Assembly (NCBI GenBank): GCA_963730995.1
Contig: CAVSUB010000005.1
Coordinates: 67,408-131,407 of the forward strand
Direction: 5' to 3'
Length of the DNA stretch: 64,000 nucleotides
Origin: an uncultured Acidobacteriota bacterium
GTDB lineage: Bacteria; Acidobacteriota; Vicinamibacteria; Vicinamibacterales; 2-12-FULL-66-21
Shown: in pieces, positions 1 to 64,000 of the stretch
Numbering within the stretch: position 1 is the stretch's first letter
Layout of the letters: each line of letters opens with the position of its first letter
Made by a program: the position numbers and the translations under genes
Notes under the pieces: model-generated
Seen by the model: only the letters and a program-made list of their open reading frames with translations
The model's database searches: none
What the model was told of the DNA's origin: nothing

Positions 1-436
1 GCCAGCAGGATCGTCAGCTCACTGCCCTTCGTCGTCGTTCGGGCGTAGACTTCCCACTGGTAGTTCACCTTCACAAAGCCGTGGACCGTCTTGTTCTTTG
101 CCAGCGCCAACTGGACCTCCGGCCCCACCGCGAAGACCTTGTTCTTGCGCCGGATGAGGATGTCGGGAAATGCACGCGCTCCCGATCCGAAGGTCGAGTG
201 ACATCCCTCCTGGTGTCAATTTCACCGGTGTCAACGCTCATTGACAAAGGTCGTCGCGTTCGACACAGCAACGGAAGCCAACCCTCCTGTCATCCAGAGC
301 ACCCTACACGAGCCATACCCACCCCGCACGGTCCGGCGATCGCTTGAGAAGCGTGTCCACGCCTCACATACTCGAATCGCGGCAAAGGCACTCGCACATG
401 CCTGTTAGGTGCATTTTCTCGCCGCGAGGAGAGTGC

Positions 437-1375
437 ATGTTCGACAGATACGATCCACGGCCCGACGATAGGAGAGAGCGTGGCGGCTCTTGGGAGCGCG
501 GCTTCGGCAGCCGCGGCGGCACGAGCCAACGAGACCGTGACGATTCGGCTGACGTATTCACCCGCGATCTCGACCTCCCTCGCGGACGCGACCGGGAGCA
601 CGTGCGCAACCGCGATCGCGTCTACGAGATCAACGGCTCGGAGAGCCGGGCGCTGGCGACGATTGGCGCATTTCGGGTCGTCGCAGAGAGTGACCTTCAC
701 GACCTCCGTGAGGACGCTCAGAGCTCAAGGCACAACCTCAAGCATCTCGAAAAGGAAGGGCTGATTCGGCCCACGCCGCTAAGCGCAGAGGATCGAGCTG
801 TCACGCTGACAGACCGCGGGCGCGATCTTCTCGAAGCGAACCGGTATGAGCGCGACGGCCATCTCCACGAGTCTCGTCAAACCTTCTACGCCGGCGTCAG
901 GAAGCCCCGCGAGCTGACGCATGACGCCAAGGTCTATCGCGCCTACCAGCGCACCGAGGAGCGCCTCCGAGAGAAGGGCGGCCGAGTCCGACGAGTGGTC
1001 CTGGACTACGAGCTCAAGCGGGACTATCAGCGGTTCCTGCACGAGCGCAATCGAGGCCGAAAGGACTGCGACGGTCGGCCGGATCGCGAACCGGAAGAGA
1101 TCGCGCGCTGGGCTCGTGAGCACGACCTGCCGTACAGCGACGAGCACGTGCATTTTCCCGATGCCCGGATCGAGTACGAGAACCGGGACGGCCGGTCACG
1201 CCACGAGGACATCGAGGTCGTGACCGCTCACTATCGAGGCGCTCACGCGGGCGCGGCTGTCAAGTCCGGCTTCACGTGCTATCGCGTGGTCGGCGGGTTG
1301 GTTGGCGGCCGAGGGGGCGGCGGGAGCCGCCGGGGGCCGGCGCATCCTCGCATCATCGAGGAGCTCCTGCGATGA
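437..1375 (+). CDS. Putative replication-relaxation (relaxase-like) protein with winged-helix N-terminus
   Basis: ATG 437 with GAGGAG RBS; wHTH-like LKHLEKEGLI...VTLTDRGR; THD motif; PD..IEY...DIE nuclease-like motif; lies within the integrative element. Confidence 0.5.
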   Translation: MFDRYDPRPDDRRERGGSWERGFGSRGGTSQRDRDDSADVFTRDLDLPRGRDREHVRNRDRVYEINGSESRALATIGAFRVVAESDLHDLREDAQSSRHNLKHLEKEGLIRPTPLSAEDRAVTLTDRGRDLLEANRYERDGHLHESRQTFYAGVRKPRELTHDAKVYRAYQRTEERLREKGGRVRRVVLDYELKRDYQRFLHERNRGRKDCDGRPDREPEEIARWAREHDLPYSDEHVHFPDARIEYENRDGRSRHEDIEVVTAHYRGAHAGAAVKSGFTCYRVVGGLVGGRGGGGSRRGPAHPRIIEELLR

Positions 1376-2121
1376 CGTTGCCGCCTGCACCCGACCGTTG
1401 GACGATCGAGCTGGCCAATGCCGAGCGCACGGACGCGATCGCCGCCTTCGGCTTCACGGAGCGTCAGGCGCGGTTCCTGGTGAACGTCCTCCTTCACGCC
1501 GGCGTCTTCGTCGAGCGCCAGTACCTGTCGTTTTGCCGGCATCTCCCACGGCCAGAAGACCACCGACTTCCTCAAGACCCTCGTCGAGCGGCGACGCGGC
1601 GCTACTTTCCGGACAAACTGCCGATTGGCGTGCAGCCACACGCCGAACCGCACGTGCTCACCTACCTCGTGACGCAGCCGTCGCCAATGGACTTCCGGCT
1701 GTTTCTGCTCCGGCACACAGCACTCCTGCAGGTGCTGCTCCGATGGACCATCCGCCTACTGGTTCCGCGCCAACTTCGGAAGTCACGGCTGGCCTACCTG
1801 CACGCCGCGCGCGAGCATCTGGCCACGCCGCTCCACCCGTCCGGCGCCGAACAGCTCGAGTGGTTCTTCAGCGAGCGGAAACGTCTCGCCGAACTCAGCG
1901 CTGGCCCGGCGGACAAACGCTATTTGGACCTGCTCAAGGTCTATCGCTCTCCGAAGTTTCGAGCGCTGTACCGACACTGGCTCGACGATCCCTCGAACAC
2001 GATCCGGATGGCGGGTTCGCCGCTCATCGCCGACAACATCGAACGCGGTCACGGGACGGTCGAGTGCGTCGAGTTGTCACGGCAGTACCTCCCTCTCTCT
2101 CCCCTGGTTGACGTCGCTTGA
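1372..2121 (+). CDS. Element-borne hypothetical protein, possibly internally damaged
   Basis: ATGA overlap with the upstream stop; GFTERQARFL and YFPDKLPIG segments; an alternative frame at ~1526-1594 looks more protein-like. Confidence 0.55.
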   Translation: MTLPPAPDRWTIELANAERTDAIAAFGFTERQARFLVNVLLHAGVFVERQYLSFCRHLPRPEDHRLPQDPRRAATRRYFPDKLPIGVQPHAEPHVLTYLVTQPSPMDFRLFLLRHTALLQVLLRWTIRLLVPRQLRKSRLAYLHAAREHLATPLHPSGAEQLEWFFSERKRLAELSAGPADKRYLDLLKVYRSPKFRALYRHWLDDPSNTIRMAGSPLIADNIERGHGTVECVELSRQYLPLSPLVDVA

Positions 2122-2944
2122 CCACAAACAGCTGAGGACGACCTACGGGACAACCCCGAAAAATGAGGTCGTCCCTCGACACGTCGAACCTCCCCTGAGA
2201 TGACGCGGCTCCGAATCTCGTCGCAGGCTATCGGGACTCGCAACGGTTAGCCATTGGCCGCGCGCATCTTCACCAGCCGAGCGCGCGCAGGTCTCGGAAT
2301 GAAGGGCGGCGCTCTTTGCCGCCCCAATACAACCGTCGCCGTCAAAGTCAGCGCAGGAAACATGGCGTGAGCGACCCCATCGCGCGCGCGCGCAACAGCC
2401 CTGCGCCTGTCCGGAGGGGTCGCTCACGCCATGGGTGCATCTGTCCTTTGCACCTGGCAATTCAGGTGTGATTTGGCCGGTCAGAGCGCCGACCCTGCGT
2501 CGGAAAGCCCGTCGATAGTGCCAGAGATTTCATGGACGATCTGTCCCAGGCTTTACGGAAGATCCTGGCCAGGACGAGGGCACGGTACTGGGTCGGAATG
2601 CGGGCGCGATTCGCCAGAACATTGGATCCGGGGTAGTAGATGGTCTTCGATCGTGTTATGTGTCGCGATGTGCCGACGAACGTGAGGGTGGATGTGACGC
2701 CGGCCATCACGGCTTAGATGCTGGCGCTGTGCTCGGCAGCGTGCAAGGCTCTCCGCTCCGCTTCGACCGCGCATTGCGCGCGGCCTTCGGGCCTTGACGC
2801 TGCCTGCGCGCAGCCCGGAATTGGCAAATACGTGATGGCCGGACGACTGCTGTCGCAATGCTTCGACTTGAACTCAGTTCGACTGTTGTCGCCGGGGAAC
2901 ATCGAGCTTCAATTCTGGGCCCATGCTGGCGGAGGCCCTCGCGT

Positions 2945-3580
2945 TCAGGCGATCGCCAGCTCGAGGCTGTCTCTCATTCGGAAGGAATCAGCGTACTCGA
3001 TGTGCAGAACCCGACGTGGACGATCAGTCTCGGCCTTGGACGATGCGTGCAGAAGAAGGGGGCGCATAGCCACGATGCCGCCGGCCGGAACGACACAGTC
3101 GACAGGCCGAGTCTCTCGAGCAAAGCGTTCGACTTCGGCATCCGACAGCACGCCCAGTGTGTGAGTTCCGGGAAGGACACGCAGCGGCCCGTTATCCGCA
3201 CGTGAATCGTCGATGTGCAGCCGGAGCGCAATGACACGGGACAGCGCTGACGCCGGCGCGTACGCGATTCCGGCTTTGACCGACCACGGTCCCGATCCTG
3301 GAACATCGCGACGTTCCCGGAGCGGCAGCGCAGTGTCCTGATGCCAGCCGACCAGCCAATTGTTCCGCGCCGATTTGTCAAAGAGAGTCGCTCGGAATGG
3401 GACCGGGTCTGCCTGAAGAAAGCCACGCGCGATCGAGAGCAAGCGCGGATTGTGAGCAACCTGGTCAACGACTGGACGACGCATCAGGTGCCGCGCACCG
3501 GCGCGACTGCGCTCGAGCATGTCCGATTGCATGGTCTGGGCGATGCTATCGACCTCAGATCGAGTCAGTACCTCCGGCAC
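2945..3580 (-). CDS. Phytanoyl-CoA dioxygenase (PhyH) family 2OG-Fe(II) oxygenase
   Basis: WHQD, LHIDD...NGPLRVLPGTH, LLHASS..RRVLHIEY motifs; start uncertain. Confidence 0.8.
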   Translation of the reverse strand: MPEVLTRSEVDSIAQTMQSDMLERSRAGARHLMRRPVVDQVAHNPRLLSIARGFLQADPVPFRATLFDKSARNNWLVGWHQDTALPLRERRDVPGSGPWSVKAGIAYAPASALSRVIALRLHIDDSRADNGPLRVLPGTHTLGVLSDAEVERFARETRPVDCVVPAGGIVAMRPLLLHASSKAETDRPRRVLHIEYADSFRMRDSLELAIA

Positions 3581-4292
3581 GACTTCGAAACCAAAGACGT
3601 TGTGCTCGATCGAGTTGGACAGGCTGATCCAGGACTGCGGATACCTTAACCGTTCGGAGCTGAGCCGATCGCATTGTCCATCTCTCTACCACTGGATGGC
3701 GTCACGAGTGGTTTGATCCCGTCACGGACCGGGGTGTGCTGATTTCGTCTTTTCAGGCTTCTGAGTCGTATGAAGGCAAGAAATCGATCGATTGGGGATT
3801 GACCTGATTTCCACGTGGCGCTATTCTGCGGCCATTCGTCGGTGCGATCTGCACCCCTCCGCGAGTCGGTCATCCGACGCGGAGAGTTGTCATCGGTGCC
3901 TCCAACAGGCCCGATCGACAACCAGCCTGCGAATGAACAGGCCACCCGATTGGCGCGTAGCACACTGGCACGCGCCTGGGCCGCACGCGAGTGCCTCAAG
4001 GGCACCTGAATCGCGGCCCATGTCGAAGCGTTAACCGCACGGGTTGGCGATCGTGGGGACAGCACGACCAACCGCATGGTGCAGTCGAAGCGCTTCCCGT
4101 CGCACGGTCGTTGATCGTGCGGTCACCGAGCGAGAGGTTCAGCCTCCCGGTCTTCGATGTCGGCACATTGCCCACATCTGCGCATCTGATCCCGGCGCTC
4201 TGACTTCTGATCAGCGCGCCGAGCGCACCAACTTCTCAACATCAGTTCAACGAGGCTCGCGGAAACGTGTGCGAGCGTGGGGAGGTTGCATC

Positions 4293-4514
4293 ATGAAGAC
4301 CTGGTTGACGGTTTCGGAAGCGGCGGAGTACTCGGCAGTGAGCCGGGACACGATCTACACGGCATGCGAACGCCACGAGATCCGGCACGCGCGCATCGGA
4401 GGGCGACGGGCCATACGCCTGAAGCCGGAATGGATCGACGCCTGGTTGGAACGGCACATCCGCGGGGGAGAGAACTCGCGCGTCACTACGCACGCCGCGC
4501 CCGGGTCGGCGTAA
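4293..4514 (+). CDS. Excisionase-like helix-turn-helix (HTH_17) protein
   Basis: WLTVSEAAEY..VSRDTIY...RIGGRRAIRL; GGAGG RBS; upstream of the integrase. Confidence 0.85.
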   Translation: MKTWLTVSEAAEYSAVSRDTIYTACERHEIRHARIGGRRAIRLKPEWIDAWLERHIRGGENSRVTTHAAPGSA

Positions 4515-4531
4515 TCTGGTGGTCAGCGAAG

Positions 4532-4759
4532 ATGATGCCGGTTGAGACGATTTACGTTTATCTGGTAGATGAAGGCGTGGACTGCTGGCGGCCAGTCGAA
4601 GCCCTCAACGAGGGCGCCGACAAGTACCGAATCGTGAGCGCGAATCCGAATCCCATAGATGAACGACAGGAGTTCACAACCGGCGAACTTGTCACATGTG
4701 AGCGACGACTGTCGGGAGGTAACACTCTCCGGCGATCGGGCACCGCAGTGGGAGCTTGA
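4532..4759 (+). CDS. Small hypothetical protein
   Basis: IYVYLVDEGVDCWRPVEA..., protein-like 75-aa ORF between xis and int. Confidence 0.55.
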   Translation: MMPVETIYVYLVDEGVDCWRPVEALNEGADKYRIVSANPNPIDERQEFTTGELVTCERRLSGGNTLRRSGTAVGA

Positions 4760-4782
4760 GCGCACGCGGAAGGGAGCGGTGA

Positions 4783-6231
4783 GTGGGTCTGTATAAGCTC
4801 TGCGATCACAACGGCCGCAACCGCGACCGCTGCAAGCATCCGTGGTGGGGCACCTTCCGCGGCGTTCGGGTGAGCCTGAACAAATGGGCGAACCGCGACG
4901 TCCAGTCCAAGGCCGAGGCCGGCGCCGCGCTTGACGAGCTCCGGGTGGCGATCCGGTCCGGCACGTTCGATCCTCGGGGCCTGCAGCCTGTCGAGGCCGC
5001 GCCGATGTCGTTCCGGGAGTTCGCCGGGATCTACAAGGAACGACACGTCGTGGCGAAGAGGCTGGCCCTCGCGGAGGACTACGACTGGTCGGTCAAGCCG
5101 TTCATCGAGCGGTTTGGCGATTGGGGAGTAGCCGACATCAAGACCGCGGACATCGAGGACTTCATCGCCGATCTGCGGCAGCCGCGCGTGATCGGCCGGC
5201 GGCCTGGTCTTCGCACGCTCACACCCGGAGCGGTCAACCGGATCGTCGACCTGCTCCGGCACATGTTGAACTGGGCGGTCGGGCGCGACTACATTCAGCG
5301 CTCACCGTTCCGGCGCGGGACAGAGACACTGATCAAGAAACTGCCCGACGACAGCCGTCGGCGGCGGCGCGTGTCCGAGGACGAGGAGGCCAAGCTGCTG
5401 GCGGTGGCGCCGCCGCACATCCAGGCGATGCTCATCGCGGCAATCGACACGGGCATGCGCCGGGGCGAGATGCTGGCACTCCGCTTCGGCGACATCGACA
5501 TCGAGCGCGGACTGATCGTCCTGCGCGCCGTGACGACGAAGAGCAGGAAGTCGCGAGTCGTGCCGATCTCGACCGAGCGCCTTCGTGCAGTGCTCGGGTG
5601 GCTCCGCGTGGACGCGGATGGCGACGAGAAGTCCAAAGACACCCTCGTGTTCAGCAACGAGGTCGGCGAGCCGCTGCGCCTCTTCCATCACTCGTGGGTG
5701 ATGACGGTGCTGAAAGCGCACGGTGTGACGCCAACGTGGAGCGCCAGGCTGGGCTACAAAGGGCTGTCCGAGGAGTCGCAGGAAGCGTTCCGCCAGATCA
5801 ACCTGCGCTGGCACGACCTGCGACATGAGTACGCCTCACGGCTGGTCGAGGAAGGCGTCCCACTCGCGCAAGTCCGCGATCTGCTCGGGCACGCGTCAAT
5901 CACGACGACCGAGCGCTACGACAACCAGACGCTCGAGAACCTGCAGATCGCGGTGACGAAGCTGGAGCGAGGGCGGGGGTTCGCGCCCGCCGCCGCGGCG
6001 GCGGCAGAAGCCTCGGCGCCACAAACGGCCGCCGTCCTGTCGCGACGCAAGCCACGCACAAAGTTTCAAGATTCTTTCAAGATCGAGGGTTCGGACGCCC
6101 GATCGGATGCCTTCGAGGGCGTCCCAGCAATCGAGCCTAACGAGCTGAATGACTTGAACTTAGAGAACTGGCTGGGACGTAGGGATTCGAACCCCAATAA
6201 CCGCGTCCAGAGCGCGGTGTCCTACCGTTGA
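4783..6231 (+). CDS. Tyrosine recombinase/integrase
   Basis: DTGMRRGE (R), HDLRH (HxxR), LLGH and TTERY (catalytic Y); the C-terminal tail runs across the tRNA antisense strand. Confidence 0.95.
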   Translation: MGLYKLCDHNGRNRDRCKHPWWGTFRGVRVSLNKWANRDVQSKAEAGAALDELRVAIRSGTFDPRGLQPVEAAPMSFREFAGIYKERHVVAKRLALAEDYDWSVKPFIERFGDWGVADIKTADIEDFIADLRQPRVIGRRPGLRTLTPGAVNRIVDLLRHMLNWAVGRDYIQRSPFRRGTETLIKKLPDDSRRRRRVSEDEEAKLLAVAPPHIQAMLIAAIDTGMRRGEMLALRFGDIDIERGLIVLRAVTTKSRKSRVVPISTERLRAVLGWLRVDADGDEKSKDTLVFSNEVGEPLRLFHHSWVMTVLKAHGVTPTWSARLGYKGLSEESQEAFRQINLRWHDLRHEYASRLVEEGVPLAQVRDLLGHASITTTERYDNQTLENLQIAVTKLERGRGFAPAAAAAAEASAPQTAAVLSRRKPRTKFQDSFKIEGSDARSDAFEGVPAIEPNELNDLNLENWLGRRDSNPNNRVQSAVSYR

Positions 6232-6242
6232 ACGACGTCCCA
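6169..6242 (-). tRNA. tRNA-Gln(CTG) with encoded CCA
   Basis: Minus strand: TGGGACG acceptor stem, CCGCG-CTCTGGA-CGCGG anticodon arm, GGTTCGAATCC T-loop, CGTCCCA-G-CCA end. Confidence 0.97.
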
Positions 6243-6299
6243 GTAGGCTGGCGGAAACCCCGATTATACCGGTCGGCCCGTGGGCGGCGCAACCGCGCG

Positions 6300-6920
6300 T
6301 CAGGGTTCGTTGTCGAGGCTTCGCCAGAGATACCAGCAGGCAACCGACCGGTACGGCTTCCACGCTTCGCCAATCCGTCGAATCCGCTCCGGCGTCGGCG
6401 CCTTGCGCAGCCGATACTGCGTCCGGATCGCGTTGACGATGCCGAGATCGCCGACCGGCAGGACGTCGGGCCGATGCAGTCGAAACATCAGGAACATCTC
6501 CGCCGACCAGCGGCCGATCCCTTTCACGTTCGTCAGCGCCGCGATGACCTCATCGTCCGGCAGGTCGTGGATTGTGTGGAGATCGAGCCGCCCATCCTGG
6601 ACGTGCGCGGAAAGATCGCGCAGGTACGCGGTCTTCTGCCGGCTGTAGCCCACCTCGCGCAGCTGTGCGTCGGTAAGTTTTGCCAGACCTTCCGGCGTCG
6701 GAGTCCCTCCGGGGATCAGCGCCGCCAGACGACCGTAAATCGTCGCGGCGGCCTTCGTGGAGAGCTGCTGGTTCGTGATCGCGCGGACAAGCGCGGAGAA
6801 GTGATCCGTCCGCTGTGCCGCGGCAAGTCCGCACGGTCCGTGGCGCTTGATCAGCGCGGCGAGAACGGCATCGCCTCGGAGGAGCACGCGCCGGGCGCGG
6901 GCGTAATCAGCGGGCGTCAC
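6300..6920 (-). CDS. alkA: DNA-3-methyladenine glycosylase II (HhH-GPD family)
   Basis: QQLSTKAA, KGIGRWSAEMFLMF, PVGDLG, WKPYRS. Confidence 0.9.
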   Translation of the reverse strand: MTPADYARARRVLLRGDAVLAALIKRHGPCGLAAAQRTDHFSALVRAITNQQLSTKAAATIYGRLAALIPGGTPTPEGLAKLTDAQLREVGYSRQKTAYLRDLSAHVQDGRLDLHTIHDLPDDEVIAALTNVKGIGRWSAEMFLMFRLHRPDVLPVGDLGIVNAIRTQYRLRKAPTPERIRRIGEAWKPYRSVACWYLWRSLDNEP

Positions 6921-7009
6921 GACCCGCGATCATACAACCGCGGCCGGCACCGGTTGCGGTACAGACACTCGCATGCATCTGTTCGAAATGAAAATCGAAG
7001 TAGGTCGAA

Positions 7010-7033
7010 GCGGGAGGGCCGGAGCCCTCCCGC
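7010..7033 (-). terminator. GC-rich hairpin downstream of the KGG gene
   Basis: GCGGGAGGGC-CGGA-GCCCTCCCGC perfect 10-bp stem; weak U tail. Confidence 0.5.
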
Positions 7034-7048
7034 CCGGAGCAGCAGGCG

Positions 7049-7318
7049 CTACTCTACCGGTCTGTCAGGCTGATCGTCGGAAGTGATCGGCTGCGATTCG
7101 AAATCAGAGGGCCGCGATTCCTCGGTCTCGGGTCCTCCCGTCTGCTCCCGGCGACGGCGATGGCTGGCGATACCACCCTTGCGACCGGCATCGCGGGCCT
7201 CTTCGCTGGTCCACTCGTGCGCGGTTCCCTTCTGGTGGGCAGCCTTGCCACCCTTGCTGGCAATCTCGCGCTGCTTGCTTCTATCCATCGAAGCGAATCC
7301 ACGATCTTCCTTTGCCAC
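7049..7318 (-). CDS. KGG-repeat general stress protein (YciG/GsiB-like)
   Basis: RGFASMDRSKQREIASKGG...EARDAGRKGG; GTG start with GGAGG RBS. Confidence 0.9.
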   Translation of the reverse strand: MAKEDRGFASMDRSKQREIASKGGKAAHQKGTAHEWTSEEARDAGRKGGIASHRRRREQTGGPETEESRPSDFESQPITSDDQPDRPVE

Positions 7319-7626
7319 GGTATTCCTCCCTCCCGTCCCGGTTCCTTCGTCCCCCGACGAGCTCTTCACGGGCGTCCCAAACCCGTAACTCTGCAACCAC
7401 GGTGCCACGAACACATTGATTTGCTTGAAGATAGCGACGCCGCTCCCAGGCGGTAGGCCATTACCGTTGCGGGGCAGAAATGTGCCGAACGGCGGGGGAT
7501 TTCATCATTTTGAGTGCACCGGCATGGCCGATCTGAGCACTAGCCTACTCACTGACGAGTTCGTGTGCGGAGTCGCACCCGACGCTCATCAATACACTTG
7601 GGTAATTTTGGATGTCCGTTATTCAG

Positions 7627-9081
7627 TCACACCGCAACGAGGCTCAAGGCGGTTTCCAGCCGCCGGATGGTGCGCGGCCGACCTAGAAGCTCCAGCACCT
7701 CGAAGAGTCCCGGACTGACCGCCTTGCCGGTCACCGCCACGCGAGTGGCATGAATGAGTGCGGCCGGTTTGATGCCGCGAGCTTCCGCCAGCGCGCGAAG
7801 CGCGGCCTCGAGCGCCGCCGCCTCGAAGGGGGCAACGGCGTCGAGCGCCCGCCGGAGCGTCGCGAGATGCTCGGGCATGCCGGCCGGCTGCAGGAACTTC
7901 CTCACGGCCGCCGGGTCGTACTCCACGTCCTCGACGAAAAAGATTCTCCCATCGTCCACGAACTGTCCGAGCCTTTTCGCGCGCGGCTTCAGGAGCTCGA
8001 TCACCCGTTCGAGCCACGGGCGCTCGGAAGATTCAAAGGCGTCGCGCCAGAGGCCGGCGTCCCGGAGGAGCGGCGCGACGCGGTTCGCGAGCTCGCCGGC
8101 AGGCAGCCGCATTATCTGCTGCTGGTTGAACCAATCGAGCTTGTCGGGATTGAAGACCGCGTTTCCGCCGCTGATGCCCTCGAGCGAGAAACGGGCCACG
8201 AGCTCCGCCTTCGTGAAGAGCTCCTCGTCCGTCCCGGGCGACCATCCAAGCAGCGCGAGGAAATTGACCATCGCCTCGGGAAGATACCCAAGCCGTTGGT
8301 ACTCCGTCACCGACGTCGCGCCATGACGTTTGCTCAGGCGCTTCTTGTCGGTGCCGAGGATCAGCGGCACGTGGGCGAACTGCGGGATCGTGGCTCCGAA
8401 CGCCTCGAAGAGGAGCACGTGCTTCGGCGTGTTCGATATGTGATCGTCGCCCCGCACGACATGCGTGATCTCCATATCCACGTCGTCGGCGACGACTGAC
8501 AGGTGATACGTAGGTTGACCGTCCGATCGCAGGATGACGAAGTCCTCGATGTTGGCGTTGTCGAACGCAATCGGCCCATGAACGAGGTCGGTGAAAGAGG
8601 TCCGGCCGTCAGGCACCTTGAATCGAATCGCCCGCGGCGTGCCGGCGGCGTTCAGCTGCGCGATTTCGGCGGCCGGCAGCGCGCAGCAGGTGCGATCGTA
8701 AATCCAGCCGCCGCCCGCCGCTTCGGCGGCCGCGCGCTTCGCCTGGATCTGTTCCGGCGTGCAGTAGCAGTAGTACGCCCGCTGGTCCCGGAGGAGCCGC
8801 TCGGCTCTCGCCCGATGCCCGTCGAACCGCTGTGACTGGAAGTAAGGCCCGCGCGGACCGCCGACGTCAGGCCCCTCGTCCCAGTCCAGCCCGAGCCAGC
8901 GAAGGCCGTCCACAATTCCGGTAACCATCTCCCAAGACGAGCGCTCGGCATCGGTGTCTTCGATGCGCAGGACGAACGTGCCGCCAAGACGCCGTGCGAA
9001 GAGCCAGTTGAAGAGCGCCGTTCGCGCGCCGCCGACGTGGAGGTAACCGGTTGGAGAAGGGGCAAAGCGGACGCGAATCAT
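7627..9081 (-). CDS. gltX: Glutamate--tRNA ligase
   Basis: RFAPSPTGYLHVGG (HIGH), RIEDTD, RGDDH, KRLSKR (KMSKS). Confidence 0.97.
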   Translation of the reverse strand: MIRVRFAPSPTGYLHVGGARTALFNWLFARRLGGTFVLRIEDTDAERSSWEMVTGIVDGLRWLGLDWDEGPDVGGPRGPYFQSQRFDGHRARAERLLRDQRAYYCYCTPEQIQAKRAAAEAAGGGWIYDRTCCALPAAEIAQLNAAGTPRAIRFKVPDGRTSFTDLVHGPIAFDNANIEDFVILRSDGQPTYHLSVVADDVDMEITHVVRGDDHISNTPKHVLLFEAFGATIPQFAHVPLILGTDKKRLSKRHGATSVTEYQRLGYLPEAMVNFLALLGWSPGTDEELFTKAELVARFSLEGISGGNAVFNPDKLDWFNQQQIMRLPAGELANRVAPLLRDAGLWRDAFESSERPWLERVIELLKPRAKRLGQFVDDGRIFFVEDVEYDPAAVRKFLQPAGMPEHLATLRRALDAVAPFEAAALEAALRALAEARGIKPAALIHATRVAVTGKAVSPGLFEVLELLGRPRTIRRLETALSLVAV

Positions 9082-9097
9082 CAAGGGGGATTGTACT

Positions 9098-9244
9098 GAC
9101 AGTCGACGGTCGGGGGTCGGCAGTCGGCAGTCGCAGTCGGCAGGCAGTCGACGGTCGGGAGTCGGCGGTCGCAGTCGGCAGGCAGTCGGCGGTCGACAGT
9201 CGGCGGTCGCAGTCGGCAGGCGGTCGGCGGTCGGCGGTCGGCGG
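9098..9244. repeat. Degenerate heptamer tandem array ((G/A)C(A/G)GTCG)n
   Basis: Repeated GCAGTCG/GCGGTCG/ACAGTCG units; higher-order unit GTCGCAGTCGGCAGGC occurs three times. Confidence 0.85.
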
Positions 9245-9365
9245 CCAACGTCAGAGGGAAAGGATGAGGCATTTTGACCGGAGTCCGATTGTCGGCAAAC
9301 AGGCGGGAATGCAGAGAAAAAGTGCGCTCCGAGAGTATAGTGTGACCGCCTGAAGGAGGCAGAAG

Positions 9366-9860
9366 ATGACCATCGAAGAGCTCATCCAGGAATTCGAATC
9401 GGAAGCCAAGACCACCCGCCGCGTGCTCGAACGGGTGCCGTCGGACAAGCTCGCGTGGGCGCCGCACTCCAGATCGATGTCGCTCGGCAGGCTCGCGATG
9501 CACCTCGCGTCGGCCCCCGGAGCCATCTCGGGCTGGCCCGTCACGGATCACTTCGAGTTCACCGGCGATCCGGCTCCGGTCCCCACGTGCACAGACGATA
9601 TCGTTGCCGCGCACGACAGCGGTGTGGAGCTCGTAAAGGAGAACCTCAAGAAAATCGGAGACGCGGGACTCGGGAACTCATGGACCGCGAGCGCTGGCGG
9701 CAAGACGCTCATGTCGATGCCGAAAGCGGTCGCGTTGCGCGCCCTGCTCATGAACCACACGTACCATCATCGTGGCCAGCTGTCGGTGTATCTCCGCCTG
9801 CTGGAAGTTCCGGTGCCCCCGATCTATGGCCCGAGCGCGGACGAGAGTCCGTTCACCTAG
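9366..9860 (+). CDS. DinB family protein
   Basis: SLGRLAMHLA, NHTYHHRGQLSVYLR, IYGPSADE; AGGAGG RBS. Confidence 0.92.
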   Translation: MTIEELIQEFESEAKTTRRVLERVPSDKLAWAPHSRSMSLGRLAMHLASAPGAISGWPVTDHFEFTGDPAPVPTCTDDIVAAHDSGVELVKENLKKIGDAGLGNSWTASAGGKTLMSMPKAVALRALLMNHTYHHRGQLSVYLRLLEVPVPPIYGPSADESPFT

Positions 9861-9882
9861 TCCGGAATTCAGAGGCGCCCGC

Positions 9883-10650
9883 ATGACATCTTCGGTGCTC
9901 GGAACCACATGGCTCGCGCTCGTCGCTGCCGCCACACTCGCGGTGCAGGGGCAGACTGCTGCCCCTGGCCAGCGCAGTTCTGCAGCGCCACGGCCGAAGC
10001 GCGCCGTCATCGTGACGGGCGAGAACTCTTACAACGGGCACGTGTGGAAGGAGACGTCAGCGGAGATCAAGAACATCCTTGATGCAGGCAAGGATTTCGC
10101 AGAGATTGCGATCCAGCCGGATCCGAACTTCATCGCGAGCGACGAGTTCCTCACCTACGACGTGGCGGTTTTCGACTTCCGCAACCAGAATCCGCTCGCG
10201 CAGGAGGACAAGGTCGAGGCCAACCTCCTCAAGTTCCTCGGACAGCCCAAAGGCCTCGTGACGGTGCACTGGGCGAATGGCGCGTTCCCTTTCTGGCCCG
10301 AGTTCGTGAACATCGTGGGGCGGGCTCAGTTGAGCGTGCACGATCCCCGGGGATCGTTCCTGGTCAAGATCGTCAATCCGAACCACCCGATCACCAAGGA
10401 CATGAAGGACTACGAGACCGACGACGAGCTGTTCTGGGATACGAAGATTGGCAATCGCACCATCACGCCGGTAGCGGTGGCGACCTCGAAAGTGCACTTC
10501 GCCGATTTCCCGATGGCGCTCGAACTGCAATACAACCGGGCACGCGTGTTCAACACGACGATGGGCCACGACGTGAAGGCATTGAAGGTGCCCGGGACCG
10601 CCGACCTGATCAAACGCGGCACGGCGTGGGCGGCGGGCATACTCAAATAG
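9883..10650 (+). CDS. Secreted ThuA-like (class I glutamine amidotransferase fold) protein
   Basis: Signal peptide; GHVWKET, HPITK, DELF, RVFNTTMGHD. Confidence 0.85.
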   Translation: MTSSVLGTTWLALVAAATLAVQGQTAAPGQRSSAAPRPKRAVIVTGENSYNGHVWKETSAEIKNILDAGKDFAEIAIQPDPNFIASDEFLTYDVAVFDFRNQNPLAQEDKVEANLLKFLGQPKGLVTVHWANGAFPFWPEFVNIVGRAQLSVHDPRGSFLVKIVNPNHPITKDMKDYETDDELFWDTKIGNRTITPVAVATSKVHFADFPMALELQYNRARVFNTTMGHDVKALKVPGTADLIKRGTAWAAGILK

Positions 10651-10691
10651 CGAACGCGCCGCCCTCAGGATGCCAAACCGGGCGGACGAGT

Positions 10692-10716
10692 GGGGTCAGA
10701 CCCAGGTCCTGACCCC
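10692..10716. repeat. REP-like palindrome GGGGTCAGACCC...TGACCCC
   Basis: Inverted repeat between convergent genes; the same motif occurs at 14658/14774. Confidence 0.6.
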
Positions 10717-10776
10717 GCGGATGCCGTGGAGTTGCGCAATTCGTGTGCCGCGTTTAGCGAGGTGCGGCTGCCTGGT

Positions 10777-11313
10777 TTAGGGATGTGTGCGGAGGTACTC
10801 GAGAGTCCAGGGACGCAGGCGATCGTTCAGCCCGAGCGCGTTCGCCTCTTCGAGTGCCCGCGCTTCGTCCCAGTGGTCCACCTTGACGCGCTTGATCATC
10901 CACAGGCTGGCTGCGCGCCCACCTGCCGCGCAATGGACGAACGCGGGCTGGTTCTCCGGCTTCGTCACGGCGGCCACGAAACGGGCGACGAGATCGGGCG
11001 ACGGCGACTGGATGTTGAACGGCACGTGCTCGAAATTGATGCCTGCAGCCTTCGCAGCGGCCGCCTCTTTCTCGACGTCAGCGCCTTGCTCAGTCGCCTC
11101 GCGAAGGTTGATGATGGACGCGAAGCCCATCCTCTTCAGCTCGGCGACGGCCTCGGGCTTCGTCGCGCCGCCGCACGCGATCGTCGTGTCGAGACGAGCG
11201 AAATTCGAGATGCCCTCTACGCTCTCGTGCGTGACCTTGGAGGTCTGAGCCGTCTGTCCGTGTGCCACGACCGACAGGATCAGGGCCGCGACTATCGTCT
11301 GCATTGCTCGCAT
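10777..11313 (-). CDS. Secreted PTP-like/sulfur-transferase (DUF442-like) protein
   Basis: Signal peptide; IINLR; VHCAAGGRA (CX5R). Confidence 0.85.
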   Translation of the reverse strand: MRAMQTIVAALILSVVAHGQTAQTSKVTHESVEGISNFARLDTTIACGGATKPEAVAELKRMGFASIINLREATEQGADVEKEAAAAKAAGINFEHVPFNIQSPSPDLVARFVAAVTKPENQPAFVHCAAGGRAASLWMIKRVKVDHWDEARALEEANALGLNDRLRPWTLEYLRTHP

Positions 11314-11407
11314 CAGGTGCTCTCCAGACTGATGGCGACGGGAACGCTCGCATCTTATCCTTGTCTTGGTTGTCCTGCATTAAACGAGAGGCCCCCGGCA
11401 AATAACG

Positions 11408-13252
11408 ATGGATAGAGTGCTCGACGCGCAGGCCGACGCCTTCGCCCGGCTGCTCGCTCTGTCGCCAAACGATCCAGACGCGGCGTTCCGCAAGGCCGCC
11501 GAGTTGGCAAACGGGCTGTTCCCGCATCAGATCGAAGGCGTCGCTTTCCTGCTCGGCCGCACACGCGCGATCCTGGCCGACGACATGGGTCTCGGAAAAA
11601 CCAGGCAGGCGATCGTCGCGCTGCGGCACATCGCACCAGACGGCCCGTACCTGGTCGTATCGCCCGCGTCGGTGAAGCGCAACTGGGCGCGGGAGATCGC
11701 CATCGCCGACCCGCGTGCGACGACGCACGTCGTCGAGAAGGGCACGGCATTCGAGGAGCGCTTCGACTGGGTCATCGTCAACTACGACATCCTGCTAAAG
11801 CACGTCGACGCACTCGAGAAGCCGGCCTGGGCCGGGATCGTCTTCGACGAGGCGCATTACTTGAAAAACCACACCAGCATGCGGAGTCGGCTGGCGCGAC
11901 GCCTCGCGGATCGGGCGAAATCGCAAGGCAGCCGGGGTCCCGCGATCTATCTGCTCACAGGGACGCCGCTGACCAACCGGCCTCGCGACTTGTTCGTGCT
12001 GCTGCAGCTGGTGGGCCACCCGCTCGGCCGCAGCTTTCTATCGTTCGCAAAGCGCTACTGCGCGGCCGAACGAAACGAGTATGGGTGGCAGACTCGCGGC
12101 GCGTCGAACGTCGACGAGCTGACGGTGCAGCTCCACGGTGTCATGCTGCGCAGATCGAAGGACGATGTCCTGGCGCTGCCGCCCAAGCTGCGGACGTGGC
12201 TGACCGTGGAGGTGCCGAAGAGCACCGGCGTGCGCGACATGAGGAAAGCCGTGGAGCTGATGATCAGCCGCGAGAGAGTCGCCCCGGGGTCGAGCATCAA
12301 CGAGCTTCGCCTTCGGGGGCGACTGCTCCAGGCCGTCACGAAGGCACGCCAGGCGCTCGCGCGCGCGAAGGTGCCTTCGACGATCGACTTCGTCAGCGGA
12401 GCGACCGAACAGGGAGAAAAAGTCATCGTCTTCTCGTGCTTCGAGGAGCCGATGCAGAGGCTCTCGCGGCATTTTGGCGATGCGGCCGTGCTCCTGACAG
12501 GGAAAACGCCTTCGGACAAGCGGCAGGCGCTCGTGGATCGATTCCAGGAGGACCCGCAGATCCGCGTCTTCCTGGCGAACATCGTAGCGGGCGGCATCGG
12601 CACGAACCTGACTGCGGCGACGCAGGTCGTCTTCAACGATCTCGACTGGGTGCCGGCCAACCACTGGCAGGCCGAGGACCGCGCGTACCGCATCGGACAG
12701 ACTCGAAGCGTGAACGTTACCTACCTGGTGGCGCGCAACACGATAGATGACTTCGTCCAGACCGTGCTGGAGAAGAAAGCGGCGCTGGTCAGCGCAATCG
12801 TCGACGGCACGGCCCTCGCGCCGGGTCTTTCGGGGGACGTACTCGACGAGCTCCAACGCGCGCTGCGGGAACTGTCGTCCGGGTTGACGGAACCGACTGG
12901 AGACGGCGATCAGGACGATCTGATCGAACGCCTGCTCCGGCAGCGGCAGCTCGAGCTGGCCCCGCAGACGGCAACGGAGTCCGGAACCTGGCCGCGTACG
13001 CCCGAAGAGACCGCGGCGCTCGCGCGAGCTCTCGAATCGCTGGCCAAGGTGCTGGCAGGAAAGGAGACCGAGCGCTATCGGTTCGCAAGTACGTCGCACC
13101 CTGGCGTCGAGTACGAGATCACGGTCGACGGCCCCGACATCGTGTGCAGCTGCCCGGGGTTCGAGTACCGCGGACAATGTCGTCATGCGCGCGATATCAA
13201 GGCAGCGCTCGCAGCCGGAAAGCCGGTGCCCGCTGGATATCGCGCCGTATGA
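11408..13252 (+). CDS. SNF2-family ATPase/helicase with C-terminal SWIM zinc finger
   Basis: ADDMGLGKT, DEAH, LTGTP, QAEDRAYRIGQ; CSCPGFEYRGQCRH. Confidence 0.92.
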   Translation: MDRVLDAQADAFARLLALSPNDPDAAFRKAAELANGLFPHQIEGVAFLLGRTRAILADDMGLGKTRQAIVALRHIAPDGPYLVVSPASVKRNWAREIAIADPRATTHVVEKGTAFEERFDWVIVNYDILLKHVDALEKPAWAGIVFDEAHYLKNHTSMRSRLARRLADRAKSQGSRGPAIYLLTGTPLTNRPRDLFVLLQLVGHPLGRSFLSFAKRYCAAERNEYGWQTRGASNVDELTVQLHGVMLRRSKDDVLALPPKLRTWLTVEVPKSTGVRDMRKAVELMISRERVAPGSSINELRLRGRLLQAVTKARQALARAKVPSTIDFVSGATEQGEKVIVFSCFEEPMQRLSRHFGDAAVLLTGKTPSDKRQALVDRFQEDPQIRVFLANIVAGGIGTNLTAATQVVFNDLDWVPANHWQAEDRAYRIGQTRSVNVTYLVARNTIDDFVQTVLEKKAALVSAIVDGTALAPGLSGDVLDELQRALRELSSGLTEPTGDGDQDDLIERLLRQRQLELAPQTATESGTWPRTPEETAALARALESLAKVLAGKETERYRFASTSHPGVEYEITVDGPDIVCSCPGFEYRGQCRHARDIKAALAAGKPVPAGYRAV

Positions 13253-13344
13253 GCGACTCCGCAGCCGAGTCCGTCGAGGCCACAGCATCGCCAGCTCCGA
13301 TCGATGAAGGCTTCCCAGGCTGGGATTCTCGAAGCTGAGAGCGT

Positions 13345-14619
13345 TCAGAATATCTCTCCGAAATAGCTCCAGAAATACTCCCGCGTCTTCTCCAGCAGCG
13401 AACGGTGGCGCCACTCCTGGAGCTCGAGCCTCCTGGTGTGCCGAAGATCCTCGGCGAAGTCCTGCGACAGCCTCGCGGCCAGATCCGGACTCGCTACCGC
13501 GACGTTCAGCTCGTCGTTCAATTCGAGCGACCGGTTGTCGAAGTTGGCGGAGCCGAACATGCTGACCACACCGTCCACCACGATCGCCTTCGTGTGCATC
13601 ATCGTCGGTTGATACTCGTAGATCTCGATGCCGAGCGCGAGGAACCGTTCGTACGACTGACGGGAGGCGTACTTCACCGGCATCGCGTCCGTCTTATCGC
13701 CTTCCACGATGATGCGGACCTTGACGCCTCTCTGGACTGCGTCCTGCAGCGCCCACGTCGTCGACTCGTCCGTCACGAAGTAGGGTGTGGTGATGTCCAG
13801 TGTGTTCCGCGCAGCCGCGATCATCAGCAGGTACAGCCGCTTGAGATCGTTGCTCCCGCCCGAAGGCGAGCTGCGCACGATGAGCGACGCGCCTTCCTCA
13901 TTCTTTGCTGCAGGAGGGTCGTCCAGGTGCGGTGCAACCGGCGTCTCCCCCTCGATGAAGTTCTCGTAGAACCCCGCCTCGAGATCGCGCGCGATCGGGC
14001 CGGTCATCCTGAGCTGCGTGTCGCGCCAGTGGTTCGCGTCCTGGGCGTTGCCGAGCCAGTGGTCGGCGACCCCGACGCCGCCGCTGAAACCGACGGCGCC
14101 GTCGATCACGAGGATCTTGCGGTGCGTTCGATAGTTGATCTCTTCGAGCGAGTACCAGCGCGGCACGTTGAACTGGACGATGGTGCAACCTGCGGCGCGG
14201 AGCCGATCCAGATGGTTTTTCTCCATCGAGCTTGCCCCCACCGCATCGACCGTCAGCTGCACTCGGACGCCACGCTTCGCGGCGCGCTCGAGCGCGTCGG
14301 TGAATTGCGCCGCAACCGACCCCGTATCGTAGATGTAGGTTTCGAAGCTGATTCGCTTTCGCGCGTCCGCTATGGCCTTCAGCATCACCGGAAAGATCTG
14401 GTCGCCGTTCGTGAGGACGTCGTACCTGTTGCCGCGCGTGAGGTTGGCGCCGACGAGCGCCGCCAGATAGCCCGGGAATCGCGGATCGCCAGCCGCCAGC
14501 TCGCTTCGGGGTCGGAGGGTTTCCTGGTCCTGGGCGAAGAGCAGACCTAACGCCACGACGGCCGCTGCGCTCAGGAGGATGACGAATGCGCGGCGGACCG
14601 GCCCCATGCGCCTGCTCAT
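13345..14619 (-). CDS. cls: Cardiolipin synthase (phospholipase D family)
   Basis: Two HKD motifs: HRKILVID and HTKAIVVD, plus GSANFD. Confidence 0.9.
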   Translation of the reverse strand: MSRRMGPVRRAFVILLSAAAVVALGLLFAQDQETLRPRSELAAGDPRFPGYLAALVGANLTRGNRYDVLTNGDQIFPVMLKAIADARKRISFETYIYDTGSVAAQFTDALERAAKRGVRVQLTVDAVGASSMEKNHLDRLRAAGCTIVQFNVPRWYSLEEINYRTHRKILVIDGAVGFSGGVGVADHWLGNAQDANHWRDTQLRMTGPIARDLEAGFYENFIEGETPVAPHLDDPPAAKNEEGASLIVRSSPSGGSNDLKRLYLLMIAAARNTLDITTPYFVTDESTTWALQDAVQRGVKVRIIVEGDKTDAMPVKYASRQSYERFLALGIEIYEYQPTMMHTKAIVVDGVVSMFGSANFDNRSLELNDELNVAVASPDLAARLSQDFAEDLRHTRRLELQEWRHRSLLEKTREYFWSYFGEIF

Positions 14620-14657
14620 GCCGTCGAGCTGTGCAATCCGTGCGCCGCGAGTGGGGT

Positions 14658-14786
14658 GGGGTCAGACCTAGACCGCAGCTCCCCTGTGTCGATGTGGGGC
14701 GGGGCCTTCAGGCCCCGCCCCAGCGCGGGCTGAAGCCCGCGCCCTACATGTGAACACCGGTGAATCGTGGCGTTAGGTCTGACCCC
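14658..14786. repeat. Nested REP/REPIN-like composite
   Basis: 13-bp IR GGGGTCAGACCTA (14658-14670/14774-14786) enclosing a GTAG-type REP doublet at 14692-14749. Confidence 0.75.
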
Positions 14787-14888
14787 GCTCCCACCCGGAA
14801 GCGCAGTTTCCGATGATAATCGCTGCGCGTCGTTGCCAACTTCCGGACGGTCGGACAGTCGGCCTTCAGGTGAGCAGGGAGAGCAACC

Positions 14889-15713
14889 ATGAAGAGTGTC
14901 CTGACAGCCATTGCGGGCTGCGCGGTTGTGCTTGCGCTGCCCTCGCCGGTCATCGCCCAGACGATCAGGCTTGGACAGGCGATGGTGTTCTACGTCCCGG
15001 ACCTCAAGCCCGATGCGGACGTGAAAGCGTTCGAAGCCTACGTCACCGGGCAGGTCGCGCCCGCGTGGGCGAAGCAGGCACCCGGCATGACGCTCACGCT
15101 CGTCAAGAAGGATCGAGGCAACCGGCAGGGCAAGTACATGCTCGTCTGGACCACCGACACTCTCGCACATCACCGACGCTTCGCATCGGCCTCCGGAGAG
15201 TTCCCGTTCACTGCGGCGTTGACGGCCTCCGCCGGCGACTTCCGCACAGGACTGGCGCCCTTCCTCAGTGGTCCGGGCAAGTACGTCGAGTATCACCTCG
15301 TTGCCCCTGAAAAAATCGGTGCGGCGCTGCCCGAAGTCGACGTGCTCGGAAATCACTACATCAAAGTACGGCCCGACCACGTGCCGGCCTTCGATCGGCT
15401 CGTGGAAACGACGCTGCACCCGGCTGTCGGCAATCTCCGGCCGGACCTCCGACTCCTCTACTACAAGCCGATCCGGGGCGACGAGTCGGGGAACTATGTG
15501 ACCGTGTTCGCGCTGACGAAGGCATCCCGGGACAAGTACTGGCCGAAGGGATCGGACTCAGAGGACGTGAAGGCGGCGTTCAGTCCCCCGATCAGAGCGT
15601 TGACGTCGGATCTTCAGTCGCATCTCGTCGACGGGACGTGGGGTGTGGGAATGGCGGCAGCCGTGTTCGAAGCCAAGGAGTGGGCGGACTGGACGATCGT
15701 GCCGAAGCCATGA
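14889..15713 (+). CDS. Secreted hypothetical protein with two similar halves
   Basis: Signal peptide; LKPDADVKAFE..DRGNRQGKY echoed by VRPDHVPAFD..IRGDESGNY. Confidence 0.75.
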   Translation: MKSVLTAIAGCAVVLALPSPVIAQTIRLGQAMVFYVPDLKPDADVKAFEAYVTGQVAPAWAKQAPGMTLTLVKKDRGNRQGKYMLVWTTDTLAHHRRFASASGEFPFTAALTASAGDFRTGLAPFLSGPGKYVEYHLVAPEKIGAALPEVDVLGNHYIKVRPDHVPAFDRLVETTLHPAVGNLRPDLRLLYYKPIRGDESGNYVTVFALTKASRDKYWPKGSDSEDVKAAFSPPIRALTSDLQSHLVDGTWGVGMAAAVFEAKEWADWTIVPKP

Positions 15714-15839
15714 GGCCGCGGTCGTCTCGATCGACTTTCGAAGAAGAGCAGATTGCGTGAAGTGCTGTGGGATGACGACCTGCGACGCGTCCGGCCACGG
15801 TGGTCGTGCCCGCGTCGCCGCTCAACTGAGCTGCTGAGC

Positions 15840-18089
15840 CTAAGGCGCCCGTAGACCCAGGCGCCGGATCAGGTCCAGGAACCGAGCGTCGGACCGAAGG
15901 CTCCGGAATGTGGGCCGGACTGCCAGCCACGCGAGGTCCGACGCGCGCAGCTCGTGCGCAGCCCGCAAGGATTCGATGGCGCCTGACGTCTCTCCCATGC
16001 CGGCCTGTACCTGGGCGACGACGCCCGGTGAGACATATCTGCTTTGGGACGCTGCCCGCAGCTCCAGGAGGATCTTCTGCGCCCGGCCGGCATCGCCCGC
16101 CATGGCCGCCGCATATCCAAGGCCCGCGAGCGTTTCCGCTGATTGGCCGGACAGCGCGACAGCGCGCTCGGCATGAAACAGCGCCTGCTCGTGCGCGGCG
16201 GACTCGGTCAGCGCCTGTCCGAGGAAGAAGTGCGCGGGCCCGAACGTCGCATCGAGCGCGAGGGCCTTCCTGAACACGACCACCGCGTCCTGGAAATCGC
16301 CGCTGAAGTACGAGACAAGGCCGGCGGAAATGGCGACCGGAAGCGATATGGGATCGATCGTCACGGCCCGGCCGATCGCGGTCCGCGCCTCGTCGAAGCG
16401 ACCGCACGGTACCAGGCAGTCCAGGGCGTACCACTGGAATGCCGTCGCGTAGTCCGGCGCGAGGTCGACCGCTCGCCTGAAGTGGCCCTCAGCCTCGGGC
16501 CACGCCCAGTCGAATACGGAATCGACGAGCGCGAGCGACGCGTACGCTTCGGCCAGATCCGGCTCGATTTCGAGCGCCTGCAGGGCCATGGCCTTGGCTT
16601 TCGGCATCACGGCCTGCGGCGGTCGCAACCCATAGACAGCGAGCGTCGCGTACGTGTCCGCCAGACCCGCGTGCGCCTTGGCGTACCGCGCGTCGGCGGC
16701 AATCGCCGCAGTGAAGCACTCTATCGCCGCCTGCAGGCTCTCTCCCGTGCGCCGGTTCCAGTGGTACCGGCCCTTCAGATAGGCGGTGTACGCCTCGGTG
16801 ACCCCGGTCGCCGCCGGAATCAGCGGCGCTCCAGCCGGACCCGCGAGCGTGACCCGCAATTCAGCCACGACCGCGCGCGCGATCTCGTCCTCCACGTCGA
16901 AGATGTCGGCGAGCTTGCGATCGAACGTCTTCGACCATCTCAGGTAACTGTCGGGCACGGTCGTCAGCCTCGCGGTGACCCGCAGGCGACTGGCCGCGGT
17001 GCGCACGCTGCCTTCCAGAACGCAGCCGACGTTCAAGGCGTCGGCAACTCGTTGGAGGTCGGGCACGCGATCCCGGAACTGGAAGGCCGCGGTCCGCGAC
17101 GCAACCTTCAACCCGCGAATGCCGGAAAGGCCGGTGATGATCTCCTCCGCCATGCCCTCGCACAGGTACTCCTGATCGCGCTCCTTGCTCATGTCTGTGA
17201 ACGGCAACACCGCGATCGACGAGAGTGCCGCGTCCGAATCGCGCTGCCGGTCTTCATGGCCCGGCTCCGCCAGCCTCTCGAGTGAGGCGAGCAGCTCCGC
17301 ACCCGACGCGAATCGGCTTGCCGGATCGATCTCGACACACCGCCCGATGACGCGCCTGACCTGCTCGGGCACGTGCGGCGCTCCGTCGAAGCCCGGTCGC
17401 CGGCTGCCGATCGTCGCGGCGAGCACCTCGACCATCGTACGTCCGGGAAACGCCCGCCTGCCGGTGACCATCTCGTATATCAGCGCGCCGCACGCGAACA
17501 CGTCGGCCCGCGCGTCGAGATCCTCTCCGCGCGCCTGCTCCGGCGCCATGTAGCCGAACGTTCCTATCACCACCCCTGGCGTCGTCACCATCGTCGTCGC
17601 CAGATCGGACTGCGACATGATCTTGGCGATTCCAAAGTCGAGAATCTTGATCGAGCCGCTGCGCAAGACGAAGACGTTCGCGGGCTTCAAGTCCCGGTGG
17701 ACGATGTGCGCGGCGTGCGCGGCGGCCAGCGCCGAAGCGGCCTGCTTCGCGATGGCGATCGCCTCGGCGACCGGGAGCGCGCCGGTGGCGAGCCGATCGC
17801 GCAACGTCTCACCCTCGAGCAGCTCCATGACGGCGTACGGAAGACCGTTCACCTCGCCGACGTCGTGGATGGTGATGATGTTGGGATGCGAGAGTGCAGC
17901 GACGGCGTGGGTCTCGGCAGAGAACCGATCGAGCGCCTGGCGATCGATCTCCGGGCTGGACATCACCTTGATCGCGACGTCGCGTTTCAGCCGGGGATCG
18001 GAAGCACGATAGACCTCGCCCATCGCGCCTTTTCCGAGCAGCGACCGTACATGATAAGGACCCAGCTTGTCACCGGAGTTGAACTTCAT
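15840..18089 (-). CDS. Ser/Thr protein kinase with TolB-N-like (SIAVLPF) domain and TPR repeats
   Basis: GKGAMGEV, VAIK, HRDLKPAN, DFG, YMAPE; SIAVLPF; TPR-like C-terminus. Confidence 0.93.
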   Translation of the reverse strand: MKFNSGDKLGPYHVRSLLGKGAMGEVYRASDPRLKRDVAIKVMSSPEIDRQALDRFSAETHAVAALSHPNIITIHDVGEVNGLPYAVMELLEGETLRDRLATGALPVAEAIAIAKQAASALAAAHAAHIVHRDLKPANVFVLRSGSIKILDFGIAKIMSQSDLATTMVTTPGVVIGTFGYMAPEQARGEDLDARADVFACGALIYEMVTGRRAFPGRTMVEVLAATIGSRRPGFDGAPHVPEQVRRVIGRCVEIDPASRFASGAELLASLERLAEPGHEDRQRDSDAALSSIAVLPFTDMSKERDQEYLCEGMAEEIITGLSGIRGLKVASRTAAFQFRDRVPDLQRVADALNVGCVLEGSVRTAASRLRVTARLTTVPDSYLRWSKTFDRKLADIFDVEDEIARAVVAELRVTLAGPAGAPLIPAATGVTEAYTAYLKGRYHWNRRTGESLQAAIECFTAAIAADARYAKAHAGLADTYATLAVYGLRPPQAVMPKAKAMALQALEIEPDLAEAYASLALVDSVFDWAWPEAEGHFRRAVDLAPDYATAFQWYALDCLVPCGRFDEARTAIGRAVTIDPISLPVAISAGLVSYFSGDFQDAVVVFRKALALDATFGPAHFFLGQALTESAAHEQALFHAERAVALSGQSAETLAGLGYAAAMAGDAGRAQKILLELRAASQSRYVSPGVVAQVQAGMGETSGAIESLRAAHELRASDLAWLAVRPTFRSLRSDARFLDLIRRLGLRAP

Positions 18090-18161
18090 CGCACTGTGAC
18101 TCGAGTCCTCAAGTCTCCCACATCTCCAGTGAGCTAGAGTGGATCTAGTAGGATGTAACGC

Positions 18162-18242
18162 CTGAATCAGTAGCAGACGCTCCGTTGTCGCGACTGCGGA
18201 ATCAAGGCCGAACCAGAGGACGACACGCCACTGAATCAGTAG
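18162..18242. promoter_or_regulatory. Pair of CTGAATCAGTAG boxes, candidate operators
   Basis: Exact 12-bp direct repeat at 18162 and 18231 with a palindromic CTGA-A-TCAG core, in a divergent intergenic region. Confidence 0.4.
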
Positions 18243-18272
18243 ATACAGGCCACTAGGATTCCCGACGTGACG

Positions 18273-19007
18273 ATGCGATCGAAGCAGCTGGGAGGAAGCC
18301 GGGTATGGACCGCCGGGAGCGGCCCGACCGTGGTGGTGGTCCACGGCGGCCCGGGCTTCAATCACAAGTACCTGACCCGGTCACTCCTTCCACTTTCGCC
18401 ACACTTCCGCCTCGTGTTCTACGATCAACGCTCACGCGGAGCGATCTCTCCTGCGGCTTTGACCGAACAGCTCAGGAGGATCCTCGTTGCCGCAGCCGGT
18501 GATGGCCCACCCGTGGTCCTCGCGCATTCGTGGGGCACGTATCTCGCCTTCGCGTGCCTGACACTGCCGGACTCGCCGGCAGTGCGCGGGGCCGTACTGG
18601 TGTCGCCGGTGCCTCTGACCCTGAACGGATTCAATCGGGCCGGCGCGCGGTTCAAGAGATCGCTCCCCAGCCCGGCGCCGACGGGGATCAAGGAGCTGTT
18701 TCCGTACTACCTCGCGAAGAGCAATCGCGGGAAGGAGTCCATCCCGGTTCCACAGTTCAGCGCCGCTGCCTATGGAACGGTGCTCGCCGGTCTGCAGCGA
18801 TCGTCGTACGACTTCCGGAAGGCGTCACGGTTCCTGCCGGAGGGAACGCACCTGGTGTTCGGGCGACAAGACCGCCTCTCGAAGCCGTCGGACTTCAAAG
18901 GAATATCCCGAAGGGTCTCGCTCACCACCGTTTCGGGTGCCGCTCACTTCGCGTTCGCGGAGCAGCCGGAGGTCTTCCGGGGCCTGTTCCGCGAGGAGTT
19001 CGGCTAA
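18273..19007 (+). CDS. Alpha/beta hydrolase, proline iminopeptidase-like (S33)
   Basis: HGGPG, FYDQR, AHSWG nucleophile elbow, GRQD, AAHF. Confidence 0.8.
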   Translation: MRSKQLGGSRVWTAGSGPTVVVVHGGPGFNHKYLTRSLLPLSPHFRLVFYDQRSRGAISPAALTEQLRRILVAAAGDGPPVVLAHSWGTYLAFACLTLPDSPAVRGAVLVSPVPLTLNGFNRAGARFKRSLPSPAPTGIKELFPYYLAKSNRGKESIPVPQFSAAAYGTVLAGLQRSSYDFRKASRFLPEGTHLVFGRQDRLSKPSDFKGISRRVSLTTVSGAAHFAFAEQPEVFRGLFREEFG

Positions 19008-19037
19008 TCCCGAAAGTCAAAGCCATGAAAAACCCAC

Positions 19038-19124
19038 ACAGGAGGATGGGAGGAGGGAGGAACTCCTTTTCTCAAAAAACATGCGGAAACCAAAGAAAGA
19101 TCCTCCTTCCTCCCATCCTCTTGT
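19038..19124. repeat. 24-bp purine-rich inverted repeat between convergent genes
   Basis: ACAGGAGGATGGGAGGAGGGAGGA versus TCCTCCTTCCTCCCATCCTCTTGT, 2 mismatches (both G-U compatible). Confidence 0.7.
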
Positions 19125-19166
19125 AAAGGTTTTCCTGTCAGTGAACGCCGGCGCTGAAGACACGCC

Positions 19167-22100
19167 TCACAGACCATCCAGGTATCGCCGGGCGTCCTGA
19201 GGTACTGCGGTAAATCGCAGCACGAACGAGCGATCCACCGGCGGGCGGCGCAGCACTTTTCCGTAGATTCCGGCGATGGGTCCCCCCTCGGTGGGCTTCA
19301 GCAGCAGCTTCAGATCGGTGAGGGGGGGCGGCGGCGTCAGGCTCTGGATCTCGGCCTCGTTCGTCGAGAGCCTGACGATCATCCCGTCCTGCTGCTCCCG
19401 CGCGACGTCCTTTCCTCTCACCCACTGAAACGACACGGGCAGCGCGGGCTCGACGTCGGTCCATTTGACCTCGCGCCGCGGGAGCTCGAGGCCGTGCACA
19501 CCGCCCAACCCGCCGATCTCGTACAGCGTTATGGGGTGTGTCACGCCTTTGGGCTCGACGGTCTGGTCGCCAAGGATCGTGAGCGGCGCCTTGACGGCGT
19601 CGCGAGTGGCGCCGGCGATGAGGATCTGACCGCCGATGGTGTACCCCTCGATCCGGCCCGCGAGGTTGACGTTGCTTCCCACCACTCCGTACTTCGCTCG
19701 TTTGCGCGAGCCGATATTGCCCACGACGACTTCCCCGGTGTTGATGCCGATACCCATCTCGAGCTCGGGCAGGCCGTTCTCCACATTCCACGCATTGACC
19801 CTGGGCATGGCCAGCTGCATCTCGAGCGCGCATGCGACTGCCCGCTCCGCGTCGTCAGGCCGCTGGAACGGCGCACCGAAGATCGTCAGAATCGCGTCGC
19901 CGATGAATTCGTCGATCGTTCCGTTATATTTCTGGATGATCGTCGTCATCTCGCTGAGGTAGTTGTTCAGCAGGGTGACGATGGTCTCGGGAGGAAGCGA
20001 GTCGGAGAACGCGGCAAAGCCGCGCAGATCCGACATCATGATCGTGACGGTCTTCTTCTGGCCGCTGAAATCCAGATCTTCCACGGACTTGAGGAGGTTG
20101 TCGGCGATCTCGCTCGTCAGGTAGCGGCCGAAGGTCTGCTCGATGAACCGGTTGCGGACCTCGAGCTGCTCCGTCCGCGCCCGCACCTTGTCCTCGAGGT
20201 GCTCGACGATTTCGGCGTTCTTGATCGACACGGCGATCTGTCCCGACAGGAGCTCCAGAAGCTCCGTGCGTTCGGGCGTGAACGCCGCGCTCGCCAGATC
20301 GTTCTCGAGATACACGAGGCCGATCAGCTGGCCCTGGTTCAGAATCGGCTGGCAGAGGATGGACCGCGTCTCCTTCTTCTGCACGTAAGGGTCCGCCATG
20401 AACCGTCGATCCTGTTGCGCGTCGTCGACAACGACGACCTGTTTCGTCCGCGCGGCGAAATGAACGACGCCGAGGGGTGCGAGGCCGGCGCCGTCCGGTG
20501 AGTCGATCGGAATCGACATGAGGACTGCGACGTCGTCGGATACGACGCTGCCCTCGGCCTCGACGAACAGCTCACCATCACGCGAGAGGAGAAGGACACC
20601 GCGCTGGGCCCCCGCGTTCTCGATCAGGATGCCGAGCAGGCGCTCGAGCAGGCGTCCGAGCACGACTTCGCCGGAGATGGTCTGCCCGGCCTTGATCAGC
20701 GTGGTGAGGTCGAGACTTGACACCCCGGATCGCGTCGTCGTCGTTGGCCGAGCGGGCGCGATCCTCGTCGTCGCTGTGCCGGAGGCTGCGCCGCGCGCGT
20801 CGCGGTACTCGGTGAGCAGCTGAGGAAACTCGACCTCGAGCTCTTCGATCTTTCGATTCGCCCCCCACAGCTGATAGCCGTAGCGGGCATCGCGCAGATA
20901 CATCGCGCCGACCCGCGACTTCGGACGACGCTCCATGACGAACCGCGCGGCGAGCTCGTTGGCGACCGCCTCGTCCTGCACGAAGCGGCTCTCGTGCGCC
21001 GCGTCGATCGCCTTGTCGTACAGGTCTGCCGCAGCCGTTTCGTCCCCGCTGATGCGGGCTATCTCGGCCTCGACCATCAGCCGCTTCGAGAGGTAGTTGT
21101 CGGGGCAACTGTCGGACCAAACCGTCAGCTGCGCGAGGTTCGCTCTGAGCTGCTCCATGGCCGCCACGCGATCCTCGTCGCTGCTTCCTTCCCAGAGCGC
21201 TGCCAGGGACAGCGACTGGTAGAGCAGGCGGTCCGCGAGATTCGGGTGATTGACGATGAAGCTCAGCATGCCCTCGATTTCACGAGTGGCGTCGAGAGCC
21301 TCCGCGGGACGGCCGAACAGGTACAGGGCCTGCGCCTTGAGGATCTTGTAGAAGCAGATCGCCATCGCGATCTGATGCTTCTCGCAGGACTGGAGAAAGG
21401 TGGCCTCGTCCACTCCGCCGCCGGCGAAGTCGAAGCTCGATTTCGTCCGTCCAGCCAGCGTAGACAGGACGATCTGGTGCGCCAGGATCCCGGCGCCGGC
21501 GCCAGGGTTCTGCGTGCGCGACGTGAACCCGAGCTGATCGGGCAAGCCGTCGAGCAGGTCGTCAAGGCGTCTGCCCGCGAAGGCATCCAGGACGACCCGG
21601 TACATGACCAGGTAGCCGGCCCAAAGGATGTCGCCCGAGTTGAGGCCCTCCTGGTAGCCCCTGTCGATGACCGGAATCGCGTGGCGGACGTGTCGGACCC
21701 ACGGCATCAGCTCGGAGCCGAGCACGAGACAGACTGTCGCCGTGGGCGCGCGGCCCTGGAACCTGTCGCAGAGGCGCAGCGCGAGCTCGCCGAACTCGTG
21801 GCCCTCTTTGTATCTCCCCATGAACGCGCCGATGATGAGGCCGTAGTTCGCGAACGAGAGGGCTGATTCCGGCGCGTTGCCGTGCTCGATCGAAATCCGG
21901 ACCGACGTGCCGACGATGAGCGGGAACAACTCCTGGTTGGAGAGGAACGCGGCGATGGTGAGATGGCGCAGGCAGCGCTGCGCCAGCGCCATCTCCGCGC
22001 TGTCGACGTCGGGATTATTGAAGAGCGACGCGGTGTCACGGCCGGCGAGCATGGCTCCCACCGTGCCCATGGCTTGCTGACCGGCCTGCTGCACGTTGGT

Positions 22101-24689
22101 CAGCGGCAGTTCGACACCCACCAGGGCCAGCGCCTGGCGGCCCGCATGGAGCGCCTCTTTGAACTGCGTGAGCAGGGTGTGCTGCGCGATCCGCGTGAAG
22201 TAGACCTCCGCCTTCTCGAGATCGGTTCGAGCCTGGTCCAGTGTGATGGCAACGATCTCGCTGCAGCGATCGAAATTGCCGTTCAGGTACTCGAGCTCGG
22301 CGCGCTGGCGGAACGCCTCGATCGTGAGCTCGTAGCTCTTTTGCCACCCGTCGTCACGAAGAAGGCCCTGAGCGATGCGGACGTACGAGAGGGCGGCGGC
22401 GTACGCCGACGCCTCGGATGCTTTGCGGGCGGCGTCGACATTGAGCTTCGCCAGGCCGGTTCGTTCGTCCTTGTCGGTGATCAGCTCGCGCCCGAAGTTG
22501 AGATGGTCGACGACTTCGAAGGTCCGCTCCTTGAGCGCATCAGCCGGCAACGTGGCCTGCAGGCGCCGGCCGATGGTCAGATGGACGTCACGCTGCCGGT
22601 CTTCCTCGATGAGGCCGTAAGCCGCCTGCTGCACGCGGTCGTGCTGAAACCCGAACTCCTGCACGACGAGCGGTGAGAGCACGTCCGCGGTGTCGGTGGC
22701 CGCGAGCTCGGACAGCGGACGGATCAGCTCCTCTTCTACGGCCGGTCGCAAACTCTCGAACGTCTCATGCGGCGTCGATTTCTGGATCAGGGCGAGCGTG
22801 TCGATGTCGAATCGATTGCCGATGCAGGCGGCGAGTTGCAGCGCCTCCTGCGTCGCGGGAGCGAGCCGTCTCAATTTGCCGAGCAGAAGGTCCACGACGT
22901 TGTCGGTGATCCGCGTGGACTTGATGGCCTGGATGTCCCACGTCCACCGCGAACGTTCTCCTGCCGCGGGAGGCGCCTCCTTGATGAGGCCCTCGTGATG
23001 CAGCGCCAGCAGGAACTGACGCACGAAGAGCGGATTTCCCTGGGTTTTCTGGACCACCAAACGAGCCAGCGCGGTCAACTGGGCAGCGTCGGCCTGGAGC
23101 GTATCGGCGAGGAGCCTGGCGACGTCGGCCAGGCCAAGAGGCGCGAGCGTCAGCGTCGTCACGGCGCCGCCGCCATCGCGGATGCCACGCAGCGTCAGCG
23201 ACAGGGGATGCATCGCGTTCACTTCGTTGTCGCGATACGCCCCGATGAGGAAAAGGCGGCTGATCCCGTCGTCGGTGAGAACGACGCGAAGCAGAGCGAG
23301 CGTGGCGGAGTCGGCCCACTGCAGATCGTCGAGAAAGAGGACGATGACCCTCTCGCGCGCGCAGAGGGCGCGCAGGAGCTGCCCGATGGCGCGGTTGAAG
23401 CGGTTCGTGGCTTCCGCCGCGCCGAGCTCCGGAACGGAGGGCTGCGGACCGACGATCAACTCGAGATCCGGCAGCACGTCGAGGATCACCCGCGCGTTCG
23501 GCTCCAGCGCCTCGATGAGATCCCGCCGCCAGACGGCGAGCCGCGCCTCGCTTTCCGTCAGGAGCTGGCGGACCAGGTCACGAACCGCCGCCACGAGACC
23601 CGAGTACGGGACGTTGCGCTGCAGCTGGTCGAACTTCCCGCTGATGAAGTAGCCCCGCGCCTTCGTGATCGGCTTGTGGACCTCGTGGATCAATGCCGAC
23701 TTGCCGACGCCGGAGTAACCAGCGACCAGGAGCATCTCCGCAGGGCCTCGGCGCGTGCGCTCGAAGGCCTCGAGCAGCCGCTCGACTTCGTTGTCGCGCC
23801 CATAGAGCCGTTCCGGGATCTGGAACCGTTCGCAGTGATCGTTCCGGCCCGGCTCGAACCGCTCGAGCCCGGCGGAGCTGCGCACTGTTTCCAGATCGGC
23901 CACCAGGCCTGCCGCGCTCTGGTAGCGGCCCTCGGCCTTCTTGGCCATCAGCTTGGAGATGACCTTGGAGAGCGCCAGCGAGACGTCCGGATTCCGCCGA
24001 TGCGCCGGGACGGGTTCGCGCGCGATCTGGGAGTGAACGAGCTCGATCTCGTCGTCTGCGTCGAACGGACGGCTCCCCGTGACCATCTGGTAGAACGCCG
24101 CGCCGAGTGAGTAGAAGTCCGTTCGATAATCGAGCGAGCGATTCATCCGGCCAGTCTGCTCGGGTGACATGTAGGCCAGAGTCCCTTCGAGCACGTCGGG
24201 GCTCTTCAGCACCGGCTGCTCCGTGGAGAAGCGCGTCGCGATGCCGAAGTCGATGATCTTGACCTCGCCGGTCGCGGGATTGATGACCAGGTTCGCCGGA
24301 CAGATGTCCTTGTGGATGATGTGAGCGCGGTGCACCTGCCCGAGCGCCACCGCCACCTGGATTGCGGTGTCGAAGAACTCGTCGAGTGACAGCGACCGGT
24401 CTTTCAGCAGGCTCGCAATCGACATCCCTCCGAAGTCCTCGAAGACCATCAGCAGCGTCTTCTCGTGGCGGCGGAGCTCGTAGCAGTGGATGATCCCCGG
24501 CAGGTCGAGGCTCTGGGTGATCTCGAACTCCCGCCGGTACCGCGCGAGCTCGCCGGTCGTCGGAAAGTCGTTCTTGAGGACCTTGATCACGACGGGAAGC
24601 CCGTCGCTGTCGCGGACACCCCGCAGTACCAGGGAATTCTTGCTCTCGTAGAGCCGCTCTCTGACCTGGAAGCCTTGAATGAAGGACAT
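19167..24689 (-). CDS. Ser/Thr kinase - AAA ATPase - helical repeats - GAF - class III nucleotide cyclase (HstK-like)
   Basis: HKDICPAN/DFG/YMSPEQTG; GYSGVGKS; LDDLQWAD; GAF (SILCQPI..YLEN); MSDLRGF, IDEFIGDA, KYGVVGSNVNLAGR. Confidence 0.92.
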   Translation of the reverse strand: MSFIQGFQVRERLYESKNSLVLRGVRDSDGLPVVIKVLKNDFPTTGELARYRREFEITQSLDLPGIIHCYELRRHEKTLLMVFEDFGGMSIASLLKDRSLSLDEFFDTAIQVAVALGQVHRAHIIHKDICPANLVINPATGEVKIIDFGIATRFSTEQPVLKSPDVLEGTLAYMSPEQTGRMNRSLDYRTDFYSLGAAFYQMVTGSRPFDADDEIELVHSQIAREPVPAHRRNPDVSLALSKVISKLMAKKAEGRYQSAAGLVADLETVRSSAGLERFEPGRNDHCERFQIPERLYGRDNEVERLLEAFERTRRGPAEMLLVAGYSGVGKSALIHEVHKPITKARGYFISGKFDQLQRNVPYSGLVAAVRDLVRQLLTESEARLAVWRRDLIEALEPNARVILDVLPDLELIVGPQPSVPELGAAEATNRFNRAIGQLLRALCARERVIVLFLDDLQWADSATLALLRVVLTDDGISRLFLIGAYRDNEVNAMHPLSLTLRGIRDGGGAVTTLTLAPLGLADVARLLADTLQADAAQLTALARLVVQKTQGNPLFVRQFLLALHHEGLIKEAPPAAGERSRWTWDIQAIKSTRITDNVVDLLLGKLRRLAPATQEALQLAACIGNRFDIDTLALIQKSTPHETFESLRPAVEEELIRPLSELAATDTADVLSPLVVQEFGFQHDRVQQAAYGLIEEDRQRDVHLTIGRRLQATLPADALKERTFEVVDHLNFGRELITDKDERTGLAKLNVDAARKASEASAYAAALSYVRIAQGLLRDDGWQKSYELTIEAFRQRAELEYLNGNFDRCSEIVAITLDQARTDLEKAEVYFTRIAQHTLLTQFKEALHAGRQALALVGVELPLTNVQQAGQQAMGTVGAMLAGRDTASLFNNPDVDSAEMALAQRCLRHLTIAAFLSNQELFPLIVGTSVRISIEHGNAPESALSFANYGLIIGAFMGRYKEGHEFGELALRLCDRFQGRAPTATVCLVLGSELMPWVRHVRHAIPVIDRGYQEGLNSGDILWAGYLVMYRVVLDAFAGRRLDDLLDGLPDQLGFTSRTQNPGAGAGILAHQIVLSTLAGRTKSSFDFAGGGVDEATFLQSCEKHQIAMAICFYKILKAQALYLFGRPAEALDATREIEGMLSFIVNHPNLADRLLYQSLSLAALWEGSSDEDRVAAMEQLRANLAQLTVWSDSCPDNYLSKRLMVEAEIARISGDETAAADLYDKAIDAAHESRFVQDEAVANELAARFVMERRPKSRVGAMYLRDARYGYQLWGANRKIEELEVEFPQLLTEYRDARGAASGTATTRIAPARPTTTTRSGVSSLDLTTLIKAGQTISGEVVLGRLLERLLGILIENAGAQRGVLLLSRDGELFVEAEGSVVSDDVAVLMSIPIDSPDGAGLAPLGVVHFAARTKQVVVVDDAQQDRRFMADPYVQKKETRSILCQPILNQGQLIGLVYLENDLASAAFTPERTELLELLSGQIAVSIKNAEIVEHLEDKVRARTEQLEVRNRFIEQTFGRYLTSEIADNLLKSVEDLDFSGQKKTVTIMMSDLRGFAAFSDSLPPETIVTLLNNYLSEMTTIIQKYNGTIDEFIGDAILTIFGAPFQRPDDAERAVACALEMQLAMPRVNAWNVENGLPELEMGIGINTGEVVVGNIGSRKRAKYGVVGSNVNLAGRIEGYTIGGQILIAGATRDAVKAPLTILGDQTVEPKGVTHPITLYEIGGLGGVHGLELPRREVKWTDVEPALPVSFQWVRGKDVAREQQDGMIVRLSTNEAEIQSLTPPPPLTDLKLLLKPTEGGPIAGIYGKVLRRPPVDRSFVLRFTAVPQDARRYLDGL

Positions 24690-24699
24690 TTTCTATTCC

Positions 24700-24780
24700 G
24701 GGGGGCTTCGCCCCGCCGGACCCCCCAGCGCCGGCGCTCGCGGGGGCCCCATGCCCCGCTTACGCGCGCCGTCGCGCCGC
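24700..24780. repeat. GC-rich palindromic intergenic repeat (GGGGGCTTCGCCCCGCCGGACCCCC type)
   Basis: Short hairpins GGGG-CTTCG-CCCC and AGCGCCGGCGCT between the halogenase and kinase genes. Confidence 0.45.
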
Positions 24781-26061
24781 CCGTCGTCGAGGCGTGTCGT
24801 AGTAACCGATTCCGTGGCCTACCTGGGCAAAATTGAGCTCCGAGAAATTGCCGAAGGGCCGGTAGATGCTCAGAAGCGGATAGACCTCCCTGTCCCAGGT
24901 CTCCTGATCCTTGCAGCCTGAGAGCGCGAGGGCTGGCAGCGTCCGCCCCGCTTCCACGAATTCCCCCATTTCTTCGAGATGGTCCCGGGCGATGTCGCTC
25001 TCGCTGGCGCGTTCCATGCCCTGCCGGGCGTACCGCCAGAATGCCGTGTCCCACAGGGAGCCACACGCATAGTGCCAGGCAACGAACAGCGAATTGCGGC
25101 AGACGAACCCTACCATACCCTCGTTGAAAGCCTCGAGTTCGTCGAGATCCGTGCTGCTTTCGGGACCGTGCTCCGCGATCCAGTGCGCCGCCGAGCGGAT
25201 TTCAACGATGGCGGTGGCGATTCCGGTTGCTTCGAGCGGCTCCAGGAACGAGGCCGAGTTCCCCACCCAGAAGATCCGGCCGTCGAAGAACCTGCGGCGG
25301 AGAAAGTTCGGGAAATTCAGCATTCCCCGGTGCGTCCAGCCTGTGACGCCCTCCTCCTTCAGACTCAACGTGAAGTCGGCCTCCACTTCGGCGTCGGAAC
25401 TGATACTGGGATTGAAGATGTAGCCGGTGGACGTCGCATCCTGCAGGGGGATGTGGAAGATCCAGCCGTGCGGACGCGCCGCCGCGCGAGTCACTCCCGA
25501 CAGAGCACCCGGCGGCAGCCAGCGAAGGTTCGCCCGGCTTGTGGGGATCCAATCCAGCTGGATCAGATCGCCCGGTGCTTCGGCCGCGGGCCGTGGGAAT
25601 CCTCGCGCGTCGAACACGTAGTCGCAGAGATGCGTCGTCTTGTCGCCGAGCGTCACGAGGACGCCATGGGGCAGCGTTCGCAATTCCTCCACACGCGCGT
25701 CGATGTGCTGCGCACGAACGTGCTCGGCGATCACGCGGACCACCTTCGTGGCGTCGAAGTGGTAGCCGATCAGCCGTACGGGCTGGAACCGGTTCACGAA
25801 CTCGGATCCGTTGGCGCCCCAGCCGTCGAAGCGGGTGCCGTTCTTCAACGTGGCGCCGCAATGCTCGGCGAGATCGCTGAAGCCGAGGCCGGTGACCTCC
25901 TCCAGCCAGACCGGGAATCGCGGGGTCGTACCCTCGCCCACGCCGATGGTCGGGATGCTCGAGTCGAACACGTGCAGGAGCTCTGCCTCCGGCAGACTCC
26001 GCGTCACGTGCGCGGCCGCAATGAATCCGGCAGTGCCACCGCCGACGACTGCGATCCTCAT
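24760..26061 (-). CDS. Tryptophan-halogenase-family flavoprotein
   Basis: GGGTAG, IGVGEGT, ATLKNG (catalytic Lys position), DARG, GWIFHIP, FLEPLEATG. Confidence 0.85.
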   Translation of the reverse strand: MRIAVVGGGTAGFIAAAHVTRSLPEAELLHVFDSSIPTIGVGEGTTPRFPVWLEEVTGLGFSDLAEHCGATLKNGTRFDGWGANGSEFVNRFQPVRLIGYHFDATKVVRVIAEHVRAQHIDARVEELRTLPHGVLVTLGDKTTHLCDYVFDARGFPRPAAEAPGDLIQLDWIPTSRANLRWLPPGALSGVTRAAARPHGWIFHIPLQDATSTGYIFNPSISSDAEVEADFTLSLKEEGVTGWTHRGMLNFPNFLRRRFFDGRIFWVGNSASFLEPLEATGIATAIVEIRSAAHWIAEHGPESSTDLDELEAFNEGMVGFVCRNSLFVAWHYACGSLWDTAFWRYARQGMERASESDIARDHLEEMGEFVEAGRTLPALALSGCKDQETWDREVYPLLSIYRPFGNFSELNFAQVGHGIGYYDTPRRRAARRRA

Positions 26062-27359
26062 TGTGCGCAGAGATCCGTCAGGGTTTCGATCGGTCGAAGG
26101 AGATGCTGCACCGCCAGAAGGGCATGAGCGATTTCGGAGCTCTTCGGAGCAGCCTCGCAGAACCGGGCGAGACAGTCATCGTTGTGCGCGGCAGGATTCC
26201 CGTCAGCGTCGCAGCCGGTCGCAAGCCGCCACGGCTGAACGTGGAATGCCGCGAGGTGCTTCTGGAATTCCCCTCCGGCGACGTGCAGGCTGACTTCGCG
26301 ATCGAGGAACTCGCGGAGGAGAACCACGCCGCGGGCGGCCACCGTCATGCCCAGCCCGAAATACGGATCGAGCGCGCATGCCGAATCACCGAGAGCGACG
26401 AGCCCCGCCGGCCAGTCAGGGGCGCGATCGTAGTGCCTCAATCGATTGCCGGCGATCCCGTAGTGCTGGATTGGCCCGAGAGGCTTTGCCCGCTCGAGCG
26501 CTGCTCGTAGCCTGCCCCCGCCGAGGCCATCGGTGAACTCCAGAAAGGCCTTGTCGTCTGCAGGAAGCGGGTCTCCGGCAGGAGCCAGGAGCACGACGCC
26601 CCAGCAATCGTGCTCGGCGCGCAGCATCATGGCGGCGCGAGCGTGACTGCCCGCCGGCGCGACTGAAAGGCAGTGCCAGTCGGGTGCGTCGTATGGCGCC
26701 AGCTCGAACCAGCGCGACACGTACTGCGTTCCGGAATCGACGACAGTCTCGTCCACCGGCGATGCCGCCCTGTCGGGCACCGTGCCGAGCCACTCCGGGA
26801 GTCTCGAGCCACGGCCGCTCGCGTCCACGACGAGATCGGCTGCGACGGACGTCTCTCCGGAACCGTCGACTCCGGTCGTTCGGACGCCGGCCACCCGTCG
26901 TCCGGTTCCGAGCAACGCGACGACCTGCTGGCCCTCCAGCACCTGCACGTTCGCCTGCGCCTCGAGAGCACGCCGCAGGACGCGCTCGAGCAAAGACCTG
27001 GAACAGGCGTACGTGATGATGCCGGACGGCGTCCGCGGCAGCCAGCCAGCGGGGAACTGCATTACCGCGTCCGCGGATGCGTCGATGGGAACCGCGCCGA
27101 GCCCGACAAGGGCTTCTCTCCAGCCGGGCACGACTTCGTCGAAAGCTGCGGCTCCTCCCGCCATCAGCAGATGGAGGCACCGGCTCTGCGGCGCGCCTCG
27201 GCGCGAAGCAGGTGCGGGCGAGGCTGGATCAGCGGGATACGGGTAACGCTCGAGAACGGTCACGCGCTCGAATCGAGCCGCGAGCATGCGTGCGGCCAGC
27301 AGCCCGCCGATTCCCCCGCCGATGACGATTCCCTGCCCGGTCATGGTCGTAGAGTGCAC
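26058..27359 (-). CDS. FAD-dependent oxidoreductase/monooxygenase
   Basis: GGGIGG..VLER, PQSR.LH, DASGRGS, GDSACALDPYFGLGMT; ATGA overlap with the halogenase; alternative start 27344. Confidence 0.85.
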   Translation of the reverse strand: MHSTTMTGQGIVIGGGIGGLLAARMLAARFERVTVLERYPYPADPASPAPASRRGAPQSRCLHLLMAGGAAAFDEVVPGWREALVGLGAVPIDASADAVMQFPAGWLPRTPSGIITYACSRSLLERVLRRALEAQANVQVLEGQQVVALLGTGRRVAGVRTTGVDGSGETSVAADLVVDASGRGSRLPEWLGTVPDRAASPVDETVVDSGTQYVSRWFELAPYDAPDWHCLSVAPAGSHARAAMMLRAEHDCWGVVLLAPAGDPLPADDKAFLEFTDGLGGGRLRAALERAKPLGPIQHYGIAGNRLRHYDRAPDWPAGLVALGDSACALDPYFGLGMTVAARGVVLLREFLDREVSLHVAGGEFQKHLAAFHVQPWRLATGCDADGNPAAHNDDCLARFCEAAPKSSEIAHALLAVQHLLRPIETLTDLCAQ

Positions 27360-27370
27360 GGTGCCGCGAG

Positions 27371-28006
27371 TCAGCCCTTGTGGCCGCGAGGAACCCTGAG
27401 ATCCTTCGGGATCTCGTACGAAATGCGCGTGAATGTCTGCGCTATGACGAATCGGACCGTCCCCGTCGGAAAGTACGCGGGAGGATCGCCGCCTCGTCGT
27501 GACGAAGAGAACTGTCGCCGCGCGGCGGCCGTCGCGGGCGCGGCCATGACATAGGGCCCGATGATGTGCCGTTCGTTCGGGCCCACGAAATACTGGTTGT
27601 TGTAGTAGTCGGCGTAGTAACGACCGTTCTTGTCTTTCGTCCTGAGGTGGAACAGATAGATGCCCGGTCGTGTCTCCACGCCGTCGATGAGCGTCCCCGA
27701 GTGTTCGTCCTCGCCGCCGCAGGACTTGCCGGTGACCTTGAGGTCGACGGTCAGCTGCGAGAAGTTGCGCACGGCCGCGACGTCGGCCGTGTTATAGCCG
27801 GAATCGTCGAGCAGGTTCTCAACGCTGTCCTCCTGGTCCTGCTGGAAGTGGAGGAGCTTGTTCGGTACGTGCCAGTAGATGGCGACACGGCTCTGAATCG
27901 AATCCTGGTAGACGCCCTTGGCATCGTAGACCGTGGCGATCCCGGCCCAGTATCCGACCATCAGATCGTACGGAACGGCGTCGTTGAAGCTCTTTTGCAT
28001 GGTCAT
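27371..28006 (-). CDS. Hypothetical beta-rich protein in the RiPP operon
   Basis: ATG 28006 with GGAGAG RBS; aromatic-rich alternating pattern; N-terminal GYW.G (lipocalin-like GxW). Confidence 0.7.
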   Translation of the reverse strand: MTMQKSFNDAVPYDLMVGYWAGIATVYDAKGVYQDSIQSRVAIYWHVPNKLLHFQQDQEDSVENLLDDSGYNTADVAAVRNFSQLTVDLKVTGKSCGGEDEHSGTLIDGVETRPGIYLFHLRTKDKNGRYYADYYNNQYFVGPNERHIIGPYVMAAPATAAARRQFSSSRRGGDPPAYFPTGTVRFVIAQTFTRISYEIPKDLRVPRGHKG

Positions 28007-28076
28007 GGACTCTCCACCTTGCTGCGCTGCCGGAGGGCGGCCCTCCCGGACGCGCCCTGCATCCACACATTCGGAT

Positions 28077-30356
28077 CTAGAACTGGACCACGAACGGGTT
28101 CAACTCGCCCTCCTGGACGGCTCGAGGGAGCCAGCCTTGCTGTACGGGGACGTCATAGAGACGGCCCGGTCCGAAGCGGGCCCAGAAGTGGCGAAGGCCC
28201 GGCGCGACCACCCGCACGACGGGGAGCCCGACGTCGGGTCGGGTCTGATTGAGGACGAGAATCTCGATGCCTCGGGCCGTTGCAATCCTCTGACACAGGA
28301 GGATGTCTTTCTGGAGATCGTCTGAAGCGACCTGCTCGAAGTCCTGCAGCCGCCTCGGAGTCGCCTCGGGGTCGGGCGCCAGGTAACCGGCGTCCGCAAT
28401 CCTGACGGTGCGCCACCAACGAAGGGCGTCGGGGCCTCCTCTATAACTGCGCGTCGATTCCGGCCCGTTCGCAGCCGGCACCGCCTCCAGCGACTGATTC
28501 ACCTCGGTCAGCGCTCTTGTCAACGCGACGGCGGGATCGAGATGCGATCCGAAGCCATAGATGACATCCTCTTCGGGCGCGTCCACCCGTCTGGATATCG
28601 CCGCGAAGGTTGGCACTCCGATGTCGCTCGTGACGTCGAGCGCCCAGAGGTCGCGGGCCAGCTCGCCGTAGTGACGGACGAGTCCGGAAATGTAGGGATC
28701 GTCCGCGCTCTCGAGATCCACTGCGGGTCGTCTCAACCGGTTGTACCACCAGATGGCGACGGCATCGCGCTCCACCAGCTCGAGAAATCCCTGCAGAACG
28801 GCTTCCTCGAGGACCGAACCCGCGGCGCACCCGTTGGAGTCGGCACGTGCAAAGAGCGGATCCGCGCTGCGATAACCGAAGTAGCAGTACGACGTTGGCA
28901 GGTAGCGGGTTTGCTCGGCCGAGAGGGACCACAGCGGCGTCCACTCGATCTCCACGTCCTCTCGAAACGGCTCCGGCACCCAGTGGGCCTTGTGGTCCCG
29001 CCGATTGTGGGAGTCGCGCTCCGCATACTGCCGGTCGCTGTATCTCAGACAGGCGTTCGGGTGAATCGCTGCGTCCCCGAGGTCCGCGAACGAAGCGCGG
29101 ACACGCGGTTCGGTTCCGTCGAAGACGCCGCAATACCGCTCCAACGATTCAGCCAACGCGCTCGCGCGGGCCTGTTCCGGACTCTTCCCTTTCCCTCCCG
29201 AACGCCGCCGCATGCCTTCCCGGAGGAAAAAGCGATCGTCGTGCATGTCCGAAAAGTTGTGATCGGCCGCGAACGTCGGTGTGAGCGACGGCCGGCCGTC
29301 AATCGAACCTCCGCTCCGTTCTCCGGGTACCAGCGCGCTCACAATGCCCGTGATCGGACTGACGTGACGATCGAGCTGCTCGAGCACCTCACGAGGCTGC
29401 TGAGCGCGGTGACCGCCGTCAGATGCGTGGATCTTGGGTCGCGGCTGAAAGCGCACCGGCCGCGGAATCAGGAGCTCGTTCGACTCGGAGCCGCCGCAGG
29501 ACGGGCACTGCGGACGACGAGTGAGGATGTGCCGATGACGTTCGAGCGTGAGGACGTTCGTCGACAGCACACGATCGAGGAGCGCCGATTGCCCTCCTGA
29601 ACCGATCCAGCGCGTGATCTGGGTGGCCGCTTCGGCGAGGGATGCGTGCCCGGTTGAGGCGATCGATCCGGCGGGCGGGGCTATCGGAAGACTTGTGCCC
29701 GTACGCAGCGCCAGATACTGCTCGAGTTTCCGGTGCCCGCGGAGCCGTTGAGCGAGACACTCCCAGCAGCCGGTCCGGCCGGGCACGAAGAGCGGCCCGA
29801 TCCAGGTCTCCATCCCCATCGGCTTCACCAGAAGCCAGGGCTTTCCCGACGCCAGCGATCGCACGTTCCACGCCGCAAGTGCCGGGCGGAGGTAATCGTC
29901 CGTCACCGCGACAGCAACATCACCGTCGAGCCCCACTGAAATCCCGTTCTCGCCGAGCGTCGCCGTGAGAGATTCGATCTCGACGTCGCCGAACGGCATC
30001 GCCGAAACGCGCGCGCGGGCGAGGCGCGACCGCGCCACGGCGGGAGCCACACCGGCGTTTTCCCAGAATGTCGCCGTGGAAGGCCTGCCGCCGCCGGCGC
30101 CCTCAGCGAGGTACCCGGTCGTCTTCAGATGGTCGAGGGCCGCGAAAACCTGCTCTGCAGGATAGACCTCGCAGAGTCCGTCGAAGATCGCTTCGACGTC
30201 GTGCGCGCCGTCGAGCATGGGCGCGAGAGCAGCGTAGATCGGATCCGGCATCCACGCCTGCCGGCCTTCCCCGATCAGAAAGAGCCCATCATCGGAGTCG
30301 ATGATGGGTCGCACGCCGCACTTGAACCGGGGACGAGCCGACGCCTCCTCGTCCAT
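28077..30356 (-). CDS. Fused RRE/ocin-ThiF-YcaO cyclodehydratase (TOMM/cyanobactin PatD-like)
   Basis: TDDYL, GPLFVPGRTGCWECL, RPQCPSC, SPITGIV, AESLERY, DSNGCAAG, ELVERDA, RFGPGRLYDVP. Confidence 0.95.
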   Translation of the reverse strand: MDEEASARPRFKCGVRPIIDSDDGLFLIGEGRQAWMPDPIYAALAPMLDGAHDVEAIFDGLCEVYPAEQVFAALDHLKTTGYLAEGAGGGRPSTATFWENAGVAPAVARSRLARARVSAMPFGDVEIESLTATLGENGISVGLDGDVAVAVTDDYLRPALAAWNVRSLASGKPWLLVKPMGMETWIGPLFVPGRTGCWECLAQRLRGHRKLEQYLALRTGTSLPIAPPAGSIASTGHASLAEAATQITRWIGSGGQSALLDRVLSTNVLTLERHRHILTRRPQCPSCGGSESNELLIPRPVRFQPRPKIHASDGGHRAQQPREVLEQLDRHVSPITGIVSALVPGERSGGSIDGRPSLTPTFAADHNFSDMHDDRFFLREGMRRRSGGKGKSPEQARASALAESLERYCGVFDGTEPRVRASFADLGDAAIHPNACLRYSDRQYAERDSHNRRDHKAHWVPEPFREDVEIEWTPLWSLSAEQTRYLPTSYCYFGYRSADPLFARADSNGCAAGSVLEEAVLQGFLELVERDAVAIWWYNRLRRPAVDLESADDPYISGLVRHYGELARDLWALDVTSDIGVPTFAAISRRVDAPEEDVIYGFGSHLDPAVALTRALTEVNQSLEAVPAANGPESTRSYRGGPDALRWWRTVRIADAGYLAPDPEATPRRLQDFEQVASDDLQKDILLCQRIATARGIEILVLNQTRPDVGLPVVRVVAPGLRHFWARFGPGRLYDVPVQQGWLPRAVQEGELNPFVVQF

Positions 30357-30382
30357 GTGAAGCACTCGAGGCGAAGCTCGTC

Positions 30383-30610
30383 TCAGCAGCAGGCGGGAGG
30401 CGTCGTCGCGACAGGAGACTTATGGAGCGAGCCGGCATCGCCCTTTGGTCGAGGGGCGATCCTCACTACCTTATCGAAGGTCTTGCCGGCTTCCTTGGCG
30501 TACTTCTTCACGGCCTTGGTCGGATCAGTTTCCAGGAGCTTGCGGAATTCCGGGTCACGCCATGCCTTCGCATGGATCTGGCCCCAATCCTTCTTGGTTG
30601 GTGCGCCCAT
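30383..30610 (-). CDS. NHLP-leader-like RiPP precursor peptide (75 aa, C-terminus PPACC)
   Basis: AKAWRDPEFRKLLETDP..A leader motif; AAGGAGA RBS; immediately upstream of the YcaO gene. Confidence 0.9.
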   Translation of the reverse strand: MGAPTKKDWGQIHAKAWRDPEFRKLLETDPTKAVKKYAKEAGKTFDKVVRIAPRPKGDAGSLHKSPVATTPPACC

Positions 30611-30676
30611 CGATCTGTCTCCTTTTGAAAGGGGGAGTCGATTACGCGGTGCAGTGCCGCGGCCCGACTGAGCCGT

Positions 30677-30706
30677 AACGTATGCTTTGCTGCCTCGCTC
30701 TGTCAA
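30677..30706 (-). promoter_or_regulatory. Sigma70-like promoter for the precursor operon
   Basis: TTGACA (30706-30701), 18-bp spacer, TACGTT (30682-30677). Confidence 0.5.
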
Positions 30707-30771
30707 GAAACATAATCCGCCGGTACTGGGTCAGGTTGCCTGCGCGCCCGGGTCAGGAGGGACGGAGAGAG

Positions 30772-31030
30772 CGGAGTTCACAACGGAGGAACGGAGAGAA
30801 CGAAGGCGAAACGGAGAAGACGCAGCGGCGTGACCGCGCGAAGCGCGGTCGAGTGACGAGGGGCGCGACGGGCGCAAGTGGGTGGGGGGCGTGGGCCACT
30901 TGTGCCCGTCGCGACCCCTCGCCACTCGGACGCCGGCCGCGGCCGGCGTCACGCCCCACCCGGCCGAGTCGAACCACATCCTCTTCTCCGTTCGTCCCCC
31001 GTTGGCTCCGTTCCTCCGTTGTGAACTCCG
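30772..31030. repeat. MITE/REP-like structured element with perfect 25-bp terminal inverted repeats
   Basis: CGGAGTTCACAACGGAGGAACGGAG at 30772-30796 and its reverse complement at 31006-31030; internal hairpin 30851-30928. Confidence 0.75.
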
Positions 31031-31092
31031 TTGTCTTCGCAACCTCCTGCTCGCGTCCGCCCCAGCTTCTCGGCAGTCGATCTGATGACCCA

Positions 31093-32403
31093 CTACCAAT
31101 CCGCCCGCGCGTGCACACGAAAGCGTCCTGACTCTTCGCGCGCTGGGATCAACCGGAACCGGCGAGCCACCAGAAGGCTGATTACGGTCATTTGCAGCAT
31201 CGCCAGGCGGGCGCCGATGCAGGCGCGAGGGCCGGCGCCGAACGGGAGGTACACCGACCGGAGTGTGGCACCGGAGCCTCCTTTCATGAAACGCTCGGGA
31301 AGGAACCGATGCGGTTCCGGAAAGTGGCGCGGGTCGAGATGAAGGAGCTGCGGGCTCACCCACACGGCGGCATCGCGGGCGAACTCGAACCCACCCAGCT
31401 CGAAGGCGCTGTCCACCTCCCGGTAGAGGATGGGAGCGGGTGGATGCAGACGCATGCTCTCCTTCAACGCGGCAAGGCAGTACGATTCCAGGAGATCGGA
31501 CGAACCGGGGACTCCGCCCGCACAGAGCCGATCGGCCTCGGCGGCAATGGCCGCACCGAGATCGTTGCCGGCGATGTCGCTCCAGAGGTGCAGGAGGCTG
31601 AAGGGAACCGTCAGATGTCCGGCGTAGAGCATCTGTATGACTTCTCCCACGATTTCGTCGCGCGTGAGCCCTCCGCCGTCGGGAAACCCCGCCTGAACGA
31701 GGTCCGAGAGGACGTCTCCGCGTCCTTCACGGCTCGCGATGCGCTCGTCGATGATGCGTATCGCCGTCTCCATCCGCCGCGGAGCACGAGGCCGTACCAT
31801 GACCAGTGGCCCGCTCGGATCGCCTCCCGGAGCGCTGGCGTAGTCTTCGCCGTACAATTCGTCGAACGGAACGATGCCGGAGCGGCGTTCGCTCGGACCG
31901 TACCCCTCGAGTTCCGCGTCCAGCACGACACGGGCGGCGATTCTGGCCGTGAGAATGCGCAGTTCCCTCGCCAGATCGATGACCTTGTCGGGCGCCGGCT
32001 CGCACTCCCAGGAATCGAGCATGGCCTCAGCACATTCGGCCACGACCGGCAGGCGATCCGACACGGGTCGCGGACGGAAGGATGGACGCAGTGCCTGCCT
32101 GTGCGCCTGCCAGGCGGATCCCTCGAGCGTCGTGAGGCCGTCGCCCCAGTGGCCGCGATTGGAGTCCTTGACGAACTCCGGTTTGCGGAGACAGGCTTCA
32201 CGCTCGAACAACAGCTCGCGAACCTGGGATGCGCCGTTAACGAGGATGCTGGGCGAGCGTCCGAGATCGAACGCAACGACATCTCCGTACCGATCCGCGA
32301 GCGCCCTCAGGAATCCGAACATGTCCGTCTGCCAGGCCTCGTAGTTGACGATGCCCGAATGCTCACCCCGTGGGCCCGGCGGACGTGTCGGCATCAGGCT
32401 CAT
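31093..32403 (-). CDS. Cytochrome P450
   Basis: YAGHLT I-helix, ESMR (ExxR), FLPERF, PFGAGPRACIG heme Cys. Confidence 0.95.
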   Translation of the reverse strand: MSLMPTRPPGPRGEHSGIVNYEAWQTDMFGFLRALADRYGDVVAFDLGRSPSILVNGASQVRELLFEREACLRKPEFVKDSNRGHWGDGLTTLEGSAWQAHRQALRPSFRPRPVSDRLPVVAECAEAMLDSWECEPAPDKVIDLARELRILTARIAARVVLDAELEGYGPSERRSGIVPFDELYGEDYASAPGGDPSGPLVMVRPRAPRRMETAIRIIDERIASREGRGDVLSDLVQAGFPDGGGLTRDEIVGEVIQMLYAGHLTVPFSLLHLWSDIAGNDLGAAIAAEADRLCAGGVPGSSDLLESYCLAALKESMRLHPPAPILYREVDSAFELGGFEFARDAAVWVSPQLLHLDPRHFPEPHRFLPERFMKGGSGATLRSVYLPFGAGPRACIGARLAMLQMTVISLLVARRFRLIPAREESGRFRVHARADW

Positions 32404-32420
32404 CCCTTCGATATCCTCGC

Positions 32421-33758
32421 ATGACCTCTGATTCGGTTCACTGGACGTACGCGCTCGCGGCCGACGTGCGCGTCGAACCGGGCGACGGGGGTATCTTCCT
32501 TCGCACTCCCACTGACGAGATCTGGATGGAAGGCGCGGTCGAAATCGGAGCGCTCGAACTGCTCGCGAGCGTTGACAGCAGCGAGGCCCAGCTCCACGCC
32601 CGACTTCGGAGTGGTCCCGACGCCGACGATGCGGAGACGCGCTGCGCGGCGCTGCTCTTTCAACTCGATCGGCTGGGACTCCTCTCGCGAACCATCAATA
32701 GCAAGGAACGCCGGCTGGTGTCGTGTGTGCCGCTGCGGCCTCCACCAGGCCCGCCTCCGGAGCGCCCACCCGACGGGCCGCTCCGACTCTCGCATCGTGC
32801 GCTCGCTCGAGTCGAAGCCCACGTCCTGGTCCTCGAGCTCCCGGGCGCCTGGGCGCGAATCGCGATTCATGACCGCGACCTGTTTCCGCTCCTGCACGAT
32901 TTGGCAGTTGGCCGTTCGGCGTCCCAGGTGGCAGTGGCCGGTCATTCCGGGCAGGCCATTCTGGCGGTCCTTGCGCTCATGGATTGGTGTGGGCTCTTCG
33001 GCGAACCGGAAGCCGACGGATGGTCCGGCCACGATCTGCTCTTTCACGCCCGCACTCGGAGAGGGTACGCACGCGTAGCGCTCGGAAAAACCGGGTTTGG
33101 GGCGCCGGCGCCGGATGCCATCGCGATCGAAGGCCGGGACCATGTCGCACTCGAGCCGCCGGATCTCGCGCGACTCCTCCTCGAGGATCCGCCGTACGCG
33201 CTGGTTTCCGAGCGGCGGCAATCCCTCAGGCGGCAGGGATCGATTCCGATTACGTCGAACCAGCTCTCGGAGTTTCTGTTTCGGACGCTTCACGAGCAGG
33301 GCGGCAGGCGTCCTTACCCGAGCGGGGGCGCCTGCTATCCGTTGAAGGCATACGTCGGCATCCACCAGTGCAGCGGCGTTGCGCCGGGCCTCTACGCGTA
33401 CGCACCGACCCGCCACGAGCTTGTCAGGTTGAGCGAACCAGGGCCTCGGCTCGACAGCCTGCTTTCGGACGCGGCGGCGGCGGCCAACGTCGAGCGGCCT
33501 CCACAGATTCTGATCGTGCTCGCCGCGCGCTTCACTCGCACGCAACGGGTCTACGGAGATCTCAGCTACAGCCTGATCCTCAAAGAGGTCGGCGCGGTGT
33601 TTCAAGCGGCGATGATGGCGGCGGCGGCGATGAGGCTGGCGGCCTGTCCGCTGGGTTGTGGAGACTCGCTTCAGTTCTCCGAGCTCGCCGGCGTGGACCC
33701 GCTGACCGAAACGTCGGTGGGAGAGATGATGGTGGGATCCATCGACGACAACGTTTGA
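32421..33758 (+). CDS. SagB/ThcOx-family azoline dehydrogenase with N-terminal RRE-like region
   Basis: HDLLFHAR.R.G, RRQSLR, RPYPSGGACYPL, YSLILKEVG.VFQ. Confidence 0.88.
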   Translation: MTSDSVHWTYALAADVRVEPGDGGIFLRTPTDEIWMEGAVEIGALELLASVDSSEAQLHARLRSGPDADDAETRCAALLFQLDRLGLLSRTINSKERRLVSCVPLRPPPGPPPERPPDGPLRLSHRALARVEAHVLVLELPGAWARIAIHDRDLFPLLHDLAVGRSASQVAVAGHSGQAILAVLALMDWCGLFGEPEADGWSGHDLLFHARTRRGYARVALGKTGFGAPAPDAIAIEGRDHVALEPPDLARLLLEDPPYALVSERRQSLRRQGSIPITSNQLSEFLFRTLHEQGGRRPYPSGGACYPLKAYVGIHQCSGVAPGLYAYAPTRHELVRLSEPGPRLDSLLSDAAAAANVERPPQILIVLAARFTRTQRVYGDLSYSLILKEVGAVFQAAMMAAAAMRLAACPLGCGDSLQFSELAGVDPLTETSVGEMMVGSIDDNV

Positions 33759-33773
33759 CTGCCAGTCACATCA

Positions 33774-33840
33774 GTTGGTGTAGCGCGGGGTCTTCAGACC
33801 CCGCGCCGGCGGGGCTTGAAAGCCCCGCCCTACAACCAAC
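33774..33840. repeat. GTAG-type REP doublet (REPIN)
   Basis: GTAGCGCGGGGTCTTCAGACCCCGCG ... CGGGGCTTGAAAGCCCCGCCCTAC. Confidence 0.75.
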
Positions 33841-33912
33841 AAATGCGGGCTCAGGGACTGCCCGGGGACGCGGCCCGGGTGTCGCGAACTCGGACCGAAC
33901 GCTATCCAACGC

Positions 33913-36432
33913 TCACTTGCGGGTGGGACCGACCACGAACCCGATCGAGCGCTCAATGGGGTTGTAGAACTTCCCGAACTCGGGCGACGCGACGTTGTTC
34001 TGCACGTCGCGCTCGTCGCCGGTGCTGAACGCGTTGTAGATCTTGATGCCGCCGCTGAAGCCCCACTTCTTGAAACGCAAGTTACGCACGAGCGAGAAGT
34101 CGAGGGTCGACACCGTCGGGAGCCGGCCCGACTCGTTGCGCGTGCCGACGAAATCTTGAAACTCGTCGACGGCCGACCAGGGGAATCCGGATCGCCACTC
34201 ATACAGCGGCGTGAAGACCCATTTGCCGGGCAGACCAATGGTGCCGCGAACGATCAGTCGATTCGGGACATCGGTCGGGCTGAGCGAGTTCGCGTTCGAT
34301 CGGATGATCGGGTTCCTGAAATTGCCGAAGAACTGATCGTAATCGTTGAGGTCGCGCTCGCCGTGCGAGCGCACGTAGGACACGCTCAAGTCCCGGTATT
34401 CGCTGGCCAGAAACCGTCCGGTGGTCTCGAGCTCCCAGTATTTCGACTCGCCGACCGAACCGAGCGTGAGGACGCCACGGCTCGGATCCGGATCCAGGAT
34501 GTACGCGTGCGATCCGTTGCGATGCAGATAGGCGCTCTTGAAGAAGAAGCGGCGGCCAAATCGCTGGTCCCAGGCGACCGTCTGCACGATGCTCTCGGGC
34601 GTCTTCAACGTGTCAGTGACGTGAACGAAGGTGACGGGGACGCCGAGGGAGGTACCATCCGAGGCGAACCGGCTCACCGTCTGCACGTCGTACTGCGTGA
34701 ACGCGCCGATGGTCAGCGGCGTGCGCTCCGCGAACTTGCCGAACCCGCCACGGAGAATGCCTCGACCCTCGGGCAGAAGGCTGATGGACATTCCCACGCG
34801 CGGTGAATAGTTGACTCGCTCGACGATGTCGTCGCGATCGGACCGCATGCCCAGCTCGAAGATCAACCGATCGCTGACGCGCCAGCGATCCTGCGCAAAG
34901 AGAGCGAACTCGGTCCCGTGGACTTCCGGATGCGTCAGGGACGGCGCATACGTGGTCCGCTCGGCCAGAGACCCGTCGAAGCGGACGGCATCGACCTCCT
35001 GGCTGTAGGCGTCGCCGTCGAACCTGGAGTGCTGGAGATCGAGGCCGACCTTGAACACATGCTGTCCCAGCCAGTCATCCTTCGAGAACGTCAGGGCCTC
35101 GACCAGTTGCAGGCTGTGGACGTTGCGTTCCTGACGATTGAAGAAATTGCCGCTCTGCCCCTGCGGCGCGTAGACCATTGGCAGCTCGCCTTTGGTTTTC
35201 TGATCGACCTCGAATGTGCGCGCCGCCAGGGTCGATTCGAGAACGGCATGCGACGACACGATCAGCCGGTCGACCAGGCCAGCCGAAAAGCCGGACTGGG
35301 TGAACTTGGGTGTCGTCTCCGTTGGGCGAAACGTCGAGAGGGTCGCGTTCGAGATCTTCCGAGGGAAGTAGATCAAGCCGCCGGTCAGCGCATGACGCGT
35401 CGATAGAACCGCGTCGAGCCGCGTGAACGAGTCGAAGCTGTCCAAGCCGATCTCAGGATTGTCCGGGAGGGTCTTGATCTGCTTCCGAACGAATCGGTAC
35501 TGCAAGTATTCGCCGAACAACAGGCGATCGCGCTTGAGCGGTCCCGAAATCGAGAGGCGGGGTTCGAACTTGTCGACGAACGCGAAACCTTTTCCGAACC
35601 CCGGCACGAGGTTGTCGGGCTTCACGACCCAGTCGTTGGTGCCGCGCTTCGTGCGGACCTGCGTCACACTGGTGGAGAACCGGCCGTATTCTGCGGCAAA
35701 TGGATTGGACAGGACCTCGACAGACTCCACCGCGCCGCTGGGCAGCTCCAGATCGAAGTCTCCTGTCGAGGGATCGTTCAGGCTGGCGCTGCTGACCTGA
35801 AGCGCGCCGCTCGTTGGCGCACCCCCTTTGATCCGCAATCGGCCCTGCGGATCGCGCATGATGCTCGGGAGCACCGTCAGGAGCGACTGAAAGTCATCGC
35901 CGGCCAGTGGCTGGATGTCCATCTTCGCGCCGGTGAGCACGTCGCTCACGGCGACCGGCTGCATGCTCTCGGTCGGCGAGTTGGCGGGCACGACGACGTC
36001 CACGCTCTCGCGGACGAAGGTCAATCGCATTTCGACCAGGACCCGTTCCGTTTCGCCGGCCTTGACGGTGAACGGGGAGGACTCGCTGTCGGCAAACCCG
36101 TCGCGGAAGGCCCGGACGACGTATCGGCCGACAGGCACGTCGGGGAACGCAAGCTCGCCCATCCCATCGCTGGTGGTCTGCGCGACCACGACGTTTCCGT
36201 CCACGCTTCGCAGCGCCACGTTCACTGCCGGAATGCGGACGCCTTCCAGCGCAAGTGTCACCGACACACGTCCGGAACCGGAAGCTGGCGGCTGTGTGCC
36301 TGGCGGCTGTGTGGCTGGCGCCTGCGGTGCAGTCGCTCGAGTGGCCCGCTCGATGTGAGCTGCCGGGCGGCCGGTGGACGCGGCGCCGGCCGCAGAGATG
36401 CTGACGACGAGGAGTGCGATTAGAGGTGCCAT
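33913..36432 (-). CDS. TonB-dependent receptor with carboxypeptidase-regulatory-like N-terminal domain
   Basis: Signal peptide; VPVGRYVVRA..GF; plug AVESVEVL..AEYGR; beta-barrel C-terminus. Confidence 0.85.
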   Translation of the reverse strand: MAPLIALLVVSISAAGAASTGRPAAHIERATRATAPQAPATQPPGTQPPASGSGRVSVTLALEGVRIPAVNVALRSVDGNVVVAQTTSDGMGELAFPDVPVGRYVVRAFRDGFADSESSPFTVKAGETERVLVEMRLTFVRESVDVVVPANSPTESMQPVAVSDVLTGAKMDIQPLAGDDFQSLLTVLPSIMRDPQGRLRIKGGAPTSGALQVSSASLNDPSTGDFDLELPSGAVESVEVLSNPFAAEYGRFSTSVTQVRTKRGTNDWVVKPDNLVPGFGKGFAFVDKFEPRLSISGPLKRDRLLFGEYLQYRFVRKQIKTLPDNPEIGLDSFDSFTRLDAVLSTRHALTGGLIYFPRKISNATLSTFRPTETTPKFTQSGFSAGLVDRLIVSSHAVLESTLAARTFEVDQKTKGELPMVYAPQGQSGNFFNRQERNVHSLQLVEALTFSKDDWLGQHVFKVGLDLQHSRFDGDAYSQEVDAVRFDGSLAERTTYAPSLTHPEVHGTEFALFAQDRWRVSDRLIFELGMRSDRDDIVERVNYSPRVGMSISLLPEGRGILRGGFGKFAERTPLTIGAFTQYDVQTVSRFASDGTSLGVPVTFVHVTDTLKTPESIVQTVAWDQRFGRRFFFKSAYLHRNGSHAYILDPDPSRGVLTLGSVGESKYWELETTGRFLASEYRDLSVSYVRSHGERDLNDYDQFFGNFRNPIIRSNANSLSPTDVPNRLIVRGTIGLPGKWVFTPLYEWRSGFPWSAVDEFQDFVGTRNESGRLPTVSTLDFSLVRNLRFKKWGFSGGIKIYNAFSTGDERDVQNNVASPEFGKFYNPIERSIGFVVGPTRK

Positions 36433-36675
36433 GGTCAGGACGAATGCAGAAAGAGGAACAGTATGACGCTTGACGGGCCAAACTTGTCAGGTTTGTCGCC
36501 GGCCGTCGAGGGGAGGAGGCAGGGATGTGGATCCAGCCGACGCGTCGTTGACGCCCTCGGCCAGGTGCTCGTCGAGCACGCGCGACGCGGGATACCGGCT
36601 CGAAGGTTCACACAGCAGGTCGTCGGAATGTTACGCACAGCACCATGAACGGTTGATGACAGGCTGCGTGATCAG

Positions 36676-37821
36676 TCAGCCCTTCGCGGGCGCATAGCGC
36701 ACCGCCAGGACGGTGATGTCATCCGACTGCTTCGCACCGGCCGTGAAGTCGCCGACGTCGGCGAGCACCCGTTTGACGATGTCCGAGGCTGACCCGCCGG
36801 CCGCCAGCGCCGCCAGCAGGCGTTCCTCGCCGTAGAAATCTTCCGCCGTGTTCATCGCCTCGGACACGCCGTCGGAGAACAGTACGAATGTATCGTCCGG
36901 CTCGAGCGAGAGCGTCTCGCGTTCGACGGGGTTGAACGCCATCAGCCCCGCTGGTCGTCCCGACGAAGGACACGCGAGCCGCGGCGGCCGGCCGCGCGAG
37001 ACGATCGCGAGCTGGTGATGTCCGGCTCCCGCACACGATACGCGGCCCTGCGCCAGGTCGAACACCAGGCATTGGAGCGTGACGAACATGCCTCGCGGGT
37101 TCTGCTCGGCGAGCTCGTCGTTGAGGCGCATCAGGATCTCGTCAGGCTCGGGGATCCGCCTCGCCAACGTCCGCAGGACAGTTACGACGACAGCCATGAA
37201 GAGCGCGGCGGGAATCCCCTTCCCAGACACGTCGCCCAGGGCGACGACGATCCGGTCGTCCGACACGCGCAGGACCTCATAAAGGTCGCCGCCCACCTCA
37301 CGGGCCGGCTCGATGACCGCATGCACGTCCAGACCTGTGCCCCTCGTTGCCGCCGCGAGATCGGCGGGTAGGATGCCCATCTGGATTTCGCGCGCGATTC
37401 GCAGGTCGCGGGCCATTGCTTCGCGGACGGCATCGGCATACGCCTTGGCCTTCAGCAGCGACCGGACGCGCGCTTTGACCTCGAGCACTTCGAATGGTTT
37501 CGTCAGGTAGTCGTTCCCGCCGACCTCGAATCCGCGGGTCTTGTCCTTGACGTCTTCGAGCGAGCTCAGAAACATCACCGGCAGCTCGCGGGTCGATTCT
37601 TCTGCGCGAAGCTGGCGGCAGACCTCGTAGCCGTCGATGCCGGGCATGACGATATCAAGGAGCACGAGGTCCGGCGGGCCCTTCTCGATGCTTTGAAGGG
37701 CGGCGGCGCCGTCGAGGGCGACGCTCAGCTTGTAATCGTCGCGCAGGGCCTGCACCAGGATGTCGATATTCGTTTTCGCGTCGTCGACGATGAGTACCCG
37801 GCTCGCAGAAAGATCCTTCAT
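36676..37821 (-). CDS. Response regulator-PP2C (RsbU/SpoIIE) phosphatase
   Basis: LIVDD, LLDIVMP, YLTKPF; VGGDLY, GDVSGKG, FSDGVSEA, SDDIT. Confidence 0.93.
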   Translation of the reverse strand: MKDLSASRVLIVDDAKTNIDILVQALRDDYKLSVALDGAAALQSIEKGPPDLVLLDIVMPGIDGYEVCRQLRAEESTRELPVMFLSSLEDVKDKTRGFEVGGNDYLTKPFEVLEVKARVRSLLKAKAYADAVREAMARDLRIAREIQMGILPADLAAATRGTGLDVHAVIEPAREVGGDLYEVLRVSDDRIVVALGDVSGKGIPAALFMAVVVTVLRTLARRIPEPDEILMRLNDELAEQNPRGMFVTLQCLVFDLAQGRVSCAGAGHHQLAIVSRGRPPRLACPSSGRPAGLMAFNPVERETLSLEPDDTFVLFSDGVSEAMNTAEDFYGEERLLAALAAGGSASDIVKRVLADVGDFTAGAKQSDDITVLAVRYAPAKG

Positions 37822-37822
37822 G

Positions 37823-40800
37823 TCAGCGGCTCCCCGCAGTGGCTTCGAGCGCGCGCTCCAATTGCGCCTGGGCATCCGCGAAGGCATAGCGCTGGACACG
37901 CGCGTCGAACTCCACCCAGCTCGTCGCGTCAAACAAGGGGCGGAGGGCATCGCGATGTGCCTGGACGAACTCGACCGCCTCCGGATCCGAGTCTGACAGC
38001 AGCGTGGCGAGCTGCGCCGCCGCCTCGCGAGATCGGGCCGGGCTCGTTGGCGTCGCTGGTTGAACCGGAGCTGGCGCGTCGGGTGCGGCTGCACCGAGCG
38101 CTGTGCGAATTCCCGCCACCAGGGGTCCGAGCACGGACCCGACCTGTTGCTCGGCTCGCTTCACTTCGTCTGCGTTCGACCGATCGCGAATGGCGCGCTC
38201 GAGTACGGCCGCGGCCGGCGGAACGCTCGTCGCGCCGACGTTGCCGGCGACGCCCTTGAGCGTATGGGCCAGCCGCTCCGCGAGCGCATCGTCGCCTCTG
38301 GCGAGGGCGTCGGCGATGTTATCCAGGGCGGGGCCCTGTTGCTCGGCAAACTCGCGGAGGATCTTCACATAGAGTGTCCGGTTTCCTCCGACGCGAGCCA
38401 GGCCATCGTTCGTGTCGAGGCCGGCAATCGGCGGGATGGCTTCCTGCGGCGCCGGGCTGGACGCCTGATCGCGAGCCGGTGCGACCTCTGAGGGCTTGTA
38501 GAAGCGGCCGACAGCCTCGAACAGCGCCGCCGGATCGATCGGTTTGGCGACGTGATCGTTCATGCCAGCGGCGAAACACCGCTGGCGCTCTTCCACCGTC
38601 GCGTGCGCCGTCATCGCGATAATCGGAAGCGCCGCCAGGCGCGAATCGGAGCGCAGCCTGGCCGTCGCCTGATAGCCGTCCATCTCCGGCATCTGGAGGT
38701 CCATCAGAACGACATCGAATTGCGGTTGACCGGGGCCCGACAGCATCTCGACGGCTTCGCGGCCGTTGTTGGCGACCTTCACCGTCACGCCGGCGCCCTC
38801 GAGCAACTCGACGGCGATCTGCTGGTTGATCTCGTTGTCTTCGGTCAACAGGACTCGCGCACCGCGCAGCCGCGAGACCTGCTCGCCTTCAGCAGCGCGC
38901 AGATCCTCGCCGCCGCCGGCGAAAACGTTGACGAGCGCGTCGACGATCATGGACTTCGTCACAGGTTTCAGCAGGAAACCATCGAGCTGCAGCCGTTCGG
39001 CTTCCTCGCGCACCTCTTCGCGCCCGAATGCGGTAACCAGGACGATCGCGGGCCGATGTATGAGAGTCTCGTCGCTCTTGATGTGCCGGCTGGCCTGGAG
39101 GCCGTCCATGCCCGGCATCCGCCAGTCCATGAAGACGATGTCGTACGGATCGGTGGCGTCGCGCTGCTGGATCGCCGCAATCGCTTCCTTCCCCGACTCG
39201 ACGGCATCGACGCGACTCGCGACGGTGATCAGCGACTCCTGCAGAATCTCGCGCGCGGCGGCGTTGTCGTCGACGACGAGCACGCGGAGCCGCGCCAGCT
39301 TCTCCGGAACGATCTTTCCCGTGCCCGTCGCCGCGCCCACGCCGAGCCAGGCGGTGAAGAAGAACGTCGTCCCGGCGCCGGGCTCGCTCTCGAGCCAGAT
39401 ACGGCCGCCCATCAACTCGACGAGCCGGCGGCAAATCGTCAGGCCGAGGCCGGTGCCGCCATGCTTGCGCGTCGTCGACATGTCGGCCTGCGTGAAGGGC
39501 TGAAACAGCTTGGCCGATTGCTCGGGCGTCATGCCGATTCCCGTGTCGCGCACCGAGCCCTTGATTTGGACCTTCTCTCCGGTCCGCTCCATCAGCTCGA
39601 GGTTGAGGCGAATCTCGCCTCGCTCGGTGAACTTCACGGCGTTGTTGACGAGATTGGTCAGGATCTGCCCGAGACGCAGCGGATCGCCGAGCAGATGATC
39701 GGGGATGCCCGGCGCGACGTACGCCAGGAACTCGAGCCCCTTCTCGTGGGCTTTCTGCGCTGTCAGCGTTGTGACCGAGCTGATCACCTCGTCGAGCCTG
39801 AAATCCGTGGTCTCGATATCGAGCCGGCCAGCCTCGATCTTCGAGAAGTCGAGGATGTCGTTGATCACGGCGAGCAGGGACGTGCCGGCGTTGTGGATCT
39901 TGCTCACGTAGTCGCGCTGCTTCGTCGAGAGAGTCGTCCTGAGTGCCAGGTGCGACAGGCCGATGATGGCGTTCATCGGCGTGCGGATCTCGTGGCTCAT
40001 GTTGGCGAGGAACATCGATTTCATTTCGGTGGCTTCTTCGGCCTTGCGTTTCGCGCCGACCAGTTCCCCCGCCTGCGTCTCGAGTTGACGCGCCTGATTC
40101 TGAGTCTGCCCGAGCAGCTCCTCGGTCCGAAGGTTGCGCTGCAGGACCTCCAGGCTCATGCCGACCACCGGCAGCAGCTCGTCGAGCAAAGCCTTCTCGC
40201 GCCCGCCGAGCGGTCGGAACGATGCCACTTCGAGTACGCCGACGAGCGAATCCCCGGACATCGACGGCATGGCCGTCGCCTGCGCAGGCGCCGCCTGGCC
40301 GAGACCGGAAGTTATGCGCAGGTAGCCGGGCGGGAGATTCGGGAGCCCGAGCGTTCGACGTTCCTGCGCACATTGTCCGACCAGGCCCTCGCCGACCCGG
40401 ATGACCGTGGGCAGGTCGGCAACTTCTGCCAGGCCGTACGTCGCAACGCGCCGCAGCTCGGAAGGGCCCTCGTCGAGCACATAGAATCCGGCCACGCCGC
40501 CGCCGAGCATCGGCACCAGGTCCGACAGGAGGCGCTGGCCGAATTCGGTCAGCGATGAGGCGCCCTGCAGGATTCCCGTCACGCGTGACACGTTCGCCTT
40601 CACCCAGCGCTGTTCGTCCATTGCCAGGGCGCCCTGTTTGAGGACGTCGACCGAGCGGGCCAGCCCACCCGTTTCGTCGGTGGCGCGCGTGTACGGGACC
40701 TCTTTGTCGTATTCCCCAGCAGCAATCGCCCTGACAGCGGCGTCGAGAGCCTGAATCGGCTTCACGAGCCGCAGAAACGTGAGGAACCCCAGAAGGCCGG

Positions 40801-41398
40801 TCAACAGAATCGCCACGAAGTTCGCGACGAGGATCCGCCGTCGCGAGCCAGTGAGGGACTCGACGACCGTGCGGCTGGCGGAGTCCGCGAGGTCCTCGTT
40901 GAGCCGAATCCACTCGACGGCGGCGTTGTTCAACCGCTCACCCAGCTCCCTGGTCGACGTCTCGCGCAACATCTGACCGGCTTCTTCACGGCGTCCCGCG
41001 TCGGTCAGCGACATGATCTGCTTCGCCCGGTCCAGCCAATCCCGGTACTGACCGCGATAGTCCTTCAGCAGGCGGCGGTCCCTGTCTTCGGAGACCAGGT
41101 TGCGCTCGTACTGATCCAGCAGCCGGTCCAACTCGGCGTCGTCTTGCTCGAACGTCGAGCGGACGCTGGCACGTTCGGCCTCGCTCGCAGCGAGTACGTG
41201 ATTCCTCAGCTGCACGCGGAGGTCGGCAAGTATTCGCGAGATGTTTCCAAGCGTGGCGAGGCTGGGGACCTGCAGTTCCGCCACGAACCGGCTCCGGGTC
41301 TCGATCGTCGTCAGCTGCCACCGCGTAAAGACGCCAAGCCCTGTCAGCGCCAGGAGCGGAACGGCCAGCAGCAGGATCAGGCGTTTGGCAATCGTCAC
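37823..41398 (-). CDS. Hybrid sensor histidine kinase (4HB sensor, HAMP, GAF, HisKA, HATPase, 2xREC, Hpt)
   Basis: [27 protein letters not shown], two REC domains, AHTLKG; GTGA overlap with the upstream gene. Confidence 0.93.
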
Positions 41399-41841
41399 AG
41401 GAATGTGTGTTTCTGGTCGTCGCCAGCGACTCCGGTATGGTGCAGCATCCGTTCCACGACGGCGAAGAAAAAGCCAGTGGACCAGCCGCACATCAGGATG
41501 CCGGTCAGTGCTTCAACAGCACCGACCAGCCGCCACTCCGCGGGCAGAACGAGATCTCCGTATCCGGTCGTGGTGTACGTCACGGCGCTGAAGTACAAGG
41601 CGGATGACAGGTCCGGCATCGCCTGCTTCCACTGAAAAAACAAAGCCCAGACAGTGATCTCGATGAGATGAAACATGAGAATCCATCCTGCAACGCAGAT
41701 GAACACCCACGTCCAGGGCAAGAACCGCACGGCTGGAACAGCATGCCGACGAAGCCAGTTCAAGGCCGATGAAATCCCGCTCGCGTGAATGGCCACGCAC
41801 AAGGACATCAGAGACCATGCGAGGAAGACTTTCGAGAGCAT
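41395..41841 (-). CDS. Potassium channel family protein (pore domain)
   Basis: [15 protein letters not shown] selectivity filter flanked by TM helices. Confidence 0.9.
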
Positions 41842-41907
41842 TGGTGACACCGGCGAGACAGGGTCGGCGGCGGCCCGACTCACCTTTTACGCAGCTGCCG
41901 ACAGGCG

Positions 41908-42858
41908 TCAGTAATTCGTCCCGGCTCCGGCGTCACCAACTGGTGCGCGGATTCGATAGTGCGCCACCAGGACTGTCGCGTCGTCGGTGGCTCCTGAACT
42001 GGCGGCGAGACCCACGAGCGCGCGGCACCGGTCGTCCGGGGTGCCCGGCAAGCGGAGCGCCTCGGCGATTCGCGCGTCGTCGGCGACGTCGGTCAGCCCG
42101 TTCGTGCTCAGGAGAACGATGTCGCCGTCCACCAGGCCGCAGCGCTCGACGTCGACGCGCAGGGGTCCCGCGCCGGCCACGCCGAGCGTCTCGGTCACGA
42201 TGTGACGCTGATCCTGCGCGCTGGCGGACACGTCCACGATCGTCGCCGTGCCTGGGCGCTCGCGGTCAAGGGTGTGGTCGCGCGTCAACTGCATCAAGTG
42301 GTCGTCGCGAAACAGATACGCACGCGAATGGCCCACGTGCGCGAAGAACAGCTCGCTGCCGGCGGTGTAGACCGCGGTCATGGTCGTCTGCAGAGCCCCG
42401 GGATACCTGTTGCTGGCCTGCTGGAGTACTGAATCGACGCTCCGGTAGTAGCGCTCGGCGCGGTCCATCATCTCGTCGGCGATCGGCTCGTTGACCCTGA
42501 CGTGCCATTTGCCGAAGTCGATCGCCAATTGCACGAGCGTGGCGATGGCGAGCCGGCTGGCGAGGTCGCCAGCGCCGCCCATTCCATCGGCGACGACCAT
42601 CCCGTACCCATACTCGTCGAAGTGCCTGGGTAAGTCCCCGTCGGGGAGGCTCGTCTTGAGCATCTCCAGGTGCCTTCCCAAGCGCATGATCAGATAGTGG
42701 TCGTCGTTGACCGACCGCCCCGGGCCCTGCCGGGACAGCGCGCCGAACGCGACCTCCATGACGACCGACGGGGGTGGAGAGTCGACGGGGCTCGGCGGCA
42801 CCATCTGAACCAGTTTCGGCGGATCGCTCGAATCGTCATCCCTCATGGAATGTGTCAC
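41908..42858 (-). CDS. PP2C/PrpC-family phosphatase-like protein
   Basis: RSVNDD, VADGMGG, AHVGHSRAY, QLTRDH, LSTNGL, DDAT. Confidence 0.85.
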   Translation of the reverse strand: MTHSMRDDDSSDPPKLVQMVPPSPVDSPPPSVVMEVAFGALSRQGPGRSVNDDHYLIMRLGRHLEMLKTSLPDGDLPRHFDEYGYGMVVADGMGGAGDLASRLAIATLVQLAIDFGKWHVRVNEPIADEMMDRAERYYRSVDSVLQQASNRYPGALQTTMTAVYTAGSELFFAHVGHSRAYLFRDDHLMQLTRDHTLDRERPGTATIVDVSASAQDQRHIVTETLGVAGAGPLRVDVERCGLVDGDIVLLSTNGLTDVADDARIAEALRLPGTPDDRCRALVGLAASSGATDDATVLVAHYRIRAPVGDAGAGTNY

Positions 42859-43072
42859 CCGTCAGCCCCCCGTGGAAGGTGAATGGCCCTCGGGCGGCAT
42901 GTGCAAGGCCTGAACCGTTTTCCCCTGTCGCGAAACCCAGTTCCTTCCCTTCTCCACGTCACAGTATGCTGTGATCGCGCTGTCGATGGGGTGCCGAAAG
43001 CCGGGAAGCGGGAATCTCAATGCCACGGTGAAGAAGATCATGAAGACGCAATCGAATCGGCGTAAGTAGCCT

Positions 43073-44290
43073 ATGGACACTACGCGCCTGGACCCGCCAG
43101 AGTTGCTGAAAGGGGAAGCAGCCGACTTCTCCCTCGTCCTGGGCGGCCCGTTGTACCAACTCCTTCGCCGATCGCACCTCGCCGACGATGCCCTGGAACT
43201 GGTCCATCGCCGCATTCTCGCCGGCGTGCTGATCACGTGGCTGCCGCTGCTGCTGCTCTCAACCTGGGAGGGCCGCGCATGGCGGGGAGTCGTCGAGATC
43301 CCCTTTCTCCTGGACGCAGAAACACACGCGCGGTTTCTCCTCGCACTACCACTCCTCATCGTGGCGGAGCTCACCATCCACCTTCGCATGAGGCGCCTTC
43401 TGGCGCAGTTCGTCGCGCGCGACCTGATTCCCGAGGCCGAACGCCCCCGCGTCGACGCAGCCATCGGGGCGGCAATGCGTCTGCGGAATTCGTTGGCCGG
43501 CGAGCTTCTGCTCATTGCGGTCATCTTCGGTATCGGGATCCCCTTGCGAAGCTACCTCGCCGTAGCCGCGAGCACCTGGGCGACGGGATCGGCGGCGGGA
43601 AGCGGCTCGGGGTTCGTCAATCTGTCGCTGGCCGGCTGGTGGCAGGCGCTGGTCAGCTTGCCGATCTTCCAGTTTCTGCTCGTCCGCTGGTATTTCCGGA
43701 TGTTCATCTGGACCCGCTTTCTCTGGCAGGTGTCACGCATCAAGCTCAGGCTTGTCCCGACCCATCCCGACCGCGTGGGCGGGCTGGGATTCCTCGCGAA
43801 TGTGGTTTACGCGTTTACTCCGCTTCTCCTCGCGCACGGGGTCCTGCTCGCGGGCATGATCGCCAATCGCATCTTCTTCGACGGAGCGAAGCTCCAGCAA
43901 TTCACGGTGGAGATTATCGGCGGAGTCGGCGCACTCGTGTTCCTGGTGCTTTGTCCGCTCATGGTGTTTGCTGGCCAGCTCGCACGCGCGAAGCGGGCGG
44001 GCTTGGGCGACTACGGCGGGCTCGCGCAGCGCTACACCAGAGAGTTCGACACCAAGTGGATACGCGGCGGCGGGGACCCGGCCGAACCGCTCATTGGCAG
44101 CGCCGACATCCAATCGCTGGCCGATCTGGGCAACAGTTTCGAGGTGATCAAGACAATGCGGTTCGCGCCGTTCTCGAAGGAGACGGTCTTTCAGCTGGGG
44201 GTCATCACACTCGTCCCGCTGGCGCCACTGCTGCTGACGATGATTTCGCTCGAGGAGCTTTTGAAGCGCCTGTTGAGTGCCGTGTTCTGA
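43073..44290 (+). CDS. Multi-pass membrane protein of unknown function
   Basis: Several TM segments; FSLVLGGPLY, PTHPDRVGGLGFL, SADIQSLADL. Confidence 0.85.
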   Translation: MDTTRLDPPELLKGEAADFSLVLGGPLYQLLRRSHLADDALELVHRRILAGVLITWLPLLLLSTWEGRAWRGVVEIPFLLDAETHARFLLALPLLIVAELTIHLRMRRLLAQFVARDLIPEAERPRVDAAIGAAMRLRNSLAGELLLIAVIFGIGIPLRSYLAVAASTWATGSAAGSGSGFVNLSLAGWWQALVSLPIFQFLLVRWYFRMFIWTRFLWQVSRIKLRLVPTHPDRVGGLGFLANVVYAFTPLLLAHGVLLAGMIANRIFFDGAKLQQFTVEIIGGVGALVFLVLCPLMVFAGQLARAKRAGLGDYGGLAQRYTREFDTKWIRGGGDPAEPLIGSADIQSLADLGNSFEVIKTMRFAPFSKETVFQLGVITLVPLAPLLLTMISLEELLKRLLSAVF

Positions 44291-44297
44291 TCGATCT

Positions 44298-44849
44298 CTA
44301 CTTCTTGACTTCGAAGGAGACCAGCAGCGCCACGGTCCACATGATGTCCACCTTGTCGCCGACCTTGACCCTCTCGAGCGCCTTCCTGTCTTCTACCGGC
44401 GAACTGTAGGTCCAGTTGTTCGGGCCTGAGAAGGAAATCGACGGCACCTGCAGATCGATCGCGGTGATCGTGGCCGTGATGGTTCGCTGAGTGGACGGGC
44501 TCACGCCTGGCGTCTTTCCGGCACTGCCCGTCCCCACTGTCGTGTCCCTATCCGCCGACTTCTCGCCCGGCTTCTTCAGGCGCAGCACCACGTTCTGGTA
44601 GTACGTCGCCGTGATCTGGTCCCCGACCTTGATCTCGGAGAACCTCGTCTCACTGTCGGGGGCGACAACGTCCACGTAGTTGCCCTGGAGCAGCTTGAGG
44701 GTGACGGTGCGAGTGACGGGCTCGACGGCCTCGACCGTCGCACTGACAGTCACTGTCCGGCCGCGCATCTCCTTCGTTTGCGCCAGGCAGTGCGCAGCCA
44801 GTGGCAGGAGCAGCGCCGCCGCGATCAGTCCTGCAGACAGTCGTCTCAT
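44298..44849 (-). CDS. Secreted hypothetical protein with duplicated OB-like halves
   Basis: Signal peptide; ATVEAVE..IKVGDQI echoed by ATITAID..VKVGDKV. Confidence 0.8.
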   Translation of the reverse strand: MRRLSAGLIAAALLLPLAAHCLAQTKEMRGRTVTVSATVEAVEPVTRTVTLKLLQGNYVDVVAPDSETRFSEIKVGDQITATYYQNVVLRLKKPGEKSADRDTTVGTGSAGKTPGVSPSTQRTITATITAIDLQVPSISFSGPNNWTYSSPVEDRKALERVKVGDKVDIMWTVALLVSFEVKK

Positions 44850-45263
44850 CGGGTGTGCTCCACCATTGCGTCGCTTCCTCCACGCCGACCGACGGCGCTC
44901 CCGTCCGGGGAACCCTGATGCCGTAGTTCCGCTATGTCAACGCAAGACGACGGCCAGAATGCTGACGGGCCGTTCCGGTTGGAAATGGCCGGCTTTCCTG
45001 GGCGTGACCCTCGTGGGGGCAGCCGCTCAACGGCCGTCCATGAGCGCTGACCGCCTGCCGTGAGCGGCTCTCCACGATTGGTGGCAGTGCGGTCGAATCC
45101 GGACCGTAATTCCGGCCGGGCGCTGGCACGTGACATGGCTCGCCACTTGCTGCCACGGCGCCGAGGACCGTTGTCGAACGGCTTCAGGGCTGCGCCATGC
45201 GGCCAACGGATCCGAATGCCGGCGTCTTCGGGAGCCGGCCGAGTTTTTCGACGGAGAAGACCC

Positions 45264-46088
45264 ATGACCTTGCGACAGGGCACCGGAGTGGTGCCCCGAT
45301 CGGCTCTCGCGGCGCTGGCGGCGATCAGCATCGTCTCGTGCGGACAGAAGGAGCCGACCACCGATGCCGAACGCCTGGCCCGCGGCCGGGAGCTCGTTCA
45401 AGAAATGAGCCTGCAGCTCGCTGCGGCAAACGAGATGACCGTGTCGACGACCGAACTGCGCGACGTGGTGCGTCGCTCGGGCACGAAGGACCGCGTGTCG
45501 CTGACCGGCGTCTACACCTTACGGCGTCCCGACCGTTTTCACACGACGCTGGCCGGCGGCAAGGGGCTCGAGTCCTGGTACGACGGCAAGAAGCTGACGG
45601 TCGCCGTCCAACAGGAGAAGGTGTTCGCGCAGGCACCGATGCCGGAGAACATCGACCGCACTCTCGACGCGCTTGCGGAGCGATACGACATGGCGCTGCC
45701 ATTGGCCGATCTCTTCTACAGCAACCCCGCCAAAGCGCTGCTGTCCGACACGACGACAGGTGGTTACGCGGGCACGGAGAACGTAGGCGACACGCCCTGC
45801 CATCACCTCACGTTTCGCGACATGGGTGTCGAGTGGGAGCTCTGGCTGCCCGTGCAGGGGGAGCCACTGCCGACGCGGTTCAGGACCGTGGACAAACACC
45901 GCACCGGCCAGCCGCAGACCGAAGTGACGTTCAAGAACTGGAACCTCGCACCGCAGACGAGCGACGCCACATTCACGCCCAACGTGCCGGCGGAATACGA
46001 GGGCATCGCGATCCTGCAGCGGGCAGCTGCGGTCAAGGGCGCGACCGCGTCGCCTGCCCCCGAGCCTGCTCCTCCGGCGAAGAACTAG
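45264..46088 (+). CDS. DUF2092-like (LolA-fold) lipoprotein
   Basis: Lipobox IVSC; LRRPDR, WYDGK, PLADL, CHHLTFR, W.LW, F.NWNL. Confidence 0.8.
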   Translation: MTLRQGTGVVPRSALAALAAISIVSCGQKEPTTDAERLARGRELVQEMSLQLAAANEMTVSTTELRDVVRRSGTKDRVSLTGVYTLRRPDRFHTTLAGGKGLESWYDGKKLTVAVQQEKVFAQAPMPENIDRTLDALAERYDMALPLADLFYSNPAKALLSDTTTGGYAGTENVGDTPCHHLTFRDMGVEWELWLPVQGEPLPTRFRTVDKHRTGQPQTEVTFKNWNLAPQTSDATFTPNVPAEYEGIAILQRAAAVKGATASPAPEPAPPAKN

Positions 46089-46248
46089 TGTCGCGTCCCC
46101 GAAGTCCTGTTAACACCGAGGGCGGCGATGCGCCCGGCGCGCAAGGCGCGAGAAGGGCGCATACCGGGAGTATGCAACCGACGAGCAACGCCGCGCCCCG
46201 GGATGCAGCGCCGGCCGAATGTAACAGGACTTCGGGGACGCGACACTA
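46086..46248. mobile_element. 163-bp MITE-like element with perfect 27-bp terminal inverted repeats
   Basis: TAGTGTCGCGTCCCCGAAGTCCTGTTA (46086-46112) and its reverse complement (46222-46248); internal GCATAC-GTATGC hairpin. Confidence 0.8.
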
Positions 46249-46264
46249 AAGAAAGGACTCTCGA

Positions 46265-46978
46265 ATGAAGAAGCCACAGAGCCCGACGCGGATCGCGATC
46301 TCCGCTCTCGTAGTGGCCGGGTTCGTTACGTCGATCGGAATCGCGCAGATGTCCGCGCAGGTGCGAAGCAGCCGCCGCGGTGCAGTGGCCAAGGGTGATG
46401 ACGGGGCGGTTGCGGCCGGACCGCGTGGCGCTGCCGTCAAGGGCGAAGACGCCTACGCCGCGGCCGGACGGCGTGGCGCCGTCGTCAGCGGCGAGGAAGG
46501 GTACGCTGCCGTGGGCAAGCGCGGCAATGTGGTGACCGGCGACGACATCGACGTGGACGGGGCCGCTGTCGGCCGCCGGGGCGCCGTCGTCGTTGGCGAA
46601 GAAGGGGCAGCGGCCGTGGGCCGCTACGGCAACGCAGTGGTTGGCAACCGCTACGAGAGCTATGACGCCTGGCGAGCCGTGGCGGCCGTCGGAACCGGCA
46701 TCGCCATCGGAACGCTGCTGGCGAAGCCGCCGGCCGCCGCGACGACCGTCGTGGTGGCTGGATCCACGTATTACGTCCACGACAACGTGTACTACACCCG
46801 AGTGATGAGCGGCGGCACGGTGGCCTATCAGGTCGTCGCGCCTCCGCCAGGGTCGGTCAGCATGACGCTTCCCGCAGGGTGCACGACCGTGGATGTGGCT
46901 GGCGTGGCGCACAAGCAGTGCGGCACCACGGCCTACACGCGCGTGTCGACGGGGTACCAGGTGGTGGTCCTGAACTGA
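46265..46978 (+). CDS. Secreted Gly/Ala/Val-repeat protein
   Basis: Signal peptide; about six G(R/K/P)RG(A/N)(V/A)V.G repeats; Tyr-rich C-terminus with a Cys pair. Confidence 0.8.
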   Translation: MKKPQSPTRIAISALVVAGFVTSIGIAQMSAQVRSSRRGAVAKGDDGAVAAGPRGAAVKGEDAYAAAGRRGAVVSGEEGYAAVGKRGNVVTGDDIDVDGAAVGRRGAVVVGEEGAAAVGRYGNAVVGNRYESYDAWRAVAAVGTGIAIGTLLAKPPAAATTVVVAGSTYYVHDNVYYTRVMSGGTVAYQVVAPPPGSVSMTLPAGCTTVDVAGVAHKQCGTTAYTRVSTGYQVVVLN

Positions 46979-47442
46979 TGCCCCAGGTCGGAAGCGGGCG
47001 GCCGGCCGATCGCCAGCGATGGCGCACGCTGGTACCGGTCGCATTGCTGATGTCAGTCGCGGGCGCGCAAGTCGTCCTCACCCGAGTCTCGAGCCTGAGC
47101 CCGTGGAAGGGGGGCGGCTTCGGGATGTTCTCTACAACGGACGATGCCGGCCGTCGGAGCGTGAAGGTGTTCGTGACCGCTCCGGATCGCTCGGAAGAAA
47201 TCGCCGTGACTCCCTCGCTCGAGGACGCCGCCGCGCGTGCGGCGGTGCTGCCGAGCGACCGGCAGTTCACGCGTCTGGCCCGCCGGGTGGTGGAGCGGGA
47301 GCGCCGACATGACCGTCCCGTCGAAACCCTCCGCATCGAGACGTGGCGGATCGTCTACGCACCCGACACGCTGACGGCCACGCTCCAACTCGTGCGCGAC
47401 TCCAAATTCAGTGTGGACGCGACCGGTGCAATCCGCCAGTGA
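46978..47442 (+). CDS. Membrane-anchored hypothetical protein
   Basis: TGATG coupling; one TM followed by SPWKGGGFGMFST. Confidence 0.7.
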   Translation: MPQVGSGRPADRQRWRTLVPVALLMSVAGAQVVLTRVSSLSPWKGGGFGMFSTTDDAGRRSVKVFVTAPDRSEEIAVTPSLEDAAARAAVLPSDRQFTRLARRVVERERRHDRPVETLRIETWRIVYAPDTLTATLQLVRDSKFSVDATGAIRQ

Positions 47443-48292
47443 CGATGTCGGCGTCGACGACTCCGTGTTGCAGCTGACCGCCATCATCCTGCTGCTGCGA
47501 CCGTCCGATGTCTGGTGGGTCTCGGCCTTCGCCCTGGCTGCGGCCTGTTTGTCGCTGATCGTTCGTGGCGTCAGGCGGTCGCCGATCACTTGGTTGTTGC
47601 TGGCGATGCTCGCCTCGGCCCGGATCGTTTTCGTCTGGCCGCTGTCCGACAACCACATCTATCTCCTGGCTTATTGGTGTCTGGCGATCGGGCTGGCGCT
47701 CGCGGGCCCTACGTCCGCATCGACGCTGGCCGCGAGCAGCCGATGGCTCCTGGGTGCGGCGTTCGCGATGGCGGTTCTGTGGAAAGCGGTTTTGTCGCCT
47801 GACTACCTGGATGGGCGCTTCTTCAGGGTGACGCTCCTGACCGACGAGCGGTTCGCCGATGCATCGATGGTGTTCGGCGGCCTGACGCCCGATCAGATGA
47901 CGCAGAACCGCAAATTCCTCGAGCCGCTGCCGGAAGGCGCCGAGCTGCTGAATCCGCCGCCCTTCGTCGAGCCTCCCCGTTTGCGCGTCTTTGCGACGGT
48001 GGCCACGTGGGGTGGGCTGATGCTCGAAATGGCGATTGCGCTACTGTGCCTGATCCCTGTAAGCAGAGTCACCGAAGTGGCTCGACATGCGGCACTGGTG
48101 CTGTTCTGCGCCACGACGTACGCGCTCGCGCCGGTGGCCGGGTTCGGGTGGCTCATCGCGACGATGGGCCTCGCGCAGTGCCGGCCCGGTCAGCGGCCGC
48201 TGCGCATGGCGTACATCACCGTCTTTGTCTTGATTCTTTTGTACGCCGAAATCCCCTGGACCGGCGTTCTGGCTGACTTGACACTGCGTTGA
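47411..48292 (+). CDS. HTTM-like multi-pass membrane protein
   Basis: DNHIYL and WK..SPDYLDG motifs; many TM segments. Confidence 0.7.
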   Translation: MWTRPVQSASDDVGVDDSVLQLTAIILLLRPSDVWWVSAFALAAACLSLIVRGVRRSPITWLLLAMLASARIVFVWPLSDNHIYLLAYWCLAIGLALAGPTSASTLAASSRWLLGAAFAMAVLWKAVLSPDYLDGRFFRVTLLTDERFADASMVFGGLTPDQMTQNRKFLEPLPEGAELLNPPPFVEPPRLRVFATVATWGGLMLEMAIALLCLIPVSRVTEVARHAALVLFCATTYALAPVAGFGWLIATMGLAQCRPGQRPLRMAYITVFVLILLYAEIPWTGVLADLTLR

Positions 48293-48315
48293 CGGGCCCA
48301 GGAAACCCTCGCCGA

Positions 48316-48341
48316 CGCGGGGTCCAGACACCCCGCGCTAC
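48316..48341. repeat. Single GTAG-type REP copy
   Basis: CGCGGGGT-CCAGAC-ACCCCGCG-CTAC between convergent genes. Confidence 0.55.
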
Positions 48342-48382
48342 AGCAAGGCCATGAGTCGCGGCGGGGGCTGCATTCCCTCTAC

Positions 48383-50791
48383 TCAGCGCCGCCGGCCGCC
48401 TCCCCCGCGAGATCCGCCGCCCCCGCGAGATCCGCCGCCGCCTCGATAGCTGCCCGTGCCACTACCGCTCCGAGTGTTGCCGCCGCTATAGTTTCCGTAG
48501 TCCTTGGTCCGCTGCGTGCCTTCGCGGCGTGCGGCGGCATCGCGATCGAGCTGATCCGCGGTGCTGCGATCCACCGAGCTGGGCCGGTCCGTGGTCGATC
48601 GATCGGTTGGCTGGGGCCTCTCCGACGACGGCTGCCTGTCCGTATTCGACCATCCGCCGTTGTCGTACTTCTGCCAGGTCCCGCCGTCATTCCGATAGAC
48701 GTTGCCGTCCTTTCCGGCGTAGACGTTGCCGCCCTCACCGACGCCCACGGCGCCGCCGCCCGGCCCGCGCTTGGTGACCGCTGAGCCCTCGTCGGTCCTG
48801 ATCGTGCGCGTGGTGGTCCCGGTTCTGTTGTTGGTATAGCGGTTGGTCTTGGCCCAATCGTCGCCGCGCTGTACCCCGGTCGAACCCCAGCTTCCATACA
48901 CGTTCGATCCCTGGCGTGTCGCTGCGTACGTCCCCGTGCGCGGGTTGTACGCCTGCGCCACGCCGCGCGCGCCGTACGGCCCGTAGGCGGCGGCGCCACG
49001 AGCGTAGGTTCCGGTGCGCGGGTTGTAGCGGGCGCCGACGCCGGCGCCGCCGTAGGGGCCATACACGCCGGCGCTGCGCCCGTATGCCCCAGTCCACGGG
49101 TTATAAAAGGCGGAGTAGCCGTAGGTCGGAAAATACCCGTAGTAGTACGGATAGAAGCCGCCATACCCGACGTACGGTGGATAGTACCAACCGGAACCCC
49201 ACACCGTGCAGCCCCAGGCAACCATCATCCCGGTGTAGCCGGCGGCGGCCGCGTACACGACCCAATCGTCATTGGACTCTTCCACGGTGACGTAGGTCAC
49301 ATGATTCGCGGGAGAGCTGACGGGGATCGTGTAGATCTCTTGAGGGACGGAACTTGCGACCTCCCATGGGCCCGAGGCGCCCTGTCCGACGAACCAGACG
49401 CCCTGATAGCACATGTAGTAAGACCCGCCGATCTTGAAGACGTCCTTGTCGGTGTTCACGGCGCGCTCGATGGTCGTCGTCTCGATCGGCGCGAACTGCG
49501 GATCGCCCGTGAACGCGACGTCCGGAGCCTTCACCTCCTTCTTGTTGACCCGCGCAGTCTGCGGAATCTGGGCCAGGAGGACCGCTTCAGCGGCCTTGTC
49601 GGTGCCCGGCACCGATGCGAGCACGCGCGAACGTTCGTGCTCGAGCGGGATCTTCTTGAAGTCCTCCGGCAGCGACGGCGTCGCAAACGTCCACGGTCCA
49701 TCAAAGCCTGGCGCCGAGAACCAGCGGCCCGCGACCAGGTAGTAGACAGGACCGGTCTTCCCCATCCGGAAGACATCGCTCTCGGTGTTGCTCACCCAGA
49801 GGAGCCCGGTGCCCTGGACCAGAAGGTAGCGTGGCTCGCCTGTGAGCAAAATGAGCTCGCCGGGCTGCTGACTGACGAAAACCCGCGGGACGGCCGCCGC
49901 CTTGATCGCCTTGCCCGGCAGGTTGGCCTTGACGTCCTTCCAGTTGTCCTCCGCCGGCAGCTTCGTGAAGCTGTCGGGCAGATGTCCGGCCGGCGTCCAC
50001 GGGCCCTTGACGTCGGTCGCCTTCAGCCACACATCCTTGTTCAGCAGGTAGTATGTGTTCGTCGGCACGTGCTGAAAGAGGTCCCAGTTCGTGTTGACGG
50101 CGAACTTCAGGTCGTTCTCTTTGATCGGGCTCCAAATAGGCTCCCCATCGAGGTTCACTATCACCGCCGGCGTTTTGCTGAAGAACACGGTCGGGGGATC
50201 GGCCTTGATGCCCTCGACGTTCTTCGGCACGATCACGCTCTTGTCCAGATTGGCGAGGACGCGATCGAGCGCAATCAGTCGATCGTCGACTGGAATCGCC
50301 TGGACGATCGCTGCGGTGATCTCCTGCACCTGCTCCTTCTGAAGGGTGCTGAAACTGGCTTCAACGATCTTCATTGCCTGAAAGTTGACCAGCCGATCCG
50401 AGAGGGCGACCTTCGTGTCCGCCTCGATCTTGATTGTGCCGAGTGCGGGCTTGTCGCCGGCCTTGCTGCGATAGGACACCGCGCTGAACGCCACCATGTG
50501 GGTCTGCTTGTCCCAGCTAGAAATCTGTGGCTGATAGACGAGGACGCTGCCTTCGCTCGGCAGGCTGTACGTGCGCGGCCACCCGCCATCGACTATCGGC
50601 GCCGCCGGGGGCTTCGCGCCCGCCTGGGGGGCGGTTGGCGCGGCCGCAGTCGGAGCGGGCGCCGCAGATGGCTTCGCGGTCGGCTGACCCTGGCTCGCCA
50701 TCGCGGCGAACAGGTGCGCCGTCGGTTGCAGCAACATACTGAATGCCGCGACGATTGCCGCGGCGCGGTGTGGCCGTCTTCTGGGGTTCAT
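48383..50791 (-). CDS. Large secreted protein with Tyr/Gly-rich repeats and RGG tail
   Basis: Signal-like N-terminus; repeated ..NT..D.F...YY....W..A...GPW units; YNP.TG.Y repeats. Confidence 0.85.
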   Translation of the reverse strand: MNPRRRPHRAAAIVAAFSMLLQPTAHLFAAMASQGQPTAKPSAAPAPTAAAPTAPQAGAKPPAAPIVDGGWPRTYSLPSEGSVLVYQPQISSWDKQTHMVAFSAVSYRSKAGDKPALGTIKIEADTKVALSDRLVNFQAMKIVEASFSTLQKEQVQEITAAIVQAIPVDDRLIALDRVLANLDKSVIVPKNVEGIKADPPTVFFSKTPAVIVNLDGEPIWSPIKENDLKFAVNTNWDLFQHVPTNTYYLLNKDVWLKATDVKGPWTPAGHLPDSFTKLPAEDNWKDVKANLPGKAIKAAAVPRVFVSQQPGELILLTGEPRYLLVQGTGLLWVSNTESDVFRMGKTGPVYYLVAGRWFSAPGFDGPWTFATPSLPEDFKKIPLEHERSRVLASVPGTDKAAEAVLLAQIPQTARVNKKEVKAPDVAFTGDPQFAPIETTTIERAVNTDKDVFKIGGSYYMCYQGVWFVGQGASGPWEVASSVPQEIYTIPVSSPANHVTYVTVEESNDDWVVYAAAAGYTGMMVAWGCTVWGSGWYYPPYVGYGGFYPYYYGYFPTYGYSAFYNPWTGAYGRSAGVYGPYGGAGVGARYNPRTGTYARGAAAYGPYGARGVAQAYNPRTGTYAATRQGSNVYGSWGSTGVQRGDDWAKTNRYTNNRTGTTTRTIRTDEGSAVTKRGPGGGAVGVGEGGNVYAGKDGNVYRNDGGTWQKYDNGGWSNTDRQPSSERPQPTDRSTTDRPSSVDRSTADQLDRDAAARREGTQRTKDYGNYSGGNTRSGSGTGSYRGGGGSRGGGGSRGGGGRRR

Positions 50792-50846
50792 CGCTTCTGC
50801 ATCCTTCCGCGAGTGTCTGAGCCTTCCCGCCGAACCACGATCTCCG

Positions 50847-51200
50847 TCAGGCTGCCAACCACGCGCGCGCGTCGGCGATGGCCCCATCGACGAAGAAACT
50901 CACCGACGCCCGGCGCACGCCCGCGAACATCAATGTCTCGCTCCGCCATCGCTCCGGTCCGACAATAGCTATGCGTTCGATCCTATCGCCGTACTCCGCG
51001 AAATACGAGAGGTCGTCCCAGCGCCCTTGCGGATCCCACCCTTCGAATCCATCGAGAACGAACAGCAACCTCGCCGAACCGGTGCGCGCCAACTCGATCG
51101 TCAGGCGCTGCTGGCACTCCTCGAACTCCGTCTGGCGCAACATCCCGCGCACGTCCAGGCGAAAGACGTTGTCGCGCTCGTGTTCGAGTGAAATCGGCAT
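50847..51200 (-). CDS. STAS/SEC14 (SpoIIAA-like) protein
   Basis: RLLFVLDGFEGWD..WDDL...IERIAIVG...ARAWL. Confidence 0.85.
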   Translation of the reverse strand: MPISLEHERDNVFRLDVRGMLRQTEFEECQQRLTIELARTGSARLLFVLDGFEGWDPQGRWDDLSYFAEYGDRIERIAIVGPERWRSETLMFAGVRRASVSFFVDGAIADARAWLAA

Positions 51201-51581
51201 GCCGTGCGCCCGGTCTGGGCCCTGATTGCCGGTACCTGTCGTGCGTCCAGGCGAAAGCGCGACTGCGCGGACCCCACGCGGGGCTCGCGCAGGCGGCACC
51301 GGTTTTCGGAGGTGCAGAGAACATGCCCGCCACCGGCCCTCTGGTTGGGGCTTTAAGTCGCCTGTTTATGATAGTAACCTGCGGACCAGGATAGCTGGCT
51401 TTGCCCCCCGCGTCCGGAGCCTCCGCCACACCGGAGATCCTCCGAAATAGCGGATGGCGCGACCCCGGATCTCGCCGCTACTTGACTTCGTGGGCGGCGG
51501 CGCAGAGAGGGTGCCCGACGGCTCGGCACTTGCACCCGGAGCGCGTCGATCACCAAAGCCTTCGACTCGAAAGGACGGAGT

Positions 51582-52133
51582 ATGCAGAAGAGACTCGTAA
51601 CCCTCGCGCTCGCGATGGTGCTGACACCGACGCTGGCCATGGCTCAGAAGGTCAGCTACGACTACGACAAGACCGCGAGCTTTGCCGGCAAGACCTACGC
51701 CCTCAAGGACGGAACCAAGGTCGGGCAGCAGCTCATCGACGACCGCATCGTGGCCGCGATCGACACGGAGCTTGCGGCCAAGGGCCTCACGAAGACGGAG
51801 TCGAACCCGGACATGTTCGTCGTTTACCACGTGGCGTTCGACAAGCAGAAGGACATCTCGACGTACAGCTCGGGCTACGGCGGCGGCTACGGCCCCTACG
51901 GTTGGGGCTACGGTGGCGGCTGGGGTGGCGGCGGCACGACCAGCACGCAGGTGCGCGACATCCTGGTCGGCACGCTCGTCATCGATATCGCGGACGCCAA
52001 GAAGGGACAGGTCATCTGGCGCGGAATGGGCGTCAAGGAGGTCGACACCCAGGCCAAGCCTGAGAAGCGCGACAAGAGCATCAGCAGCGCCGTGAACAAG
52101 ATCTTCAAGAACTACCCACCGAAGAAGTCCTAG
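51582..52133 (+). CDS. DUF4136-like secreted protein
   Basis: VSYDYD, ELAAKGL, GTLVIDIADA..IWRG, IFKNYPP. Confidence 0.88.
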   Translation: MQKRLVTLALAMVLTPTLAMAQKVSYDYDKTASFAGKTYALKDGTKVGQQLIDDRIVAAIDTELAAKGLTKTESNPDMFVVYHVAFDKQKDISTYSSGYGGGYGPYGWGYGGGWGGGGTTSTQVRDILVGTLVIDIADAKKGQVIWRGMGVKEVDTQAKPEKRDKSISSAVNKIFKNYPPKKS

Positions 52134-52168
52134 GCATAGGCGGCTGAACTCGGTATCTGGGGGGCATC

Positions 52169-52696
52169 GTGGTTCGACCCGTTCGATTCGTCCGATTCGT
52201 CGAATTAATGACGTGCGCGCTCGTCCTGTTGATGGCCGGCAGCGCGGCGGCGCAAGCGCCGTCCGGGCAGGCCAGCGAAAAAGAGACCAAGACGCTCAAT
52301 CTCACTGCGTACGCAGAGTTGCTTCGCAGCGACGTGCGGGCGCAGAAGGTCGCGATTATCACCGAGGTAATGCACTTCACCGAGGCCGAGGACGCGGCCT
52401 TCTGGCCGATTTATCGCGAATACGACCTTGAAATGGCCAAGCTCGGCGACGAGCGGGTCGCCCTGATCGCCGAGTACGCGAGCAACTATTCGAACCTCAC
52501 GGACGCGATCGCCGAAAAGCTGGCCAGCAAGGCGCTCGACCTCGAGGCAAAACGGCAGGCCCTGAAGTCGAAGTATTTCGATCGCTTCAAGACGGCCCTG
52601 TCGCCGCGCACGGCCCTGCGCTTCCTGCAGGTCGAGCATCAGCTGTTGCTGCTGATCGATCTGCAGATCTCGGCCGCGCTTCCCATCGTCAAGTGA
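52169..52696 (+). CDS. Secreted alpha-helical hypothetical protein
   Basis: Signal peptide; AFWPIYREY; RFLQVE. Confidence 0.8.
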   Translation: MVRPVRFVRFVELMTCALVLLMAGSAAAQAPSGQASEKETKTLNLTAYAELLRSDVRAQKVAIITEVMHFTEAEDAAFWPIYREYDLEMAKLGDERVALIAEYASNYSNLTDAIAEKLASKALDLEAKRQALKSKYFDRFKTALSPRTALRFLQVEHQLLLLIDLQISAALPIVK

Positions 52697-53532
52697 CAGG
52701 AGTGGCCAGGATGCGTATCGGAAGCGCTCGAGCGTCCGCCGTGGGTGTTGCCGTGGTGCTCGTTGTCGGGATGAGCGTGTCGCTCTCCGCGGACCGTGTC
52801 CGGTTGCGTTCCGGAAAGACGGTGGAAGGCATGTTCATGGGCGGGGACAGTAAATCGGTCCGTGTGCTGCTCGACGACGGGAGCGTTTCCGAGATCCCGC
52901 TCGAAGAGGCGATCGCCGTGGAATTCTCGGCACGGAAGCCCAAAGCCGCACCTGCGCCTGCGCCTGCAGCTAAACCTGCACCTGCACCTGCTGCGCAGGC
53001 GCCCGCTCCCGCCGCGGCTCCAAAGCCGGTGACGGTCCCGGCGGGGACGATGTTGAATGTACGCCTGGCGCAGGCGATCGACGTCGACACCTCGGCTACC
53101 GGTCAGACCTTCAAGGCGATTGTCGATGACCCCGTCATGATTGGCGGGTCCGTCGTTATTCCGCGCGGCGCGTCCGCGGTTGTTCAAGCCGTCCACGTAG
53201 AGCAGTCGGGCAAGATGAAGGGCAGCGACAAGATCTCTTTGAAGGTGAACTCCATCGGCTTTGGCGGAATGGTGCACGAGGTTACGACGACATACGTGCA
53301 GACGAAGGGCTCGGGCGAGGGCAAGAAGACGTCGCGCAAAGTCGCCGGTGGCGCCGGTCTGGGCGCGATCGTCGGAGGGATTGCCGGTGGCGGCAGCGGA
53401 GCGGCCATTGGCGCAGCCGTGGGCGGCGTGACCGGCGGCGCGATTGCGGCCGGCGGGGAGGAACATCTGCAGCTGCCGGCTGAGACGCGGCTCCAGTTTC
53501 AATTGACCGCCGCGGTCAACATCCGACCGTGA
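52693..53532 (+). CDS. Secreted protein with Pro/Ala linker and glycine zipper
   Basis: VTVPAGT.L.VRL, IPRGA, GAGLGAIVGGIAGGG..AAIGAAVG. Confidence 0.8.
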   Translation: MTGVARMRIGSARASAVGVAVVLVVGMSVSLSADRVRLRSGKTVEGMFMGGDSKSVRVLLDDGSVSEIPLEEAIAVEFSARKPKAAPAPAPAAKPAPAPAAQAPAPAAAPKPVTVPAGTMLNVRLAQAIDVDTSATGQTFKAIVDDPVMIGGSVVIPRGASAVVQAVHVEQSGKMKGSDKISLKVNSIGFGGMVHEVTTTYVQTKGSGEGKKTSRKVAGGAGLGAIVGGIAGGGSGAAIGAAVGGVTGGAIAAGGEEHLQLPAETRLQFQLTAAVNIRP

Positions 53533-53631
53533 GCCACCGGGGCAGTCCTTAGCGGTAAGCGTCATGGTCAGTCGGGCCGCTCAGATCTTCTCGCGCTGGA
53601 CACCTCCGGGGACGAAGACTCGAGAGCAGCC

Positions 53632-55012
53632 ATGACTCGGTCGGCGCACGGCGTTCTGTTCACCTCATTCCTCCTCCTAACGCCAGCAGCCGTTCGAGCT
53701 CAGGAGGTCCCGCAAGACACGCCAGCCCCGACGGCCAGCCAGGAAGAACAGGCGCGTCCAACTGGATTGCCCTCCCGCATCAAGTGGACGTTCAACCTCG
53801 ACGCCGGGTGGGGTTCGTTCGGGTTCGCGAACTCGCTCTTCATCAATCCGAGGGAGCCAGGGGTCGACGAAGACCTCAGCGACCAGTGGTTCGAGGGCTA
53901 TGCCAAGCCAGCACTGTCGGGCACCTACACGTTCGCGACCTCGAGCGAAATCTACGGCAAGTTGAGCGTTGTCGGCGAGCGCACGTATGGCTCGGTGCCG
54001 TCGGCCTTCGGTGAAGACGTCTCGTCGTTCGGGCCTGAGGATCTCTCCATTGGCTGGCGATCCGGCAAGTCATTGTCGGTTGGCGAGAACGCTCTCGACT
54101 TCGTCATCGGGCGGACGGAGTACCGCCTGGGTCACGGGTTTCTGCTCTGGGACGGTGCTGCCGAGGGCGGCAGCCGCGGGGGCTACTGGACCAACGCGCG
54201 CAAGGCCTTCCAGTTCGCGGCGATCGGCCGCTTCCAGCCGGGAGCGCACAAGGTCGAGGTCTTCTATCTCGACAAGGACGAGCTCGCGGAAAGTGATAGC
54301 GGCAGCCGACTGTGGGGCACCAACTACGAGTACCGCATCGGCGAGAACACGACACTCGGCGCGACGTACATGAAGTGGTTCGCCGATGCGGCGATCAAAC
54401 CAGAGCGCGACGGACTGAACGTGTTCAATCTGCGCGCCTACACGGCTCCCCTGCCCAACACACCTGATCTGTCGTTCGAAGTCGAGTACGCCTCCGAGCG
54501 CAACGGCAAGGCGCTCGACTCGAACGCGTGGACGTTCGAAGGCGCCTATGAACTCAGTACGGTTACGTGGAAGCCGAAGCTCTCCTACCGCTACGCCTTC
54601 TTCCAGGGAGACGATCCGGAAACGGCGACTAACGAGGCGTTCGATCCCCTGTTCCTCGGTTTCTACGACTGGGGCTCATGGTGGCAGGGTGAGATCGCGG
54701 GCGAGGTACTTTCTCTCCAACTCCAATCTGAAATCGCATCGCGTCCGAATTCACGTGACTCCGCGCGACGCCTTCAGCGGAGGGCTGATTTTCTACAAGT
54801 TCGCATTCGACCAGCCGAGATCGGTCGGTCCAGACGTCACTGCGACAGATGCGGCGTTTGAACTCGATGCGTACGCGGACTGGAAACTGAATCAGAACCT
54901 TACCGTGAGCTTCGTCGGCGCCTACGCCGACCCCGGGAAAGCCGTCCAGCAAGCCACCGGTCGAACCAAGAACTTCGCCTACGGCATGGCGTACGTGGCG
55001 TATAGCTTCTGA
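53632..55012 (+). pseudogene. Alginate-export-like outer membrane beta-barrel with a single frameshift (or sequence error)
   Basis: The first frame reads to GEIAGE; an extra G at ~54705 follows; the next frame continues YFLSNSN...YVAYSF with a terminal Phe. Confidence 0.75.
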
Positions 55013-55069
55013 ACCGGGTAGGCTGCAATCGAGCGAAGGAGCAGGTGGTCACCGCTTGGTTTCAGGTCG

Positions 55070-56008
55070 TCACTGGATCGCCGTCCAGGACGCGTCGGGA
55101 TCGTAGAGCGTCATCGCCCTGGCCGCGGCGTCCGATCCCGCACCGAGGTCCTTTTCGCGAACGATGCCATCCCGATTGACGATGAACGTCATGACGCCCG
55201 TCGAGTCGTACTGCGCGGGCCACGCCACGAGCGCGAAACCGCCCGACATCCTGCCATCCGCCACGAAGTCCTTCGCCCCTCCAGCCGCCGAGGGGCCCTG
55301 GGCGGTGAGGATCTTGAAGTAGTAACCGTGAAACGGTGACGGCTGCGAGCCATCTTTCCCAATCGGCCGGCCCTCCGCCGCGGCCGTGGCCACCAGGTCA
55401 CCCAGCGGACTGCGCTTCTGGCCGCGTCCCGAGGGCCAGTACAGTCCGTTCTCGCGGCCCGCATCGCTGCGGAACGTTCTGGCATAAAGTCCCGCTGGTT
55501 GCCCATCGTGTCCTTTTTGGGCATAGAGCTGTTGGGCGGCGACGTACGTGCGGCAGATCGTGATGACCATCAGCTCGTTGCGGCCGATTCGTCTGTCGAG
55601 CACTTCCTCTTTTCCCGCGGCTGTGTCGAACCGCCAGCCGCTGTCGACTTTCATCAGAGGAACCGGAAACGGCCATCCCTCGTTGCCGACGACGAGCACC
55701 TTGCGCCCACTGCCCTGATCGACCAGCTTCCACGCCTCGGCGGCCGCAACCGTGAACACATCACGATTGCGACGGGCGGTTGCCGGATCGGAGGAGTCCA
55801 CGAGCTCCTGTCCGTCTGGTCCGAAGATCGCGACGACCTCGTCCAGCGCTCCGGCTTTGGCCGCCCCGATGAGCGCCCGCACGGCGTCCTCGGGCGTCGC
55901 GAAGGTTCGAGAGGTCGAAGCCGTGCGCCTGCACGAGGCGAGCGTCATCAACGTCACGCAGGTGAGCACCATCAGAGCCACGGTCGTCGTCGAGCGTCTG
56001 CCCGTCAC
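55070..56008 (-). CDS. DUF2950 family lipoprotein
   Basis: WPFPVPL, RRIGRNEL, GLYW, PFHGYYFKIL, AWPAQY..TGVMTF. Confidence 0.9.
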   Translation of the reverse strand: MTGRRSTTTVALMVLTCVTLMTLASCRRTASTSRTFATPEDAVRALIGAAKAGALDEVVAIFGPDGQELVDSSDPATARRNRDVFTVAAAEAWKLVDQGSGRKVLVVGNEGWPFPVPLMKVDSGWRFDTAAGKEEVLDRRIGRNELMVITICRTYVAAQQLYAQKGHDGQPAGLYARTFRSDAGRENGLYWPSGRGQKRSPLGDLVATAAAEGRPIGKDGSQPSPFHGYYFKILTAQGPSAAGGAKDFVADGRMSGGFALVAWPAQYDSTGVMTFIVNRDGIVREKDLGAGSDAAARAMTLYDPDASWTAIQ

Positions 56009-57210
56009 CTGCGTCCTCCGCGCGAGCTGCTTCGGCTGCGCTGTCCGCGTTGGCTGGCGGAACGTTCAGACCTTCCGCTCGAATACCCCGAAAACGCATC
56101 CGATTTCGTGCCGCTCCGCTCACGGGTGGCCGAATCCGTGCCGCGGCTGTGGCCTCGAGCTTCCTGGCTCGTGCCGGCGGTTCTGTCCTGTGCCGCCGTC
56201 TGCGCTGTGGTGCGCTGCTGCTCGCGCTGAGCCTGCGACTCCGGACGGTTCTGCTGCCGCGTCTGCTGCGCGTCTGTACGCTGTTGCTGGCCGTTCTCCT
56301 GCCGTTGCGTGCGCTGTTCCTGCGCGTTCTCCGCACGGTCGCCGCGCTCGTCGGCGAGGTCCTCCCGGTGGTCCTGCCAGTCTTCGCGCGCATCCTCGCG
56401 GTCGTCGTAGTAGTCGTCCCACGCATCGTTGTACATGTACGCGCCACCGCGCCAACCATAGGGGCCGTAGTAGTAGTCGTTGTCGATCGCCGCGCCAATC
56501 GCGATGCCTGCCGTGAACCCGATCAGGCCCGCTGCGACGGCATCACTGCTGCTGCTTTCCTGAACGACCACCGTGGACGACGACGTCGTGTAGACAGTCT
56601 GCGGGTTGTACTGCGGAACATAGACGACCTGAGGGTTGGCAGGCTCGATCACGACCACCTGCTCGCCACTCGACGTGGTCCTGGTTTCGACGGCCTGTTG
56701 CGGCGTGGTCTTGAGTTTCCCGGCCTCCTGCGCCTTAAGTCTCAGCCGCTGGATGCTGGCGAAGACCGCGGAGCGATCGGCAGTGAACGCCTGGCCGAGC
56801 CTGGCCGTCCGATCGAGATCTCCAGCCATCGCCTCCACGACCTGAGGAAAGAGGACGAGAGCCGCGAAGCTGGCCTCGAAGCCCGACTTCGTCGCCGCGT
56901 CTTGAAGCTCACTTCCTTTCAGCGTCTGGCTGGCGAGCCATTCGTTGAGCGTCGCGACTTTGCCGGGATTCGAGGCACAGAGAAGCATCTGCGCGAGAAG
57001 TTGATCCGGATAGAGGGCGATGGGCGCGAGCAGGCTATCGAGCGCGTCTGGCGTCGCGGCCTGTTTGGGCGCGGGCGCGGCGTGCTTGGACACGGGCGCG
57101 GCCGGCTGTTGCGATGGCAGTGGTTCGGCAGCAAACGGTCCTGGAGGAGGTGCGAGGCCGAACCAGGCGAACACGAGCAGGGCGTGCGTCCCGATCACGA
57201 GTGTCTTCAT
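56005..57210 (-). CDS. DUF3300 family protein
   Basis: LAPIALYPDQLLAQML, IEPANPQVVYVPQYNP; GTGA overlap with the DUF2950 gene. Confidence 0.9.
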   Translation of the reverse strand: MKTLVIGTHALLVFAWFGLAPPPGPFAAEPLPSQQPAAPVSKHAAPAPKQAATPDALDSLLAPIALYPDQLLAQMLLCASNPGKVATLNEWLASQTLKGSELQDAATKSGFEASFAALVLFPQVVEAMAGDLDRTARLGQAFTADRSAVFASIQRLRLKAQEAGKLKTTPQQAVETRTTSSGEQVVVIEPANPQVVYVPQYNPQTVYTTSSSTVVVQESSSSDAVAAGLIGFTAGIAIGAAIDNDYYYGPYGWRGGAYMYNDAWDDYYDDREDAREDWQDHREDLADERGDRAENAQEQRTQRQENGQQQRTDAQQTRQQNRPESQAQREQQRTTAQTAAQDRTAGTSQEARGHSRGTDSATRERSGTKSDAFSGYSSGRSERSASQRGQRSRSSSRGGRR

Positions 57211-57244
57211 GCTGGAAAGGCTCCCAACCAGTGAGATCCAACCC

Positions 57245-58018
57245 TCAGTACCGCTCGCGCACGAATCGCCGGCGCGCAATCGACTTGGCGTCGTCGTACG
57301 CACCCTTCGAGGACCGCTTCGGCAGGCTCACCTTCTTCTGCCGCAGCGTCTTGTGCGGAATCATCGACAGCAGATGCGCGATGGTGTTCAGGCGCGCCGC
57401 CCGCTTGTCGTCGGAGCGGACGATGTGCCAGGGGGCGATGCGCGTGTCGGTCTTCTGCAGCATCATGTCGCGCGCGCGGGAGTAGTCGTACCAGCGCGTG
57501 CGCGCGGGAATGTCCATCGGACTGAGCTTCCACTGCCGTACAGGATCCTCGATGCGGGCTTCGAACCGTCGTTTCTGCTCGTCGTTGCTGACTTCCATCC
57601 ACAGCTTGATCAGAATGATCCCACCCCCGACCATGAACTTCTCGACCTGGGGACAGATCTCCAGGAACCGTTTGTACTCATTGTCCGAGCAGAAACCCAT
57701 CACGCGCTCGACACCGGCGCGGTTGTACCAGCTCCGATCGAAGATGACCACTTCGCCGGCGCTGGGGAAGTGCTGCAGGTAGCGCTGCATGTAGACCTGG
57801 CTCTTTTCACGGTCGGATGGCGCCGGGAGGGCTACCACCCGGAAGACGCGGGGGCTGAGACGCTCGGTGATGGCGCGGATCGTCCCGCCCTTGCCGGCCC
57901 CGTCACGTCCCTCGAACACTATGACGACGCGAAGGCCCTTCTCCTTGACCCATCGCTGCAGGTCGCACAGCCGGACCTGGAGTTTCTCCAACGCTTTCTC
58001 GTACTTCTCACGTTTCAT
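57245..58018 (-). CDS. ppk2: Polyphosphate kinase 2
   Basis: FEGRDGAGKGG, FDRSWYNRAGVERVMGF, WKLSPMD. Confidence 0.95.
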   Translation of the reverse strand: MKREKYEKALEKLQVRLCDLQRWVKEKGLRVVIVFEGRDGAGKGGTIRAITERLSPRVFRVVALPAPSDREKSQVYMQRYLQHFPSAGEVVIFDRSWYNRAGVERVMGFCSDNEYKRFLEICPQVEKFMVGGGIILIKLWMEVSNDEQKRRFEARIEDPVRQWKLSPMDIPARTRWYDYSRARDMMLQKTDTRIAPWHIVRSDDKRAARLNTIAHLLSMIPHKTLRQKKVSLPKRSSKGAYDDAKSIARRRFVRERY

Positions 58019-58520
58019 CGTGTTGTCCTCTGGAAACCGGTCGTCGCCTGTCGTGCTCGGCCCAGCAGACTGAACCCTGCGGAGCGCGAGGGTCTCGCGC
58101 ACCAATGGCTGTGTTGTAGCACTTCGCGTTCCAATCAAAAACTGGCCGAAGATCTGCGGATCGCACTGAGTCGAGGATTCGGTTGCGGCTCGTCCCACGG
58201 CATCTCAGAGGCGGCCCGGAATGCCGGAGCCGGCAGTGGAAGTTGAAGGAGGAACGGCCAGGGGGCGCAGTCGTAGGCGTCCTTCACGTCGATATGTCGA
58301 TCCTGCTGGTAAGAGTCGGACATCCTGCACAACATCCGGAATACCGGAGAAGCCACCGACAGGTTGTCGGACTGCCCAACGATCAGAGCTCTCTCGTCGT
58401 CGTGCGCGTTCGAAGCGGTGGCACGCGCCGTGCTCTGAAGCGACGCACGGGGCGAACGCCGATTTCATCTGTCTGAGTTTCCCGGACCCCTGTGGACACT
58501 GCTTGTCGCAGAAGCCCTTC

Positions 58521-60230
58521 GTGAACACTGGTTCAGCGCCTGCGTCGATACCCGCTCTTCGCTGGTTGCGCGACTACCGGAGCGATTGGCTGCGGCCGGA
58601 TCTTGTGGCCGGTCTCACGCTCTCCGCGTACCTCCTCCCGGCTGGGATTGGCAACGCATCGCTGGCGGGCCTCCCACCCGAGGCAGGTCTCTACGCCTGT
58701 CTCTTTTCGGGACTGGTTTTCTGGGTCTTCTGCAGCTCGAAGCACACGGTCGTAACGACCACCTCCGCATTGTCGTTGCTCGTTGTCGCGTCGGTGGGCG
58801 AACTGAGTGGAGGAGATCCCGCGCGGCACGCCGCGCTTGCCGCGTGCGCGGCGCTGCTCGTGGCCCTCATCGCGATTGCGGCATGGCTCGTTCGCGCTGG
58901 CAATGCGGTCGGATTCTTTTCCGAGACCGTACTCGTCGGCTTCAAATCGGGGCTGGCGCTCTACCTGGCGAGCACGCAGCTCCCGGACCTGTTCGGCTTC
59001 AAAGGGACGCACGGAGACTTCTGGGAGCGCTCGGCCTACTTCATCAGGCACCTCGGCGAGACTCACCAGACCTCGCTGCTGGTGGGAGCCGCTGCCTTCG
59101 CGGCGCTCGTCGCGGGCAAGCTCTGGCTGAAGAACCGGCCCGTGTCGTTTCTCGTGGTGCTCGCCGGCATGTTTGCGGCACGGCTCCTGAACCTCGAGGG
59201 GAAGGGCGTCGCGCTGCTCGGGGAGATCCCGCAAGGGCTACCGTCGCTCGGACTGCCGCTCGTCAGCCGGCACGAGCTGAACGCCCTCCTGCCCGTGGCT
59301 CTGGCGATGTTCGTCCTCGCCGCAGTGGAGACATCCGCCATCGGGCGCATGTTCGGCCAGAAGCACGGCCATCGGTTCCAGGCCAATCAGGAGCTGTTGG
59401 CCATTGGCGCGGCCAACCTGTTCGTGGGGATAGGTCGCGGCTTCCCGGTCAGCGGCGGCATGTCGCAGTCGCTCGTCAACGAGAGCGCCGGGGCGCGCAC
59501 GCCGCTGTCCGGCCTGATCGCCGCGCTCTTCATGCTCATCGTGGCCCTGTTCGCGTCGGGACTGCTGCGGAATCTGCCGCAACCGGTGCTGGCGGCCATC
59601 GTCCTCACTGCCGTCATGAGCCTCGTCGACATCCACGCCTTGCGGCACATCTGGCGGTTCAGCCGAACGGAGTTCTTCGTCGCGATTGCGGCCCTCGTCG
59701 GCGTGCTGGGATCCGGGCCCGTCAACGGCGTGCTGCTCGGCGCGGCGATCTCGATCGTGCTCCTGCTTCGGCAGGCCGCCAGCCCCCGGGTTACCGAGCT
59801 GGGCCGGATTCCCGGCACGACCTACTTCGCCGATCGGTCGCGCCGCCCGGAGCACGAGCGGACGCCCGGCGTGTTCGTGGTCCGCTGCGAGTCGTCGCTG
59901 TTCTACTTCAACGTTGAATACGTGCGCGAGCGCCTGCTCGGGCTCCTCGCCGCGCGCCCGGATGCGGTGCGGCTCGTCGTCTTCGTTCTCGGCGCGGTGC
60001 CAAAAATCGACCTCGCCGGCGCCGAGCTCTTGAGCGAACTGCAGCGGACGTTTCGCGCGAAGGACGTCGCGTTCCGGCTGGCCGACGCTCACGGCGAAGT
60101 CCGCGATGCTCTGCGTCGGGTCGATTTCGAACAGGGGTACGACGGCTTACTCGAGTCCGGGCAGAGTGTTGATCTCGTCGTGTCGCAGTGGGTGGACCTG
60201 GAATCACAACACGAGAGCAAGAGATCTTGA
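58521..60230 (+). CDS. SulP family anion transporter with STAS domain
   Basis: DLVAGLTL, AGLPPEAGLY, NQELLAIG.AN, GARTPL; C-terminal STAS; start uncertain. Confidence 0.92.
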   Translation: MNTGSAPASIPALRWLRDYRSDWLRPDLVAGLTLSAYLLPAGIGNASLAGLPPEAGLYACLFSGLVFWVFCSSKHTVVTTTSALSLLVVASVGELSGGDPARHAALAACAALLVALIAIAAWLVRAGNAVGFFSETVLVGFKSGLALYLASTQLPDLFGFKGTHGDFWERSAYFIRHLGETHQTSLLVGAAAFAALVAGKLWLKNRPVSFLVVLAGMFAARLLNLEGKGVALLGEIPQGLPSLGLPLVSRHELNALLPVALAMFVLAAVETSAIGRMFGQKHGHRFQANQELLAIGAANLFVGIGRGFPVSGGMSQSLVNESAGARTPLSGLIAALFMLIVALFASGLLRNLPQPVLAAIVLTAVMSLVDIHALRHIWRFSRTEFFVAIAALVGVLGSGPVNGVLLGAAISIVLLLRQAASPRVTELGRIPGTTYFADRSRRPEHERTPGVFVVRCESSLFYFNVEYVRERLLGLLAARPDAVRLVVFVLGAVPKIDLAGAELLSELQRTFRAKDVAFRLADAHGEVRDALRRVDFEQGYDGLLESGQSVDLVVSQWVDLESQHESKRS

Positions 60231-60609
60231 AGTGGCTCGGGGTCGCCGCACTGAGAGAAGGCCTCCTCCCGCTCTGGCGGCTTGGGTCGATGCCCGGGCC
60301 GACGTGAACGGGAGGAGCATCGGCGCCGCGGAGGAGAGAGCCGCGGCGCAGATCTGCGGTTTCTCCTCTGGCCAGAGCACCCGCCGTGCCAAATCGACAA
60401 CGTCCGCCAAGACCCGCGGGAAAACGATGTCGTTTCAGCATCTGTCGGGCGACACGAGCCGAGCGGGCTCCTGCGGCCGACGCCGTGCGCAAATCGTCTG
60501 GGACAGCGGAGGCATCGCGGACCACCACCAGTCGTAAGGAATTGCGGCTAATCGTGAGCGTGCGGACAGCTGGTCCGGAATTCACTTGAGTCGGGTAGGA
60601 ATTCCTTGA

Positions 60610-60687
60610 AGCTGACAGCTCTCAGCTTTCAGCTCACGCCTCAAACAGCATATCCAGCTGAAAGCTGACAGCTGAGAGCTGACAGCT
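60610..60687. repeat. Two opposed AGCT-core heptamer arrays
   Basis: AGCTGAC AGCTCTC AGCTTTC AGCTCAC ... AGCTGAA AGCTGAC AGCTGAG AGCTGAC. Confidence 0.8.
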
Positions 60688-60702
60688 ACAACTCGGGTTC
60701 GC

Positions 60703-60850
60703 TCAGCGCGAGCTGCCGCTGCTCGACGAACCTGAGGTCGGTGCTCCGGATCGCTCGGAAGAAATCGGCGTGACTCCCTCGCTCGAAGACGCCGCCGCGC
60801 CTTCGGCGGTGCTGACAAGGGACGGTCAGCTCACGCGTCTGGCCCGCCGG
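60703..60850. pseudogene. Chimeric duplicated fragments of 63892-63936 and 47179-47286
   Basis: 45-bp exact copy joined through a shared GCTCC to a 108-bp copy with about 10 mismatches. Confidence 0.85.
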
Positions 60851-60887
60851 TCGGCGGGCTGCTAAACTTCCCGTCGGGTCGCGAAGA

Positions 60888-61091
60888 CACGTCTATCAAG
60901 AACATGAAACCCGGGGGTTCCTGGTGCAAATCCGCGCGGACATCTTCGACCTGTTCAACCACGCCAACTTCGGCCCTCCCAGCAACGTCGTGGGGAGTCC
61001 GACGTTTGGCAAGATCACCACGACTCGCCTTCCCACAAGCGAAGCGGGTTCATCTCGCCAGATTCAGCTGGCCGTGAAGCTGGCGTTCTGA
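60888..61091 (+). pseudogene. C-terminal remnant of a TonB-dependent receptor
   Basis: Translates VQIRADIFDLFNHANFGPP...FGKIT...RQIQLAVKLAF*; no 5' part present. Confidence 0.8.
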
Positions 61092-61092
61092 G

Positions 61093-63690
61093 ATGGCCGG
61101 CCGGGCCTTGGCACGACTGCTGGCAACGTTCGCGCTGACGTTCCTAGCGCCGCTGTGCGTCTGCCAAGCTGCCTGGGCTCAAGCACAATCGCACCGGACC
61201 GTGCTCGCGGTGCATTGGAGCTCGGAAGATTTTCCGATCAATGCACTGCGGGATGCGGCGATTCGAAAGGTCCTGTTGTCCTCCGACGTGCCTATCGACT
61301 ACTACGCGGAGTACCTGGAAACTGATCGCTTTCCGGCGGAGGAGGCGTCACCGGCGCTGCGCGATTCCATTGCCCGCAAGTTCGGGGGGCGGAGAATCGA
61401 CGTGGTGCTTGCGGTCCAGGACGTCGCTCTCCAGTTCGTGCTCCGGTTCCGCGGGGAGCTGTTTCCCGACGCTCCGATCGTATACCTGGGATTCCCGCCG
61501 CCAGATGAGAGCGTCCGCAACTCGAGTATGGGTATCACCGGAGTCGTGATGGGCCCGGCATACGACAGCACGCTGGAGCTCGCGCTGAAGCTGCACCCGT
61601 CGACCGAACGCGTATTGGTAGTGACGCAGGTGCCGGACCCCGGGCTAGAGAAGATCGCGCAGGCATCACTGGGCACGTTGGAGCGGCGGATAAAACTTGA
61701 CTACGTCGCTGAGAGGTCGTTGCCGGGCCTGCTTGCAGCTATCAAAGCCGCTCCCGCGCGTTCGTTGGTTTACTACATCCGCTACTCTCAGGAGGATCCG
61801 GGCCGTGTCCGGTTTCCATCGGATGTCGTGGAAATGTTGGCCCAGGCCTCCCCGGTTCCGGTTTACGTCAGCACCGACTCGTATATCGGGTCCGGCGTCG
61901 TCGGCGGCATGGTAGACGACACGCAAGGCCTCGCCACTCGCGCAGCAGAGATGGCGCTTCAGATTCTTGCGGGGACGAGACCCCAGGACATTCCGTTCGA
62001 GCAGCCGGCGCGCGTGCCGGCATTCGACTGGCGTCAATTGCACCGCTGGGGTATCAGCGAGAGCCGGCTGCCGGCCGGTAGCAGGATCCTCTTCAGGCAG
62101 CCGCGCGCCTGGGAGCTGTACCGATTGCAGATCCTTGGTTTCGGCGTGCTCATGATGCTCCAGACCGGGCTGATCGCGTTGCTGCTGGTGCAGCGCGCGC
62201 GCCGGCGTCGGACGGAGGCGCGACATAGTGCCATCCTGCGCGCCGTGCCGGACCTCATGTTCCTGCAGACGACCGACGGTGTCTATGTCGACTATCACGC
62301 CTCCGATCCCGGCCAACTGCTCCGTCCCCCTGAGCAGTTCCTGGGGAAAAACATGCGCGACGTATTGCCAACCGTGCCGCTCCGCCAGATCGAAGCCGCA
62401 TTCGCCCAGGCGACCAGCGCCGTGGGACCGGTCGAGCCCATCGTCGTCGAGTACGACCTGGAGCTGCCGGCGGGGAATCGCCGCTTCGAGGCGCGGCTGG
62501 TGCGCAGCAGCGACAACCAGATACTCACGCTGGTGCGCGACATCACCGAGCAGGCGCGAGCCGAGACCGCTCTTCGCGAGGGCGCGCAACGCTACGCCTT
62601 GGCGTCAGCGGCCGGAGCGGTCGGGTTGTGGGACTGGAACTTCGAGACCAACCAGCTCTACATCGACGCGGGGCTGAAATCGCTCTTGGGGTTCGAAGAC
62701 GCGGAGATCGGCACCAACCCGGAGGACTGGGGCGCACGCGTGCATCCGCAGGACGTGCCGATCGCCGCCGCCCGGGTGAAGGCGTGCGTCGATGGCGACA
62801 GCGACGTGTATGAAATAGAGCATCGGATGCTCCACAAGGATGGCAGTGTCAAGTGGGTCCTCTCACGTGGATCAGCCATAAGAGCTGAGGATGGCACGCT
62901 GCGCCGTATGGTCGGAACGAAGGTGGACATCACGAAGCTGAAGCGAGCCGAGGAAGCGATTCGCGACAACGAGGCCAAGCTGCAGGCCAGTAATGAGGAG
63001 ATTCTGTACCTCGCTGGGTCGCTCATCTCGGCGCAAGATGCCGAGCGGGCGCGAATGGCACGTGACCTGCACGACGACGTGAGCCAGCAACTTGCCGCGC
63101 TGTCGATCGCGCTCAGCAGTCTCAAGCGGCGGTCGCGAGCGGCAGTTGACGACGACGATCTGCAGTCGGCCATCTCCTCGATCCAGGAGCGCGCGATCGC
63201 TGTCGGCGAGAGCATCCGACACCTTTCACTCGATCTGCACCCCAACGTGCTCAGGTACGGTGGACTGACGGCCGCCCTGACCACCCACTGTGCTGGAGTC
63301 TCTGCTGCACATCCAATCGCGATTACCTGCGCCACTGAAGGCGAGGTCGATGCCCTCGACTCGGAGACCGCGCTCTCCTTGTACCGGATCGCTCAGGAGG
63401 CTCTCCACAACGTTGTCAAACACGCGCGAGCCGGCCGGGTTGAGGTCCAGGTGGTCCGCAACGGCGACAGCGTCGAGCTCACGGTCGGTGACGATGGCCA
63501 GGGGTTCGATGCTGCCAGAACGCGGAAGGAGCGCAAAGGCCTTGGGCTCATGAGCATGAGTGAGCGCGTCAGACTTGCGAAAGGAACTCTTAGTTTCGTG
63601 ACCGAACAGGGCAAAGGCACTCAGGTGCGCGTATGGCTTCCGATCGCACCGCGAGTGACACAAGAGGCGGGTGAGGCGATCCGAAGTTAG
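61093..63690 (+). CDS. Sensor histidine kinase (periplasmic ligand-binding domain, PAS x2, HisKA_3, HATPase)
   Basis: ERARMARDLHDD.SQ, YRIAQEALHNVVKHA, DDGQGF, GLGLMSM. Confidence 0.92.
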   Translation: MAGRALARLLATFALTFLAPLCVCQAAWAQAQSHRTVLAVHWSSEDFPINALRDAAIRKVLLSSDVPIDYYAEYLETDRFPAEEASPALRDSIARKFGGRRIDVVLAVQDVALQFVLRFRGELFPDAPIVYLGFPPPDESVRNSSMGITGVVMGPAYDSTLELALKLHPSTERVLVVTQVPDPGLEKIAQASLGTLERRIKLDYVAERSLPGLLAAIKAAPARSLVYYIRYSQEDPGRVRFPSDVVEMLAQASPVPVYVSTDSYIGSGVVGGMVDDTQGLATRAAEMALQILAGTRPQDIPFEQPARVPAFDWRQLHRWGISESRLPAGSRILFRQPRAWELYRLQILGFGVLMMLQTGLIALLLVQRARRRRTEARHSAILRAVPDLMFLQTTDGVYVDYHASDPGQLLRPPEQFLGKNMRDVLPTVPLRQIEAAFAQATSAVGPVEPIVVEYDLELPAGNRRFEARLVRSSDNQILTLVRDITEQARAETALREGAQRYALASAAGAVGLWDWNFETNQLYIDAGLKSLLGFEDAEIGTNPEDWGARVHPQDVPIAAARVKACVDGDSDVYEIEHRMLHKDGSVKWVLSRGSAIRAEDGTLRRMVGTKVDITKLKRAEEAIRDNEAKLQASNEEILYLAGSLISAQDAERARMARDLHDDVSQQLAALSIALSSLKRRSRAAVDDDDLQSAISSIQERAIAVGESIRHLSLDLHPNVLRYGGLTAALTTHCAGVSAAHPIAITCATEGEVDALDSETALSLYRIAQEALHNVVKHARAGRVEVQVVRNGDSVELTVGDDGQGFDAARTRKERKGLGLMSMSERVRLAKGTLSFVTEQGKGTQVRVWLPIAPRVTQEAGEAIRS

Positions 63691-63742
63691 ACTGCGACCT
63701 GAGAGCCCTACGACCAACACTTCATGTGAACTCCCCGTAGTC

Positions 63743-64000
63743 TCAGCGCGAATCGGGTGAGACGCCGCCCGGCGGCGGGGTGGCTGGCGGCTGCGGTCGC
63801 GGTTCGAAGCTGCCACCGAGCGCGAGGTGGAGATTCACGCGCTGCACGCGCTGCTCGGCCTGGACGCGGATCAGCGCCGAGCGCGTGGCGGTCAGCGCGA
63901 GCTGCCGCTGCTCGACGAACCTGAGGTCGGTGCTCCCCACTTTGAACTGGGTCTGCACCATGGAGAGCGCCTGCTGATTGTCGGATAGCGCCTGCGCCAG
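63743..64000 (-). CDS. Outer-membrane efflux protein (TolC/NodT family), 3' end only
   Basis: QFKVGSTDL..V...RVNLHLALGG.F; open to the window edge. Confidence 0.8.
   Translation of the reverse strand: MAQALSDNQQALSMVQTQFKVGSTDLRFVEQRQLALTATRSALIRVQAEQRVQRVNLHLALGGSFEPRPQPPATPPPGGVSPDSR

What the first reader, a model, noticed from the sequence alone, without database searches (positions are those of the whole stretch)
18273..33758. Candidate new RiPP system: NHLP precursor ending PPACC with YcaO, SagB, P450, halogenase, FAD oxidoreductase and a signalling cyclase
Seen: a minus-strand run of P450, precursor, fused YcaO, unknown protein, FAD oxidoreductase, halogenase-like enzyme and kinase/AAA/GAF/cyclase, with a divergent SagB and a convergent prolyl-aminopeptidase-like gene. 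No PCAT/ABC exporter, PatA/G protease or lanthipeptide dehydratase is present. Established: fused ThiF-YcaO enzymes make thiazolines from Cys, and SagB oxidises them. Inference: a very small, heavily oxidised and possibly halogenated bis-thiazol(in)e made from the C-terminal (Pro-Pro-)Ala-Cys-Cys, perhaps a signal or metal ligand rather than a bacteriocin. I do not recognise this gene set as a described class.
Basis: partly seen in the sequence, partly recalled or inferred. Interest (0 to 1): 0.93.

Follow-up and report, generated by a model that had tools for sequence, protein, structure and literature searches.

The report
Conserved azole-peptide genes with signalling kinase-cyclase
A small gene set that probably turns the last two cysteines of a 75-residue peptide into sulphur-nitrogen rings, and then oxidises or halogenates them, travels between distant bacterial phyla together with a giant signalling protein, which suggests an undescribed peptide-derived signal or cofactor rather than an ordinary antibiotic.

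Summary
On the minus strand lie a P450, a 75-aa nitrile-hydratase-like precursor ending TTPPACC, a LynD/TruD-type fused YcaO heterocyclase, a 231-aa protein of no family (modelled as a DUF3598/calycin-like barrel), an epoxidase-like flavoenzyme, a flavin halogenase-like enzyme and an 1840-aa kinase-AAA16-TPR-GAF-cyclase. A SagB/ThcOx-type dehydrogenase is divergent. The neighbouring alpha/beta-hydrolase is real but not co-conserved, so it is not part of the system.

The gene set recurs in the same order in 21 species genomes: Acidobacteriota, Gemmatimonadaceae, Burkholderiales, Ruegeria, Granulosicoccus, Xanthobacteraceae, Myxococcaceae and a cyanobacterium. The C-terminal Cys-Cys is present in all 20 intact locus precursors. 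43 of 46 aligned proteins end in PPACC. A STAND-type cyclase gene is adjacent in 16 of 18 informative loci, in two non-orthologous architectures that track two core subtypes. The YcaO and kinase-cyclase trees agree, and the kinase-cyclase evolves more slowly.

Most likely this is an azol(in)e RiPP with a tiny fixed core, functionally coupled to cyclic-nucleotide and Ser/Thr signalling. The closest described system is the srp proteusin family (NHLP, YcaO, brominase; core LCCCW). I found no description of this gene set. The product, its release and the role of the kinase-cyclase are inferred, not shown.

The parts
32370..33758 (+). SagB/ThcOx-type FMN dehydrogenase (azoline oxidase), divergent from the P450 gene. 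The true start is probably the ATG at about 32421.
   Evidence: TIGR03605 128.8 bits (cutoff 78.4); Pfam Nitroreductase plus ThcOx domain. Orthologs align from residue 16-25 onward. Present in 17 of 21 loci.
31093..32403 (-). Cytochrome P450, the first gene of the minus-strand run.
   Evidence: PF00067 E 2e-47. Haem loop FGAGPRACIG. Sub-threshold match to the RiPP P450 ApyO, E 5.7e-33, 114 bits against a cutoff of 525. Best PDB match 7wzl, E 1e-33. Present in 20 of 21 loci.
30383..30610 (-). Precursor peptide of 75 aa: a nitrile-hydratase-alpha-like helical leader with a C-terminal core ending TTPPACC.
   Evidence: ATG preceded by AAGGAG. 45 homologs. 43 of the 46 aligned proteins, the window's included, end in PPACC. 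The family profile matches nitrile hydratase alpha at E 4.9e-7 and the NHLP structure 8TB1 at E 0.0044. The AF2 model shows a three-helix N-terminal part and a less-ordered C-terminal part.
28077..30365 (-). Fused leader-binding (E1-like/RRE) plus YcaO cyclodehydratase of the cyanobactin-heterocyclase type.
   Evidence: TIGR03882 and TIGR03604 above cutoff. PF02624 E 4e-102. Full-length matches to LynD E 6.9e-188, TruD and MusD. Present in 20 of 21 loci; the remaining contig ends before it.
27371..28066 (-). Conserved protein of no curated family, modelled as a DUF3598/calycin-like beta-barrel. The probable start is Met21, at 28006.
   Evidence: No Pfam or NCBIfam match. Atlas feature hit to DUF3598_N clusters, 0.94. 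AF2 mean pLDDT 80.9. Foldseek top hits 2o62 (DUF3598) E 2.5e-5, BFA1 and the CpeS lyase. 19 invariant residues across 16 orthologs. Only 101 representative proteins at E<=1e-3 among 1.84 billion. Present in 17 of 18 loci that cover the position.
26058..27359 (-). Group-A flavin monooxygenase resembling the polyether epoxidases.
   Evidence: PDB matches Lsd18/LasC E 1.4e-54 and MonCI E 4.7e-48. FAD-binding Pfam families. Its stop overlaps the start of the halogenase gene by 4 nt. Present in 18 of 18 covering loci.
24760..26061 (-). Flavin-dependent halogenase-like enzyme: short form of 433 aa against 497-554 aa for its tryptophan-halogenase PDB matches.
   Evidence: PF04820 E 5e-45. PDB tryptophan halogenases E 4e-27, with GATLKNG aligned to GATIKLG, GWIFHIPLQ to GWQWQIPLQ, and FLEPLE conserved. 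The Lys, W..F..IPL and EPLE motifs are invariant in 18 of 18 orthologs. Present in 18 of 18 covering loci.
19167..24689 (-). STAND-type signalling protein: Ser/Thr kinase, AAA_16 NTPase, a conserved region of about 850 aa with a weak, sub-threshold TPR match (taken as the sensor region), GAF and a class III cyclase of the Cya2 type. It is the last gene of the run, 70 nt after the halogenase gene.
   Evidence: Pfam domains. Kinase motifs VVIK, HKD..N, DFG and SPE are present. The cyclase domain matches Cya2 (2W01) at E 2.9e-62 and keeps the base-specifying Glu. Orthologs at 63-83% identity follow the halogenase gene in 12 genome loci and in L037. Its tree agrees with the YcaO tree.

Best explanation
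This is a horizontally mobile, conserved RiPP-type pathway with a very small, fixed core, genetically and probably functionally coupled to a STAND kinase/cyclase.

Proposed steps:
1. The 75-aa precursor folds into a nitrile-hydratase-like helical leader that docks the enzymes.
2. The LynD/TruD-type YcaO cyclodehydrates the two C-terminal cysteines to thiazolines.
3. Where SagB is present, it oxidises them to thiazoles.
4. The barrel protein, the epoxidase-like flavoenzyme, the halogenase-like flavoenzyme and usually the P450 then modify this C-terminal Pro-x-x-azole-azole end.
5. The product is either a short released fragment or the modified peptide itself. It acts as a signal or cofactor tied to the co-transferred STAND protein, whose outputs are Ser/Thr phosphorylation and cyclic nucleotide synthesis. 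cGMP is predicted for the window's protein.

What is shown: gene identities, the invariant Cys-Cys, synteny across phyla, co-inheritance with the STAND-cyclase gene, and two core subtypes that pair with two cyclase architectures.

What is inferred: every chemical step, release of the product, and whether the STAND protein senses the product, regulates the genes, or both.
For: Gene identities:
- The YcaO and SagB models score above their curated cutoffs.
- The YcaO matches LynD over its full length, E 6.9e-188.
- The halogenase Lys and Glu motifs are kept in 18 of 18 orthologs.
- The second flavoenzyme matches Lsd18 and MonCI.

Precursor family:
- 45 homologs are conserved over their whole length.
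- 43 of 46 aligned proteins end in PPACC.
- All 20 intact locus precursors end in Cys-Cys. The 21st, L021, is truncated.

Synteny in the 21 species genomes found by the precursor pattern:
- P450 in 20 of 21 and SagB in 17 of 21.
- YcaO in 20 of 21.
- Barrel protein in 17 of 18 covering loci.
- Both flavoenzymes in 18 of 18 covering loci.
- No other gene is shared on either side.

STAND-cyclase link:
- A STAND-cyclase gene is adjacent in 16 of 18 informative loci.
- 12 loci have the kinase-AAA16-GAF-cyclase type, with PPACC cores.
- 4 loci have a SAM-cyclase-AAA16 type, 69-72% identical among themselves. The 3 of these with an intact precursor have FPP[W/S/T]CC cores.
- The YcaO and kinase-cyclase trees share the same well-supported clades (Ruegeria, the two Betaproteobacteria, Granulosicoccus apart). 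Only the window's position within the Acidobacteriota/Betaproteobacteria group differs, at open or weakly supported forks. The kinase-cyclase has a median end branch of 0.10 against 0.26.
- Among 80 metagenome relatives of the kinase N-terminal part, the only ortholog (72% identity) again follows the halogenase gene.

Distribution is patchy. The orthologous YcaO was found in 2 of 40 relatives searched, which fits horizontal transfer. An integrase gene follows the halogenase gene in L015.

The cyclase domain is Cya2-like and keeps the Glu that, when changed to Lys, turns Cya2 from a guanylate into an adenylate cyclase.
Against: - There are no chemical or genetic data for any member.
- The single precursor sequence scores below the curated NHLP and NHase cutoffs: 16.6 against 50.9 bits and 20 against 27.2 bits.
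- The main-type core has no aromatic residue, the usual substrate of flavin halogenases, so that enzyme's target is unknown.
- No flavin reductase or P450 redox partner is in the conserved set.
- SagB is missing near 4 loci and P450 near 1. No cyclase gene is nearby in 2 of 18 informative loci, L022 and L023.
- The kinase belongs to a large family. 79 of 80 metagenome relatives are paralogs at 36-54% identity, and 76 of those have no YcaO, SagB or other cluster gene next to them. Recruitment as an ordinary regulator is therefore possible.
- The 3 Ruegeria orthologs carry Ala at the base-specifying position, so cGMP is not a general prediction.
- The genomes compared are related within clades, so the 21 loci are not 21 independent events.
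Confidence: 0.6

Rival explanations
1. The kinase-cyclase is only a cluster-situated regulator, a STAND protein working like the LAL/MalT-type activators of antibiotic clusters but with kinase and cyclase outputs. The azole peptide acts outside the cell as an antibiotic, metal ligand or intercellular signal unrelated to the STAND sensor.
For: AAA_16 is present, with a weak TPR match. Paralogs of the kinase family are common and mostly not RiPP-linked: 76 of 79. Two loci keep the biosynthetic genes with no cyclase nearby. In the window a TonB-dependent receptor gene lies next to SagB. That LAL regulators sit in biosynthetic clusters is recalled knowledge, not a call.
Against: No exporter, immunity gene or protease is co-conserved. 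The TonB receptor gene is not conserved in any of the 21 loci. The regulator is the most conserved gene of the set, which is unusual for pathway regulators (63-83% identity). Two different STAND-cyclase architectures track two core subtypes.
Confidence: 0.25
2. The 75-aa protein is not cleaved. It is a small protein whose C-terminal cysteines are converted in place into a prosthetic group, for example a metal-binding or redox-active bis-azole. This would be comparable to the modified small subunit of quinohaemoprotein amine dehydrogenase or the modified Cys cluster of nitrile hydratase. It would work inside the cell, perhaps as a partner of the STAND protein.
For: The whole precursor is conserved, not only the core. 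No protease or exporter is conserved. The leader is homologous to nitrile hydratase alpha just upstream of where that enzyme carries its metal-binding cysteines (the position of that motif is recalled). The halogenase-like enzyme's best NCBIfam match is QhpG, which modifies a protein-bound residue, but at 35 bits against a cutoff of 240.
Against: Strong leader conservation is also expected if five or six enzymes must each dock on it. Different enzymes bind different NHLP surfaces (PMC12455567, abstract read). Cyanobactin-type heterocyclases normally make released peptides.
Confidence: 0.12
3. This is an ordinary thiazole/oxazole bacteriocin cluster whose neighbours are incidental.
For: YcaO, SagB and an NHLP-like precursor are the classic TOMM parts.
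Against: The core is fixed at two cysteines in every intact precursor instead of being variable. The neighbours are conserved in order across phyla. No transporter or immunity gene is present.
Confidence: 0.03

Closest known systems
srp proteusins of sponge symbionts (SrpE precursor, SrpC YcaO, SrpI brominase)
   Same: An NHLP-type structured leader, a very short C-terminal core with contiguous cysteines (LCCCW) cyclodehydrated by a YcaO, and a flavin-dependent halogenase guided by the leader (PMC10858898, passages read).
   Different: In srp the halogenase acts on a C-terminal Trp. The window's core has no Trp or other aromatic residue. The window's set adds a P450, an epoxidase-like flavoenzyme, a DUF3598-like barrel and a STAND kinase-cyclase. 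I did not compare the halogenase with SrpI itself.
Cyanobactin heterocyclases and oxidase (LynD, TruD, MusD; ThcOx)
   Same: Full-length similarity of the YcaO to LynD and TruD (E 6.9e-188 and 1.7e-178). The SagB carries a ThcOx-type domain.
   Different: There are no PatA/PatG-type proteases, no repeated core cassettes and no N-to-C macrocyclisation machinery in the conserved set. The leader is NHase-like.
RiPP-derived cofactors with a fixed C-terminal core (PQQ, mycofactocin); recalled, not tested here
   Same: An invariant few-residue core at or near the C-terminus, a conserved leader, oxidative tailoring and no dedicated exporter. The pattern is that of a cofactor or signal rather than a hypervariable bacteriocin.
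   Different: Those pathways use radical SAM enzymes and are linked to dehydrogenases. This one uses YcaO and flavin/P450 chemistry and is linked to a signalling protein.
STAND regulators with AAA_16 and TPR (LAL/MalT type; mycobacterial cyclase-AAA-TPR-LuxR proteins such as Rv0386); recalled
   Same: An AAA_16 NTPase followed by a long, conserved presumed sensor region (weak, sub-threshold TPR match), encoded beside biosynthetic genes. The second architecture found here (SAM-cyclase-AAA_16) resembles the mycobacterial type.
   Different: Pfam found no LuxR or other DNA-binding domain in these proteins. The outputs are a Ser/Thr kinase and a class III cyclase.
Cya2 guanylate cyclase of Synechocystis (PDB 2W01)
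   Same: The cyclase domain matches at E 2.9e-62. The aligned metal-binding Asp residues, the Asn/Arg pair, the FGRY transducer motif and the base-specifying Glu are all present (Cya2 E488K switches it to an adenylate cyclase, PMC5995499, passages read).
   Different: Cya2 is a membrane CHASE2 protein. Here the domain ends a cytosolic kinase-STAND-GAF protein. The 3 Ruegeria orthologs have Ala at the Glu position.

Membership tests
Azol(in)e-forming RiPP (TOMM/LAP type, cyanobactin-like heterocyclase) | YcaO cyclodehydratase with a leader-binding E1-like/RRE partner or fusion | tested here: met
   TIGR03604 274.2 bits (cutoff 219.25) and TIGR03882 151.9 bits (cutoff 36.9) in one 762-aa protein. 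LynD E 6.9e-188.
Azol(in)e-forming RiPP (TOMM/LAP type, cyanobactin-like heterocyclase) | An adjacent precursor with Cys/Ser/Thr in its core | tested here: met
   The 75-aa gene ends 17 nt before the YcaO start and finishes in Cys-Cys. Cys-Cys is present in all 20 intact locus precursors.
Azol(in)e-forming RiPP (TOMM/LAP type, cyanobactin-like heterocyclase) | FMN-dependent azoline dehydrogenase (SagB) | tested here: met
   TIGR03605 128.8 bits (cutoff 78.4) in the window. No SagB was found near 4 of 21 related loci.
Azol(in)e-forming RiPP (TOMM/LAP type, cyanobactin-like heterocyclase) | Azol(in)e rings demonstrated in the product | not testable with these tools
   Needs mass spectrometry or NMR of the modified peptide.
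NHLP / proteusin precursors | Leader matches the NHLP model (TIGR03793) or the nitrile hydratase alpha fold | tested here: inconclusive
   The single sequence is below cutoff: TIGR03793 16.6 against 50.9 bits and PF02979 20 against 27.2 bits. The 46-sequence profile matches nitrile hydratase alpha at E 4.9e-7 and the NHLP structure 8TB1 at E 0.0044. The fold search puts NHase alpha first, but not significantly, E about 2.
NHLP / proteusin precursors | Gly-Gly type leader cleavage site with a PCAT exporter/protease; radical SAM epimerase or methyltransferases (recalled features) | tested here: not met
   There is no Gly-Gly before the core. No peptidase, ABC transporter or radical SAM gene is in the conserved set.
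Cyanobactins | PatA and PatG-type proteases/macrocyclase | tested here: not met
   No protease is among the genes conserved across the 21 loci.
srp-type halogenated azoline proteusins | C-terminal Trp as the halogenation site | tested here: not met
   The window's core is TTPPACC. Trp at position -3 occurs only in L015 and L022.
Flavin-dependent halogenases | Catalytic Lys and Glu, and the WxWxIP motif (names recalled from PrnA/RebH) | tested here: inconclusive
   The Lys of GATLK and the Glu of EPLE align with tryptophan halogenases and are invariant in 18 of 18 orthologs. The second Trp of WxWxIP is Phe, giving GWIFHIPL. Halogenation itself is untested.
Class III nucleotide cyclases, Cya2-like guanylate cyclase | Catalytic metal Asp pair, Asn/Arg, and Glu at the base-specifying position | tested here: met
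   The alignment to 2W01 shows all of them conserved in the window's protein. The Glu is kept in 5 of 8 proteins examined (the window's and 7 orthologs) and is Ala in the 3 Ruegeria.
LAL/MalT-type STAND transcription regulators | C-terminal LuxR-type DNA-binding domain | tested here: not met
   No HTH domain was found by Pfam in the 1840-aa protein or in the three roughly 1150-aa SAM-cyclase-AAA16 proteins scanned.
Known anti-phage defence systems (PADLOC) | A match to a system-specific protein model beyond generic domains | tested here: not met
   Only kinase-domain (PD-T4-6, mad6) and cyclase-domain (PycC) matches. There were none for the barrel protein or the halogenase.

The most novel reading that the evidence does not exclude
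A RiPP pathway makes the dedicated ligand, or a protein-borne prosthetic group, of a STAND receptor. The bis-azol(in)e C-terminus is either free or still attached to the 75-aa protein. It is recognised by the TPR or GAF part of the co-transferred 1840-aa protein and switches its Ser/Thr kinase and guanylate/adenylate cyclase. This would be a self-contained, horizontally mobile 'peptide-derived ligand to cyclic nucleotide' signalling module. The two core subtypes (PPACC and FPPxCC) would be matched to two receptor architectures.
Probability: 0.3. Interest if true: 0.9.

Novelty: new variant of a known kind. Interest (0 to 1): 0.78.

Why it matters
RiPP clusters are usually mined as sources of antibiotics with variable cores. 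This family has the opposite signature.

- Its core is fixed at two cysteines.
- Its leader is conserved.
- It has no exporter or protease.
- It keeps a very large kinase/cyclase signalling protein as a partner while moving between distant phyla, from soil Acidobacteriota to marine Ruegeria.

If the link is functional, it would be a new way for bacteria to connect peptide chemistry to cyclic-nucleotide and Ser/Thr signalling. It would also give a function to one branch of the large, uncharacterised kinase-AAA16-TPR-GAF protein family.

The chemistry is open too. A halogenase-like enzyme has no aromatic substrate in the main-type core. An epoxidase-like flavoenzyme, a P450 and a family-less barrel protein all act on a Pro-x-x-Cys-Cys end.

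Cultured, non-pathogenic Ruegeria strains carry the complete set, so the question can be tested directly.

Tried and rejected
- **Complex prediction.** I folded the kinase-cyclase residues 490-1340 (alignment A3) with the precursor (A1). The verdict was 'no answer', score 0.00. It counts neither for nor against binding.
- **Hydrolase 18267-19007 as a leader peptidase.** Rejected as part of the system. Nothing downstream of the kinase-cyclase gene is shared among 5 other genomes and the window.
- **Extra conserved genes (exporter, protease, reductase).** All-against-all ORF clustering of the 21 loci and the window found only the core genes and their shadow ORFs.
- **Known defence system.** PADLOC gave domain-level matches only.
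- **Promoter and terminator scan of 18900-34000.** It found 0 promoter-like sites and 11 terminator-like sites against 8.2 +/- 3.1 in shuffles. This is uninformative.
- **Transcription.**
  - Contigs from soil metatranscriptome libraries X1/X2 (which may be one data set filed twice) and X17 lie on 29 and 25 of 30 bins of 24000-34000 at 95% identity or more.
  - The tool warns that this does not show transcription, because DNA can be present in such libraries. I use it only as a hint that near-identical sequence occurs in soils.
  - Joints that seem to skip 24723-33807 have sides of only 20 letters. They fall in GC-rich hairpin sequences with depth spikes, so I take them for repeat artefacts and not for strains lacking the genes.
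- **Kinase as a biosynthetic enzyme.** I considered the kinase phosphorylating Thr in the core, as in class III/IV lanthipeptide synthetases. I rejected this because the two residues before Pro-Pro vary (TT, TA, VA, RS, QV and others).
- **Fold search with the precursor model.** NHase alpha ranks first, but at E about 2. This is weak.
- **Literature.**
  - Six full-text searches found no paper describing this gene set or a precursor ending in PPACC. One more search was for Cya2 only.
  - The 2015 TOMM survey does not mention halogenase, P450, cyclase or kinase (PMC4603692, term search).
  - Preprint 10.64898/2026.08.03.742642 (abstract read) concerns non-ribosomal halogenase clusters and is not relevant.
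  - Subscription-only papers, MIBiG and antiSMASH could not be consulted.
  - I did not ask for supplementary files.

Full report
**Observation**

On the minus strand, in order of transcription:

| Gene | Coordinates | Key evidence |
|---|---|---|
| P450 | 31093-32403 | haem loop present |
| Precursor | 30383-30610 | see below |
| Fused leader-binding plus YcaO protein | 28077-30365 | TIGR03882 and TIGR03604 above cutoff |
| Protein of no family, 231 aa | 27371-28066 | no Pfam or NCBIfam match |
| FAD oxidoreductase | 26058-27359 | FAD-binding families |
| Trp_halogenase-family protein | 24760-26061 | PF04820 |
| Protein of 1840 aa | 19167-24689 | protein kinase, AAA_16, a weak TPR match, GAF, class III cyclase |

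- A SagB-type dehydrogenase with a ThcOx domain is divergent at 32370-33758.
- An alpha/beta-hydrolase is convergent at 18267-19007.
- The ORF finder starts the precursor at a TTG. The ATG at 30610 sits 8 nt behind AAGGAG and gives a 75-aa peptide ending TTPPACC.
- The genes are tightly packed. The gaps from precursor to YcaO, YcaO to the barrel gene and the barrel gene to the FAD gene are 17, 10 and 11 nt. The FAD and halogenase genes overlap by 4 nt. 70 nt separate the halogenase gene from the kinase-cyclase gene.

**What the individual proteins are**

- **YcaO.** It is of the cyanobactin heterocyclase type over its whole length: LynD E 6.9e-188, TruD E 1.7e-178, and MusD.
- **Halogenase-like protein.**
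  - It matches solved tryptophan halogenases at E 4e-27.
  - Its GATLKNG aligns with their GATIKLG, its GWIFHIPLQ with GWQWQIPLQ, and FLEPLE is kept.
  - From recalled knowledge of PrnA and RebH, these are the catalytic Lys, the WxWxIP motif and the catalytic Glu.
  - The Lys, the W..F..IPL motif and EPLE are invariant in 18 of 18 orthologs.
  - The protein has 433 aa, against 497-554 aa for its tryptophan-halogenase matches, so it probably lacks their substrate-binding C-terminal part.
- **Second flavoenzyme.** It resembles the polyether epoxidases Lsd18/LasC (E 1.4e-54) and MonCI (E 4.7e-48).
- **Family-less protein.**
  - It is conserved, with 19 invariant residues among 16 orthologs, many of them polar.
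  - Its model has mean pLDDT 80.9.
  - It is a beta-barrel whose nearest solved folds are a DUF3598 protein (E 2.5e-5, TM 0.47), BFA1 and the CpeS bilin lyase. The language-model look-alikes agree (DUF3598_N, 0.94).
  - The family is rare: 101 representative proteins at E<=1e-3, and 37 at E<=1e-30, among 1.84 billion.
- **Precursor.**
  - On its own it scores below the curated NHLP and NHase cutoffs.
  - The profile of its 46-member alignment matches nitrile hydratase alpha at E 4.9e-7 and the solved NHLP leader 8TB1 at E 0.0044.
  - Its model is a three-helix N-terminal part followed by a poorly ordered C-terminal part. This is the architecture described for proteusin leaders (PMC10858898, passages read).

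**The family and its neighbourhood**

- The precursor has 45 homologs in the large protein collection, conserved along the whole length. 43 of the 46 aligned proteins end in PPACC. The 3 exceptions are truncated or end in unrelated sequence.
- A pattern scan of one genome per species found 21 loci. They come from Acidobacteriota, Gemmatimonadaceae, Burkholderiales/Betaproteobacteria, six Ruegeria, Granulosicoccus, Xanthobacteraceae and other Alphaproteobacteria, a Myxococcaceae MAG and a cyanobacterium.
- tblastn with the window's proteins shows the same order everywhere:
  - P450 in 20 of 21 loci.
  - SagB in 17 of 21.
  - YcaO in 20 of 21; the remaining contig ends first.
  - The barrel protein in 17 of the 18 loci that cover its position; L013 lacks it.
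  - Both flavoenzymes in 18 of 18.
- Clustering all ORFs of these loci and the window found no further shared gene.
- The 8 kb beyond the kinase-cyclase gene in five other genomes share nothing with each other or with the window. The system therefore runs from SagB to the kinase-cyclase gene, and the hydrolase is a bystander.
- The cyanobacterial locus has only precursor, YcaO, barrel protein and the two flavoenzymes. This is the minimal set.
- All 20 intact locus precursors end in Cys-Cys, but the residues before differ. 15 end in PPACC. The others end in PFPPWCC, PFPPSCC, PFPPTCC, QFPPWCC and YPVACC.

**The signalling partner**

- An ortholog of the 1840-aa protein (63-83% identical over about 1500 residues, full length 1846-1932 aa where seen) directly follows the halogenase gene in 12 genome loci. 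It does so in one metagenome contig as well (L037, 72%).
- Four other loci (L015, L018, L020, L021) instead carry a SAM-cyclase-AAA_16 protein of about 1150 aa upstream of P450 or SagB. This second protein is 69-72% identical among the four, and in L020 it is in two pieces.
- The three of those loci with an intact precursor have the FPPxCC core.
- So 16 of 18 informative loci encode a STAND NTPase fused to a class III cyclase next to the biosynthetic genes, in two architectures that go with two core subtypes. L022 and L023 have none nearby.
- The YcaO and kinase-cyclase trees share the same well-supported clades. Only the window's position within the Acidobacteriota/Betaproteobacteria group differs, at open or weakly supported forks. 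The kinase-cyclase changes more slowly, with a median end branch of 0.10 against 0.26 (12 rows each, quick IQ-TREE, SH-aLRT only).
- The protein belongs to a large family. A metagenome scan with its first 560 residues found at least 578 relatives.
  - Of the best 80, 79 are paralogs at 36-54% identity.
  - 76 of those have no cluster gene nearby, and 3 lie beside a different fused YcaO.
- The kinase motifs are intact.
- The cyclase domain is closest to the guanylate cyclase Cya2 (2W01, E 2.9e-62). It keeps the Glu whose change to Lys makes Cya2 an adenylate cyclase (PMC5995499, passages read).
- That Glu is present in 5 of 8 proteins examined (the window's and 7 orthologs) and is Ala in the three Ruegeria.

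**Distribution**

- The orthologous YcaO was found in 2 of 40 relatives searched (same genus 1 of 3, same family 1 of 21, same order 0 of 16). One further genome has a 43%-identical YcaO of another kind.
- The same-genus genome matches at the coordinates of L003, a MAG labelled Acidobacteriota, so the window is most likely acidobacterial.
- The patchy occurrence, the presence in several phyla, differing flanks even between Ruegeria species and an integrase gene after the halogenase gene in L015 all point to horizontal transfer of the whole module.

**How it most likely works**

Shown:
- the gene identities;
- the invariant Cys-Cys;
- conserved synteny;
- co-inheritance with a STAND cyclase.

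Inferred from established knowledge of LynD/TruD-type heterocyclases and SagB/ThcOx oxidases:
- the two terminal cysteines become thiazolines;
- where SagB is present they are then oxidised to thiazoles.

Inferred more weakly:
- the barrel protein, the epoxidase-like flavoenzyme, the halogenase-like enzyme and the P450 act on this Pro-x-x-azole-azole end.

Their substrates are unclear because the main-type core has no aromatic residue. Candidates are the azol(in)e rings, the prolines or the C-terminal carboxylate.

The fixed core, the conserved leader and the lack of exporter, immunity gene or protease resemble RiPP-derived cofactors such as PQQ or mycofactocin (recalled) more than bacteriocins. 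Conservation of the whole leader can also be explained by the need to dock many enzymes on different surfaces (PMC12455567, abstract read).

I consider it most likely that the product is a signal or cofactor functionally tied to the STAND protein. It could be the protein's ligand, or the output of a pathway that the protein controls.

**Comparison with what is known, and novelty**

- The biosynthetic logic is a known kind. The srp proteusins combine an NHLP leader, a five-residue core with three contiguous cysteines, a YcaO and a leader-guided flavin brominase (PMC10858898).
- The differences here:
  - there is no Trp target;
  - a P450, an epoxidase-like flavoenzyme and a family-less barrel protein are added;
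  - the core is invariant;
  - the pathway is conserved together with a kinase-STAND-GAF-cyclase.
- No curated NCBIfam or Pfam model captures the precursor or the barrel protein.
- Six full-text searches found no description of this gene set.
- I rate it a new variant of a known kind, with an unusual and testable signalling link.

**Caveats**

- Everything about chemistry and function is inference.
- The loci are phylogenetically clustered, so the counts overstate independence.
- Metagenome-assembled genomes may have missing or broken genes. The YcaO is split in L003/G006 and the SAM-cyclase gene is split in L020.
- MIBiG and antiSMASH, subscription literature and paper supplements were not available.

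Noticed in passing
window 30755-31045: A 291-bp element with 58-nt inverted-repeat arms (83% complementary) sits between the P450 gene and the precursor. The own genome gives 113 matches to it, about 8 of them near full length at 81-93% identity, so it is a MITE-like repeat. Orthologous loci have a spacer of only about 80-160 nt here, so it looks like an insertion just upstream of the precursor's promoter region. Related soil sequences vary inside it.
   Followed up: partly
L042 2016-13208; L078 6458-14479; L087 3213-16162: Three of 79 metagenome paralogs of the kinase-AAA16-TPR-GAF protein lie beside a different fused YcaO (42-45% identical to the window's). Two of them also have a SagB. In L042 a 246-aa protein ending GCSC precedes the YcaO. 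L087 has a Dyp-peroxidase-like gene and a dioxygenase-like gene. The link between YcaO clusters and this kinase family may be wider than the family studied here.
   Followed up: partly
L015 16375-17751: A phage-integrase-family gene directly follows the halogenase gene, where other loci have the kinase-cyclase gene. This fits a mobile island.
   Followed up: no
window 33913-36432: A TonB-dependent-receptor-like outer-membrane protein with a CarboxypepD_reg domain lies next to SagB. It is not conserved in the related loci.
   Followed up: partly
window 15840-18365, 36676-38094, 37823-41491: The flanks are rich in other signalling genes: a Ser/Thr kinase with TPR repeats, a response regulator with a SpoIIE phosphatase domain, and a hybrid histidine kinase with GAF and Hpt. 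None is conserved with the cluster.
   Followed up: no
window 24697-24750 and 33782-33830: GC-rich hairpin sequences in the intergenic regions at both ends of the biosynthetic block show depth spikes in soil runs. They produce apparent joints that skip the whole block, with sides of 20 letters only. I take these for repeat artefacts.
   Followed up: partly
L003 8902-11188 (= G006:C1); L013 12516-12867; L020 4919-8336: There are apparent breaks or losses in MAGs. The YcaO is split in two frames in the same-genus genome. The barrel gene is missing in one Ruegeria MAG. The SAM-cyclase gene is in two pieces in L020. These could be assembly errors or decay.
   Followed up: no
L026, L027, L013 (Ruegeria kinase-cyclase orthologs): The base-specifying Glu of the cyclase domain is Ala, and the Gly partner is Ser, in the three Ruegeria proteins examined. 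The nucleotide made may therefore differ between lineages.
   Followed up: partly

Follow-up and report, generated by a model that had tools for sequence, protein, structure and literature searches.

The short open reading frame labeled as the precursor in Table 1, which lies near the middle of the window (the entire 64,000-nucleotide stretch of DNA analyzed in this study), is a real small gene. As judged from comparative sequence analysis, it is probably the full-length precursor of a conserved mobile RiPP cassette, in which the Cys-Cys tail of the peptide would be heterocyclized and then tailored. The conserved cassette consists of eight genes, which encode the dehydrogenase, the P450, the precursor, the heterocyclase, the β-barrel protein, the flavin monooxygenase, the halogenase-like enzyme, and a giant protein. 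These sequences are best read as encoding a peptide on whose very short, invariant core thiazol(in)es would form in tandem.

Table 1. Genes of the cassette and the adjoining receptor gene in the window
Feature	Positions	Strand	Basis or remark
Giant protein, 1840 aa (kinase / AAA_16 STAND / helical repeats / GAF / class III cyclase)	19167..24689	(-)	Pfam domains
Flavin-dependent halogenase-like enzyme, 433 aa	24760..26061	(-)	PF04820, 154.6 bits
Class A flavin monooxygenase	26058..27359	(-)	FAD-binding Pfam; relative of the polyether epoxidases Lsd18/LasC and MonCI
DUF3598-like calycin β-barrel, ~211 aa	27371..28006	(-)	Start set from orthologues
Fused E1-like/YcaO heterocyclase, cyanobactin D type	28077..30365	(-)	PF02624, 342 bits
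Precursor peptide, 75 aa	30383..30610	(-)	NHLP-like helical leader ~1-55, variable linker 56-70, invariant C-terminal PPACC
Cytochrome P450	31093..32403	(-)	PF00067, 162 bits; directly upstream of the precursor
ThcOx/SagB-type FMN azoline dehydrogenase	32370..33758	(+), divergent	PF22767, PF00881
TonB-dependent receptor	33913-36432		Adjoins the cluster in the window; unconserved at other loci

The translation quoted in the sequence-only reading is exact: the peptide has 75 residues, the stop codon is immediately 3' of Cys74-Cys75, and Cys occurs nowhere else. The AWRDPEF...DP leader element is found as described, neither an ELxxVAGG nor a Gly-Gly motif is present in the precursor, and no residue follows Cys75. 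On the other hand, a literal PxxP element is missing, as the precursor reads A-P53-R-P55-K, and only P55 of these residues is conserved in at least 90% of the family. The peptide was also described as truncated, which is wrong, because 75 to 76 residues is the native length of a conserved family (45 relatives, mostly 72 to 76 aa). The gene is present as a single copy in the source genome, and a ribosome-binding site (AAGGAGA) is located approximately 7 nt upstream of its ATG. Protein identity of 54 to 85% across phyla and a stop codon placed right after CC in 43 of 46 members are far beyond what chance would give. A promoter and terminator scan of positions 30250 to 31200 found no promoter-like site and nothing informative. 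Soil metatranscriptome contigs (X4, X5, X17, and X19) span positions 24500 to 34000 of the window at 95 to 99% likeness and give a weak hint that close relatives of this region are transcribed in soil; X4 and X5 are seemingly one data set filed twice, and the contigs are silent on level and strand and may reflect DNA carry-over.

The N-terminal part of the precursor contains IHAKAWRDPEFRKLLETDP, which follows the pattern of NHLP motif 1, (I/V)xKAWxDxxF..L.., as defined in Table 3 of Haft, Basu and Mitchell 2010 (PMC2887384), and the corresponding columns are nearly invariant in the family. Although the precursor had been called NHLP type, it scores below the cutoffs of both NHLP models, with 17.6 bits against TIGR03793 (cutoff, 50.9; model positions 7 to 33 of 77) and 15.9 bits against TIGR03795 (cutoff, 41), and below that of Pfam NHase_alpha (20.8 bits; cutoff, 27.2); in each case, only motif 1 is matched. 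In the ESM Atlas, the clusters closest to the precursor are unnamed, and the NHLP cluster reaches just 0.78. We call the precursor and its relatives the PPxCC family; this family is distantly related to the TOMM precursors of the NHLP (nitrile hydratase leader peptide) and NHLP-Burk types, NHLP-Burk being the Burkholderia branch of NHLP.

The conservation of PPACC, which the sequence-only reading had put forward as a test, was confirmed. PPACC is the exact end of 43 of the 46 family members (the window precursor and 45 relatives) and of the precursors at 15 of the 21 genome loci; of the three members without the CC-stop, one is a 42-aa fragment, and the other two depart from the family sequence at some point along their length. 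Nearly invariant columns are limited to residues 1 to 55 and 71 to 75. Since no residue between 56 and 70 is conserved, a fixed core of approximately 5 to 8 residues is the best reading, and the very short core proposed earlier (3 to 7 residues) stands in this form. Sister clades have PPSCC, PPTCC, or PPWCC tails and adjoin the same enzyme set, some of their loci carrying two precursor copies (L016, L018, and L048), and a (P/A)PxCC tail is found at 27 of 28 metagenome loci. Many members have His-rich stretches ahead of the tail (e.g., LHKH and HHHPHPPSCC). The wider superfamily comprised 186 hits; CC forms the end of 55 of its 149 representatives and one C that of 38, and this superfamily with CC or C ends looks large and chemically unexplored.

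Synteny of the cassette was observed in Acidobacteriota, Gemmatimonadaceae, Burkholderiales, Ruegeria, Granulosicoccus, Xanthobacteraceae, Myxococcaceae, and one cyanobacterium, i.e., in at least five phyla, including cultured Ruegeria and Granulosicoccus strains. Of the 401 genomes sampled from the phylum to which the window belongs, one carries the cassette. The cassette is horizontally mobile and has moved between distant bacterial groups. Conservation stops at the dehydrogenase on one side and at the giant protein on the other. Only the genes for the precursor, YcaO, barrel, monooxygenase, and halogenase-like enzyme are kept in every complete locus, and one locus (L021) has just these; the P450 (20 of 21 genome loci), the SagB/ThcOx dehydrogenase, and the STAND nucleotide-cyclase protein are usual but not constant members. 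No protease, exporter, or cyclic-nucleotide effector was found among the conserved cassette genes, and no C39-peptidase transporter is conserved in the cassette. Several other readings of the cassette were set aside: a metallophore, as the TonB-dependent receptor is not conserved at other loci; a PEARL/pearlin-type scaffold, as a LanB-like gene is missing from the conserved genes of the cassette; and thioamidation, as these genes include no TfuA-like gene.

The heterocyclase gene is the next gene after the precursor, and its true start is likely the ATG at 30356, the tblastn alignments to orthologues beginning at residue 4. The protein exceeds the cutoffs of TIGR03604 (274.2 bits) and TIGR03882 (151.9 bits), and its matches in the PDB are LynD (4v1t; 630 bits), TruD (599 bits), and MusD (578 bits). 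The dehydrogenase scores 128.8 bits against TIGR03605 (cutoff, 78.4) and is present at 17 of the 21 genome loci, including all 15 PPACC loci. It is missing near L016, L018, L019, and L021 and near six of the eight metagenome loci with 5 kb or more of upstream sequence; many loci with PPSCC or PPTCC tails are without it, and therefore aromatic azoles are not obligatory in the wider family. The gene set of an azol(in)e RiPP (TOMM or linear azole peptide) is thus complete in the window, with a YcaO and its E1-like partner, a SagB-type dehydrogenase, and a Cys substrate, for which the two terminal Cys residues are the only candidates in the precursor.

The barrel protein gave no match in Pfam or NCBIfam. 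Its AF2 model (pLDDT, 80.6) has 2o62 (DUF3598), BFA1, CpeS lyase, nitrobindin, and OlmO as the best Foldseek matches (TMq of approximately 0.5), and the nearest ESM Atlas cluster is DUF3598_N (0.94). Natural fusions of the barrel with the precursor are found in other organisms (P0063, P0083, and P0155); in the AF2 model of P0063 (pLDDT, 74.1; pTM, 0.54), the last five residues have pLDDT values below 50, so the placement of the tail is unreadable. The flavin monooxygenase matches 8wvb (189 bits) and MonCI (167 bits) in a phmmer search of the PDB. The halogenase-like enzyme matches the tryptophan halogenases of the PDB, including MibH (5uao), with 77 to 98 bits. One of its Lys residues is aligned with the Lys of K-x-G-x-x-F-x-x-W in the solved halogenases, and the EPLE stretch is kept; the WxWxIP motif is GWIFHIP, in which the second Trp is replaced by Phe. 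A catalytic Lys, a conserved Glu within EPLE, and WxWxIP are the usual marks of flavin-dependent halogenases. The enzyme is approximately 90 aa shorter than tryptophan halogenases and has a weak full-length match to the monooxygenase QhpG. The best PDB match of the P450 is 7wzl (120 bits), and its score against the NCBIfam model of the RiPP P450 ApyO is 114 bits (cutoff, 525).

On the basis of these assignments, the helical NHLP-like leader would dock on the N-terminal leader-binding domains of the heterocyclase, and the YcaO domain would cyclodehydrate Cys75 and Cys74 onto the preceding backbone carbonyls with ATP, which would yield two adjacent thiazolines. In the PPACC clade, oxidation by the FMN dehydrogenase could then give a C-terminal 2,4'-bithiazole (or a thiazole-thiazoline). 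The P450, the monooxygenase, and the halogenase-like enzyme may tailor the C-terminal end, the Pro-Pro, or both by hydroxylation, halogenation, or oxidative decarboxylation of the terminal ring, and the barrel protein, which is fused to the precursor elsewhere, may hold or present the peptide. As the cassette contains no protease or exporter, the product would be released by unlinked functions or would stay on the peptide. That the two Cys residues are converted to thiazolines and these in turn to thiazoles is plausible because PPACC is conserved, the heterocyclase is of the LynD type, and the dehydrogenase accompanies every PPACC locus. The tandem terminal thiazol(in)es of the sequence-only reading therefore fit the short fixed tail, the heterocyclase, and the dehydrogenase, but a plain bithiazole is unlikely to be the end product, since the P450, monooxygenase, halogenase-like enzyme, and barrel are co-conserved and many loci of the PPSCC and PPTCC types have no dehydrogenase. 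Thiopeptides already contain bithiazoles of ribosomal origin, and the statement that such scaffolds are otherwise known from NRPS/PKS pathways was overstated.

The giant protein is inherited together with the cassette. Orthologues from other phyla, in genomes that bear the cassette, match it from end to end at 63 to 83% identity, whereas identity within its own phylum is at most 46% and extends only to approximately residue 1526; no close relative was found in the 400 other sampled genomes of this phylum. Against TIGR03903 ("TOMM system kinase/cyclase fusion protein"; cutoff, 705.75), it scores 200.7 bits in three stretches, and the SAM-cyclase-STAND variant at L013 scores 520.1 bits; the kinds of domain are those of the TIGR03903 protein, but their order differs. 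Of the 22 loci whose sequence extends far enough in both directions, 20 have a STAND-cyclase protein next to the cassette, either as kinase-AAA_16-GAF-cyclase downstream (n = 15) or as SAM-cyclase-AAA_16 upstream (n = 5). A defense-system reading of the cassette was dropped as unsupported, as PADLOC gave only generic matches to a kinase (PD-T4-6) and a PycC-like cyclase domain, all in the giant protein, and did not match the biosynthetic enzymes.

This linkage raises the question of whether the modified peptide acts on the STAND nucleotide cyclase inherited with it, as a ligand or cofactor, instead of being an exported product, the cassette being a self-contained signaling module. The tailored C-terminus, on the peptide or cut off, would then be sensed by the helical-repeat/GAF part and would switch cyclic-nucleotide synthesis. 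At 14 of 15 loci, no other large protein of the cassette is as well conserved as the giant protein, its cyclase motifs are kept in five orthologues, and the NHLP-Burk loci carry a third architecture, kinase-cyclase-STAND, which is the one that NCBIfam calls "TOMM system kinase/cyclase fusion protein," in addition to the two described above; the lack of a conserved protease, exporter, or cyclic-nucleotide effector and the conservation of the entire peptide, and not of its tail alone, point in the same direction. We nevertheless consider this possibility unlikely: two loci (L020 and L021) have the biosynthetic genes with no such protein nearby, gene linkage is equally compatible with a regulator of the cluster, and the kinase domain may be inactive, as its catalytic-loop Lys is replaced (HKDI-S/C-PxN). 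A predicted complex of the helical sensor region (residues 480 to 1345) with the precursor family scored 0.00, which is evidence neither way. Quite unlikely, in our estimation, is the more specific proposal that the PPxCC cassette is a mobile, self-contained signaling unit in which a peptide held by the DUF3598-type barrel receives a bis-azol(in)e, oxidatively tailored C-terminus and this end is the specific ligand of the co-transferred STAND cyclase, NHLP-Burk being a sister version; if true, it would link RiPP chemistry directly to second-messenger synthesis.

The remaining alternatives concern the peptide itself. The barrel, monooxygenase, and halogenase-like enzyme are kept in every complete locus, yet textbook azole formation does not involve them; this counts against the preferred reading, since Cys-Cys could undergo some other chemistry. 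In one alternative, the Cys-Cys is not heterocyclized: the tail could be a metal-binding or redox end (a vicinal disulfide), or it could be converted oxidatively into another sulfur heterocycle by the three oxygenase-type enzymes, with YcaO activating another amide. In favor of this, conservation of the monooxygenase, halogenase-like enzyme, and barrel is more universal than that of the dehydrogenase, many members have His-rich stretches ahead of the tail, and the window has a gene for a TonB-dependent receptor next to the cluster. Against this, the YcaO belongs to the E1-fused cyanobactin class that forms azolines, as its LynD, TruD, and MusD matches indicate, the receptor is not conserved elsewhere, and neither a TfuA-like nor any other partner gene is conserved, which makes such chemistry very unlikely. 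An ordinary linear azole peptide or NHLP-type TOMM, with the leader cut after GDAG (residues 57 to 60) and a 15-residue core, SLHKSPVATTPPACC, heterocyclized at Ser, Thr, and Cys, we hold to be highly improbable. The G-D-A-G stretch is similar to cleavage sites of the Gly-Gly or Gly-Ala kind, two Ser, two Thr, and two Cys lie within the 15 residues C-terminal to it, and some members of the heterocyclase family also act on Ser and Thr. However, GDAG is not conserved, the family consensus at that place being K-G-V-x-x-x-x-L, the Ser/Thr positions vary (ATT, ATA, AVV, AKV, HRS, and QV), and no C39-peptidase transporter or other protease is conserved in the cassette. That the frame arose by chance or is a decayed remnant of a longer NHLP gene can practically be dismissed; it is short, the GC-rich DNA is full of spurious reading frames, and the HMM scores are below threshold, but conservation of the protein across phyla, retention of length and stop codon, the fixed position in the cassette, and the ribosome-binding site all speak for a gene. 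The preferred reading thus remains a full-length precursor with a Cys-Cys tail that is probably heterocyclized.

A compact and strongly conserved RiPP family is defined here by an invariant five-residue C-terminal core (PPxCC). The accompanying enzyme set of YcaO, DUF3598 barrel, polyether-epoxidase-like monooxygenase, and halogenase-like flavoenzyme, with or without the P450 and azoline dehydrogenase, is undescribed in the literature searched, which yielded no RiPP paper on PPACC, PPSCC, PPWCC, or PPTCC, although the additional files of PMC2887384 and PMC4603692 may list such precursors. "TOMM system kinase" and TIGR03903 have annotation-level mentions only in the same literature. The family offers a first broad comparative handle on the 2010 observation of NHLP-like TOMM precursors that end in Cys-Cys and travel with a kinase/cyclase protein. 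As cultured Ruegeria and Granulosicoccus carry the cassette, its product and the role of the giant protein are directly testable.

Among known systems, the canonical NHLP precursors (TIGR03793; e.g., those of proteusins) share motif 1 and a helical NHase-alpha-like leader with the precursor, which lacks their motif 2 (ELSDEQLxxVAGG or ELSDEELxxVAGG) and their variable follower core. The cyanobactin pathways (PatD, TruD, LynD, and MusD; ThcOx) have a homologous heterocyclase and a dehydrogenase with the ThcOx domain. Unlike these pathways, no PatA/PatG subtilisin proteases and no PatE-like precursor with recognition sequences are found among the conserved cassette genes and the Pfam-scanned neighbors, and the window family has a single invariant core at the extreme C-terminus, without macrocyclization. 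In bottromycin biosynthesis, a C-terminal thiazole is formed via a YcaO, followed by oxidative decarboxylation by a P450. The cassette may be analogous in combining a C-terminal Cys-derived thiazoline with a P450 in one pathway, whereas the window precursor has no follower peptide to remove, and no bottromycin P450 is among the 60 PDB matches listed for the window P450. Mycofactocin is a RiPP small molecule made from the fixed C-terminal end of the conserved peptide MftA. The precursor resembles MftA by analogy, with invariant C-terminal residues on a conserved scaffold-like peptide and no dedicated exporter, but the likeness is logical only, as mycofactocin is made by radical SAM enzymes and the cassette has YcaO and flavoenzymes.

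The closest described relative of the precursor is NHLP-Burk. According to section 8 of PMC2887384, the NHLP-Burk precursors have no Gly-Gly motif, end in Cys or Cys-Cys, and are encoded beside fused cyclodehydratases; a terminal Cys-Cys on an NHLP-like TOMM precursor of this kind has thus been on record since 2010. The tails of the real NHLP-Burk loci that we retrieved are ...LFTCC and ...PFTC, in contrast to PPxCC in the window family, and hhalign of the PPxCC family against six real NHLP-Burk sequences gave a probability of 70.9 over only 29 columns. The NHLP-Burk precursors have approximately 113 to 123 aa and form a tandem or fused pair with a 15-aa insert, whereas the window precursor is one 75-aa gene; the YcaO enzymes are only 32 to 35% identical, no P450, dehydrogenase, barrel, monooxygenase, or halogenase-like gene was matched at the NHLP-Burk loci, and their kinase-cyclase-STAND protein differs in domain order from the giant protein. 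On the other hand, the window precursor shares with NHLP-Burk the NHase-like motif 1 (AWxDPEF..L..DP), the lack of a Gly-Gly motif, and the terminal Cys-Cys, and its locus likewise carries an adjacent fused E1-like/YcaO enzyme (TIGR03882 and TIGR03604) and a STAND-cyclase protein.

The precursor ORF (Table) translates exactly as given in the sequence-only reading, with 75 residues of which Cys74 and Cys75 are the sole cysteines, and a Shine-Dalgarno-like AAGGAGA lies approximately 7 nt 5' of its ATG. The AWRDPEF...DP motif attributed to it is present, and an ELxxVAGG or Gly-Gly motif and any residues past the Cys-Cys are absent, as that reading also held. The PxxP element that it named is actually P53-R-P55, and of the two prolines P55 alone is conserved. 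The precursor is not truncated, as had been supposed, because members of its conserved family normally have 75 to 76 residues. Against the two models suggested for scoring it, the precursor falls below the curated cut-offs, i.e., 17.6 bits versus 50.9 for nitrile hydratase leader peptide (NHLP) precursors (TIGR03793) and 15.9 bits versus 41 for their Burkholderia branch (NHLP-Burk; TIGR03795).

Features of the cassette and of the flanking window
Feature	Window position	Strand	Placement	Description
ThcOx/SagB-type dehydrogenase			5' of P450, divergent	TIGR03605, 128.8 bits (cut-off 78.4)
Cytochrome P450			5' of precursor	Pfam domain scan
Precursor ORF	30383-30610	-		75 residues, stop right after Cys74-Cys75
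Fused E1-like/YcaO heterocyclase		-	3' of precursor, same strand	762 aa; TIGR03604 274 bits, TIGR03882 152, PF02624 342
Barrel protein	27371-28006	-	between heterocyclase and monooxygenase	~211 aa; no family match
Class A flavin monooxygenase		-	downstream	polyether epoxidases Lsd18/LasC, 189 bits; MonCI also related
Halogenase-like flavoenzyme		-	downstream	433 aa; PF04820, 155 bits
Giant protein	19167-24689	-	last cassette gene	1840 aa; kinase, AAA_16 (STAND), GAF, class III cyclase domains
TonB-dependent receptor	33913-36432		flanks cassette	
Response regulator	36676-38094		flanks cassette	SpoIIE phosphatase domain
Large hybrid histidine kinase	37823-41491			4HB_MCP, HAMP, GAF, HisKA, REC, Hpt

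A word-index and HMMER search retrieved 45 relatives of the precursor. The PPACC end, whose conservation had been proposed as a test, is found exactly in 43 of the 46 sequences, the window's own included; the other three comprise a fragment of 42 aa and two proteins whose sequence departs from the family part-way along. Nearly invariant columns of the family alignment are confined to residues 1 to 55 and 71 to 75, with none in residues 56 to 70, and the usual pattern of ribosomally made, post-translationally modified peptides (RiPPs) is therefore inverted at the precursor end: the five last residues are fixed and the preceding linker drifts. Among 21 cassette loci from a genome scan with one genome per species, the tail is PPACC in 15, PPWCC in 2, PVACC in 1, and a frameshifted copy in 1, and the remaining loci carry two PPSCC copies (one locus) or two PPTCC copies (one locus). 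A metagenome scan started from PPSCC-type relatives identified 28 loci with (P/A)PSCC (17), PPACC (5), PPWCC (5), and broken (1) tails, and these loci bear the same enzyme genes as the window cassette. From both sets of counts, the family signature is therefore P-P-x-C-C. Tandem precursor gene pairs occur in some PPSCC/PPTCC loci (L016, L018, L048 to L051, L054, L019, and L059), and the first copy is frameshifted in L019 and L059.

An exhaustive profile search yielded 186 matches at E <= 0.001. The 149 listed representatives P0052 to P0200 end in PPACC (13), another CC (42), a single C (38), or neither (56), and short NHLP-like peptides stopping at Cys or Cys-Cys are thus numerous and diverse. 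NHLP-like motif 1 is also borne by two unrelated architectures: P0058 (769 aa) is membrane-anchored with four repeats each ending in CANGGPCG, and the long P0117 (675 aa) has an NHLP-like domain at its C-terminus that finishes in HCSDLC.

Searches with the window proteins (tblastn) show a single conserved gene order: divergent dehydrogenase, P450, precursor, heterocyclase, barrel, monooxygenase, halogenase-like enzyme, and giant protein. The carriers are Acidobacteriota, Gemmatimonadaceae, Burkholderiales and other Betaproteobacteria, seven Ruegeria, Granulosicoccus, Xanthobacteraceae, Myxococcaceae, Rhodoplanes, and a Xenococcaceae cyanobacterium. All-ORF comparisons of the loci found no conserved gene outside the segment bounded by the dehydrogenase and the giant protein, and in particular neither a protease nor an exporter or cyclic-nucleotide effector. 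The TonB-dependent receptor, SpoIIE response regulator, and hybrid histidine kinase adjoin the cassette in the window alone and lack conservation at the other cassette loci. Downstream of the cassette (window 11408-14619 and 15840-19007) are an SNF2 helicase with a SWIM finger, a PLD-family protein, a second Ser/Thr kinase with TPR repeats, and an alpha/beta hydrolase. Of the 21 genome loci, 17 have the dehydrogenase, every one of the 15 PPACC loci among them; it was not found near L016, L018, L019, or L021, nor near six of the eight metagenome loci whose upstream sequence extends for at least 5 kb. L021, from the cyanobacterium, is the one genome locus that lacks the P450, and its cassette consists of the precursor, heterocyclase, barrel, monooxygenase, and halogenase-like enzyme and nothing more. 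Soil metatranscriptome contigs from several studies cover window 24500-34000 at 95 to 99% likeness, DNA carry-over being possible.

Among solved structures, the heterocyclase matches LynD (4v1t; 630 bits), TruD (599 bits), and MusD (578 bits). The halogenase-like enzyme matches solved tryptophan halogenases at 77 to 98 bits, the lanthipeptide halogenase 5uao among them; a Lys and an EPLE stretch in it align with those of solved halogenases, and its motif reads GWIFHIP. The barrel protein is modelled as a calycin-type β-barrel (pLDDT 80.6). Its best Foldseek matches, at the fold level only (TMq ~0.5), are DUF3598 (2o62), BFA1, the S-type bilin lyase CpeS, nitrobindin, and the spirocyclase OlmO, and DUF3598_N is likewise indicated by ESM Atlas. 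In three representatives of 282 to 289 aa (P0063, P0083, and P0155), the barrel is fused N-terminal to a PPACC-type precursor in a single chain; one ends in PPICCS, with one extra residue past the CC. P0063 matches the window barrel by BLASTP (E 4e-21) and P0083 the barrel family by hhalign (probability 99.3). These natural fusions argue, as a Rosetta-stone link, that barrel and precursor act together physically; in the predicted fold of one fusion the tail is disordered, so the model does not reveal how they do so. The variant locus L065 (1-4973) has the order heterocyclase end, barrel, precursor, barrel, monooxygenase, and halogenase-like enzyme, two barrels thus flanking the precursor. In a Ruegeria MAG (L011, 12516-12840), no barrel was found between the heterocyclase and the monooxygenase, where the gap is only ~320 bp.

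In the 22 loci with room on both sides, some of them metagenome near-duplicates so that the counts are not fully independent, a kinase-STAND-GAF-cyclase protein directly follows the halogenase-like gene in 15, an upstream SAM-cyclase-AAA_16 protein of ~1150 aa occurs in 5, and neither type occurs in 2. Scores on TIGR03903 ("TOMM system kinase/cyclase fusion protein") are 520 bits for the upstream variant and 200.7 bits for the window giant protein, against a cut-off of 705.75. In 14 of the 15 loci, the giant protein surpasses every other large cassette protein in conservation; window and Ruegeria copies are 64% identical, versus 36 to 55% for the enzymes, and it aligns full length at 63 to 74% identity in four genomes of other groups. 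It is part of the cassette unit. Its cyclase motifs, which we take from class III cyclases to be catalytic, are kept in five orthologues, as is a ~140-aa C-terminal extension beyond the cyclase domain (window 19167-19600) without a Pfam match. The kinase catalytic loop (residues 126 to 133) reads HKDICPAN (family consensus HKDI-(S/C)-PxN). Because all 10 aligned orthologues have another residue in place of the usual HRDxKxxN Lys, this kinase could be inactive or atypical. Among 401 sampled genomes of the same phylum, the precursor occurs in the window's genome only, and for the giant protein the best matches share 29 to 46% identity in alignments that end at about residue 1526; for these reasons, the cassette is taken to move horizontally as a block, giant protein included. 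A phage-type integrase and a DndB-like gene lie directly 3' of the cassette in an alphaproteobacterial genome (L013, 16375-19436), which fits a mobile island.

From the observed anatomy and conservation, we infer as a reasonably probable course that the cassette enzymes convert the precursor tail. The helical leader would engage the leader-binding domains of the heterocyclase, whose YcaO domain would cyclodehydrate Cys75 and Cys74 to adjacent thiazolines. The FMN dehydrogenase of PPACC-clade cassettes would aromatise these to a C-terminal bithiazole or thiazole-thiazoline. The P450, monooxygenase, and halogenase-like enzyme would tailor the peptide end and/or the Pro-Pro unit, with the barrel holding the peptide. 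A conventional core of 15 residues following GDAG is unlikely, since among relatives conservation is lacking both at the GDAG site and at the Ser and Thr positions of such a putative core. The short core with tandem azol(in)es of the sequence-only reading is retained in part: a short fixed core and azoline machinery are well supported, but the extra conserved enzymes point beyond a simple bithiazole. Ribosomal bithiazoles are known from thiopeptides; whether a true one forms at this C-terminus is nearly balanced, tipping slightly towards doubt. The STAND cyclase would either sense the product or regulate the cluster; that the modified peptide is its signalling ligand seems improbable.

According to Haft, Basu and Mitchell (2010; PMC2887384), NHLP-Burk precursors have NHase-like motif 1 without motif 2 and adjoin fused cyclodehydratases, and a Cys-Cys terminus on NHLP-like precursors of azol(in)e peptides (TOMMs) has been in print since then; this feature is therefore not novel. 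NHLP-Burk precursors above the TIGR03795 cut-off occur in 4 of 301 sampled genomes of Burkholderia's order, in the locus order kinase-cyclase-STAND protein, precursor pair or fusion, and YcaO. They end in LFTCC or PFTC, whereas the window family ends in PPxCC; profile-profile similarity between the two is limited to 29 columns of motif 1, and the YcaO proteins share 32 to 35% identity with the window heterocyclase. Searches of these NHLP-Burk loci gave no match to the P450, dehydrogenase, barrel, monooxygenase, or halogenase-like genes, and no description of PPxCC peptides or of the cassette enzyme set was found in the main text of the papers searched. Beside these known systems, the PPxCC family with its enzyme set is apparently new, as are the fusions of barrel and precursor and the evidence for a giant STAND cyclase co-inherited with the PPxCC cassette across phyla.
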